Part shown: one piece after another, positions 1-27,023 of the stretch
How positions within the stretch are numbered: the stretch's first letter is position 1
How the letters are laid out: each line of letters starts with the position of its first letter
Source of the DNA: an uncultured Ardenticatenaceae bacterium
GTDB taxonomy: Bacteria; Chloroflexota; Anaerolineae; Promineifilales; Promineifilaceae
DNA length: 27,023 bases
Reading direction: 5' to 3'
Assembly: GCA_964429835.1 (NCBI GenBank)
Contig: CAYSDT010000001.1
Coordinates: forward strand, 1 to 27,023
Program-made: the position numbers and the translations under genes
Notes under the pieces: generated by a model
What the model saw: the letters and a program-made list of their open reading frames with translations, nothing else
Told to the model about the DNA's origin: nothing
Database searches by the model: none

Positions 1-3000
1 TCGGCACGTTCTTCTGTTTCGCTGAACAGACGGATATTTTCCAATGCGACGGACACATAATTGGCAACACCCACCAGCAAATCCATGTCAGATTCTTTGT
101 ATGCGTTGTACTGGTCACTTTGGCATGACAAAACGCCCAGTCGCTTTGTGCCTACTTGTAAAGCAACAAATAGCTTTGAAACAGAAGGATGCTGTGAAAT
201 ATCGCCAACCACAACAACTCCTGACTGATCTTGTTGCAATGCCTCTTCTGGTGTCAAATGCTGTAACAAGGGTCGGCCTGTTTGCAAAACCTGATAAGAA
301 GATGTCTCTGGCGTAATTGGTACTGGTAATGGGTGTTCGTGATATTGGCCGCCTTCAAAATTACTCACGATTGTTATCGCATTTAGTTCATCGTCATACA
401 GCCCTGCAAAAAAGGCATCTACGGGCATGATGGCTTGTATCCGCCGATAAACAACTTCAAGCATCTTTTCCATATCTGATTCTTGCGAAACAGCACTGGC
501 AATCTGATTGATTGTCGTCAATCGCTTTGCTTGGGCTTCGGTGGCGAAGAGGGCGCGTTGGGTTTCGTCTGTAAGGCGAAGGTTTTCGATGCGGGCGGTG
601 AGTTGGGCGGTAACGGCCGTTATAATTTCAGTCGTCTCTGCATCCCACTCCTCATCATCGTCATGCGAAAACAGGGCAAGATTACCGATTTTTTCGCCAT
701 AAACAAGCAAAGGATGGTCATATGCCGCCGTTTCCATTTCCTCTATTACATCCGCTCCCGCGCCACTGTCGTACACAAACGACAACTCTTGTGCCTGTGT
801 ATCCACATAAGAATCCCAGCCCTCGCGTGTCAGGCGGCGTGTCAATACATCTAATTCAGCCACAGCCTCTTCCGATTGCTCAAACAAGCGTGCATTTTGA
901 ATAGCAAAGCCGATCTGGCTACCGACAGCAGCCAACCACTCCACATCAGCATCACGTCCAGTCAGCACCTCTGTGCTAAACAGGCAAAGCGTACCTAATA
1001 CATCCCCGTGCGCCTGCATGGGAACACCCTGATACGCCTTATATCCCCGTGCCAATACGCCCGTAACATCAATCGGTGCGTATTCCGCCAAGTTTCCCAA
1101 CACAATCGGTTTATTGTCCTGGTAAACCAGATCGCAAAGCGTTCCATCAAGCCCGCCACTTGCGCCCAGAATTGCGGCCCATTCTTCTGGTAAACGGTAC
1201 GCTTGTAAGTCCAACGAATCAGTTTCCGTATTTACAATGCTAAACAGCCCTGATCCAAACCCAGTCGATGACAGCACTTGTTGCAACACCTCATCCAGCA
1301 CGGTTTCTAAATCTAATGTGCCGCTGGCTGTTTTGGTGATGGCAAGTAACGCCTCTGTTTCTGCCAATGCCCCTTGTGTTTCACGATATTGCTCTGCATT
1401 TTGCAAAGCAACGGCAATCTGCGAAGCCAACGTCGTTTGGATATTACGATCCTCTCTGGAGAAATAGTCAGTCTTGTCTGATTGAATATCCATCACACCC
1501 AACACATAGTCTCCAAGAATGATGGGAATCGCCATTTCCGCTTGTGTTTTAGGCAAATGCGGATTGGTCATATAATCAGGTCGCGTACGCACATCGTTCA
1601 CGGTAACGCCAGATTTCGTTCGTACTGATTCAGCAACGACCGAGTGGGGGTGGTCAAGCGCGATCTGGTGGTGTTCAGCAACCAACACCCTGCCCGCCTC
1701 ACCAGCACCAGCCATCAACACCATTTTGTCACCATCATCATTCATCAAATAAATGTGAGCATGATAATAACCAAAATGATCCTTGATCGTGTCGGATACA
1801 AGCTGCAACAACGGTTTTATTTCCATGATGGCTGAAATCGTGATGCTGATATCGGCTACTGCTTGTAAATTGACTGCATGTGCTTCAATTGCGGCTTCAA
1901 TGCGTTGGCGTTCAGTAATGTCACGGTTGTAAACGACAATGCCCGTCATTTCACCATCGTCACCATAAGTTGCCCGCGCCTTGCGCCATACCTTAACAAG
2001 GGAACCGTCTTTCCTGACGAGATCAGTTTCCACTTCTATATATCCTTCCTTTTTAAGTTTGGGGTACATTTTTTTGAACAGCCCCGCCCCTTCTGCGGTA
2101 AAGAATTTGGTGACATGCTGCCCAATCGCCTCATCCCGTTCGTAACCTAATGCTTGCAAATAAACATCATTACAATCCACCAAAAGGCCTTCTACACTCA
2201 CCAGTTCAATGGCATCGGCAGCGGCATCAAACAGTGTGCGATAACGTTCTTCACTGGCTTTTAGCGTCTCTCTGGCTTGCTTGCGTTCGCTAACATCTCG
2301 TTTTATGGCAACGAAATGGGTGATTTTATCCCCCATCGTCCGCACAGGGGTAATCGTCATCTCGTCTGTATAAAGCGAACCATCCTTGCGTCGGTTAATT
2401 ACTTCTTTTTGCCAAACACGGCCGTCTAAAACGGTATCCCACAGGTCTTTGTAAAAACCAGGCTCATGCTTCCCTGATTTCAAAACACGGGGATTGCCGC
2501 CGACTGCTTCTTCAAATGTATAGCCTGTTAATGTTGTAAATGCCGCATTCACCCATTGGATCGTGCCACCGATATTAGTGATGGCAACCCCTTCTAGTAT
2601 TGATTCCAGTGCGTAATTTTGTAATTGTAACTGCTCTCGTACATGTTTCCGTTCGCTAATATCTTGGGAAGATGCAACTAAACCAATCGGAACGCCATCC
2701 TCACCTTTTAACAAGGCAACAGCCATCCATGTTGGAAAAGTCGTGCCATCTTTATGTTTATGGCCTACTTCACCTTGATTGCTGCCTGTTTCTATAATTT
2801 TTTGATTGAATGGCTCTACTTCATTCTGTAATTGCTCTGGGGTATGGAATATAGTGAGCGGCTGGCCGATCAGTTCATCAACCTGATAGCCGTGCATTTT
2901 AGCCCATGCAGGGTTGATAAATTGGATATTACCTTCTAAGTCGGCAATAGCTGTTCCGTCGAGACTTTGTTCTATGGCGGCCACCAATCTTATCCATTGT

Positions 3001-3470
3001 ATTTCTTCATGTGATTCTATAGTGCAAGCTGTGGCGGCGATGGCAAGTTTATGAAACAACGGCCGTTTTTCCTCAATTTCCTCCTCCGACAATGGATCAC
3101 CCTTTTTCAACACGATCATGACCCCATAATCGGGCAAATCAAAGCCGTATTGATGGCTGTCTTCATGTTGATTAACAAATGCAAGCGTCTCCGTGCCTTG
3201 TTCCAACAGTGCTTCGGCTTGCTCCAGCGCAGTGCGGTAAGCGGCATTGCGCTTGATGCGCCCTTTGGTGTACTGCTCTTGCAATTGGGAATCTCCATTC
3301 CCCATCGCCACCCGCTGATACACCCCAAGAGAAGAGGCTGCCAACTGCTCGAAAAAGGCCGCCCCGCTCTCTGCTAACATCTGATGCAGATCAAGGCTGT
3401 TGCCAATCGACAGCGACAACTGATAAAGGGCTTCCACACGCTCTGTTTGTTTTGTGGTTGAATCACTCAT
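1..3470 (-). CDS. Soluble multi-PAS/multi-GAF sensor protein, 3' end truncated by window edge (>=1156 aa): degenerate GAF-like N-terminus, 3 PAS, GAF, GAF, Trp half-GAF module, GAF
   Basis: Hand translation from ATG at 3470 (MSDSTTKQTERVEALYQLSLSIGNSLDL...) is open to base 1 (...VSVALENIRLFSETEERA). PAS/PAC motifs include INPAWAKMHGY, VNAAFTTLTGY...NPRVLKSG, RKDG and DISERK/DVSERK/DITER. GAF motif FGYYHAHIYL...TQAEMAIPIILGDYVLGVMDIQS. Starts 14 nt after the stop of the upstream gene. Absent from the ORF track because it has no stop in the window. Confidence 0.92.
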   Translation of the reverse strand, partial: MSDSTTKQTERVEALYQLSLSIGNSLDLHQMLAESGAAFFEQLAASSLGVYQRVAMGNGDSQLQEQYTKGRIKRNAAYRTALEQAEALLEQGTETLAFVNQHEDSHQYGFDLPDYGVMIVLKKGDPLSEEEIEEKRPLFHKLAIAATACTIESHEEIQWIRLVAAIEQSLDGTAIADLEGNIQFINPAWAKMHGYQVDELIGQPLTIFHTPEQLQNEVEPFNQKIIETGSNQGEVGHKHKDGTTFPTWMAVALLKGEDGVPIGLVASSQDISERKHVREQLQLQNYALESILEGVAITNIGGTIQWVNAAFTTLTGYTFEEAVGGNPRVLKSGKHEPGFYKDLWDTVLDGRVWQKEVINRRKDGSLYTDEMTITPVRTMGDKITHFVAIKRDVSERKQARETLKASEERYRTLFDAAADAIELVSVEGLLVDCNDVYLQALGYERDEAIGQHVTKFFTAEGAGLFKKMYPKLKKEGYIEVETDLVRKDGSLVKVWRKARATYGDDGEMTGIVVYNRDITERQRIEAAIEAHAVNLQAVADISITISAIMEIKPLLQLVSDTIKDHFGYYHAHIYLMNDDGDKMVLMAGAGEAGRVLVAEHHQIALDHPHSVVAESVRTKSGVTVNDVRTRPDYMTNPHLPKTQAEMAIPIILGDYVLGVMDIQSDKTDYFSREDRNIQTTLASQIAVALQNAEQYRETQGALAETEALLAITKTASGTLDLETVLDEVLQQVLSSTGFGSGLFSIVNTETDSLDLQAYRLPEEWAAILGASGGLDGTLCDLVYQDNKPIVLGNLAEYAPIDVTGVLARGYKAYQGVPMQAHGDVLGTLCLFSTEVLTGRDADVEWLAAVGSQIGFAIQNARLFEQSEEAVAELDVLTRRLTREGWDSYVDTQAQELSFVYDSGAGADVIEEMETAAYDHPLLVYGEKIGNLALFSHDDDEEWDAETTEIITAVTAQLTARIENLRLTDETQRALFATEAQAKRLTTINQIASAVSQESDMEKMLEVVYRRIQAIMPVDAFFAGLYDDELNAITIVSNFEGGQYHEHPLPVPITPETSSYQVLQTGRPLLQHLTPEEALQQDQSGVVVVGDISQHPSVSKLFVALQVGTKRLGVLSCQSDQYNAYKESDMDLLVGVANYVSVALENIRLFSETEERA

Positions 3471-3484
3471 AACGTCTACCCTGA

Positions 3485-6151
3485 TTAGTTTAATTCCACG
3501 ACTGCTTTTTTAATTTTCAATGCACGACCTAACTCGGAAACGGCCGTTTTCATCGCCCCTTGCACCGTTTGCGCCCCTTGAATCTTCTGACTAATTTCGT
3601 TAATCAGCCGTTCACGCTCGGCACGTCTTTCCGTCGCTTCAAATTGGCGTACATTTTGTATGGCAATGCTGATCGATCCAGCCAATGTGACTAACAGACG
3701 TTGATCGTCCTCACCGTACCGTCGATTTTCATGGAAACTTTTAAGGGCAATCACACCAATCACCTCGCCAGCAGCCAACATCGGGACAGCTAAATAAGTG
3801 TCTGGAATACGCATGTCCCCTTCTAACACACCGCCCCGCGCCAAAAATTCTTCCTCTGCGCTCTCGTCATGGGTGCTGTTAAAAATAAGCGGCCGTTTTG
3901 TGCGAATCACTTCGGCCGTAAAACCACCGTTCTTATCAGCCAATCGGGATGGGATATGCTGTATGCCAACATCTGGGTTGTAAAAATAAGGAAAAACCAT
4001 CATTCGGGATGACGGGTTATACAAGGAAAAATAGATGCCTTTAGCCGCAAACGCTTCTTGCAAACGGGGTCCAATGCTCGCAAACAGCGTTGATAAATCA
4101 AGATGCGTAGAAACCATCTCGCTAATCTCATTCAGCAGGAGTAATTCTTCACTACGTTCTTCCGTCTGGCGCAAAGCGTCCTGTGTGGCCGTGAATAAAT
4201 TCAAGTTTTCCAACGCCAATCCAACATGATTAGCAATACCAAACAGCAGTGCAATATCCTCTTCGGTAAAATCGTGGAATTGGTAATTTTGCACCGACAT
4301 CACACCAATCGCCTTCGCCCCCGCCATCAGCGGAACAAAGGCCATGTTAGACGGCCGTTGATTTTCATCATCATCACCGCCAGTCAGCAATAAATTCTGA
4401 TCCTCCGTTTCCCTGTCCCAGAACTCCTCTGGTGTGTAGTTCACATAAATCGGCTTGCCGCTCTGCCAAACTTGTGTCGTCTCTACTTTCGGATCGACTC
4501 CCATAGGAGGAACATCGTGTATCACCTCATCATCATAGAAATAGGGGAAAATAAAATGCTTATGCGTTTCATCATACATCGCAATGAAAAAGGTGTCGGT
4601 GACAACAACACGGGCGACTTGTTCGTGAACGGCCGTAAACAGTTCGCCTTCACCAAGCTGTTGCGAAACGACCTGCGCCACCTCGTTGATGACCGCCAAC
4701 TGCTCGGCTCGCTTATCCAATTCCTGACGACCCAACTCAGTTGTCTCTAACAGCCGCGCCCGTTCCAGCGCGTCCGCTATCTGACGTGATAAGCCGTCCA
4801 GCAGTAGTTGCTCATCCGCCGTTAGTGGCTCGCCCGATGGGTTACGCACGTCCAAATAGCCAATCGTTTCCGATTGCACCGTCAGGGGGATGGAAACAGG
4901 AATATCAGCATCGGGGAAAACGGCCGTTTCTGGCATCGTCGCCGAATTCATATTCACAATGTCGCGTGCAATCGGCTGCACCTGTTCGTTATCGAACATA
5001 TAACCCCGAATCTGCCGCTCATCATCGGCCAAAAATGCTTGCCAATTTTCACGCGCCATCACCTGTTGTAATTTATTTAAGTTTTCTAACGCTTCTTGCC
5101 GTTGTTGATATTGACGCGCATTTTGAAGAGCAACGGCCGTTTGTGCCGCCAACAGCGTAAGGATACGCGCATCCTCCTCATCAAATTGCCCAACATCAGC
5201 CGCATGCATGTCCAAAACACCCAACAATTCATCGCCAACCAACATCGGTATAGCCAATTCACTGCGCGTATCTGGCAATAGTTCGTGCGCCATAAAATGG
5301 GCATCAAGCTGCACATCACTGCTTATAACACTGCGACGTGTTCGCGCCGCTCGTGCAACCAGCGACCGTTCCTGATGCAAAGAAATTGAAAGAACTGCAC
5401 GACTTTCAGCCGCCAACATCTGCTCGGCAGCAGAGCCAGCAACGGCCGTTAATGCCAACTTTTCTTGTACTACATCAAACAAAAAGATATGCGTATGATA
5501 CAAATCAAACCCATCACTTATTGATTCAACAACAGTATCCAACAGTTCACGCAAATCTAAAATAGCGGCTATATCTACACTAACCGTCGCCACCGTTTCC
5601 AACTCAACCGCCCGCTTCAACGCAAGTGCCTGCTCTTTTTCCAGATCAACAGCTAACTGGCGCTCACGTTCCATCCGCTCCTGCAATAAAATTTGCGAGC
5701 TTTTGTAATATAATTCCTGCTCGGTAAGCACCTCATTTAATCGTGCATCTATATAGCTTTGTAAAAACAATTGCCGATAATGATGAAGCGTTGCCTCCGC
5801 CCTTTCCCCCACTCCTTCCAGCATGACAACCGCTCGATCATGCAGCTTATCTATCAAAAGAACAGCGACCATAGGTGACAACCCATCACTCGCCAACGTT
5901 CGCACATGCGCCTGCAATTCTGGTTGAGAAATCTGTCCACTGACATATTGAATAAACACATCAATAATTTGCTGACTGGTCTTGGGAATATGGCGCATTG
6001 ATCCCAACGCGGCCGTATTATCAAAAATATGACGGCGTAATTCGCCTGCCATTAGTTCAATCAGCATATCCGTTTGAGCCGACAACTGTTCTATGCAAAT
6101 TGGTGATAAAACAGTCTCAGGGTTTCTCGATTGGGTCATTAGCGCACTCAT
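3485..6151 (-). CDS. Soluble GAF-domain protein (888 aa): helical N-terminal domain, GAF, Trp half-GAF module, 2 GAF, partial-GAF C-terminal tail
   Basis: GAF signatures TRSELAIPMLVGDELLGVLDMH, AFVPLMAGAKAIGVMSVQNY and YLAVPMLAAGEVIGVIAL, each followed by a Q/H..A.AL.N helix. No hydrophobic TM segment. No kinase, cyclase or phosphatase motif recognised. Confidence 0.92.
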   Translation of the reverse strand: MSALMTQSRNPETVLSPICIEQLSAQTDMLIELMAGELRRHIFDNTAALGSMRHIPKTSQQIIDVFIQYVSGQISQPELQAHVRTLASDGLSPMVAVLLIDKLHDRAVVMLEGVGERAEATLHHYRQLFLQSYIDARLNEVLTEQELYYKSSQILLQERMERERQLAVDLEKEQALALKRAVELETVATVSVDIAAILDLRELLDTVVESISDGFDLYHTHIFLFDVVQEKLALTAVAGSAAEQMLAAESRAVLSISLHQERSLVARAARTRRSVISSDVQLDAHFMAHELLPDTRSELAIPMLVGDELLGVLDMHAADVGQFDEEDARILTLLAAQTAVALQNARQYQQRQEALENLNKLQQVMARENWQAFLADDERQIRGYMFDNEQVQPIARDIVNMNSATMPETAVFPDADIPVSIPLTVQSETIGYLDVRNPSGEPLTADEQLLLDGLSRQIADALERARLLETTELGRQELDKRAEQLAVINEVAQVVSQQLGEGELFTAVHEQVARVVVTDTFFIAMYDETHKHFIFPYFYDDEVIHDVPPMGVDPKVETTQVWQSGKPIYVNYTPEEFWDRETEDQNLLLTGGDDDENQRPSNMAFVPLMAGAKAIGVMSVQNYQFHDFTEEDIALLFGIANHVGLALENLNLFTATQDALRQTEERSEELLLLNEISEMVSTHLDLSTLFASIGPRLQEAFAAKGIYFSLYNPSSRMMVFPYFYNPDVGIQHIPSRLADKNGGFTAEVIRTKRPLIFNSTHDESAEEEFLARGGVLEGDMRIPDTYLAVPMLAAGEVIGVIALKSFHENRRYGEDDQRLLVTLAGSISIAIQNVRQFEATERRAERERLINEISQKIQGAQTVQGAMKTAVSELGRALKIKKAVVELN

Positions 6152-6179
6152 AAGCTCTCTCTTATTTACGATTGTGCAG

Positions 6180-6214
6180 TAGAGTGGTTCAATCTTGAAG
6201 ATTGAACCACTCTA
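6180..6214. repeat. 35-bp near-perfect palindrome, GTAG-type REP-like
   Basis: TAGAGTGGTTCAATCTT-G-AAGATTGAACCACTCTA has 17-bp perfect arms and a 1-nt centre. G6179 makes the 5' end GTAG. Confidence 0.8.
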
Positions 6215-6272
6215 AATCTAAAAAGGGTTATTTCTTGCCGTAGTCACAAGCAAAGGCAATGTGTTTTACTAA

Positions 6273-6367
6273 CTGGAGTCTGGCGAAAATCAAATCTCAG
6301 TCGAGTTGTAGGGGCGGCTCGCGAGCCGCCCCTACTGGAGAGAAATTTCAAAAACGCCAGTGTCCAG
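6273..6367. mobile_element. 95-bp MITE-like element with a central perfect REP palindrome
   Basis: Ends CTGGAGTCTGGCG (6273-6285) and CGCCAGTGTCCAG (6355-6367) are inverted repeats matching 11/13. Flanked by the direct repeat TTACTAA (6266-6272 and 6368-6374). The core is the perfect 28-bp palindrome GTAGGGGCGGCTCGCGAGCCGCCCCTAC (6308-6335). Confidence 0.65.
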
Positions 6368-6396
6368 TTACTAACCATTGACCAGTATCAAAAGAA

Positions 6397-7188
6397 TTAT
6401 TTCTTTTCTAAAATAGCGGCATAAAATTCTAGTTCTACACCTTCGTGATCTTCTTCGGTAAACATATCGCCGATACCTAGCCACTCAGCAATAGGTTTAT
6501 AGCCATTCTCATCAACAACCCACGGCCCCATAATCTCCTTCGCCTGATCGAGCGTGATAAATTCAAAGTGCGCCCCCATCTGATCGAACATAGCCAGGAA
6601 TTGATCCATCTTGGGCGTTGTCATCTCTGGGTTTTTGCTTTCAAACGTGACGAAAATTCTGCTACCAGGTGCAGCCCAATCATACAGGTCTTGCATCAAC
6701 TTTATGTTTTCTTCCATAGAGAAGAACGATGTTACCGCGTTAACGACAAAGGCAATTTTACGATCATCACCAAAAAGTTCTTTTACAACGGGGGAAGACA
6801 AGATTGCTTCTACATTACGCGCATCTTCCTGAATGTAACGGGCATTGGGGTTGCCATCCAATAGTTCTGTGCCAAATGTCACCGTAACGGGATCATTATC
6901 CACATAAATCACTTTAGAATTAGGCACTAAAGAGTGAAGGTGGTCGGCGGTGGGCAATCCAGAACCGAGATCGATAAATTTATTGAATCCCAGTGCTTCC
7001 ATCTGATGTGCGCCTTCACGAATAAATTGGCGCAAAATATGCACCCATTTTTTCGTAGATGGGACAAGGCTGAACATATATTCAGCAGCTTGGCGGTCTG
7101 CTTCATAATTATGGTGTCCCCCTAATGTATAATCGTATATTCGACTCGCATTAGGAAATTCACTCTGTGCATTTTGTTGATCGGTCAT
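6397..7188 (-). CDS. SAM-dependent methyltransferase, Methyltransf_19 (DUF574)-like, 263 aa
   Basis: Family-typical N-terminus PNASRIYDYTLGGHHNYEADRQAAE, SAM-binding motif FIDLGSGLPT and YVDNDP. Start placed at ATG 7188 (MTDQQ) because AAGGAG lies 9 nt upstream; the ORF track starts it at 7215. Confidence 0.88.
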   Translation of the reverse strand: MTDQQNAQSEFPNASRIYDYTLGGHHNYEADRQAAEYMFSLVPSTKKWVHILRQFIREGAHQMEALGFNKFIDLGSGLPTADHLHSLVPNSKVIYVDNDPVTVTFGTELLDGNPNARYIQEDARNVEAILSSPVVKELFGDDRKIAFVVNAVTSFFSMEENIKLMQDLYDWAAPGSRIFVTFESKNPEMTTPKMDQFLAMFDQMGAHFEFITLDQAKEIMGPWVVDENGYKPIAEWLGIGDMFTEEDHEGVELEFYAAILEKK

Positions 7189-7329
7189 ACTGATGTACTC
7201 CTTTACATGACTCATGGGCTGGCTTCTGTTTCACCATTTAGTGAATGCCAACTAGTTTTGATTTTGGACTGTTTTATAAAACCATGACAAGCGTATTATC
7301 TGGATAATAAAATAGTCCTTTCTAATTCT

Positions 7330-7501
7330 GTTAGTGTCATTAGTTATTCGCCACCTTTTGTACTCGGCAAATAAATTCGCTGCTACGATTGCAAAGTCGG
7401 TCTACACCGACTGAGAGCCAGACCGCGTAGGCGGTCTTCGCAATGAGTAGGCGCGGTTTTAACCGCCAGCCAACAAGTGGCTAATAATTCATGACACTAA
7501 C
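7330..7501. mobile_element. 172-bp MITE-like element with 25-bp TIRs, 7-bp target duplication and three internal hairpins
   Basis: Left TIR GTTAGTGTCATTAGTTATTCGCCAC versus right-end reverse complement GTTAGTGTCATGAATTATTAGCCAC (22/25). Direct repeat TAATTCT at 7323-7329 and 7502-7508. Internal hairpins AGTCGG-TCTACA-CCGACT, GACCGC-GTAG-GCGGTC and GCGGTT-TT-AACCGC. Confidence 0.75.
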
Positions 7502-10500
7502 TAATTCTCCGACTGTCCATTTTCTACTGACGCAAGCGCATCAGCTTCATCGGGTTCAGTCAAATAAACATAAGTTTGCCATCCCAATGCGCGTCCAATT
7601 TCTTGGGCGGCAATACGCAGGATGGATTCGGGGTCAACGGCCGTGTTGACCTGACTGCTAATTTCGCGCATGGTTTGCTCACGACGGGCGCGTTGCTGTG
7701 TGGCCTCAAACTGACGCACGTTCTGCACCGCTACACCAACTGTCCCCGCCAACGTGCCTAACAAGCGTTGATCATCTTCATTATAGATGCGTTGTCCCTC
7801 GCCATGATTCGAGCCGATGCCAATCGCACCTACAAGATCATCACCGACAATCATTGGTACACCCAAGAAAGAGTTAAGCGAAGTGGCGCGGTCGTCACCT
7901 AAACGGCCGCCTTGCGCGGTGTATTCGTCGGCAGACCTGCCTTCGCTGTTAAAAATGAACGGCTTGCGCGTCAAAATGACCCGCTCTGTAAAGCCGCCAT
8001 CCGCATCGGCGTGACGTGAGGGGACATCAAGATCGCCTTCCTCATCACTGTGGTAATAGGGGAAATCAATCCGCTCATCGGCTGGATCATACAGGGCAAA
8101 AAAGATGCTGGTGGCAGCTAATGCGCTCTGAATACGCTGCCCAGCAGTGCTAAACAGTGAATCCAAATCCAGTTGAGCAGATACAATTTCGCTGATTTCG
8201 TTGAGCAATGCCAATTCGGAGGCGCGTAAATCAAGGTTTTGCCGCCCTAGTTCGGTCACTTCCAACAATCGCGCCCGTTCCAGTGCCTCAGCGACTTGGC
8301 GTGCGGCTGATTCCAGCAATAGTTGCTGGTCGTCGCTCAGTGGCTCGCCAGATGGGTTGCGTGCGCTCAAGCCGCCGATGGTGATGCCTTGTACAGTTAA
8401 TGGGGAAACGGCCGTTTTTCCCTCCGCAAACACCTCATCATCACCCTGTTCAACCGCCTGTACCGTATGCTGATCGTACAGATACCCTTGCACAGTTCGG
8501 CTCTGATTGGTCATAAACGCTTCCCAGTTCTTGCGGGAGACAATCTGTTGTAATTGGGTTAAATCAGCCAACGCCTCTTGCGCTTCCTGATATTGCGCCA
8601 CATTTCGCAATGCGGCCGCGATCTGCGAAGCCAGCGTTAGCTGTACATTGATGTCAATGTCAGAGAAGTGGTTCAACTCATCGGAATGTAAGTTAATCAC
8701 ACCCAGTAATTCGCGGCCAAGAATCAGCGGTACGGCCAAAATGGCGCGGGTATCTGGCAAATCAGGCATGGCTATATAGCTTGGTTCAAGCTGCACGTCG
8801 TTGGCAAATAGGGCTTTGCGCTGATGGGCGGCGTGCGAAATAATGCAGGTTTGCTCATCTACAGATATGGTGGGCATATCGTCTGTGGAAGGATGGTTTT
8901 GGGGGTCAGAAACGGCCGTTAATCGCAACATCCGCGTCTGTTCATGCAGCATGAAAATCTGCACATGGTAAAGAGTAAATTTTTCCCGCATCGCGTCAGC
9001 CACAAATTGCAACATTTCATCACGGTTCATCAGACCAGCCGCCGAACGGCTGATTTCTGTCACCAGTTGCAGTTCACGCGCCTGTTTGGCAAACGTATTT
9101 GCCGTGCGCTTGCTCACGATAACATTTGCCAACGTATTGGCAAACAGCGACGTCAATTCTGGCTCATACACACGCATCGGCTTTTGGGAGAATAAATTAT
9201 CAACAGCCAGCCAGCCGATGGGCTGCTCGCCATCCAATAATACGGCCGCAATTTGCCAACCATGCCCGACAATGTCCCCTTCGTGACGCAGATCTAACGC
9301 AGGGCTTACCTGCCGCCCCTGCCGAATTTTCACGATGGATGCCGCCCATGAATCGGTAAATGGAATTTGGAAATGGTGGGCATCATACACGTTCCCATCT
9401 TGCCCCATTCCAAATGTTCCCATCATCAAATCGCGATCTTCGTCAATCAGCCACAATCGTATGCGATCAAACTGTAATTTTTCACGTCCAACGGCAACAG
9501 CCTGTTCATACATCAGTTCTAATGTATCCAAACCGCTCAAATCGGTGCTGATTTCATGGAGAAGTGTTAATTTAGCCTGAAAATCGCGGGCAGATTGTTC
9601 GCTGTTTCTCAGCGCCGTTGCCGCCGCATTACGCTCGGTGATGTCGCGCATGGTAATGCTGAATCCAGCCACATTGCCGTCAGCATCATAGTTAATGCCG
9701 ACCGTCTCTTCCACTGGTGTCAATGTTCCGCCCCGCACTTGCAACATCGCTTCTGTAGACCAACTGCCTTGCTCGATGGCAATCGGCAAGCCAACCTGCA
9801 TCAGTTTGGCCGCCTCTTCTGGCGCGTACAAGCTGCTGCTATTTATGCCAGAAATATCGTGGTCGGCTGGCAGTCCCATCATCTGTAGGCCAGATGGATT
9901 GATGTATAAGGCGTTGCCATCCAATGTGCCTACGCCAATAAAATCAGGGTGGTTTTCAACAATACCAGCCAACAATCGCGCTTGCTCGGCCAGTCGTTGG
10001 CTTTCAATGGTGACAGCTAACAAGCTGGAAATCTGAAGGATAAAGCCGACATCAATGGAACGGAAAGCATCTTTCTGTGTACTGCCGATATTAAGAACGC
10101 CAAAGGCGGTCACGCCCATAGAAAGCGGGGCGGTTATGACACTTTTGATATTGTTACTCTCCCATCGTCCGCTGTCGGCAAAGTCGGATAACGGCCGTTC
10201 ATCGGGCAAGCGTATCATTCTATTTTCAGTAACGGCCGTTCCAGCCACCGTTGCCGTCACTGGCAAAGATTTCCCAACAGCCACTGTCTCAGTCATCCCG
10301 CTCGTTGATACAACCTCAAGTTCTGTTCCCAAATCAGACAGAAGCAGAATCGCAACACGATCCGCCTTCATAAGTTCCATCACATGCGTTCCCGCAATGC
10401 GATACACATCTTCCAAGTTATTGGCGACCGTCAAAGATGCGCTTAACTCGTTTAATAACGAAAGATTGCGTGATTGCTGCTCACTGGCGGCCAATGTGTC

Positions 10501-12768
10501 GGCTAACACGACCTGTTGTTGTTCCACACGCTCAAATGTGCGTGCATTTTGAAGTGCGAGTGCGGTCTGGGTGGCGATAGCTTGCAACAACCCAACCGTT
10601 TCATCATCAAACACATTAACAACATTATGTTGAATATCTAAAATACCCAACACCTGCTCACCAATGGCGATGGGAACGGCAATTTCACCTTTCGTATCAG
10701 GCAAATCGGCGTTATACAGCCAGACGTCATCTTGCGTCACATCGTTAATCGAAATCGTCTCGTTATCAAGAGCCGCACGACCAACAATCCCTTGTCCCAT
10801 TGGCAATTGATGACCAGCAGCCAACATCCGTTGCCCAACCTCGCCGCTGCCGCCACGCAATTCAAGGTATTCGCCATCATTATCAAGCAAAAACAGTTGG
10901 GCGTGATAGTAGCCAAAGGCATCAGACATTTGACGAACAACTTCTTCAACCAACTCTTCTACAGAGACGATGGTGGAGAGGGTGCGGCTGACTTCGGAAC
11001 TGGTCGTCAATGCTTGTGTACGACTGGTGACGCGATCTTCCAATGAACTGATAAAGTCGCGCAGTTGATCGGTCATACTGTTGAAAGCAATAGCCAGTGT
11101 GCCAATTTCGTCTTTGGTTTCAACAACGGCGTGTCGTTCAACGTCACCTTCTGCGATGGCAACGGCCGTTTCTGTCAAATGGTTAATCGGTCTTGTAATC
11201 CAACCCGCCGCATACGCCGCCACACCACTGCCAACCACAACGGCGATGATGCCCAACACCACACTGGCACGTTCCAACACCTCAACCGCTGCAAACGCCT
11301 CCACATACTCCTGCTGCACGGTAACCGCCCAATTCAGATCATCTATGGCTGGTAATTCACCATCTGTCTGCATCTCCGCCAAGACCAATATGCGCTGTAC
11401 ATCATTGACCTCAGCAATAAGTAATTCACCTGGATTTGCGCGTAACTGTTCTAAATCCATTCCAACTGCTGTTGGTCGCAAAACATGGCGATTAAACCCC
11501 TCATTAAAGGTGGCTATTCGATCATCAAAAATGAAAATCACCCGCCCTGTATCGCCCAAATCATGCATCAATGCCAACAATGATTCTAGTGCAAATGATG
11601 TATACAGCACGCCAACAACACTATTTGTATCGGCCGTGTAAATGGGCAAGGCGATGGGAATAACCATCGCCTCAAGCTCGCGGTCATATTCTGGCTGCCC
11701 AATATAAATATCACCGGAGCCGTCGTTGTACGCCGCTTGCCACCATTCCGTATCTGCATATGCGTATTGGTCGGGTATGTACGTTGTCCCAGCCAACGCT
11801 CCATATTTATCTGTCACCATCACGCCTAAATAATCAGGAAATAAGTATTGAAATGTAGCCAATGTACGCGAGGATGCGTTACGCAAGATGGGTGCTACCA
11901 AAGTAGGATCTGATTCCCATCGTGATTCAATATCATTGATAACAGCCAGCGCATCAGCTTCATCCCCATATTCCACATTTTGGTTGCGTATCAAGCCGCG
12001 CAAGGTGCTGTCTAACCCTAATGTTTCCAACACACGCACCTGCTGTATCAACAGTTGGCTGGCTGTCGCCGCGTCTGATTGACCAAGAAGGGTCAACTGT
12101 TCCCCTAATCGGTAGGTTAATGATTGACGAACGATGCTATTGCTAATCACTGTTGTCAACATAACAACGAGTGTAATCAACATAACAGATGCTGAAATCA
12201 GCTTGCCTTGCAGCGTGAAGTTAGGGAATTGGATGACAGCCATCACAAGAGCAAACGTCATCGTGAGAAGCGCACCAAGATAAACGATAGTCGTATCGGT
12301 CGTGCCAAGCACATTGCGCGTAAACGGCCAGTACAGATCGGCAAGGATGATGAGGATACCTGTAATCGTAATCAGAGCGATGCCCCTCGCCATCTTCCCG
12401 GCTGGCAATATCTGACTGGAAATAATAGCAAGTATGGCGATAAAGCTAACGGTGAGCGGCAGTCCAACAGAGGCGTATATGGATACCAAGTATAAATCGA
12501 GGGCGTAAATAGTAACGGCCGTTATTGCCATCGCCACAACGGTCTTCCCTTTTTTAGCAAGATAGGCAGCACCAAACATCACAACCCCGACAGCCACGCC
12601 CGCAACGGCTTCAATAAACCGTTCATCGTTTAATAGTGCCATCGCTAAAATCAGTAAGGACGCGCCCCCGGTTATGGCCGCAAGAACAAGTAGAATGATA
12701 AACGCACGTCGATTACGTTTATCCTGCACGTCTACTTCTTGTGTTGGCTGTTGTTCAATTATTGTCAT
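7501..12768 (-). CDS. Membrane sensor-like protein (1755 aa): ~6 TM, dCache-like extracytoplasmic domain, TM, HAMP, GAF, GAF, PAS, GAF, GAF, Trp half-GAF module, GAF, partial-GAF tail
   Basis: Hydrophobic N-terminal ~210 aa. Cache-like segment VMVTDKYG...DTEWWQAAY...IYIGQPEYD...IALPI. HAMP ITRPINHLTETAVAIAEGD...DEIGTLAIAFNSMT. PAS ending ITMRDITER. Repeated GAF closing helices. No catalytic output motif. Confidence 0.93.
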   Translation of the reverse strand: MTIIEQQPTQEVDVQDKRNRRAFIILLVLAAITGGASLLILAMALLNDERFIEAVAGVAVGVVMFGAAYLAKKGKTVVAMAITAVTIYALDLYLVSIYASVGLPLTVSFIAILAIISSQILPAGKMARGIALITITGILIILADLYWPFTRNVLGTTDTTIVYLGALLTMTFALVMAVIQFPNFTLQGKLISASVMLITLVVMLTTVISNSIVRQSLTYRLGEQLTLLGQSDAATASQLLIQQVRVLETLGLDSTLRGLIRNQNVEYGDEADALAVINDIESRWESDPTLVAPILRNASSRTLATFQYLFPDYLGVMVTDKYGALAGTTYIPDQYAYADTEWWQAAYNDGSGDIYIGQPEYDRELEAMVIPIALPIYTADTNSVVGVLYTSFALESLLALMHDLGDTGRVIFIFDDRIATFNEGFNRHVLRPTAVGMDLEQLRANPGELLIAEVNDVQRILVLAEMQTDGELPAIDDLNWAVTVQQEYVEAFAAVEVLERASVVLGIIAVVVGSGVAAYAAGWITRPINHLTETAVAIAEGDVERHAVVETKDEIGTLAIAFNSMTDQLRDFISSLEDRVTSRTQALTTSSEVSRTLSTIVSVEELVEEVVRQMSDAFGYYHAQLFLLDNDGEYLELRGGSGEVGQRMLAAGHQLPMGQGIVGRAALDNETISINDVTQDDVWLYNADLPDTKGEIAVPIAIGEQVLGILDIQHNVVNVFDDETVGLLQAIATQTALALQNARTFERVEQQQVVLADTLAASEQQSRNLSLLNELSASLTVANNLEDVYRIAGTHVMELMKADRVAILLLSDLGTELEVVSTSGMTETVAVGKSLPVTATVAGTAVTENRMIRLPDERPLSDFADSGRWESNNIKSVITAPLSMGVTAFGVLNIGSTQKDAFRSIDVGFILQISSLLAVTIESQRLAEQARLLAGIVENHPDFIGVGTLDGNALYINPSGLQMMGLPADHDISGINSSSLYAPEEAAKLMQVGLPIAIEQGSWSTEAMLQVRGGTLTPVEETVGINYDADGNVAGFSITMRDITERNAAATALRNSEQSARDFQAKLTLLHEISTDLSGLDTLELMYEQAVAVGREKLQFDRIRLWLIDEDRDLMMGTFGMGQDGNVYDAHHFQIPFTDSWAASIVKIRQGRQVSPALDLRHEGDIVGHGWQIAAVLLDGEQPIGWLAVDNLFSQKPMRVYEPELTSLFANTLANVIVSKRTANTFAKQARELQLVTEISRSAAGLMNRDEMLQFVADAMREKFTLYHVQIFMLHEQTRMLRLTAVSDPQNHPSTDDMPTISVDEQTCIISHAAHQRKALFANDVQLEPSYIAMPDLPDTRAILAVPLILGRELLGVINLHSDELNHFSDIDINVQLTLASQIAAALRNVAQYQEAQEALADLTQLQQIVSRKNWEAFMTNQSRTVQGYLYDQHTVQAVEQGDDEVFAEGKTAVSPLTVQGITIGGLSARNPSGEPLSDDQQLLLESAARQVAEALERARLLEVTELGRQNLDLRASELALLNEISEIVSAQLDLDSLFSTAGQRIQSALAATSIFFALYDPADERIDFPYYHSDEEGDLDVPSRHADADGGFTERVILTRKPFIFNSEGRSADEYTAQGGRLGDDRATSLNSFLGVPMIVGDDLVGAIGIGSNHGEGQRIYNEDDQRLLGTLAGTVGVAVQNVRQFEATQQRARREQTMREISSQVNTAVDPESILRIAAQEIGRALGWQTYVYLTEPDEADALASVENGQSEN

Positions 12769-12774
12769 AATCTG

Positions 12775-15700
12775 TTACCCAACGTCTTTAGCATCTACGC
12801 TGCTATCCATACTCACGGTATCATCTAAATAGGCAAATATCTCTAATCCCATCGCCTGACCAACTTCTTTAACGGCCGTTTTCAATACAGATTCTGCATC
12901 AACGGCCGTGTTCACACGGTTCGTAATCTGGCGCAATGTTTGCTCACGCCCCGCCCGCTTCTGCGTTTCATCCAGCAAATTGCGATTTTCAATGGCAACA
13001 GTCGCCTGTATACCAAATGCGGTAAGCAAATCTACCTCTGCCTGCGAAAAATCAGGTTGATCAAGTTGATTGATAGCCGTCAATGTTCCCAAAATTTTAT
13101 CTTGATAAATTAGCGGCACAACGATAAGCGAGCCAACATCATGTCCCAAGCGATATTCGTGTGCCATTGCGCTTTCGCGCTCATCACGCATAAATTTAGG
13201 TGCAAAAGCGGTCTTGCGCTCGCGCAATGTCCAGCCGCTCAACCCGTTCCATATATCGCTAAAGCTAACATCCAGATCAACCTTTTCGCGCCCCACACCG
13301 CCAGCGACAGTATGCTCCACGACCTCTTCATCTACATCACAAAGCAATAAAAGCAATTGATTGGCATTGATAGACTCTGCCGCACCATCGGCAATTATGC
13401 GTAATAGCTCCGTATTGGTTTCAATGGTTGGCAATACGCGGCCAATGTTGTACAGCGTTTCGGTATGGTGACGGGCTTGCTCAATTTCCTCAAAGAAGCG
13501 GGCGCGTTCCAACGCCTCTCCAACTTGTGTGGAGATGGAGTCCAGCAACTCCTGGTCAGCCTTTGACAGACTGCCCGCATCGGCTCGTATAGCAATTTTG
13601 CCAATTTGTGTGCCGCGCACGCTCATGGGCATGATGATGTGGTCGCTGTTGTCGATTTGTAAACGGCCGTTTTCCGTCATTACCTGCACCCCATCGGCCG
13701 TTGCCACATACCCATCCTGCTTGGCAAGCGTGCGCCATCCTTCCTGCGCCGCCGCCCGTTGCAGCGCATTCACCTCATCAAGCGCGATCTGTGTTCGCTC
13801 GTACTGTTGCGCGTTTTGCAACGCAATCCCAATTTGCGTCGCCAATGTGGTGTAAACAATCACCTTCTCTTCAGAAAACGCATATGGCATTACCGACTGC
13901 ACATCCAACACACCTAACAATATGTCACCACTCTGCATCGGGATGGCTAACTCGGCTGCCACGTCGGGCAGTAAAGGATGGGAAACAAAATTAAGTTCTG
14001 TTCTAACATCGTTTAGCACGACAGGTTGACGTTGCAATGCGGCACGGGCAACCAATGAATAGGGATTATTGATATGCAAAGCGTGTTGATTGGCAACCAA
14101 TTGCGCCCCAACTTCACCAGCACCCACCGTTGAAAGCAGTTCCTGATTCAATTCATCCAAAATAAGGATGTGTACATGGTAAAGGTTGAATTTCTCTTTG
14201 ATTAAATCAACCGTTGTCTGCATTAAAGAAAGGGGGTCGCGCATGGCAGAAACGACAGATCCCACTTCTGTCACTATTTGTAGATCCTCATTGTTCGCCT
14301 GTGTTTGCGCCAGCAAAAACTGTGTTTGCAAATAAGCAGTAATACGCTGCCCCACACCACCGATTAACATGCTGTCTTCATTTTCAAACTCGTAAATCGG
14401 ATCATATGCCACCGTAATATGACCAATATGGCGGCTCTGCACACGCATTTCCTCAATAATATGGCGTGGATTTTGCCCCGCATCAGCATCGCCATACAAC
14501 TGCCCATCCCACGAAATAGAAGCGGTACAACCCTCTGCATGGCTCATCGCTGTCGGGATTTCTGTCGCTGCCCACTCTAAAAATTCAGGGACAGGGCTGT
14601 TTTCTTCAATCTTGCGCCCAATACCATTAAACAGGTCAAGTTCTGCCAACCGTTCCTCCAGCATAATTTCAACTGCTTTAATTTCACTGATGTCCGTCGA
14701 AATACCAGCGACCGCATACGCCTCCCCTTGCTCATCAAGCAGTGGAAATTTAACAGAAATGTATGTGTGCATTCCATCTTCATGGGGAATATCTTCTTCG
14801 GAAGTGATGGTTTCCCGTTGCGCCAACACGGCAAGATCATTCTGACGTACAACATCGGCAATATCGGCTGAAAAAATATCGTGATCAGTTTTACCACTGA
14901 CTTCGTCGTTACTGACATTAAACAACTCTTCATACCGTCTGTTGACAAGCATGTATTTGCCGTCCGCGTGTTTGATGTAGATAACGGCCGTTGCATTGTT
15001 AATCACACCACCAAACAACGCCTCGCTAGATCGCAACGCCTCTTCCGCCAACTGTTGACGTGTAAACAAGAGTGCGTTTTCAATAGCGGCGGCTATCTGA
15101 CTGCCTATCGTCTCAAAGACAAGTACGGCTTCCTCATCAAACCCGCCTGCTTTGGCGTGATGCAACACCAATGTACCTAATACGCGAGTGCCTACCAGCA
15201 AGGGGACGACAATCTCTGATTGCGTGTCGGGCAATAATGGATGGGCGCGATAGGTGGGAGAAACGGCCGTTTCCATATCCAGCATCGCCCGTCGCCCCAG
15301 CACCGCCAACCCATTACTGGATGTCGATCTCACTGGCAATTGATGCGACCGCGCCAGCAGACGTTCACCGACTTCCCCAGTCGCCGCTTTCAGAATCAAT
15401 CTATCACCATGCAACGTAGAATCCAATAGATAAATTTGAACATGATACAGCCAATACCGCTCCTGAATCATATCAACAGCGTGCCGCATCAACGGTTCAA
15501 CATCACGCATCTGGGTGATAGTGCTGCCAATATCGGCGATATTAAGCAAATCATCAGCACGTCTGCGTGCCTGCCCATCCAATTCTGCTGACAGCGCAAT
15601 CGACTGTTGCGACTGCTCCTCTGCTAATTGACGTGCCTCTGTCAAGCTATGCACAATGACATATTGCAAAGCGGTAATGATGGCAAGAATAATCGTCCAA

Positions 15701-16191
15701 CTTACCGCATACGCATACGGAATCATCTCCCGTGAAACGAGCAATCCTGTTGCTTCTAAATAAGCAAAGCCCCACGCGGCGATGACACTCATTCCCGTGA
15801 TTACAAAGGTGACACGCCAACCCAGCAACATTGCCGTAATCAGGATAATAATGACATAAGCGGCGATGCCTAAATTTCGTGCGCCGCCAGTCAGCAACCC
15901 CAGCATCGTCAATATCCCCCATACCTCAACAACAAAAACAAGACTAATAGCGCGGACATACCCCTTTCGCATGATAAAAATCAAGCTGGCATTCAACGGG
16001 ACAGACGCAAGCAATAGCAACATCGGTGCGGATGTGAGGGAACGAATGCCAGCCAATACCTGCCCAGCAACAAGGGCAAACGAGCCTATCATAACGGCAA
16101 TCAGAAAGCCGTTTAAGAACGCAGCCGTGCGCGTCTTTTCAATATCATCAAAAACAGGGGGTGCCAATAGTCGTTTGATTTTTTCAAGCAT
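12775..16191 (-). CDS. Membrane sensor-like protein (1138 aa): ~5-6 TM, GAF, PAS, small GAF-like segment, GAF, Trp half-GAF module, GAF, partial-GAF tail
   Basis: TM-rich first ~180 aa. GAF motifs LYHVQIYLLD...TQSEIVVPLLVG and LYHVHILILD...ELAIPMQSGDILLGVLDVQS. PAS YMLVNRRYEELF...GKTDHDIF...VKFPL...ISTDISE. Start overlaps the upstream stop (TGATG at 16189-16193). Confidence 0.93.
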   Translation of the reverse strand: MLEKIKRLLAPPVFDDIEKTRTAAFLNGFLIAVMIGSFALVAGQVLAGIRSLTSAPMLLLLASVPLNASLIFIMRKGYVRAISLVFVVEVWGILTMLGLLTGGARNLGIAAYVIIILITAMLLGWRVTFVITGMSVIAAWGFAYLEATGLLVSREMIPYAYAVSWTIILAIITALQYVIVHSLTEARQLAEEQSQQSIALSAELDGQARRRADDLLNIADIGSTITQMRDVEPLMRHAVDMIQERYWLYHVQIYLLDSTLHGDRLILKAATGEVGERLLARSHQLPVRSTSSNGLAVLGRRAMLDMETAVSPTYRAHPLLPDTQSEIVVPLLVGTRVLGTLVLHHAKAGGFDEEAVLVFETIGSQIAAAIENALLFTRQQLAEEALRSSEALFGGVINNATAVIYIKHADGKYMLVNRRYEELFNVSNDEVSGKTDHDIFSADIADVVRQNDLAVLAQRETITSEEDIPHEDGMHTYISVKFPLLDEQGEAYAVAGISTDISEIKAVEIMLEERLAELDLFNGIGRKIEENSPVPEFLEWAATEIPTAMSHAEGCTASISWDGQLYGDADAGQNPRHIIEEMRVQSRHIGHITVAYDPIYEFENEDSMLIGGVGQRITAYLQTQFLLAQTQANNEDLQIVTEVGSVVSAMRDPLSLMQTTVDLIKEKFNLYHVHILILDELNQELLSTVGAGEVGAQLVANQHALHINNPYSLVARAALQRQPVVLNDVRTELNFVSHPLLPDVAAELAIPMQSGDILLGVLDVQSVMPYAFSEEKVIVYTTLATQIGIALQNAQQYERTQIALDEVNALQRAAAQEGWRTLAKQDGYVATADGVQVMTENGRLQIDNSDHIIMPMSVRGTQIGKIAIRADAGSLSKADQELLDSISTQVGEALERARFFEEIEQARHHTETLYNIGRVLPTIETNTELLRIIADGAAESINANQLLLLLCDVDEEVVEHTVAGGVGREKVDLDVSFSDIWNGLSGWTLRERKTAFAPKFMRDERESAMAHEYRLGHDVGSLIVVPLIYQDKILGTLTAINQLDQPDFSQAEVDLLTAFGIQATVAIENRNLLDETQKRAGREQTLRQITNRVNTAVDAESVLKTAVKEVGQAMGLEIFAYLDDTVSMDSSVDAKDVG

Positions 16192-19100
16192 CAGCTTTGC
16201 CCTCCATTTGAGGTGGATGCAGTCTCGGCTGTATTTTCCAGATAAGCGTACACATCTACCCCCAACAGTCGGTTAATTTCGCGGGCGGCCGTTTGCAACA
16301 CAGTTTCAGCGTCAACGGCGGTATGCACACGCTCAGAAACTTCGCGTAATAGCCGTTCCTGACGAGCGCGGGCGCGGGTCTGTTCAAACAGTCGCGCACT
16401 TTCCAAAGCGACGGCCACATAGTTAGCAATGCTAACCAACAACGAGAGATCGGTTTCATCATATTCGTCATAGTTATAACTTTGGATAGAAAGCGTACCT
16501 GTCACTTCCTGCCCTGTATGCAATGGTGCATACATCACCGATACGGTCTCTCTATTATCATTTGTGCCAATAAACAACTCACCCCGCTTGCGATCTTCCA
16601 CCACTTCTTCTGCTGTAAGATTATTCAGAATCGGCTCGCCATTTTGCAAAACACGATAGCTATAACTGTCTGGATGAAGCGGCAGCGGCTCCTGATGGGT
16701 GCGTACATCCTGTTCATAAATGAGGGGATACTCCATCAACTCCGTCTCTGCGTTGTAAAGCATGATGTGGAATGTGCCAACATCCATCAACAGCTTCATT
16801 TCCGTGTAAATGGCTTGCAGTAATGGTTCAACATCTACTTGCTGGGAAGCGATTTGGGCAACACGATTTACCGTTGCCATCTCTTCACTGCGCCGTTTGG
16901 CTTCGGCAAGAGCTTCTTCAGTTTGTTCAAAAAGGCGTGCATTTTGCACTGTCGTGGCTGCCTGAGCAATGATGGTCTCTGCTAATCGTAACTGATCTTC
17001 TGTAAATTGTGTGTTGGCGGTCTTAATGTCCAAACCAACTGTACCAATCAGTTCCCCACCAATAATCATTGGGAAAACGGCAACCGCTTGAATGTTCTCT
17101 TTACGGAAAATGCCATGTGTAACGGCCGTTAATGGACTACTCTGCGCGTCAGCCACAAACGCATATTGGCGCGTATCCAATACACGTTGAGTCAACAAAT
17201 TCCCCTCAATGGGGATGACTAAGCCTTCCAAATCCGCACCCGCTGGATAGGACGCGGTGATGATGAGATTTTCACGCGCTTCATCAAGCAATGTGATGCT
17301 GGACTGGGCGATATTCAGCACAGAAACAAGCTCTTCGGCCACAATGCGAAGGCTTTCTTGCAAATCTAATGTTTTTGAAATTTTAGCGACAATTTCGTTA
17401 AGCTGTTCCATCTCGTGGCCGCGTCGCTGTGCCATAGACAGCGCGTTTTCTGTCTGGTTTTCTAATCGCAACGCTTCGATATGGCTGCTCAACTGGGCGG
17501 CAACTTGCTCTAGCAAAACGGCCGTTCCCCCATCAATCCCATTCTCCGCTTCCACCGAAAGGGAGCCAATTTTCTGCCCGCCAATGACGAGCGACTGAGA
17601 AACGGCCGTTTTCAACGATTCCAAACTATCCGCTTCTTCTACGTTCTCTTCTATAAACGGCGTAACTTCATTGCCATCATACTGATACCCATGCGCCAAC
17701 GCCTGCTCACTTTGCTGTTGATATGAATCCCAGCCTTCGCGGGTCATGCGGCGCAATGCGCGTTCCGCTTCGTTGCGGTAACGGTCTGTTTCATCCAATA
17801 AGCGCAAATTTTCAATGCGCTGTCCTACCTGTTGCGCTACCAAATCAAGCAATTCCTGTTCGCCATCTGTCCACACCCGATCTTGCAGACCAACGATTTG
17901 CAGGCTGCCGACCTCTTCTTTATTGACTAAAACGGCCGTTTCCATCCCATTTTCCCCAGCCGCCAACGTCGTCAACTCCTCATCCAGTAATTTCGTTTCA
18001 ATTTGATCGTAACGATAAGCAATATGCTCGCGTCGATCAACCGCATCAAGATACGCATCCCAATTTTCATGCGTCAACAGACGTGATTGCGCTTCAATTG
18101 AAGATTGCACCTCTTCTCTTTCACCAAACAGTTCTGCATTTTGCCAAGCGATGGCTAATTGCGAAGCCAACACATCAAAGGTGATGAGGTCACTCTTTGT
18201 CAAAATACCAACTTGATCGGCCTGCATGTTCAGCGTGCCAATTAACTGCCCGCCAACCATTAACGGCACTACCATTTCAGAGCGTGTGTATGGCAATAGC
18301 TCATTGGAACGGAACATCAGATCATCACGCACATCTTCAACAACAACGGCCGTTTGTTCCGCCGCCGCCACACCATTGATCGAGCCTTTACCGACAGGCA
18401 AATAGTGGGCGCGCCGCATCAACTCTTCACCAACAAGACCCGTACCAGCCTGAATACGCAATGTCTTCCCCAAAGCGTCCACACGATAAATTTGTGTGTA
18501 ATACAGATGGAACCGCTCGCCGATAAGATTAACGGCCGTGTCCAATAATTCACGCCGATCTGTAATCTGCGTCAAGCGACTGCCAATTTCGGCCGCCAAC
18601 TCCAACCCATGCGTGCGCTGGCTCACCTGCAACTCCAACGAACCAACCAACGTCCGCAATCGCGCCGCCATCTCATTAAAAGCCTGCGCCAACGCCCCAA
18701 TCTCATCTTCTGACTCAACATCTAATGTCACATCCAAATTACCAGCAGCAATTTCTTCAGCCGATGTTGTCAACAAAATAATAGGATTGGCAATTGTTTG
18801 ACTAAAAAAAATGGCAAGACTGGGGATAAGCAATAAAGCAATCGCCAAGATCGCCAAGCCGGGGGCTAACGCAGCGTTAACAGGAGCTAAAACGGCCGTG
18901 TTTGATATAGAATTTGCCAAATACCAACGCGGACTTGTCTCGCTGGGAATCATCACTGGCTGGTACGTCAATAAATCAAGATCGGTTTTCAAAGAACCCG
19001 TTTTACCCGCCAACAACAGATCTCTCAATCCAGGAAAATCATCAACGATAGTGATTTCCATTTCTAAATCCCGTCCCCATCGTTTATCTTCATCAGGGTG

Positions 19101-20324
19101 ATATAAATAGTATCCATCTTCATCCACTAAATACGTCGTCACCTCACCTTCACCCAAAATATCCAAAAAATTCTGCGCCAACACATTGGTGACAAATACA
19201 CCTCGTGTTTCACCATTAAATTCTACTGGCGTACCATAACGAAGCATCGGCTTATACGGAATCTCAATCGCTCCATGTTCCACATTCAAATCGAGCGGCG
19301 AAATCATCAACTCACCTGACGATAATTGAATCGTGTCATCAAAATAGTAACGTCCCGACTTATTCTGCAAATCTACCGCCTCGGCAACAGAAATCACGCC
19401 ATCAGCACCACGATCAACCCGCGCGATCTCCTGCCCCGAAGCATCAATAAACCGAACCTGATCATATATTTGCCGCGTCTGGGCGATAATGCGTAATTCC
19501 TCATTCAAATGAAAAAGAGCTTCCTCAATCAATTCGGGGTCACCATCATCTACGGCTTCCAAATACGTTTGAACAACTAACGATTGTCCCAAAAATTGAA
19601 TGTCTGACTCGGTCGTACCTAAAAAGCTTTGTATCTCGCCTACCTTCCCATCACCGTCAAACAAGTTATGGATAACAATGTCGGCGTTTAGTTGGGTCGT
19701 GATTTGGGAAACAAAGAAAATACCAACAGCTGCCACAATCACAACGGGTATTGCCATAAGAACAACCAGCAATTTACTCCGTAGCTTTAGAAAACGATAT
19801 CGAATGCCAACAACTATCATCAGAATAATCGCGCCAATCCCCATCGCAATAATAGGTGTGGGAGATACCGTTGGTGTAGAACGCTCAACTGGCCCCCACC
19901 AATCCAACAGTACGGTAAAGATCATGAAAAGTGAGCCAATGATAATGAACGTGTTCGCCTTTTTCTCAGGCAATCCCTGTGTGGCAATAGCGATGATCAA
20001 CAACATCACCACCAAAGCAAATAGCGTTGCTCGCCCAGCAACCACAAAAGGAATACTCATCGTTGATGCCATCAACCCAATGAGAATAAGGCTGATGCCA
20101 AGTGATGACCGCCCCCGCCGACACAACCAAATGCTGACAAGTGCAGCAATTACGGTTGCGCCCATTGCAATGAGCGGCAACGCCCTCTGCCAGTCAGCAA
20201 GCCCATCCATCGTCAGCAAATTTCGCACTGCTCCCAGCCAAGCAACAGACATGATGACAGCAACGGATATTGATATCCAAAACGGTTCACGCGCCTGATT
20301 TGTAGTTATCTTTTGTTCACTCAT
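16191..20324 (-). CDS. Membrane sensor-like protein (1377 aa): ~6 TM, Cache-like domain, TM, HAMP, GAF, two Trp half-GAF modules, 2 GAF, partial-GAF tail
   Basis: TM-rich N-terminus. Cache-like YDQVRFIDASGQEIARVD...KSGRYYF...ISPLDLNVEHG...PMLRYGTPV. HAMP IANPIILLTTSAEEIAAGNL...DEIGALAQAFNEMA. GAF TRSEMVVPLMVGGQLIGTLNMQ. Confidence 0.93.
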   Translation of the reverse strand: MSEQKITTNQAREPFWISISVAVIMSVAWLGAVRNLLTMDGLADWQRALPLIAMGATVIAALVSIWLCRRGRSSLGISLILIGLMASTMSIPFVVAGRATLFALVVMLLIIAIATQGLPEKKANTFIIIGSLFMIFTVLLDWWGPVERSTPTVSPTPIIAMGIGAIILMIVVGIRYRFLKLRSKLLVVLMAIPVVIVAAVGIFFVSQITTQLNADIVIHNLFDGDGKVGEIQSFLGTTESDIQFLGQSLVVQTYLEAVDDGDPELIEEALFHLNEELRIIAQTRQIYDQVRFIDASGQEIARVDRGADGVISVAEAVDLQNKSGRYYFDDTIQLSSGELMISPLDLNVEHGAIEIPYKPMLRYGTPVEFNGETRGVFVTNVLAQNFLDILGEGEVTTYLVDEDGYYLYHPDEDKRWGRDLEMEITIVDDFPGLRDLLLAGKTGSLKTDLDLLTYQPVMIPSETSPRWYLANSISNTAVLAPVNAALAPGLAILAIALLLIPSLAIFFSQTIANPIILLTTSAEEIAAGNLDVTLDVESEDEIGALAQAFNEMAARLRTLVGSLELQVSQRTHGLELAAEIGSRLTQITDRRELLDTAVNLIGERFHLYYTQIYRVDALGKTLRIQAGTGLVGEELMRRAHYLPVGKGSINGVAAAEQTAVVVEDVRDDLMFRSNELLPYTRSEMVVPLMVGGQLIGTLNMQADQVGILTKSDLITFDVLASQLAIAWQNAELFGEREEVQSSIEAQSRLLTHENWDAYLDAVDRREHIAYRYDQIETKLLDEELTTLAAGENGMETAVLVNKEEVGSLQIVGLQDRVWTDGEQELLDLVAQQVGQRIENLRLLDETDRYRNEAERALRRMTREGWDSYQQQSEQALAHGYQYDGNEVTPFIEENVEEADSLESLKTAVSQSLVIGGQKIGSLSVEAENGIDGGTAVLLEQVAAQLSSHIEALRLENQTENALSMAQRRGHEMEQLNEIVAKISKTLDLQESLRIVAEELVSVLNIAQSSITLLDEARENLIITASYPAGADLEGLVIPIEGNLLTQRVLDTRQYAFVADAQSSPLTAVTHGIFRKENIQAVAVFPMIIGGELIGTVGLDIKTANTQFTEDQLRLAETIIAQAATTVQNARLFEQTEEALAEAKRRSEEMATVNRVAQIASQQVDVEPLLQAIYTEMKLLMDVGTFHIMLYNAETELMEYPLIYEQDVRTHQEPLPLHPDSYSYRVLQNGEPILNNLTAEEVVEDRKRGELFIGTNDNRETVSVMYAPLHTGQEVTGTLSIQSYNYDEYDETDLSLLVSIANYVAVALESARLFEQTRARARQERLLREVSERVHTAVDAETVLQTAAREINRLLGVDVYAYLENTAETASTSNGGQS

Positions 20325-20340
20325 AATAGCCGCTTTATCG

Positions 20341-20389
20341 AATTAACAATTGACAATTGATAATTGACAATTGTTAATTGACAATTAAG
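20341..20389. repeat. Seven-unit heptamer tandem repeat (consensus AATTGAC), STRR-like
   Basis: AATTAAC AATTGAC AATTGAT AATTGAC AATTGTT AATTGAC AATTAAG, located in the 126-nt intergenic gap just upstream of the 1377-aa gene. Confidence 0.85.
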
Positions 20390-20450
20390 TTGTCGGAGTG
20401 GAGATTCATTTAATCCCTAAACTTTGGAAGGTTTTATTTAATCTCCATTC

Positions 20451-22841
20451 CTAAGATTTATTTCTATTGATTTCCGCAATTGCTTGTTGCACACCCAACG
20501 ATTCACCCAATTCATGGGCGGCAATATGCAACACACTATCCACATCCGTCGCCATCTGAATTTTCTGCCCGATGAGGTTGGCGGTCGCTTCCCGATCTGC
20601 CCGCTCGCGAATATCCTGATACAGGTAGATGTTTCGTAGAGCAACGGCCGTTTGGTTAGCAACCGATTGCAACAAGTGCATATCATCCTCACCCAACCCC
20701 CCGACCTCATTATGTTGAACATCCAGCACGCCCAACACATCCTCTGTAGTAAATGCGATTGGAATCGCCGCCTCAGAGCGCGTATCAGGAAGCAATGAAT
20801 TCGGCTGCCACTCATCATCTTGCAACGTGTCGGCGATCAAAATCGCCTCATTATTCACGGCCGCACGCCCAACCAAACCAACGCCCACCGGCATCTTATG
20901 CCCGCCGCTCATCATGCTCAAGCCAGCCTCACCAGAGCCGCCAACCATATTCAGCTCATTTAATTCCTGATCAAGCAGATAAATTTGCACATAGTAATAC
21001 CCAAACGTCGCCTGCGTCACCTCTACCACCTCAGCAACCAATCGTTCCTGATCGAGGATGGTAGAAATATCACGGCTAATTTCAAGTGTTGTTGCCAATG
21101 CCAGCGTCCGTTCTGCTACACGATCTTCCAGTCCAGACATCGTGTGCTGAATTTCATCAGCCATATTATTAAATGTAACCGTCAACTGACCGATCTCATC
21201 TTTGGTTGTCACCTCTGCCCGTGCATCCAAATCACCAGAAGCCACCGCTTGGGTTGCCTCAATCAATCCTGTAATCGGACGAATAAGCACACGGCCGAAG
21301 AGAGCAACCACAATCGAAGAGATTGCCAACGCGGTCAACCCCAACACAATCAATCCCCGCTGCTGTTCATCCACAGGTTCTAAACTGGCCGCAAGCCCCT
21401 CTTGAGCGACAACTGTCCAGCCCAAATCAGCGATAATTGGTAAATTGGCAGAGGTACGCAAATCAACCTGACTGACCAACTGGGAACTATCGGCAAATTC
21501 AACAATGGCGTAAGAGTCATCTTTCACCGCCGCCAACAGTTCAACCGTTTCTGGTGATAAATCAAGTGTAGAAAAAGTAGTCGCATCCAAAAGTTGATCA
21601 CCAGGTAACAGCAATCCTAACTGACCTGTTTCACCCAAACCATCTTCGGCTGCCAGCAATGCAGCACGCAAATCACGCAAACTGTATGTTGCATGCAATG
21701 CACCAATTACACGACGAGAACTGCGCTCAAGGAGAGGGATGGCGATATCCACGTTAATCACGCGATTCACCGCGTCTACCTGTGGATCACTGATATACGT
21801 CAATCCACCAAAAACAACAGGCCACCACTCTTCGTCGCTATGATCGTAATGCTCAGTGCGGTTTGTGCTGGAAACCAACACACCACGTTTATCAACAATA
21901 AATGTCTCTGAGTAGGCGGGGAATGAGCGGCGAAATTGAGATAATTCTACAGCCAGCGTATTGTTCAACACTTGTTGAATCAGCGGGTCTGTAAAATCAG
22001 CCGTATGCCACGCTTCATCTTCTTCTGTTACTTTGTCAGCAATTTCTGTTGCTGTCTGCCCCAGATATTCATCATTATGTGTTTGTAATATCGACTGGAA
22101 AGCGTTATTAAAGCTGAACGCTTGCATCAGGCTAACTTGTTGGGCAAGTAAATCCCCGATATTTGCCGCTTGTATGTCAGCTACGCCATACAATGTATTG
22201 CCGACTGCGGTGGTAATGGTTTTGCTGGTGCTATTGCCAATAAAGAAAACAACACCCACGACTGCTCCTGTTATGACCAACACATTGGTAACAAACAGTT
22301 TGACGAGCAAGCTATAACTTGGGAAACGACGGATAGCAAAGTAAATAGCTACTAACATGCTGCCGAGTAAAAGCAGTGGCACAATAATATCTAATGGAGG
22401 AGGCAAGGGGGTGCGTGCATACGGCCAAAACAGGTCTAGCAATACCAGGCCAATGGCTAATGCAACGTCAGCAATCGTTCCCCAAATCAAATACTGGGGG
22501 AGTGTTTGTGACACAATAACGGCCGTTAATACGAAACTGACAACCGCCAACATCAATCCAATATCCAGTAACTGTATAGTGATACCATATACCGAAATCC
22601 AAATGATTACGATAATTAATACGCTGCCAATGGCAACACGGCCGTTTCTAATCAGCCATATATTTATCACCGCCACAATAAATATCATCGTTGGCAACAA
22701 TGTCTTTACGAAATCCTGATCCCCTAGCAAGCGTACCACAAAAGAAGCCACGCTTAACACCAGTGTCGTGACAAGGATGACGATGCCGATACGCAACGCA
22801 CGCGCCTTTAGTTCTGCTGCATCCACCGTAGGCTCTATCAT
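20451..22841 (-). CDS. Membrane sensor-like protein (796 aa): ~6 TM, dCache-like domain, TM, HAMP, GAF, partial-GAF tail
   Basis: TM-rich N-terminus. Cache-like TFIVDKRG...DEEWW...YISDPQVD. HAMP LIRPITGLIEATQAVASGDL...DEIGQLTVTFNNMA. GAF FGYYYVQIYLLD...TRSEAAIPI. ATGA overlap with the upstream gene and GGAGG 7 nt before the start. Confidence 0.93.
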   Translation of the reverse strand: MIEPTVDAAELKARALRIGIVILVTTLVLSVASFVVRLLGDQDFVKTLLPTMIFIVAVINIWLIRNGRVAIGSVLIIVIIWISVYGITIQLLDIGLMLAVVSFVLTAVIVSQTLPQYLIWGTIADVALAIGLVLLDLFWPYARTPLPPPLDIIVPLLLLGSMLVAIYFAIRRFPSYSLLVKLFVTNVLVITGAVVGVVFFIGNSTSKTITTAVGNTLYGVADIQAANIGDLLAQQVSLMQAFSFNNAFQSILQTHNDEYLGQTATEIADKVTEEDEAWHTADFTDPLIQQVLNNTLAVELSQFRRSFPAYSETFIVDKRGVLVSSTNRTEHYDHSDEEWWPVVFGGLTYISDPQVDAVNRVINVDIAIPLLERSSRRVIGALHATYSLRDLRAALLAAEDGLGETGQLGLLLPGDQLLDATTFSTLDLSPETVELLAAVKDDSYAIVEFADSSQLVSQVDLRTSANLPIIADLGWTVVAQEGLAASLEPVDEQQRGLIVLGLTALAISSIVVALFGRVLIRPITGLIEATQAVASGDLDARAEVTTKDEIGQLTVTFNNMADEIQHTMSGLEDRVAERTLALATTLEISRDISTILDQERLVAEVVEVTQATFGYYYVQIYLLDQELNELNMVGGSGEAGLSMMSGGHKMPVGVGLVGRAAVNNEAILIADTLQDDEWQPNSLLPDTRSEAAIPIAFTTEDVLGVLDVQHNEVGGLGEDDMHLLQSVANQTAVALRNIYLYQDIRERADREATANLIGQKIQMATDVDSVLHIAAHELGESLGVQQAIAEINRNKS

Positions 22842-24631
22842 TCTGCATCCTCCAACGAAACATGCCCATTCCCATTAAACATATCGGCATCATCTGGTTT
22901 TGTTATTCCAAAATCAGCTAACTGCACCGTTGCTTGCCCCGACCCAACAGAACGCCCAACCTCGCGTACTGCAATTTGCAATGCACGCTCCACTGTCGTT
23001 GCCTGCTGAATTTTCTGGTTAATTTCATTGATACGCGCCTGTTGGTCAGCCATTTCCCGTGTATCTGCATACAAGCGGGCATTTCGCAGGGCGATGGCAA
23101 CTTGATTAGCGATGGATTGCAGCACACGAATATCTTCATCACGGATACTACCTGCGGCATCCTGCTGCACATCTAACACGCCCAACAGCACATCACCAAC
23201 AGAAATAGGAACGGCCGCTTCTGATTTCGTCTCTGGCAGTAAGGGGTTATGGAACCAGTTTTCATCCTCAGTCACATCGGCGGCAACGATGGGCGTATTT
23301 GTTTCTGCCACCCGTCCCACCATCCCTGCGCCCAGCGCAATGGCTCGCCCTTGTGCCAACATAACGCGCCCCGCATCACCCGTGCCGCCAGCCAGCATCA
23401 ACATATCGCCACTCTTGTCTAGCAGATAAATGTGAACATGGTAGTAGCCAAATGTTTCCTGAATTTGTTCAACAACTTCTTTAACTAACTCTTCTTGCGT
23501 CAATATGGTTGACAGGCGGCGACTAACTTCGATACTGGATTCTAATGCTTGTGTGCGGGCAACAACGCGCTGTTCCAAATCATCAATTAGCACCTGTATA
23601 TGCGCGGTCATTTCATTCATCGCAACCGCAAGCGTTGAAATCTCTTTAGGGCCGTCCAACGGGGCTTGTGCGGCAAAATCGCCATCTTGAATTTTAACGG
23701 CCGTTTCTTCCAATGCTGTAATCGGCTCCGTAATGCGATTAACGACAAAAATACTGACGACAACCGCCACCACAATTATCAACACAATCACCCCCGCTAA
23801 TAATAGCGCGGCCATTACCGTTTCCTGCTGTGTCAATGCCGACAAACTCTCTACCACTACATTAAACGCCCTAAATTTCAACTTCATATCGGCCGTAGAA
23901 ACAAAAGAGGGTTCACCAAACAAACCCGCATAACGGCCATCTTCCTCTGGAGGTGTAAATGTCATTCCCTCCAATACCACATCCTTGTCCATATGGGCGA
24001 TCACGCGATCACGCACATCAACAACGTAAATGCTTATCCCCTCTTGCACAGGCACTTCAGACAGGAAACTCCATATCGTTGAAAAATCAACCTCTGCCAC
24101 CAACACGCCCGTCCCCCATCCCGTTTCAGGATCAATTAACGGATGTGAGATCAGCATAGTCGGCTTACCGCTCTCTTCATCTAGTTGCGCGTCACCATAA
24201 TGCGTATCTAAGGTGAGCAACGGTTGAGCATAAATGGGATCAGAGCGATCCCACGCTTCTCCATTCATTGGCGAAACAACTCCATCCAAAGAGACGTAAG
24301 CAAGCTCTTCCGCATTCCGATCAAGCAATGTCAACGAGCGAAAAGCGTCGTTATGCGTTAAAAGATGTTCCAGAGCCACTTCCTGCTCGGCCTCATCCAT
24401 CGCTGTCAAATTCTGTACCTTCGACAAAAACGCCATTTCATCGGTAATGGTAGATACAAAATTGTCAACTTGCACGGCAACACGCTGCGCCAACACTTGC
24501 TGCAAAGCAAGCGCGTCATCCTCCCGTGCGACCATATTACGCGGCACCAACACAGCGACGATGATCAGCAAGGGAGCGATAGACATGGCGATATAAGAAA
24601 ATAATAGTTGAGTGCGAATGCTCTTAAACAT
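22838..24631 (-). CDS. Membrane sensor-like protein (597 aa): TM, dCache-like domain, TM, HAMP, GAF, partial-GAF tail; first gene of the array
   Basis: Two TM segments flank the Cache-like region (FRSLTLLDRNAEE...HPL...GVLVAEVD...YVVDVRDRVIAH). HAMP ITEPITALEETAVKIQDGD...EISTLAVAMNEMT. GAF FGYYHVHIYLLD...TKSEAAVPISVGDVLLGVLDVQ. Confidence 0.93.
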   Translation of the reverse strand: MFKSIRTQLLFSYIAMSIAPLLIIVAVLVPRNMVAREDDALALQQVLAQRVAVQVDNFVSTITDEMAFLSKVQNLTAMDEAEQEVALEHLLTHNDAFRSLTLLDRNAEELAYVSLDGVVSPMNGEAWDRSDPIYAQPLLTLDTHYGDAQLDEESGKPTMLISHPLIDPETGWGTGVLVAEVDFSTIWSFLSEVPVQEGISIYVVDVRDRVIAHMDKDVVLEGMTFTPPEEDGRYAGLFGEPSFVSTADMKLKFRAFNVVVESLSALTQQETVMAALLLAGVIVLIIVVAVVVSIFVVNRITEPITALEETAVKIQDGDFAAQAPLDGPKEISTLAVAMNEMTAHIQVLIDDLEQRVVARTQALESSIEVSRRLSTILTQEELVKEVVEQIQETFGYYHVHIYLLDKSGDMLMLAGGTGDAGRVMLAQGRAIALGAGMVGRVAETNTPIVAADVTEDENWFHNPLLPETKSEAAVPISVGDVLLGVLDVQQDAAGSIRDEDIRVLQSIANQVAIALRNARLYADTREMADQQARINEINQKIQQATTVERALQIAVREVGRSVGSGQATVQLADFGITKPDDADMFNGNGHVSLEDAE

Positions 24632-24664
24632 GCGTATATCTCTTTTCTGCTAAACGATATTGAT

Positions 24665-24766
24665 GACTCTACTGAAAAAAGGTGTTGAAACCCAAAAGTT
24701 CAACTTTTTGTCTCGACAGGATTTATGCCTTATTGGGTAAAAGTCGAACTTTTTTCAGTGGACTCT
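24665..24766. repeat. Short inverted-repeat element or operator pair upstream of the sensor array
   Basis: ACTGAAAAAAG (24671-24681) and CTTTTTTCAGT (24749-24759) are perfect inverted repeats. GACTCT is directly repeated outside them (24665 and 24761). Two internal palindromes AAAAGTTCAACTTTT and AAAAGTCGAACTTTT. Confidence 0.5.
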
Positions 24767-24786
24767 ATTGATGAGTATGATAATGC

Positions 24787-24819
24787 AAAAAGCCACGAGA
24801 TAACGGTGTCGTGGCTTTT
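24787..24819 (-). terminator. Intrinsic-terminator-like hairpin, possibly bidirectional
   Basis: AAAAGCCACGA-10 nt loop-TCGTGGCTTTT. On the minus strand the GC-rich stem is followed by TTTTT. Lies between gatB and the sensor array. Confidence 0.55.
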
Positions 24820-25226
24820 GTGGCGATGGAATTTTTACGGTTTTGAACAAGGCGGGACAAATGGGTGGCGTACACGGCAAACAAACGGCCGTTTTCGCCA
24901 ATCGCTCTTTTTCGTATGAATTTATTCAGTAAGGTATCAACGCTATTCATATGTTCAGTTTCCCGTTTTTAATCAATGCTAAACGGCCGTTAGGTCAGTG
25001 CAAAACCAGTTTCTTGCACAACCCAAATCGGGTATAAAACACCCTCCACCCACATAAAACATTCGACTGATATGATAGCACAAAACCAGCTATCTAACGT
25101 GAACAATCCGTAGAAGAACAGGGGGTAAAGCAGGCGACAGTCCAATGGGGTACAAAAGTACCATGCAAAAAACCGCTTAACAGCGTCGTCTACCAGATAA
25201 ATTGTTTGATACTACAATAAAAAATA

Positions 25227-26675
25227 CTACTCTTGCAACGCTTGCGTCAACAACGTATTGACCAAGCGCGGATTCGCTTTGCCTCTGGTCGCTTTCATCA
25301 CTTGCCCGACAAAAAAGCCGCGCACTTTCATGTTGCCGCCACGATAAGCGGTGACAGAATCCGCATTATCGGCCAAAATCTCGGCAATAACGGCCGTTAA
25401 TGCCGCTTCGTCCGAAATTTGGGAAAGCCCCTTTGATTCTACGATGAAAACGGCCGTTTTGCCCGACTTAAACATCTCATCCAGCACCTCACGGCCACTG
25501 TTTTGGTTGATGGTCTGTTTCGTAATCAAGCCCAACAGTTCCACCAACCCTGCGGGGGTGATGGGATTCGCGTCAATTGACAGTTTGGCTTCGTTCATCA
25601 AACGGAATAAATCGTTGATAATCCAGTTGGCGATCATCTTGGGGGTGATGGATGGATCGGCAGCCGCAGAAATAGCAGCCTCAAACCAAGTCGCTACCCC
25701 AATCTCATCCGCCAGTACATCGGCATCATAAGCTGACAGCCCAAAATCAGATTGGTAGCGTGCCAGTTTAACGTCGGGGAGTTCAGGAAGGGTGTGGGAA
25801 ACGGCCGTTATCCATTCCGCATCCAAAAACAGCGGCGGCAAATCAGGCTCATCAAAATAGCGATAATCTTCCGCCTCTTCCTTCGCCCGCTGGCTGAATG
25901 TGATGCGTTTTGTGTCATGCCAGCCGCGTGTCTCTTGCACGACTGCACCGCCAGCACGCAAAATCTTTTCCTGTCGCACAATCTCGTAAGCCGAACCATC
26001 GGCCAATGCGCGGAAGCTGTTCAAATTTTTCAACTCAGTGCGCGTACCAAATGTCGTCGTTCCCGCAGGGCGTAAGCTGATATTAGGTTCAACGCGCAGT
26101 ACACCTTTCTCCATATCGCCTGAATTAACACCCAAATAGCGCAAAATACGACGGATTTTCATCCCATACGCCCGCGCCTCTTCACCAGAATGAATATCTG
26201 GCTCAGAAACAATCTCCAGCAACGGCACGCCCGCACGGTTGTAATCCACGAGAGAATGCCCATCTTCATGCGTCAATTTACCCGTGTCCTCTTCCATATG
26301 AACCCGACGAATCCGAATCCGCTTCGTTTCGCCAGCTTCCGTCTCGATGTCCAGCCACCCGTTCAGCCCAATCGGCTGTTCGTACTGGGTAATTTGATAC
26401 GCCTTCGCCAAATCGGGGTAAAAGTAGTTTTTACGCGAAAACACATTATGCGGTTGCACTTCGCAGTTCAACGCCAACGCCACTTTCATCGCATATTCAA
26501 TCGCCCGCCGATTGATGACGGGCAACATGCCGGGCATACCCAGACAAACAGGACAAACGGCCGTGTTTGGCGGCGCAGTCACACTGTCCACCACGCGGCA
26601 GCCACAAAACATTTTGGAATTGGTCATCAACTCGGCATGAATTTCCAAGCCGATAATCGGTTCATATGTAATCAT
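25227..26675 (-). CDS. gatB: Asp-tRNA(Asn)/Glu-tRNA(Gln) amidotransferase subunit B
   Basis: Hallmark motifs IGLEIHAEL...[57 protein letters not shown] and C-terminal [16 protein letters not shown]. 482 aa. Confidence 0.98.
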
Positions 26676-26684
26676 AAGAAAAGA

Positions 26685-26736
26685 TAGAGTGTAGAGATAG
26701 AGAAACGGAATATGCTGTCTCTATCTCTACACTCTA
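26685..26736. repeat. 19-bp perfect hairpin built from short CTCTAY-type repeats in the gatB leader
   Basis: TAGAGTGTAGAGATAGAGA (26685-26703) pairs with TCTCTATCTCTACACTCTA (26718-26736) around a 14-nt loop. Extra repeat units extend to the upstream stop codon. Confidence 0.8.
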
Positions 26737-26744
26737 CACTCTAT

Positions 26745-26978
26745 CTAGGGTCCAAATGCGTCCAAGACGGGCGCGTAATGGCAACGGCAGCCATCCGCGT
26801 GGGAACAGCCTTCAACGGGCAATGCGGGAACATCACCAAAATCATACGCACCTTCAGCCGCACGGCACGCAGGGCAGCTATCACGGCTGATCAAAATCCG
26901 AACCCGTGTCGCCAATCCACCTTCAATATCTTTTAATGCTTGTTTCTGTTCTTTTGTTCTTTTTGCTTCGTCGTACAC
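26745..26978 (-). CDS. Small Cys-rich hypothetical protein (77 aa), probable zinc-binding domain resembling the C-terminal motif of phage MuF/SPP1 gp7 head proteins
   Basis: GTG start with AAGGAG 6 nt upstream. Motifs CPAC and CSH..GCRC.Y.P. Same strand as gatB and 69 nt upstream of it. Confidence 0.75.
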   Translation of the reverse strand: MYDEAKRTKEQKQALKDIEGGLATRVRILISRDSCPACRAAEGAYDFGDVPALPVEGCSHADGCRCHYAPVLDAFGP

Positions 26979-27023
26979 AATTAGCTCCTTACTAATAACA
27001 TCTCATTCCCACGCAGAGCGTGG

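Follow-up and report, generated by a model that had tools for sequence, protein, structure and literature searches.

How a sensor protein can pass on its signal when it carries no transmitter is the question raised by a gene row of an uncultured Ardenticatenaceae bacterium. Bacterial receptors are usually read by their output domain, and the proteins described here, which possess the full input machinery, have a conserved fragment of a domain at that end. Below we describe these proteins, the family to which they belong and the genes that follow them in related loci, and weigh the ways in which they may signal.

Organization of the locus

The window, i.e., the whole stretch of 27,023 nucleotides that was analysed (contig CAYSDT010000001.1), contains seven large open reading frames on the minus strand, P1-P7, of which six are complete (597-1755 aa) and P7 is open-ended. 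They form an operon-like row in which six genes, and probably the seventh too, encode paralogous sensors:

22838-24631, minus strand: P1, 597 aa; TM, periplasmic dCache_1, TM, HAMP, GAF, type-A tail
20451-22841, minus strand: P2, 796 aa; about 7 N-terminal TM, weak dCache, TM, HAMP, GAF, type-A tail
16191-20324, minus strand: P3, 1377 aa; multi-TM, Cache-like PF21623, TM, HAMP, GAF, 2 REGW modules, 2 GAF, type-B tail
12775-16191, minus strand: P4, 1138 aa; multi-TM, GAF, PAS_4, a segment of about 140 aa without domain match, GAF, REGW module, GAF, type-B tail
7501-12768, minus strand: P5, 1755 aa; multi-TM, PDC/Cache-like, TM, HAMP, two GAF, PAS, two GAF, REGW module, GAF, type-B tail
3485-6151, minus strand: P6, 888 aa, soluble; 190-aa N-terminus without domain match, GAF, REGW module, two GAF, type-A tail
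3-3470, minus strand: P7, at least 1156 aa, soluble, no stop; three PAS, two GAF, REGW module, GAF; runs off base 1

An earlier note on this DNA, made from the sequence alone, described the genes as tightly coupled. This is true of P1/P2, where the start of P2 lies over the stop of P1 (4-nt overlap), of P3/P4 (1-nt overlap), of P4/P5 (6-nt gap) and of P6/P7 (14-nt gap), but not of P2/P3, which are separated by 126 nt, nor of P5/P6, between which a Methyltransf_19 gene (6397-7215) intervenes with spacings of 285 and 245 nt on either side. A promoter and terminator scan of the window gave counts within or near the shuffle range (27 terminator-like sites versus 21.3 +/- 4.6) and no site informative on operon structure.

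The Cache-TM-HAMP receptor layout is present in P1 (dCache_1 with 61 bits, HAMP) and P3 (PF21623 with 69 bits, HAMP), and P2 and P5 have HAMP together with Cache/PDC matches that score under the Pfam cut-off. Judged by Pfam matches and TM segments, this layout is absent from P4, which has neither a Cache nor a HAMP domain, and from the soluble P6 and P7. A homologue search with the N-terminus of P6 found nothing. The REGW modules, which Pfam misses, are mini-GAF-like units of about 120 aa and are found at the following positions:

17397-18113, minus strand: two tandem REGW modules of P3, aa 738-976
13420-13785, minus strand: REGW module of P4, aa 803-924
8200-8577, minus strand: REGW module of P5, aa 1398-1523
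4685-5095, minus strand: REGW module of P6, aa 353-489
507-869, minus strand: REGW module of P7, aa 868-988

Absence of a recognisable output

In Pfam and NCBIfam scans and in a rescan of the segments that Pfam left uncovered, dCache/PDC, HAMP, PAS and GAF were the only domains of P1-P7. No HisKA, HATPase_c, GGDEF, EAL, HD-GYP, SpoIIE/PP2C or MCPsignal was detected in P1-P6 or in the visible part of P7 (covered to residue 1156), and the rescan likewise turned up no hidden catalytic domain. The MCPsignal hairpin PF00015 has no match, the NCBIfam MCP matches span the HAMP region only, and the NCBIfam matches of the SiaA, GepA and DibA type, which could have indicated a c-di-GMP or phosphatase output, are confined to HAMP, PAS or GAF parts. 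The view of the earlier note that all seven sensors are devoid of enzymatic or chemoreceptor output is thus upheld for the six complete proteins and for the visible sequence of P7. P7 itself breaks off at '...ENIRLFSETEERA' ('...FSETEERA'), which is the exact point where the tail described below would begin (the sequence matching this junction has the tail next in nearly every one of the 45 listed alignments), and therefore the absence of an output cannot be asserted for this protein.

The C-terminal tail

All six complete proteins end, as was noticed earlier, in a common tail:

22916-23056, minus strand: P1 tail, aa 526-572, EMADQQARINEINQKIQQATTVERALQIAVREVGRSVGSGQATVQLA
20466-20606, minus strand: P2 tail, aa 746-792
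16233-16373, minus strand: P3 tail, aa 1318-1364
12820-12960, minus strand: P4 tail, aa 1078-1124
7555-7695, minus strand: P5 tail, aa 1692-1738; AF2 model with helix, break, helix and no fold beyond
3488-3628, minus strand: P6 tail, aa 842-888; the tail strand is the end of the protein

The tail is about 45 residues long and comprises a linker helix, a helix and strand 1; the proteins stop 0-30 residues past it. It occurs as type A (...QKIQ...ALQxAVRELG...) in P1, P2 and P6 and as type B (RARREQxLREIxxxV..D.ExxL.TA..E.G) in P3, P4 and P5, and no rule for the position of the two subtypes inside arrays emerged from a locus sample that is biased to type A.

The earlier note took the tail for a partial GAF domain, and three kinds of comparison point the same way. 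The best match of the tail profile in the PDB is residues 138-181 of 6oap (E = 2.7e-10), the start of a cyanobacteriochrome GAF, and the weaker matches (8w26, 2lb5, 6bhn and 3oov) are GAF starts as well. In hhalign, the tail is collinear with the N-termini of the family's own GAFs over 44 columns (P = 0.0012). Finally, in AF2 models, a complete GAF opens with a long helix, a break, a helix and a strand, and the tail repeats the long helix, the break and the helix and then ends: it continues the C-terminal helix of the preceding GAF, a second helix follows, the strand is unformed and disorder comes after it. The mean pLDDT of the P1 model is 83; the monomer models have moderate confidence in the tail (pLDDT about 72-75) and show no docking. 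The tail is thus a homologue of the N-terminal part of a GAF domain (linker helix, helix 1 and strand 1), i.e., of the first 44 or so positions of an alpha/beta fold (PF01590/PF13185) that, when complete, has about 130-150 residues, a sheet of 5-6 strands and a C-terminal helix that closes it.

The homology of about 44 residues and the helix-break-helix-strand layout are shared with the GAFs of phytochromes and cyanobacteriochromes (6OAP 138-181, 2LB5/6BHN, 3W2Z), but there the segment runs on into a bilin-binding GAF of about 150 residues, whereas the tail proteins stop. Bilin photosensors have a complete GAF with a bilin-binding cysteine; the tail, having the N-terminal helix and strand only and no chromophore cysteine, does not qualify as such a photosensor. 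P1 and P2 lack cysteine altogether. The GAFs of the family resemble the fRMsr/YebR subtype (COG1956), with the motifs GYYHxxIYL ... SExAVPI ... GVLDVQ. JGI names suggest a GAF enzyme like fRMsr, but this was rejected because the catalytic cysteines that fRMsr/YebR has in its GAF pocket are absent (there is one cysteine each in P3, P5 and P6). Many homologues carry the JGI name fRMsr/YebR, which is a COG label and uninformative on function.

Conservation and distribution of the family

Among 1.84 billion proteins, the tail profile matches 4,827 cluster representatives at E <= 1e-3 and 1,064 at E <= 1e-10, the clusters being defined at 50% identity. The tail lies at most 45 residues from the C-terminus in 139 of the best 148 representatives, and it is C-terminal in 144 of 148 tail-bearing ORFs across 71 related loci from many MAGs. 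When the 120 best homologues of P1 (overall identity 35-70%) are considered, 117 have it at most 33 residues from the C-terminus, which puts the occurrence of the tail far beyond chance. The family appears to be confined to Chloroflexota, mainly Anaerolineae.

Pairwise identity among P1-like homologues is 82% in the HAMP-to-GAF linker, 71% in the GAF, 60% in the tail and 37% in the dCache. The cytoplasmic module is therefore far more conserved than the sensor part, which is the pattern expected of a transmitter-like module. The proposal of the earlier note that the tail is a dedicated protein-interaction output finds no particular support in these figures, in which conservation peaks in the linker and the GAF and not in the tail.

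Related loci and the downstream kinase

Related loci were gathered by a genome scan with a single type-A peptide pattern, ALQVAVREL, and the sample is therefore biased to type-A tails and possibly to one kind of neighbourhood. In these approximately 70 loci the tail genes stand in rows of 1-4 (2-4 in 47 of the 71), and of the 46 loci that could be judged, 38 have as the next same-strand gene after the row one for a GAF-containing histidine kinase, which often begins 0-40 nt past the row. The kinase gene is followed by a PALP-REC gene, a REC gene and a ThrC-like gene, receiver proteins being usual. With a single histidine kinase at the end of nearly every row, the tail proteins look like extra inputs for a shared kinase. 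Arrays linked to gatB, as is the one in the window, also lead to a kinase (L069, L062 and L052). In about ten loci the last tail gene is separated from the kinase gene by a ParA-like gene, which recalls some chemotaxis clusters that have ParA-like proteins. It counts against a link to the kinase that the number of tail genes tracks no feature of the kinase in the related loci, and also that neighbourhoods rich in kinases are frequent in these genomes, with additional histidine kinases and an OmpR-type regulator upstream in many loci.

Many of the downstream kinases are soluble and have nothing but REGW modules and a GAF before HisKA, with no recognisable ligand-binding domain. In the same position, one-piece kinases (L012, 1347 aa) have the layout TM-4HB-HAMP-GAF-REGWx2-GAF-HisKA-HATPase. 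By domain order, a short tail sensor and a soluble kinase together make up the sensor-to-kinase layout of the one-piece kinases, divided between two genes; the GAF of the sensor and that of the neighbouring kinase are 37-44% identical.

The window itself shows neither a kinase nor a receiver, and the contig breaks off in P7. The suggestion of the earlier note that a shared partner is encoded to the left of the window agrees well with the comparative context just described. The partner is not visible here because every assembly of the contig that reaches the end of P7 stops at the tail junction, the ENA contig at the same codon. The contig of another assembly (JAOZNW010000001.1, GCA_029933595.1) is 26.7 kb long, shorter than the window, and was read in a part that does not include the P7 end; a syntenic JGI contig of 75.6 kb was compared as far as the P4 orthologue; and a metagenome scan with the C-terminus of P7 had an unrelated locus as its sole match.

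How the tail proteins may signal

We give about an even chance to the reading that the tail proteins serve as accessory sensors and are coupled to a histidine kinase encoded further downstream, beyond base 1, so that several inputs are served by one kinase. The variable inputs are the periplasmic Cache, the multi-TM block, PAS and the several GAFs; the conserved cytoplasmic end consists of the linker helix, the YebR-like GAF and a stub that corresponds to the first 45 or so residues of a next GAF. The proteins themselves lack a transmitter and would function as co-sensors: parallel dimers may bind, by way of the conserved GAF and the stub, to the histidine kinase with GAF and REGW modules that closes such a row downstream, for the array in the window past base 1. 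This one kinase would integrate several inputs and phosphorylate receivers, in many relatives a lone REC and a fusion of a PLP enzyme with REC. Gene adjacency is not the same as interaction, and it is by inference only that we couple the tail proteins to the kinase and assign the tail a role in their physical coupling.

Alternatively, with perhaps one chance in four, the tail is a structural end-cap: in a parallel dimer, the two tail helices and the C-terminal helix of the GAF would build a helical bundle that sets the register, and the tail would have no partner specificity, in which case the GAFs or another surface would signal, or the proteins would buffer ligand. GAF helices form a helical bundle in phytochrome dimers, and the AF2 models, where the tail directly prolongs the C-terminal helix of the GAF, a second helix comes next and the strand is unformed, fit such a cap, as does the stronger conservation of the GAF and linker relative to the tail. 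A simple hydrophobic cap, however, would need none of the polar positions that are strongly conserved in the tail (RAERE, QKIQ, TTVE and RELGR) in a family otherwise 35-45% identical overall, nor the short strand that homologues retain after the helices.

A rather unlikely scenario is that the tail, with its helices and strand 1, is the N-terminal half of a mini-GAF and is completed in trans by a REGW module (or a GAF) of the kinase or of a soluble paralogue, which would wire the sensors to the kinase. REGW and GAF are homologous in their C-terminal halves, REGW modules are present in almost all downstream kinases of the related loci, and in several proteins (P0122, P0125, P0154, P0169, P0214 and L069 TAIL851) an internal copy of the tail and a REGW-type core immediately after it make up one mini-GAF in cis. 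On the other hand, REGW modules have an N-terminal helix of their own and are modelled by AF2 as self-contained four-stranded units (with low to moderate confidence), and one-piece kinases connect GAF to REGW without a tail. A one-to-one stoichiometry was also discarded, the numbers of tails and REGW modules being unrelated in complete arrays.

It is very improbable that the tail is a degenerate DHp (HisKA) hairpin that has lost its histidine, i.e., that the proteins are former kinases whose catalytic domain was lost and which now pair with a true kinase through its DHp in the manner of RetS/GacS. The tail is a helix-turn-helix and, by eye, its 'SISQKIQSA' resembles the H-box 'NMSHELRTP', but the tail profile has no HisKA match in the PDB or Pfam, hhalign of the tail with the DHp of 39 neighbouring kinases gives P = 0.47, with the GAF N-terminus collinear instead, and the kinases link GAF to DHp by a different sequence, so that profile comparisons effectively refute this origin. 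Least probable of all is that the proteins are GAF kinases in decay or, a possibility raised in the earlier note, recently truncated, or else assembly artefacts, with the tail as a functionless leftover: the cut of P7 at the tail junction in every assembly reaching that end might be read in this way, but recent truncation and pseudogenes are refuted because the tail, together with the stop position, is conserved in thousands of protein clusters and across the 71 loci, and the reading frames in the window are intact up to 1755 aa.

Comparison with known systems and significance

The co-sensor arrangement has partial counterparts. In the NreA-NreB-NreC system of Staphylococcus, NreA, a small soluble single-GAF sensor, controls a histidine kinase; like NreA, the tail proteins would be GAF sensors that act on a separate kinase and have no output of their own, but they are 600-1755 aa long, are for the most part membrane receptors equipped with Cache, HAMP and PAS, occur up to seven in a row and finish with a partial GAF. 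RetS, which possesses a complete kinase core as well as receiver domains, touches GacS by its DHp. As proposed for the tail proteins, several sensors there reach one kinase by protein contact and not by phosphotransfer; the tail proteins, however, are devoid of both DHp and a catalytic domain, and their tail is unlike DHp. In MCP-CheW-CheA arrays, many TM receptors with Cache and HAMP signal to one kinase, and the same is proposed here, in the absence of the MCP signalling hairpin, methylation helices, CheW and CheA.

No description of the tail family or of such an arrangement was found in the literature searched. Current annotation hides both the stub and the REGW modules under 'GAF domain-containing protein' or the misleading 'methionine sulfoxide reductase'; if the co-sensor reading is true, they would define two unannotated modules, a GAF stub and the REGW mini-GAF. 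If completion of the tail in trans were true instead, it would be a previously unknown wiring of many inputs to one two-component transmitter by domain complementation. Anaerolineae are common in wastewater and sediment, and the tail family is present there in thousands of clusters. If its co-sensors dock on one kinase, they would constitute a natural case of many-to-one signal integration outside chemotaxis, and the question of how a sensor without a transmitter passes on its signal is thereby made testable.

Organization of the Sensor Row

Every relevant gene called in the window lies on the minus strand. The row comprises seven large sensor genes, P1 to P7, and an enzyme gene; the gene directly upstream of the array is gatB.

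Genes of the row (window coordinates)
25227-26675, minus, gatB, the rightmost gene listed
22838-24631, minus, P1, 597 aa
20451-22841, minus, P2, 796 aa
16191-20324, minus, P3, 1377 aa
12775-16191, minus, P4, 1138 aa
7501-12768, minus, P5, 1755 aa
6397-7215, minus, Methyltransf_19 gene, between P5 and P6
3485-6151, minus, P6, 888 aa
3-3470, minus, P7, 1156 aa visible, without stop codon

From P1 to P7, with the methyltransferase gene included, successive genes are spaced by -4, 126, -1, 6, 285, 245 and 14 nt, so that the tight coupling claimed for the row in the earlier note holds at the four junctions of -4, -1, 6 and 14 nt and fails at the three of 126, 285 and 245 nt. The gene inside the sensor row encodes a SAM-dependent methyltransferase (Pfam E = 1.4e-42) that forms none of the recurrent neighbour-gene clusters of related loci. 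Two public assemblies (L076 1717-1902 and L077 953-1138) have a 61-codon ORF without a Pfam match called in the interval between gatB and P1 (window about 24765-24950, minus).

Scans with Pfam and NCBIfam, together with a relaxed rescan of segments not covered by Pfam, found only dCache/PDC, HAMP, PAS and GAF domains in P1-P7, and wherever an NCBIfam kinase, phosphatase, cyclase or MCP model matched, it did so through its HAMP, PAS or GAF part only. The proposed absence of an enzymatic output is thus borne out for P1-P6, while P7 is readable only to residue 1156. By domain content and cysteine count, the visible sensor sequences do not qualify as histidine kinases, MCPs, c-di-GMP enzymes, fRMsr or photosensory GAFs.

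The hydropathy scan indicates that in P1 two TM helices flank a periplasmic Cache domain, that in P2, P3 and P5 some seven N-terminal TM segments are followed by Cache, a TM helix and HAMP, that P4 has a multi-TM block without Cache or HAMP, and that P6 and P7 are soluble. At the N-termini, the runs of some seven hydrophobic segments (about 22240-22841 in P2, 19700-20324 in P3, 15650-16191 in P4 and 12140-12768 in P5) have no Pfam match and may constitute an undescribed membrane-embedded sensor module ahead of Cache. What looks like a further small sensor module is a segment of about 140 aa in P4 (aa 505-655, window about 14227-14679), also without a Pfam match, which has the conserved Cys-bearing motif ...PEFLEWAATEIPTAMSHAEGCTASISWDGQLYG... 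and recurs in one protein of a related locus (L038). The kinase-proximal type of GAF found in P1-P7 (e.g., P1 aa 378-515; GYYHxHIYL ... SExAVPI ... GVLDVQ) is of the YebR/fRMsr-like subtype but lacks cysteines. Its subtype accounts for the JGI label "methionine-R-sulfoxide reductase" on many homologues, which is probably a misannotation.

The C-Terminal Tail Is a Partial GAF Domain

The motif of about 45 residues quoted in the earlier note closes all six complete proteins, in one subtype (type A, QKIQ...ALQxAVRELG) in P1, P2 and P6 and in another (type B, with RARREQxLREI) in P3, P4 and P5. Single tails gave nothing significant in Pfam scans. A tail profile compared with all PDB sequences matched the N-terminal segment of GAF domains, best in 6oap residues 138-181 (QRIERERVVSQITQKIHQTLDLEEILQTTVTEVRQFLQADRVFV, E = 2.7e-10) and more weakly in 8w26, 2lb5, 6bhn, 3oov, 6xhg and 3w2z, with no match to HisKA. 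In hhalign, 148 tails gave a collinear 44-column alignment with the N-termini of the family's kinase-proximal GAFs (P = 0.0012). The same tails gave nothing against the HisKA hairpins (DHp) of 39 neighbouring kinases (P = 0.47), and a reading of the tail as a degenerate DHp was rejected.

In the AF2 model of P1 (83-sequence alignment, mean pLDDT 83), the C-terminal helix of the GAF domain is continuous with the first tail helix (residues 498-542); a break at TTVE is followed by a second helix (547-562) and then by disorder. The model of P5 residues 1385-1755 comes from a shallow 5-sequence alignment (pLDDT 73); there the complete GAF opens with a long helix, a break, a helix and a strand, and the tail repeats the long helix, break and helix before the chain ends. 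Foldseek neighbours of the P5 model are GAF, tandem-GAF and phytochrome structures. Since PDB matches, the collinear alignment and the helix-break-helix layout all point to the GAF N-terminal segment, the term "partial-GAF tail" was correct: the stub is a linker helix plus the first helix and first strand of a GAF domain.

The tail is conserved across genomes. P1 has 617 homologues at E <= 1e-10, whose attached source names are Chloroflexota or Anaerolineae MAGs and among which no catalytic Pfam domain was found; in 117 of the 120 best, the tail (RAEREALIxSIxQKIQxATTVExALQVAVRELGRALG, then a short strand) ends no more than 33 residues from the C-terminus. An exhaustive search of 1.84 billion cluster representatives with a 47-column profile returned 4,827 proteins at E <= 1e-3 (1,064 at <= 1e-10), with the tail within 45 residues of the protein end in 139 of the best 148. 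The nine others have internal tails only; in most of them, which are multi-GAF proteins, every complete GAF starts with this segment, and two (P0127 and P0245) have a single tail followed by a longer C-terminal extension. This conservation led us to reject a pseudogene reading of the tail proteins. Mean pairwise identity among P1-like homologues is 37% for dCache, 46% for HAMP, 82% for the HAMP-to-GAF linker, 71% for GAF, 60% for the tail and 13% for post-tail residues; the tail is therefore well conserved, yet less so than the GAF and the linker. Judged by these identities, the whole cytoplasmic end behaves like a transmitter-type module on a variable sensor.

The visible part of P7 ends in "...ENIRLFSETEERA". 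When its last 175 residues were compared with all family members, such "..xxRA" endings continued into a tail with few exceptions among the 45 alignments listed, and they did so in the closest relatives of P7, P3 and the L004 orthologue. Kinases pass from GAF to DHp through another sequence, "..EQAATVTQLRELDRLKSSFLANMSHELRTP". Because "..xxRA" ends lead into tails and the kinase junction differs, P7 is probably a seventh tail protein. The ENA contig k141_2828354 stops at the same P7 codon as the window (base 1-3), exactly at the expected tail start; a repeat or a strain-variable site may have broken the assembly there. The NCBI contig JAOZNW010000001.1 (26,750 bp, GCA_029933595.1) was read at its gatB end.

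A Mini-GAF-Like Module

A second recurrent element of about 120 residues, REGW (...RRLTREGWxxY...GYxYD..V.P...PLxVRGExIGxL...ELxxxVAxQLSxHIENLRL), escapes detection by Pfam and is present in six copies.

REGW modules (window coordinates)
17397-18113, minus, two modules of P3
13420-13785, minus, one module of P4
8200-8577, minus, one module of P5
4685-5095, minus, one module of P6
507-869, minus, one module of P7

Its C-terminal half is homologous to that of GAF domains (PDB matches to the DevS and DosT GAFs, E = 3e-4), its HMM cross-matches ordinary GAFs of the window, and in the AF2 prediction four strands lie between two long helices. Related loci contain 512 segments at E <= 1e-3, many of them C-terminal halves of ordinary GAFs; about 35 full-length copies score above 40 bits.

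Related Loci and Neighbouring Kinases

When 185,579 species-representative genomes were scanned with the single tail pattern ALQVAVREL, 70 loci were confirmed. A Chloroflexota label (Anaerolineales, Anaerolineaceae, Ardenticatenaceae, Ca. Villigracilis, Ca. Trichofilum and others) is attached to 67 of them; the remaining three lie on short contigs in differently labelled bins and probably result from faulty binning. The tail is C-terminal in 144 of the 148 tail-bearing ORFs in 71 loci, and rows of 2-4 tail genes on the same strand occur in 47 of these loci. The recurrent order opens with genes for a histidine kinase, for an OmpR-type regulator and for a hybrid kinase. Periplasmic binding proteins come next, ahead of the 1-4 tail genes, and the tail genes are followed by a histidine kinase, a PLP-enzyme-receiver fusion (PALP-REC, ~550 aa), a single REC protein (~127 aa) and a ThrC-like PLP enzyme. 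Downstream of the last tail gene, the first complete gene on the same strand encodes a histidine kinase in 38 of the 46 judgeable loci, often at a distance of 0-40 nt, and a binding protein or a fragmented ORF in the other eight. Ten loci (L006, L009, L014, L031, L034, L038, L047, L051, L059, L074) have a gene for a ParA/MinD-like ATPase (~265 aa) inserted between the last tail gene and the kinase, which brings to mind the ParA-like proteins involved in placing chemoreceptor arrays.

The order Def, gatC, gatA, nucleotidyltransferase, aminotransferase, gatB and tail-gene row is kept in many Anaerolineae and Ardenticatenaceae MAGs, and gatB is directly upstream of the row also in L033, L043, L057, L062, L063, L065, L067, L069, L070 and L072. 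Arrays placed after Def-gatC-gatA-...-gatB, like that of the window, have a kinase at the end wherever the locus is long enough (L069, L062, L052). The closest syntenic relative, L004, with a P1 orthologue 69% identical, reads gatB, P1, P2, a binding protein, a P3-like gene and P4 before the locus is cut.

Many downstream kinases are soluble and lack a recognisable ligand-binding domain: an N-terminal coil leads into 1-3 REGW modules, which precede one YebR-like GAF, HisKA and HATPase. Nearly all downstream kinases have at least one strong REGW module. Longer one-piece kinases at the same position (L012, 1347 aa) are built as TM-4HB-HAMP-GAF-REGWx2-GAF-HisKA-HATPase; a short tail sensor (sensor-HAMP-GAF-tail) and a soluble kinase after it together represent this sensor-to-kinase layout split over two genes. 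The GAFs of tail sensors and of neighbouring kinases are 37-44% identical.

The genes 3' of the array kinase (e.g., L012 14513-16168, 16182-16568 and 16597-17808) encode an unusual PALP and Response_reg fusion (~550 aa), a receiver of one domain and, as a second PLP enzyme, a ThrC-like protein. Their adjacency to the kinase suggests that phosphorylation controls a PLP-dependent enzyme in these loci.

Possible Function of the Tail Proteins

The complete sensors described here have no transmitter and share a common GAF-plus-stub end; in relatives, such rows lead directly into a downstream kinase gene, and the kinase often has little sensory equipment itself. The reading we prefer, to which we give an even chance, is that tail proteins are accessory or co-sensors. 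Arranged as parallel dimers, they would use the conserved GAF and stub to contact the kinase and would tune its autophosphorylation. Several inputs, periplasmic, membrane and cytoplasmic, would in this way converge on one kinase, which would signal onward to REC and PALP-REC proteins. This mechanism is deduced from gene order in relatives, and the partner would be encoded outside the window.

Alternatively, the tail may be a mere dimer end-cap, as its plain helical AF2 prediction and the stronger conservation of the GAF would allow; we consider this unlikely. The many conserved polar tail positions argue for a specific partner. It is more doubtful still that the tail completes a split mini-GAF in trans. 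This reading is suggested by P0122, P0125, P0154, P0169, P0214 and L069 TAIL851, where a REGW-type core follows an internal copy of the tail without interruption, but the numbers of tails and REGW modules are unrelated, GAF and REGW are joined without an intervening tail in one-piece kinases, and REGW is predicted by AF2 to be self-contained.

The nearest known systems by mechanism to the proposed co-sensors are NreA-NreB and RetS-GacS, where kinase-less or non-productive sensors act on a separate kinase, and chemotaxis arrays, where many receptors serve one kinase. We found no description in the literature of the family, its conserved C-terminal GAF stub or the REGW module, and homologues go by public names that either say little ("GAF domain-containing protein", "cache domain-containing protein") or mislead ("putative methionine-R-sulfoxide reductase with GAF domain"). 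We would class the family within the broader kind of two-component signalling with accessory sensors. The tail family is large and has an odd, clearly delimited anatomy, and the hypothesis on its function can be tested directly.

Follow-up and report, generated by a model that had tools for sequence, protein, structure and literature searches.

Gene content of the analysed region

The window, i.e. the whole stretch of 27,023 nucleotides analysed here, comes from an uncultured Ardenticatenaceae bacterium (contig CAYSDT010000001.1). All of its genes are located on the minus strand and are listed from the first to the last gene of the chain:

gH, 22838..24631, minus strand: 597 aa; dCache-HAMP-GAF-tail; without Trp module or output domain; first gene of the chain
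gG, 20451..22841, minus strand: 796 aa; TM-dCache-HAMP-GAF-tail; without Trp module or output domain
gF, 16191..20324, minus strand: 1377 aa; dCache-HAMP-GAF-Trp x2-GAF-GAF-tail
gE, 12775..16191, minus strand: 1138 aa; TM-GAF-PAS-(W-less mini module)-GAF-Trp-GAF-tail
gD, 7501..12768, minus strand: 1755 aa; TM-PDC-HAMP-GAFs-PAS-GAFs-Trp-GAF-tail
gC, 6397..7215, minus strand: Methyltransf_19 methyltransferase
gB, 3485..6151, minus strand: 888 aa, soluble; N-terminal helical region-GAF-Trp-GAF-GAF-tail
gA, 3..3470, minus strand: more than 1150 aa, cut by the window/contig end; PAS x3-GAF-GAF-Trp-GAF...; last gene of the chain

The window proteins contain from one to four full GAF domains. No kinase, cyclase, phosphodiesterase or DNA-binding domain was found in gB, gD, gE, gF, gG and gH, and the HisKA/DHp plus HATPase_c combination of sensor histidine kinases was absent from the window proteins, gA being truncated. 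The end of the chain lies beyond the contig edge, as gA is present without its C-terminus. For gA the best collinear match is a kinase (L065), but its C-terminal part can also be aligned with L049, a tail protein of 1211 aa; gA may belong to the histidine kinases or be one more tail protein. No homologue of gC was found in 116 related loci, and this gene is probably a lineage-specific insertion, outside the system described below.

Trp modules and C-terminal tails

A motif search of the window with [RQHK][EK][GN]W gave exactly six occurrences in five proteins, at aa 895 of gA, 367 of gB, 1412 of gD, 816 of gE, and 752 and 862 of gF. These are the same intervals as in a preliminary description of the sequence, which had also noted the two copies in gF. 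The motif marks a recurrent element, referred to here as the Trp module, for which two classes (12 and 3) were distinguished:

gF Trp module 1, 17784..18086, minus strand: aa ~747-847; class 12, type-1-like
gF Trp module 2, 17448..17756, minus strand: aa ~857-959; class 12, type-2-like (RMTREGW)
gE Trp module, 13480..13764, minus strand: aa ~810-904; class 3 (..ALERARFFE)
gD Trp module, 8251..8553, minus strand: aa ~1406-1506; class 3
gB Trp module, 4736..5068, minus strand: aa ~362-472; class 3
gA Trp module, 558..845, minus strand: aa ~889-984 of the open frame; class 12, type-2-like (RRLTREGW ... IENLRL)

In each module GY.YD comes next after the Trp motif, in degenerate form in gA and gE, and then PL.V.G..IG.L and a ..LL..VA.Q...ALE.ARL helix. 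A profile of the module recovered ~323 copies across the 116 related Anaerolineales loci (stop-to-stop ORFs of MAG and metagenome contigs, phylogenetically related to one another), and in the first 92 copies the Trp is conserved in 98%, the glycine of IG in 99% and the R.L of alpha5 in 98-99%. Copy number and conservation both indicate that the pattern did not arise by chance.

The second element is a conserved tail of ~45 aa, of class Q or R, which closes six of the window proteins:

gH tail, 22841..23053, minus strand: aa 527-597; class Q, with a C-terminal extension
gG tail, 20454..20600, minus strand: aa 748-796; class Q
gF tail, 16194..16370, minus strand: aa 1319-1377; class R
gE tail, 12778..12957, minus strand: aa 1079-1138; class R
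gD tail, 7504..7692, minus strand: aa 1693-1755; class R (R 83.5 versus Q 40.4 bits)
gB tail, 3488..3625, minus strand: aa 843-888; class Q

Tails and modules are thus present in the window in a 6:6 ratio. Motif and tail searches confirmed that the two shortest receptors, gG and gH, possess a tail and no Trp module, as first described.

Relationship of the two elements to GAF domains

Pfam matches of the modules cover only GAF profile positions from ~56/70 to 129/136. The gathering cut-off of GAF_3 (27 bits) was exceeded by the gB (29.6) and gD (27.2) modules, while the other four window modules scored below the Pfam cut-off or gave no match; none of the six matched GAF, GAF_2 or GAF_3 at gathering score over most of the profile. 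Profile-profile comparison (hhalign) placed the C-terminal half of the module on GAF columns 98-159 (probability 96.7%, E 4e-10), which identifies it as homologous to the last two GAF strands and alpha5. No counterpart of the N-terminal half, containing the invariant Trp helix, was found in the GAF profiles by the same comparison.

The Pfam search of the tails yielded no match. In hhalign the tail aligned with GAF columns 1-38 (probability 91%, E 1e-6), i.e. it is homologous to the N-terminal alpha1-beta1 segment and consists of alpha1a, alpha1b and beta1, the last with alternating conserved V (67%) and L (90%). The tail profile also detects the N-termini of full GAFs in multi-GAF kinases, and some of its 9,238 representative matches at E <= 1e-3 are such domain N-termini. 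The earlier assignments of the tail to the opening, and of the module to the closing elements of a GAF were therefore well founded. Tail and module C-terminal half are homologous to the two ends of PF01590 (GAF), PF13185 (GAF_2) and PF13492 (GAF_3), but neither the tail nor the Trp module alone is a full member of these families.

The two elements also occur joined. In the relatives P0166, P0200, P0177, P0178, P0197 and P0161 the tail, a linker, the GY.YD hairpin, the closing strands and alpha5 are contiguous, and these domains align end to end with canonical GAFs (probability 99.3%, E 3e-19), from which it follows that the GY.YD strand comes after beta1. At the level of homology, tail and Trp module jointly correspond to one complete domain. 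Since a tail and a module without the W form a single small GAF in the relatives, alpha1b and beta1 are lacking in the Trp module. This bears out in part the original proposal that the module is devoid of the opening helices and the first strand; the part that did not stand concerns its very beginning, because the module has a ‘W helix’ of its own, continuous with the upstream linker. The only overlap between the two pieces is that of this W helix with alpha1a of the tail.

Fusion proteins mostly obey a class rule in which R tails go with class-3 and Q tails with class-12 modules. In P0172, P0179 and P0215 the R tail is fused with a class-3 module that contains the W; the Q tail is fused with a type-1/2 tandem in P0182 and with a class-12 module in P0177. 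The exceptions are the divergent fusions P0157, P0178 and P0184, in which a tail scored as Q is combined with a module resembling class 3.

Structure models

AlphaFold2 monomer models were obtained for P0140, in which the module is directly followed by the tail, and for gE aa 792-1138 (mean pLDDT 80 and 78; Trp modules ~50-85). In these models the Trp module closes by itself into a small 4- or 5-stranded sheet, a putative mini-GAF, with the order helix, two strands, loop or short helix, (one) plus two strands, helix; the gE module is modelled as helix, E36-40, E43-47, E60-67, E70-78, helix. As this fold closes without any tail, no vacant slot is evident in the module, contrary to its initial portrayal as an incomplete fold.

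The tail is modelled as helix-kink-helix with an extended end and runs on from the preceding alpha5. In gE alpha5 of the preceding GAF continues without interruption into the first tail helix; after the second helix comes an unpaired terminal strand, with a drop in pLDDT from 70 to 37. That a strand with conserved V/L positions stays unpaired in monomer models suggests an intermolecular partner. No docking of the tail onto the module in cis was seen in either model.

In Foldseek, the GAF-Trp module-tail model matched tandem-GAF rods (PDE2A 1mc0, PDE5A 3lfv, CyaB2 1ykd) and the phytochrome GAF-PHY rod (e.g. 8avw), with 350-450 aligned columns and E ~1e-8 to 1e-9. As in tandem-GAF rods, alpha5 of one unit runs unbroken into the first helix of the next. 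The helix that separates module and tail shows a clean indel of 7 residues, the length of a heptad, as would fit a signalling coiled coil. The known rods consist of complete GAFs, all on one chain, whereas here one unit is miniaturised (without alpha1b and beta1) and the chain stops after alpha1a-alpha1b-beta1, which is never completed in cis.

Organization of the related loci

Across the 116 loci, tails and kinases are mutually exclusive: none of the 226 tail ORFs contained a kinase domain. Among 156 C-terminally complete Trp-module ORFs, 72 have a tail and 81 are histidine kinases, with no ORF being both (the remaining 3 are fragments), and the tail-less Trp proteins that were tested were all HisKA-HATPase_c kinases (10/10). 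Of the first 83 tail proteins 21 carry a Trp module of their own, in some families only 2-10 residues ahead of the tail; among the 187 tail proteins with both ends complete, 129 have none.

The clusters run from tail-only sensors, through Trp + tail intermediates, to a Trp kinase, in related loci often followed by a PALP-REC response regulator. With t for tail, nW for n Trp modules and K for kinase, 23 of 43 complete clusters read ‘t t 2WK’ (and one more, whose kinase ORF extends past the end of the locus), 8 ‘t t 2Wt 3WK’, 6 ‘t 2WK’ and 3 ‘t t 2Wt 1WK’. The same pattern was obtained for loci chosen by the tail and for loci chosen by the Trp module, and the two elements co-occur and co-vary across genomes. 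A strict 1:1 stoichiometry of donors and acceptors does not hold: numbers are balanced in 27/43 complete clusters and unequal in 16/43 (37%), e.g. 3 tails and 5 modules in ‘t t 2Wt 3WK’ or 1 tail and 2 modules in ‘t 2WK’.

The related clusters hold further conserved genes, and solute-binding-protein genes are interleaved among them. A ParA/MinD-like ATPase gene occurs neither in the window nor in many of the related loci. Soluble kinases share a conserved N-terminal ‘..RL..LFSE’ peptide and a disordered linker.

Class matching between neighbouring proteins

When the class of each tail was compared with that of the module in the next protein, R preceded 3 in 23 cases and 12 in none, while Q preceded 12 in 41 cases and 3 in one (Fisher p ~1e-16, for phylogenetically related ORFs of the 116 loci). 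The rule also holds at 6/6 junctions of the window. The class of a tail showed no association with that of the module in its own protein (5/18/10/32, p = 1.0), which argues against pairing in cis, and on trees of the proteins' own modules the tail class switches at least 17 times. Covariation between modules and tails, to which the preliminary description had looked for support, is thus present at the level of classes. Another feature of the next protein, co-varying with its module class, could in principle lie behind the match.

Alternative explanations

One could assume that the two elements are autonomous, i.e. that the module is a complete miniature GAF serving as a spacer or dimerisation unit and the tail a cap closing a dimeric coiled coil, with co-occurrence and class matching reflecting shared operon ancestry and the sensors signalling in some other way. 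We regard this as unlikely, though it deserves serious consideration: the module is modelled with 4-5 strands between two flanking helices when alone, the modelled tail prolongs alpha5, the 7-residue indel and the Foldseek matches fit a rod, and tail and module numbers are unequal in over a third of the complete clusters. It leaves unexplained why the tail class tracks the next module and not the closer own one, through all the independent switches, why tails are never found on kinases, why an unpaired strand would retain its V.L pattern, and why contiguous tail + module domains and class-obeying fusions exist.

It is less probable still, and in our opinion rather improbable, that the tail docks elsewhere and the Trp-module class is a mere correlated marker of the type of the following protein. 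Candidate partners would be the kinase DHp/CA core, the ‘..RL..LFSE’ peptide, the ParA/MinD-like ATPase or the PALP-REC regulator; the additional conserved genes and the N-terminal motif and linker of the kinases speak for such a partner, and the class test does not distinguish the module from other features that the next protein inherits along with it. However, the next proteins range in architecture from TM sensors and soluble PAS-GAF proteins to kinases, both short and long, and have the Trp module as their sole common element, the ParA-like gene is missing from many loci, and the fusions link tails directly to Trp-type modules.

Complementation in cis, also put forward originally, in which the tail folds back on its own chain's Trp module (or that of a homodimer partner) to complete a GAF, is very improbable: although some tail proteins do carry a module, at times immediately before the tail, and the R tail is accompanied by an own class-3 module in gE, gD and relatives, the models show no docking, the classes within one protein are independent, most complete tail proteins lack a module, and the continuous alpha5-to-tail helix holds the tail off its own module.

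Proposed mechanism

Based on these observations, we consider it somewhat probable that a small GAF-type domain is divided into two complementary pieces, Trp module and tail, and that these serve as connectors of matched type, linking each protein by its tail with the module of the next. Comparative evidence strongly supports directional docking in trans; physical docking, a sheet completed by the tail strand and the direction in which signals flow are what we infer from it. Of the small GAF, alpha1a, alpha1b and beta1 would come from the tail, and everything from beta2 to alpha5 from the Trp module, preceded there by a substitute N-terminal helix that bears the invariant Trp. Each sensor's tail would engage the module of the protein encoded next downstream rather than the one in its own protein. 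In the window, the Q tails of gH and gG would bind the two class-12 modules of gF, the R tail of gF the class-3 module of gE, that of gE the class-3 module of gD and that of gD the class-3 module of gB, and the Q tail of gB the class-12 module of gA. As the last protein in related loci is a histidine kinase, signals of many output-less receptors would funnel into one kinase, presumably through continuous coiled-coil helices. The idea of chains assembled in trans, already raised in the preliminary description, thus gains from kinase-terminated synteny, the exclusion of tails from kinases and next-protein class matching; a strict one-to-one form of it does not survive.

A more far-reaching version, which we offer tentatively, is that Anaerolineales possess programmable, directional chains or trees of receptors linked in the cytoplasm, built by tail donation with at least two orthogonal codes (Q->12, R->3) into one composite coiled-coil/GAF rod ending in a single kinase. 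The tail of each output-less sensor would contribute the N-terminal third of a small GAF, of which the next protein holds the other two thirds, and several signals would travel along the resulting hetero-oligomer. Donation of a third of a GAF between chains would then be a form of donor-element complementation used for two-component wiring.

Relation to known systems and significance

In chaperone-usher pili, donor-strand complementation completes the fold of one subunit with a strand of the next and produces ordered, directional chains whose pairing is specific. The likeness to this, and to split-protein complementation in general, is conceptual and lies in directional, class-specific matching along the gene order; unlike there, the predicted donated element comprises two helices and a strand, no sequence or fold kinship exists, and the setting is cytoplasmic signalling, not a fibre.

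Histidine kinases are also regulated in trans by accessory or co-sensor proteins, as in periplasmic binding protein-kinase pairs and transporter-kinase co-sensing. The present loci resemble these in encoding output-less sensing proteins beside the kinase that they presumably control. To our knowledge, the known cases rely on small inhibitor proteins or on contacts in the periplasm or membrane, and on no repeated, type-coded cytoplasmic connector, whereas the putative connector here is repeated, type-coded, cytoplasmic and could be concatenated through Trp + tail intermediates.

NarX/NarQ-type kinases (a subject of the review PMC8199190) offer a possible parallel: ahead of their kinase core, between HAMP/S-helix and DHp, the signalling helix contains a small, reduced GAF-like domain. 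Neither tail-bearing partners nor a Trp motif are known for that domain.

Large Chloroflexota families are annotated as ‘GAF domain-containing proteins’, which have sensor domains, no output and an unexplained signalling route. Since this window holds all predicted partners together with the mismatched controls, short constructs would suffice for a direct test of the hypothesis. Should tails and Trp modules prove to be matched connectors, Q/12 and R/3 would constitute a natural set of orthogonal, genetically encoded connector pairs, and integration of two-component signals by domain complementation between chains would be a new principle. The output-less proteins would then be inputs of multi-protein sensor kinases, whose wiring could be read from sequence through gene order and connector class.

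Genes of the window and their products

All of the large genes of the window lie on the minus strand. Their products are built largely from sensory domains, to which two further elements are added: the Trp module, an internal half-GAF of about 90-100 residues that opens with [RQHK][EK][GN]W, and the tail, a conserved C-terminal segment corresponding to the start of a GAF domain (alpha1a-alpha1b-beta1).

Genes of the window (gA to gI, listed in the order of transcription)
25227-26675, minus strand: gI, gatB-like, outside the system
22838-24631, minus strand: gH, dCache-HAMP-GAF-tail
20451-22841, minus strand: gG, dCache-HAMP-GAF-tail
16191-20324, minus strand: gF, dCache-HAMP-GAF-Trp-Trp-GAF-GAF-tail
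12775-16191, minus strand: gE, TM-GAF-PAS-GAF-Trp-GAF-tail
7501-12768, minus strand: gD, TM-PDC-HAMP-GAFs-PAS-GAFs-Trp-GAF-tail
6397-7215, minus strand: gC, SAM-dependent methyltransferase (Methyltransf_19) between gD and gB
3485-6151, minus strand: gB, GAF-Trp-GAF-GAF-tail
3-about 3470, minus strand: gA, three PAS domains-GAF-GAF-Trp-GAF..., C-terminus cut by the window/contig end

The opening motif of the Trp module was found six times, in five proteins and at positions that agree with the preliminary description, and the six module stretches can be aligned across about 100 residues. The tail, of about 45 residues, was likewise recovered in six proteins, of which gG and gH indeed carry it without a Trp module. 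No kinase, cyclase, phosphodiesterase or DNA-binding output domain was detected by domain search in any complete protein of the window. The public contig stops at the window edge, so gA is seen without its C-terminus; it is collinear with a 1505-aa kinase of the related locus L065 (residues 261-1164 of gA correspond to 342-1258), and its C-terminal part also aligns to a 1211-aa tail protein of L049.

The gC methyltransferase was considered as a component of the system and ruled out. As no gC homologue occurs in any of 116 related loci, this gene is probably a lineage-specific insertion interrupting the sensor chain. A second small module, devoid of the Trp, was noted in gE (window about 14320-14630, minus strand; aa about 520-625). 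It has the pattern 'LDLFNGIGRKIEEN.P.PEFLEWAA..' followed by strands and a helix, and its end is weakly GAF-like. Modules of this type are also present in the related proteins P0163, P0184 and P0172, and in several distant relatives they directly precede the tail.

Trp module and tail as parts of a small GAF domain

Pfam matches to the Trp modules are restricted to the C-terminal 45-55% of GAF profiles, with the GAF_3 gathering score just attained by two of the six modules, and none of the six window tails has a Pfam match. The alignment of the 18 full GAFs of the window was used as the reference for profile comparison. The tail corresponds to its columns 1-38, i.e. alpha1 and beta1 (probability 91%, E 1e-6), and the C-terminal half of the module to columns 98-159, i.e. 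the last two strands and alpha5 (96.7%, E 4e-10), while the N-terminal half of the module did not align to any part of it. Among the first 92 modules, the Trp is conserved in 98% and the IG glycine in 99%, as are the R (99%) and L (98%) of '..NLRL/..ARL'. In the final strand of the tail, V (67%) and L (90%) are kept, spaced two residues apart.

When 1.84 billion representatives were searched with the tail profile, 9,238 matched at E <= 1e-3. The internal matches are of two kinds. Those of the first lie at the start of ordinary full GAFs, within giant multi-GAF kinases. P0156, P0158, P0159, P0164 and P0165 are such kinases of 2,000-2,500 aa, from apparently low-GC organisms, with 8-11 internal sites per protein; each of their full GAFs opens with the tail-like segment ('RE.LLR.I.E.IRSSLDI.E.L..I..EV..LF.V.R..I.EF'). 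Matches of the second kind are small domains without a Trp helix (P0166, P0200, P0177, P0178, P0197, P0161 and others), in which a tail-like segment, a short linker, a GY.YD hairpin, the PL.V/IG.L strands and alpha5 are contiguous. An alignment of 13 of these contiguous domains matches that of the canonical GAFs over its whole length (probability 99.3%, E 3e-19). As judged from such sequence comparisons, the Trp module is a small GAF minus alpha1b and beta1, with alpha1a swapped for the Trp helix. The earlier proposal that module and tail are two halves of one GAF is thus supported by the contiguous relatives, except that the module retains one opening helix of its own.

Predicted structures

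Two AlphaFold2 monomer models were built, and contacts were judged from DSSP strand assignment and pLDDT. One is of P0140, a complete TM-coil-GAF-Trp-tail protein of 571 aa whose tail comes immediately after the module (28-row alignment, mean pLDDT 80). In its model, a single long helix (366-417) comprises GAF alpha5, the linker and the Trp-bearing W helix of the module. It is followed by strands 423-426 and 429-432, helix 440-448 and strands 452-454, 460-467 and 470-478. Module alpha5 and the first tail helix form an unbroken helix (487-531), the second tail helix spans 536-551, and the terminal 'EVVVQL' pairs with no strand, its pLDDT dropping from 76 to 53. The model matches tandem-GAF and GAF-PHY rods of the PDB.

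The second model (mean pLDDT 78, 48-row alignment) covers residues 792-1138 of gE, i.e. Trp module, GAF and tail. The module consists of helix 2-33, strands 36-40, 43-47, 60-67 and 70-78, and helix 86-131, and in its first half pLDDT reaches only about 50-55. Next comes a normal GAF, from whose alpha5 the first tail helix runs on (259-303); after a second helix (308-323) the final 24 residues are coil (pLDDT 70 to 37).

On the basis of the strands in both models, the Trp module is predicted to close by itself into a small sheet. A reading of GY.YD as beta1, which would make the module a fully complete mini-GAF, fitted these models; it is contradicted by the contiguous relatives, where the tail strand comes before the GY.YD strand, so that GY.YD corresponds to beta2. 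Docking of the tail in cis, which had been suggested as one option, was not predicted in either model.

A clean 7-residue indel is located in the helix joining module alpha5 to the tail (alignment A6, columns about 730-740; P0113-P0138 versus P0119/P0128/P0135). An indel of one heptad fits what would be expected for a helix in a register-sensitive continuous coiled coil.

Related loci and the order of their genes

Scanning one genome per species with the tail profile yielded 37 loci, all but one from Anaerolineales/Chloroflexota MAGs, and a metagenome scan with the Trp-module profile added 79. Of the 112 proteins recovered with the combined Trp, GAF and tail profile, one bears the name Candidatus Villigracilis affinis. 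The only tail/Trp locus not labelled Chloroflexota, L020 (JBLMZU010000169.1), is a 6-kb contig in a bin labelled Bacteroidota; misbinning is a more probable cause than horizontal transfer.

Profiles built from the first set detected 226 ORFs with a tail, whose median distance from the C-terminus is 11 residues, together with about 323 modules in the related loci. A kinase domain is absent from all 226 tail ORFs. The 156 C-terminally complete Trp-module ORFs end in either a tail (72) or a histidine kinase (81), never in both, the remaining 3 being fragments. All ten tail-less Trp proteins tested in Pfam have the architecture (sensor)-Trp x2/3-(PAS)-(GAF)-HisKA-HATPase_c. Clusters begin with one or two tail-only sensors, continue with optional Trp and tail intermediates and end with a Trp kinase. 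As loci chosen by the tail and loci chosen by the module show the same pattern, the co-occurrence runs both ways.

Patterns of complete clusters (t, tail; nW, n Trp modules; K, histidine kinase; >, end cut)
t t 2WK: 23/43 (plus one whose kinase ORF leaves the locus end)
t t 2Wt 3WK: 8/43
t 2WK: 6/43
t t 2Wt 1WK: 3/43
other patterns: 2/43

In this notation the window is 't t 2Wt 1Wt 1Wt 1Wt 1W>'. Tail and module counts balance in the window (6:6), as they do in 27 of the 43 complete clusters. Equal numbers (2:2, 3:3 and 6:6 at first) were considered as a rule and rejected; the counts differ in 16/43 complete clusters, therefore 1:1 stoichiometry is no rule. In three-module kinases (L017:7828-9690, L031:5685-8147, L048:9146-11557 and other '3WK') the first module is shorter and W-less ('..VMVYEKEEVGYAYHD..') and is followed by a type-1/type-2 tandem; in '3WK' clusters modules outnumber tails by two.

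Other genes that recur in the neighbourhood encode solute-binding proteins, a ParA/MinD-like ATPase and, behind the kinase, a PALP-REC response regulator. NMT1/Phosphonate-bd solute-binding genes stand among the tail-only sensors (L024:10243-11250, L026:6716-7720, L038:10173-11207), and in some loci a ParA/MinD-like ATPase (AAA_31) is encoded directly upstream of the kinase (L003:12087-12911, L005:10630-11430, L009:10169-10987); neither was found in the window. The gene directly after the Trp kinase encodes a PALP domain (PLP-dependent enzyme) with a C-terminal receiver (L024:17091-18743, L025:11769-13445, L027:13882-15573), and this fusion is an unusual enzyme-type response regulator and the likely output of the system. 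Soluble Trp-module kinases (L006:11078-13171, L008:4226-6295, L009:10887-13496, L017:7828-9690, L031:5685-8147) and other Anaerolineales signalling proteins share a conserved N-terminal amphipathic peptide, '..(K)RL..LFSE/D', present also in P0003, P0171, P0183, P0187, P0189 and P0193. A linker of 40-60 residues, rich in Pro/Glu/Ala and probably disordered, separates this peptide from the first domain; the peptide looks like a tethered docking element.

Correspondence between the tail and the next module

Tails fall into class Q ('..I.QKIQ..TTVE.ALQVA.RE.G..') and class R ('REQ.LRQIT..V..S.DP..I.RTA.RE.G..'), and modules into class 12 ('RRLTREGW ... HIENLRL' and its tandem partner type) and class 3 ('RLYRAMSREGW ... 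ALESARLF'). An average-linkage two-cluster split of the tails merely set one outlier apart; tail classes were assigned with two seed HMMs. The test set comprised 65 proteins that have both elements and precede another Trp protein.

The class of the tail corresponds almost without exception to that of the next module (R/3, 23; R/12, 0; Q/3, 1; Q/12, 41; Fisher p 1e-16), and in the sole Q/3 case the tail is ambiguous. It is independent of the protein's own module (R/3, 5; R/12, 18; Q/3, 10; Q/12, 32; odds ratio 0.89, Fisher p 1.0), all four combinations being present. Trees of the proteins' own modules require at least 17 tail-class switches (8 + 5 + 4). Linkage does not explain the correspondence, because the own module lies about 0.5 kb from the tail and that of the next protein often 2-4 kb away. 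The rule is kept at every junction of the window.

Tail and module classes at the window junctions
gH (Q) and gG (Q) to gF (12, 12)
gF (R) to gE (3)
gE (R) to gD (3)
gD (R) to gB (3)
gB (Q) to gA (12)

Most natural fusions conform to the rule as well. P0172, P0179 and P0215 each combine an R tail with a W-containing class-3 module; in P0182 the partner of a Q tail is a type-1/2 tandem, and in P0177 it is a class-12 module. In three divergent fusions the pairing is not clear-cut. The class-defining positions are located in the tail helices and in the W helix and alpha5 of the module, which we infer to be the elements packed side by side in a GAF.

Possible wiring of sensors to a kinase

Based on these comparisons, the tail and the Trp module are best read as type-coded connectors descended from one small GAF. 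The tail of each protein would engage the Trp module of the next, and a chain or tree of sensors ending in a kinase might thereby be built. The closed module of the monomer models and the unbalanced clusters argue against a simple obligatory 1:1 complementation.

Alternatively, the tail may dock onto some other partner. The possibility that the module is an autonomous mini-GAF, with the tail as a mere cap, is weakened by the finding that tail class tracks the next module and not the own one. Docking of the tail on the module of its own chain is disfavoured, being absent from the AlphaFold2 models and at odds with the independence of the two classes within a protein.

GAF, HAMP and kinase domains are ordinary components. 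Pfam and NCBIfam have no model for the tail or the Trp helix, and in the full-text literature we found no account of a split GAF, nor of an Anaerolineae GAF signalling system of this kind. To our knowledge, there is no precedent for sensors that lack an output domain and end in a GAF fragment whose class matches that of the incomplete GAF in the next protein. If the proposed docking is true, it would constitute a new principle for the wiring of two-component systems.

Follow-up and report, generated by a model that had tools for sequence, protein, structure and literature searches.

A highly iterated palindrome with a CGGCCG core in the Chloroflexota family Ardenticatenaceae

Genomes of the family Ardenticatenaceae (order Ardenticatenales, Chloroflexota) contain a highly iterated palindrome, whose local form is the 10-base word AACGGCCGTT. 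Its strict element is the hexamer CGGCCG, and the bases on either side follow a graded, lineage-dependent preference. The trait is family-wide and nested. The best overall explanation, which we hold at a probability of roughly 0.5, adds to this a reader of duplex DNA, most likely a methyltransferase, whose sites would serve as a mark of self DNA.

The window, i.e., the whole stretch of DNA that was analyzed, comprises 27,023 nt of contig CAYSDT010000001.1 (assembly GCA_964429835.1) from an uncultured Ardenticatenaceae bacterium (Chloroflexota). The first-pass annotation had reported at least 29 exact copies of AACGGCCGTT, far above chance. Indeed, we found 29 exact copies (core CGGCCG) between coordinates 612 and 25809 (Table 1), against a mean of 0.02 and a maximum of 1 in 100 dinucleotide-preserving shuffles of the window. 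AACGGCCGTT is the commonest palindromic 10-mer of the window, with an approximately 1000-fold excess and a density of about 1 per kb, while CGGCCG and ACGGCCGT occur 52 and 38 times, respectively. The nine CDS, all encoded by the minus strand, hold 27 of the copies, including three in gatB, and the two copies annotated as intergenic (24884 and 24982) are so. The excess survives the codon- and amino-acid-preserving null that had been proposed as a check: shuffling synonymous codons with the proteins kept gave a mean of 0.53 copies (maximum 4), and shuffling codon order a mean of 0.04, vs. 27 in the CDS. One-mismatch variants, described earlier as many, are present (n = 11), but every change falls at one of the two outer positions, and no single-change variant within the CGGCCG core of the decamer was seen in the window. 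In the A-to-C outer variants, CACGGCCGTT, the preceding codon is always Asn or Asp, neither of which can end in A. Of the Ardenticatenales gatB genes that were examined, almost all have the core found here at 26558..26563.

Table 1. Exact copies of AACGGCCGTT in the window, followed by CGGCCG cores with other flanks (flanked form in brackets).
Sequence	Position	Location, strand	Reading and comparison
AACGGCCGTT	612..621	CDS 3..3470 (partial), minus	TAV frame, EIITAVTAQ
AACGGCCGTT	3058..3067	CDS 3..3470, minus	Arg-Pro frame, EEKRPLFH
AACGGCCGTT	3539..3548	CDS 3485..6151, minus	TAV frame, AMKTAVSEL
AACGGCCGTT	4919..4928	CDS 3485..6151, minus	TAV frame, MPETAVFPD
AACGGCCGTT	5132..5141	CDS 3485..6151, minus	TAV frame, AAQTAVALQ, GAF domain end
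AACGGCCGTT	5441..5450	CDS 3485..6151, minus	TAV frame, LALTAVAGS
AACGGCCGTT	8407..8416	CDS 7501..12768, minus	TAV frame, EGKTAVSPL
AACGGCCGTT	8911..8920	CDS 7501..12768, minus	TAV frame, LRLTAVSDP
AACGGCCGTT	10190..10199	CDS 7501..12768, minus	Arg-Pro frame, PDERPLSD
AACGGCCGTT	10231..10240	CDS 7501..12768, minus	TAV frame, VAGTAVTEN
AACGGCCGTT	11161..11170	CDS 7501..12768, minus	TAV frame, LTETAVAIA
AACGGCCGTT	12514..12523	CDS 7501..12768, minus	TAV frame, MAITAVTIY; preceding Ile codon ATA
AACGGCCGTT	12871..12880	CDS 12775..16191, minus	TAV frame, VLKTAVKEV
AACGGCCGTT	13662..13671	CDS 12775..16191, minus	Asn-Gly-Arg frame, TENGRLQI
AACGGCCGTT	14983..14992	CDS 12775..16191, minus	TAV frame, NNATAVIYI
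AACGGCCGTT	15262..15271	CDS 12775..16191, minus	TAV frame, DMETAVSPT
AACGGCCGTT	17121..17130	CDS 16191..20324, minus	TAV frame; missing at orthologous position of the 95% relative L201
AACGGCCGTT	17517..17526	CDS 16191..20324, minus	TAV frame; exact in L201, flanks 68% identical
AACGGCCGTT	17601..17610	CDS 16191..20324, minus	TAV frame; TACAACTGTT in L201
AACGGCCGTT	17931..17940	CDS 16191..20324, minus	TAV frame; exact in L201, flanks 58% identical
AACGGCCGTT	18345..18354	CDS 16191..20324, minus	TAV frame; AACGTCCGTT in L201
AACGGCCGTT	20643..20652	CDS 20451..22841, minus	TAV frame; exact in L201
AACGGCCGTT	22518..22527	CDS 20451..22841, minus	TAV frame; AACGTCTGTT in L201
AACGGCCGTT	23696..23705	CDS 22838..24631, minus	TAV frame; exact in L201
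AACGGCCGTT	24884..24893	intergenic, gatB / 597-aa sensor gene	inside 12-base palindrome AAACGGCCGTTT; exact in L201, flanks 62%
AACGGCCGTT	24982..24991	intergenic	GATTGCCGTT in L201
AACGGCCGTT	25389..25398	gatB, minus	LTAVI; relatives LVALI, LAEIV, LAAVI; common to L201 only
AACGGCCGTT	25449..25458	gatB, minus	KTAVF; relatives RSPQQ, QNPSA, KAAET; common to L201, L203, L205
AACGGCCGTT	25800..25809	gatB, minus	ITAVS; relatives IEAVR, IERVR; common to L201, L203, L205
CGGCCG (CACGGCCGTT)	26558..26563	gatB	conserved PNTAVCP motif; after Asn codon, which cannot end in A
CGGCCG (CACGGCCGTT)	7638..7643		N-TAV
CGGCCG (CACGGCCGTT)	12903..12908		N-TAV
CGGCCG (CACGGCCGTT)	18533..18538		D-TAV; full decamer in L201
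CGGCCG (CACGGCCGTT)	18893..18898		N-TAV
CGGCCG (TACGGCCGTT)	4630..4635		F-TAV
CGGCCG (GACGGCCGTG)	2419..2424		
CGGCCG (AACGGCCGCT)	3890..3895		
CGGCCG (TACGGCCGAA)	3913..3918		
CGGCCG (AACGGCCGTC)	4352..4357		
CGGCCG (TACGGCCGCG)	6010..6015		
CGGCCG (GGCGGCCGTT)	7904..7909		
CGGCCG (CGCGGCCGCA)	8613..8618		
CGGCCG (TGCGGCCGTA)	9243..9248		
CGGCCG (CACGGCCGAT)	11631..11636		
CGGCCG (AACGGCCGAT)	13695..13700		
CGGCCG (AACGGCCGCC)	16286..16291		
CGGCCG (GGCGGCCGAA)	18590..18595		
CGGCCG (TGCGGCCGTG)	20858..20863		
CGGCCG (TTCGGCCGTG)	21292..21297		
CGGCCG (AACGGCCGTG)	22639..22644		
CGGCCG (AGCGGCCGTT)	23212..23217		
CGGCCG (TACGGCCGAT)	23890..23895		

The coding copies occupy any frame that the protein tolerates, mostly that of Thr-Ala-Val and often at variable residues. 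All three frames occur, as had been noted, but far from equally: Thr-Ala-Val (xxA-ACG-GCC-GTT) accounts for 24 copies, Arg-Pro for 2 and Asn-Gly-Arg for 1. Thr-Ala-Val is also the top tripeptide of the window (33 vs. 4.6 expected), and again in relatives, high-GC lineages and viral contigs. Selection for this peptide, codon preference, or recent duplication of GAF-domain repeats would be in line with the 24 of 27 coding copies that read TAV and with copies at equivalent GAF domain ends (e.g., QTAVALQ and QTAVALR), yet we give such a protein-level or paralogy artefact next to no credence. One codon triplet, ACGGCCGTT, encodes 30 of the 33 TAV tripeptides, though ACG, GCC and GTT each make up only 29–38% of their own codon families; the synonymous shuffle yields 0.5 copies vs. 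27 observed; copies are also intergenic and in the other two frames, with a non-coding density close to the coding one; their flanks share a mean identity of 33%, which is not above chance; and the motif is found in gatB and in unrelated genes across many contigs. Codon nulls, flank identity, TAV codon use and non-coding density together refute the artefact, and the enrichment acts at the DNA level, as the first-pass annotation had argued.

The imprint on the proteome that it had also proposed is borne out both by the tripeptide excess and by the gatB alignment, in which three copies were created by amino-acid replacements without indels. At 25800..25809 relatives have IEAVR or IERVR in place of ITAVS, and a Glu-to-Thr replacement therefore made the site. 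Copies arise through point substitution rather than insertion and, once made, are inherited and by far outlast the sequence around them: the relative L201, at 71–85% nucleotide identity, has 8 of 13 window copies unchanged, vs. 1.86 expected (P = 1e-4). Aligning gatB orthologues had been suggested as a way to follow gain and loss of sites, and it shows gains by replacement and a nested sharing consistent with clades.

The range of the trait was examined in stretches of up to 27 kb. The observed/expected ratio of CGGCCG is 5–8 in every Ardenticatenaceae locus sampled, Candidatus Leptofilum included, 3.1 in Promineifilaceae, about 1 in other Chloroflexota and 0.3 in GCA_020634515.1, another Ardenticatenales genome; among 81 gatB loci the four from Ardenticatenales rank first to fourth. 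The recommended survey of related genomes thus returns a family-wide trait that is weaker in Promineifilaceae. Flank preference rises by lineage from none through ACGGCCGT to AACGGCCGTT, graded as none, A...T, AA...TT and then a weak AAA...TTT, and the two half-sites of this symmetric preference are near-independent. For the 411 exact copies on the 51 copy-rich metagenome contigs, a set that still includes tandem-repeat artefacts such as L085, single-change classes number 0–6 each in the core vs. 5–38 at the outer positions. Confinement to one locus and an assembly artefact had both been raised as objections, and neither holds. The enrichment is present in unlinked genes of L201, a relative with 95% amino-acid identity in GatB, in relatives at 83–84%, in named genomes of Ardenticatenaceae and Candidatus Leptofilum, and on about 47 metagenome contigs that are clean, and independent assemblies of relatives (JGI, NCBI, ENA, Logan) carry the motif at about 1 per kb, also in genes absent from the window. 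L168 matches, at 100% identity, a protein from an NCBI MAG labelled Anaerolineales bacterium and, at 97%, a protein from one labelled Ardenticatenaceae bacterium. Low-GC islands hold 3–5 times fewer copies.

The analogy to HIP1 drawn earlier holds for each HIP property tested. Like HIP1 (GCGATCGC) and other cyanobacterial HIPs, the motif is a short palindrome with about 0.5–3 copies per kb, which exceeds expectation by a factor of tens to hundreds (PMC4390886, PMC5861425). It lies in coding DNA, in all frames, and in non-coding DNA, is not explained by codon use, spreads by substitution, is conserved between genomes beyond controls, has a 6-bp core that is a Type II restriction site with symmetric extension to 8–10 bp in some lineages, and is absent from some related lineages. 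HIP1 itself has the core CGATCG, likewise a Type II site, for which a solitary methyltransferase exists; some lineages extend it to 10-mers, and selection conserves it (PMC4390886, PMC5861425). Unlike HIP1, the motif has a CGGCCG core, belongs to Chloroflexota instead of cyanobacteria, has no cognate methyltransferase found so far, shows a flank preference nested from hexamer to decamer inside one family, is accompanied by exceptionally strong avoidance of other palindromic hexamers, and occurs on phage-like contigs. REP elements and MITEs are likewise dispersed, palindromic and numerous, but the Ardenticatenaceae motif has only 10 bp, with unconserved flanks and no alignment indels, and is mostly intragenic.

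Two-fold symmetry, a hard 6-bp core (the EagI/XmaIII Type II site) and soft flanks point to a reader of duplex DNA. Somewhat short of even odds, we tentatively propose a solitary CGGCCG cytosine methyltransferase as the most likely reader, with the methylated sites as self mark; we infer another symmetric reader marking self DNA as the alternative agent. The kinetics of the methyltransferase on different flanks would vary among lineages. A graded preference over 10 to 12 bp would also be expected from a dimeric DNA-binding protein. Sites would be retained either through selection against their loss or through methyl-directed repair that corrects changes destroying a site more often than changes creating one, and the process would affect any replicon living in Ardenticatenaceae cells, resident phages included. 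The mark might be used in acceptance or integration of incoming DNA, in strand discrimination during repair, or in protection from nucleases. On the contigs examined no gene for a CGGCCG methyltransferase was identified. The sole cytosine-5 methyltransferase on a copy-rich contig, L143, whose closest solved relative is M.HaeIII (full length), sits in a low-GC cassette beside a BsuBI/PstI-family endonuclease; the same cassette is present in an Ardenticatenales genome lacking the enrichment and therefore does not track the trait. Also against the proposed methyltransferase, the deamination variants give no sign of very-short-patch repair (see below), and single-change variants at hexamer positions 2 and 3 are not drained, whereas a simple mutational ratchet would drain them.

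The core is exactly the EagI/XmaIII/Eco52I site, and, as in genomes with Type II restriction-modification targets, palindromes are generally avoided, as from restriction pressure. Other palindromic hexamers have a median observed/expected ratio of 0.10 in the window, where 25 of 56 are absent, and GGGCCC, TGGCCA and AGGCCT are nearly absent beside the enriched CGGCCG. Restriction-modification cassettes occur on related contigs. Type II targets themselves are normally avoided, whereas CGGCCG is enriched 5–8 times. On viral contigs, recognizable by genes for tape-measure protein, terminase and head protease, CGGCCG occurs 369 times vs. 51 expected, and the same palindromes are avoided; on phage-like contigs the motif lies within structural genes at host-like density.

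This presence on phage-like contigs would also fit a functionless by-product of context-specific mutation or repair bias, e.g., very-short-patch repair with a cytosine methyltransferase, since such a bias would hit every replicon in the cell; in E. coli, very-short-patch repair enriches the methyltransferase target CCWGG. We consider it improbable. Compared with other Chloroflexota, there is no depletion of the variants that deamination would yield (TGGCCG, CGGCTG and CGGTCG), and hence no very-short-patch-repair signature. The 5–8-fold hexamer and roughly 1000-fold decamer excess is well above known effects of this repair, many copies needed several substitutions, amino-acid replacements among them, and no deamination context covers the flank preference.

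The two-fold symmetric, graded preference over 10–12 bp, with its near-independent half-sites, and the conservation of sites in coding and non-coding DNA are compatible with a binding-site array for an abundant dimeric nucleoid-associated or chromosome-organizing protein, each site being weakly selected; for HIP1, periodicity has led to the proposal of a structural role (PMC5861425). We put little weight on such an array. The local spacing of copies is indistinguishable from random placement (CV 0.87 vs. 0.93 ± 0.18), phages have no evident need for the sites and no candidate protein is known. Palindromic matS, SBS, NBS and parS sites number tens per genome, not thousands.

Unlikely, but to be taken seriously, is a role in natural transformation, with the motif serving in DNA uptake or self-recognition, where a surface or periplasmic receptor favors motif DNA, and biased uptake plus recombination spread the motif as a molecular drive, with or without methylation; the same role is now proposed for HIP1. 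As with the Neisseria DUS and Pasteurellaceae USS, the motif occurs about once per kb, a common core has dialects specific to lineages, copies favor tolerant frames and variable protein residues, and recently acquired DNA, here low-GC islands, is poor in copies; conservation among relatives fits as well. However, known uptake sequences are asymmetric words, while this motif is a perfect palindrome whose strict symmetry has no role in the model. Terminator-like inverted pairs are not in excess, host-like density in structural genes of phage-like contigs is unpredicted unless these are old prophages, and we know of no competence in Ardenticatenaceae.

The motif adds a new highly iterated palindrome from beyond the cyanobacteria, and the Ardenticatenaceae provide a second, independent case of the unexplained HIP1 phenomenon: a palindrome at about one copy per kb runs through a family of filamentous Chloroflexota and their phages, and has rewritten protein sequences.

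The 27,023-base window contains 29 copies of the palindromic decamer AACGGCCGTT, against a mean of 0.02 and a maximum of 1 in dinucleotide-preserving shuffles, and all coordinates assigned to them in the first-pass annotation, which had likened the decamer to the cyanobacterial palindrome HIP1, proved exact. In a k-mer census of the window it is the longest of three nested words (CGGCCG, 52 copies; the octamer ACGGCCGT, 38; the decamer, 29). No palindromic 10-mer outnumbers the decamer, and among palindromic hexamers only CGGCCG is enriched, with observed/expected ratios of 7.7 and 4.9 under Markov nulls of order 1 and 3, respectively. Approximately 94% of the window is coding, in nine reading frames that all lie on the minus strand; 27 of the copies fall in genes and two are intergenic, as had been stated. 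Local spacing of the decamer is random-like across the 27 kb, with no regularity found.

The enrichment survives codon-aware nulls: against the 27 coding copies, shuffling synonymous codons with the proteins kept gave 0.53, and shuffling codon order gave 0.04. The first-pass annotation had argued for a signal that acts on DNA in all three frames and imprints the proteome. All three frames are indeed used, but very unequally, since 24 copies read Thr-Ala-Val (TAV), two Arg-Pro and one Asn-Gly-Arg. The imprint itself is clear, as TAV is the top tripeptide of the window proteins (33 versus 4.6 expected from composition) while its permutations VAT, ATV and TVA stay at expectation. Thirty of the 33 TAV are coded ACGGCCGTT, each of these codons making up only 29–38% of its own family, and in 24 of these 30 the codon just before ends in A, with ATA, TTA and GGA among those used. 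Variants with an outer A-to-C change (CACGGCCGTT) always follow an Asn or Asp codon, neither of which can end in A. DNA-level pressure shapes the proteins rather than the other way round, and selection at the protein level is excluded.

The gatB gene shows how such sites arise. One of its sites coincides with the phylum-wide PNTAVCP motif, and three others replace residues that differ among relatives (ITAVS versus IEAVR, KTAVF versus RSPQQ, LTAVI versus LVALI). In the orthologue alignment, which had been proposed earlier as a check, the sites align without gaps, with both gains and losses seen, and have thus spread by substitution rather than insertion. The flanks of separate copies resemble each other only at the chance level (33% identity), so neither a longer repeat nor duplication of GAF domains accounts for the copies. 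REP elements and MITEs, in contrast, are conserved over at least 20 bp, extragenic and inserted as a unit, whereas the motif has chance flanks, a genic position in 27 of 29 cases and no indels.

Single-change counts, pooled over 51 copy-rich metagenome contigs before removal of tandem-repeat artefacts, gave 411 exact decamers versus 0–6 sequences per class for changes in the CGGCCG core, which is about chance, and 5–38 per class for changes at the outer positions. There is a weak symmetric preference for A at position -3 (50–55%), and the half-sites behave almost independently. The strict 6-bp core and its soft, symmetric flanks form the pattern expected of an enzyme or a dimeric protein reading duplex DNA. 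Conservation was assessed against L201, a relative whose GatB is 95% identical to that of the window and whose nucleotide identity to it is 85% around gatB and approximately 71% in the sensor genes. Of 13 window copies, eight recur unchanged in L201, whereas the rate at which all remaining 10-mers of these alignments are conserved predicts 1.86 (P = 1e-4); the intergenic copy at 24884 is among the eight, despite flanks that are only 62% identical. Sharing of the gatB sites is nested and clade-consistent across relatives of 65–95% GatB identity. HIP1 copies have likewise been shown to be conserved between genomes (PMC5861425).

Among species-representative genomes, the top GatB match was an uncultured Ardenticatenaceae MAG (74% identity), followed by Promineifilaceae (65–67%). 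In public assemblies, an exact search with the window's GatB gave no match. When 81 gatB loci from many phyla were ranked by CGGCCG over-representation, the four Ardenticatenales took ranks 1–4, and synonymous-codon shuffles bore this out. A protein search returned closer relatives with GatB 95%, 84% and 83% identical, and all of them carry approximately one decamer per kb, including 15 decamers in 9.3 kb of the relatives' genes beyond the window end. The motif is thus not confined to this locus, being present on unlinked contigs and in named Ardenticatenaceae genomes, and its occurrence in independent JGI, NCBI, ENA and Logan assemblies excludes an assembly artefact. A metagenome scan for two decamers 15–45 bases apart found at least 120 stretches. 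After removal of tandem-repeat artefacts, approximately 47 metagenome contigs among the matches listed had 40–61% G+C and 0.8–7.7 decamers per kb, mostly 1–3. In L168, one of the richest listed, 14.7 kb of 59% G+C contain 32 copies, and one protein of this contig has counterparts at 100% identity in an NCBI MAG labelled Anaerolineales bacterium and at 97% in one labelled Ardenticatenaceae bacterium. Four matches (L085 at 5152–5635, L087, L133 and L154) were rejected as dispersed-motif matches, their flank similarity showing them to be tandem repeats that happen to include the decamer; one such contig, for example, is low in GC and repeats units that code for TTAVIG.

Survey of relatives, as the first-pass annotation had suggested, revealed a clade-wide motif in the Ardenticatenaceae, and the graded pattern over the lineages points to a family-level trait whose core is constant and whose dialects differ between lineages. 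At the gatB locus L001, for instance, 99 CGGCCG have nearly arbitrary flanks and there are no decamers.

CGGCCG enrichment and flank preference by lineage or gatB locus (CDS counts: observed versus synonymous shuffle)
Lineage or locus	CGGCCG observed/expected	Half-site flanks	CGGCCG in CDS
Window clade	7–8	AA in 60–84%	
Candidatus Leptofilum and two Ardenticatenaceae MAGs	5–6.4	A at -1 in 77–85%, AA in ~46%	
L001	7.9	no preference	98 vs 24 ± 4
L002			46 vs 21 ± 4
L009			26 vs 15 ± 3
Promineifilaceae	3.1	no preference	
Ardenticatenales GCA_020634515.1	0.3 (not enriched)		
Other Chloroflexota	~1 or below (not enriched)		no excess (gatB loci)

In the motif-carrying lineages nearly all other palindromic hexamers are strongly avoided, with CGGCCG as the single exception. 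For 56 testable palindromic hexamers in the window the median observed/expected ratio is 0.10, with 25 of them absent, compared with a median of 0.95 for non-palindromic hexamers; extreme avoidance was also seen in L201, in two further relatives sharing gatB sites (L203 and L205), in L001 and in L168. Such avoidance implies that restriction pressure on the window lineage is both very heavy and diverse. The tetramer CCGG occurs 6 times in the window versus 83 expected, and GGCC outside the core 8 times versus 53 expected under a null that is somewhat inflated, as it redistributes the motif's own codons. We attribute this GGCC depletion to the general avoidance of palindromes and do not take it to tie GGCC separately to the motif. 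A YGGCCR specificity (EaeI/CfrI-type) was rejected, since TGGCCA is itself avoided. Separately, in L008 (Chloroflexi bacterium CFX2, SZPK01000001.1) GGCC occurs 6 times in called genes versus approximately 96 from codon shuffles, a classical tetramer avoidance that is unrelated to palindrome enrichment.

Features of the window and restriction-modification (R-M) cassettes on other contigs
Feature	Position	Strand or context
Partial sensor gene	window 3..3470	minus
Five more giant proteins with dCache, HAMP, PAS and GAF domains		minus
Methyltransf_19 protein, 272 aa		minus
gatB	window 25227..26675	minus
R-M cassette: cytosine-5 methyltransferase and BsuBI/PstI-family endonuclease	L143 10143-12251; L208 6722-8699; L209 6529-8506; L207 10001-12133	
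MvaI/BcnI-family endonuclease, N4/N6 DNA methyltransferase and IS1595 transposase	L224 8317-10738	motif-rich IMG/VR contig

The cytosine-5 methyltransferase of the first R-M cassette has M.HaeIII as its closest solved structure (full-length match) and has relatives in many phyla, and the cassette occurs as a low-GC island in two different genomic contexts within Ardenticatenales. Both R-M cassettes are low-GC islands with 3–5 times fewer copies of the motif than their surroundings. We rejected the M.HaeIII-like enzyme of the metagenome contig L143 as the motif reader because it sits on such a copy-poor island, and because an Ardenticatenales genome lacking the enrichment carries the cassette too; the cassette is therefore not the cause of the enrichment.

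Other observations concern the window itself. Positions 3–24631 encode six successive giant proteins of 597–1755 aa, one of them partial, made up of sensor modules only (dCache, HAMP, PAS and multiple GAF) and with no output domain by Pfam; the arrangement of sensor genes downstream of gatB is kept in Ardenticatenaceae relatives (L201, L227–L229). Rfam gave no match within the window, including for an intergenic element of nested hairpins at 7355–7475 on the minus strand (-46.9 kcal/mol, z = -3.4), which matches the metagenome contig L127 (2160–2267) in both orientations at 77–80% identity and may be REP-like or terminator-like. The Methyltransf_19 gene and its flanks (6152–7500) form the lowest-GC stretch of the window (43%), with zero CGGCCG, and fall inside the longest decamer-free gap, from 5441 to 8407; this stretch may be recently acquired DNA.

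The motif also extends to phage-like contigs. A double-decamer scan of IMG/VR found 17 stretches, and in seven motif-rich loci on six contigs (L210, L211, L214, L222, L223, L224, L226) CGGCCG occurs 369 times versus 51 expected, 7 times expectation, with approximately 0.5–1.4 decamers per kb. These loci avoid the same palindromes as the hosts (median 0.42). Two of the seven carry clear phage genes: one has a tape-measure protein, the other a terminase and a head protease/major head protein. Decamer copies lie inside these genes, and TAV is again the top tripeptide. Prophages or not, these mobile genomes are subject to whatever process generates the motif or selects for it.

Taken together, the motif is a substitution-driven, conserved, clade-wide DNA palindrome that is symmetrically read. 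As its reader we favor, at a probability of roughly 40%, a candidate solitary CGGCCG methyltransferase whose methylated sites would mark resident DNA, the sites being retained via selection or via an asymmetry in methyl-directed repair. This preference follows from a core that is a classical Type II site, like the HIP1 core, from flanks that act like kinetic preferences, from genomes under heavy restriction pressure, and from the fact that every resident replicon is affected. Against it, inner-position one-off variants of CGGCCG are not drained and its C-to-T deamination variants are not depleted, the latter result also leading us to reject very-short-patch repair as the main cause. On the contigs examined a solitary CGGCCG methyltransferase was not found, the sole cytosine-5 methyltransferase there being the R-M cassette member. 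The main rival is an uptake or self-recognition sequence, as currently proposed for HIP1. Such a role would fit the density of the motif, its dialects and its proteome imprint, but it leaves the palindromy and the phage copies unexplained, and we regard it as rather unlikely. The methyltransferase mark and the uptake sequence are compatible, since the effect of HIP1 on transformation is methylation-dependent. A nucleoid-protein array or a functionless repair by-product is less likely. We also entertain, as quite improbable, a density-coded identity tag, whereby cells would read the frequency of CGGCCG, probably methylated, on a DNA molecule and take tagged DNA for self, sparing it from nucleases or admitting it to recombination; other palindromes would be purged by heavy restriction pressure, and phages would mimic the tag by copying it into their structural genes. 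If true, this would be self/non-self discrimination by a sequence word, with independent origins in Chloroflexota and cyanobacteria.

On the properties tested (abundance, nulls, clade spread, coding and non-coding occurrence, conservation, substitution) the motif is a member of the HIP class. Like other members it is an over-represented perfect palindrome that survives composition, Markov and codon-aware nulls, is common to a clade although some relatives lack it, occurs in non-coding DNA and in all coding frames, and has copies that are propagated by substitution and conserved beyond comparable sequence. A further feature of the class, a core targeted by a solitary DNA methyltransferase in carrier genomes, is a candidate feature here, the one cytosine-5 methyltransferase found belonging to an R-M cassette that a genome without enrichment also carries. 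HIP1 itself differs in its word, GCGATCGC versus AACGGCCGTT, and CGATCG is strongly avoided in the window lineage (3 versus 25 expected). The quasi-periodic long-range spacing of HIP1 spans 18–94 kb, and the stretches analysed here measure at most 27 kb. With DUS/USS the motif shares a density of approximately one per kb, lineage dialects and frame-biased coding copies, but those are asymmetric words and it is a perfect palindrome with symmetric extensions. Chi and KOPS are strand-asymmetric words skewed with replication direction, and a palindrome, being the same on both strands, cannot carry such polarity. Full-text literature searches returned no description of the decamer, nor of any highly iterated palindrome in Chloroflexota, the hits being either primers or unrelated, and the cases described in the HIP literature searched were all cyanobacterial.

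To our knowledge, no explanation of HIP1 has emerged in three decades and all work on it has stayed within cyanobacteria, where every correlation is confounded by shared ancestry; an independent palindrome, with a different word in a different phylum, removes this confound. The sevenfold excess of TAV illustrates the extent to which proteins can be remodelled by a process acting on DNA. For binning Ardenticatenaceae contigs the motif offers a strong compositional marker, which may also tie phages to Ardenticatenaceae hosts in wastewater and sediment metagenomes. Finally, lineages that are unenriched or carry the hexamer only, the octamer or the decamer, together with motif-bearing phage-like contigs and motif-poor islands of recent acquisition, make up a natural series that permits comparative tests for the genes (methyltransferases, repair factors, competence pili, DNA-binding proteins) that co-vary with the palindromes in both phyla.
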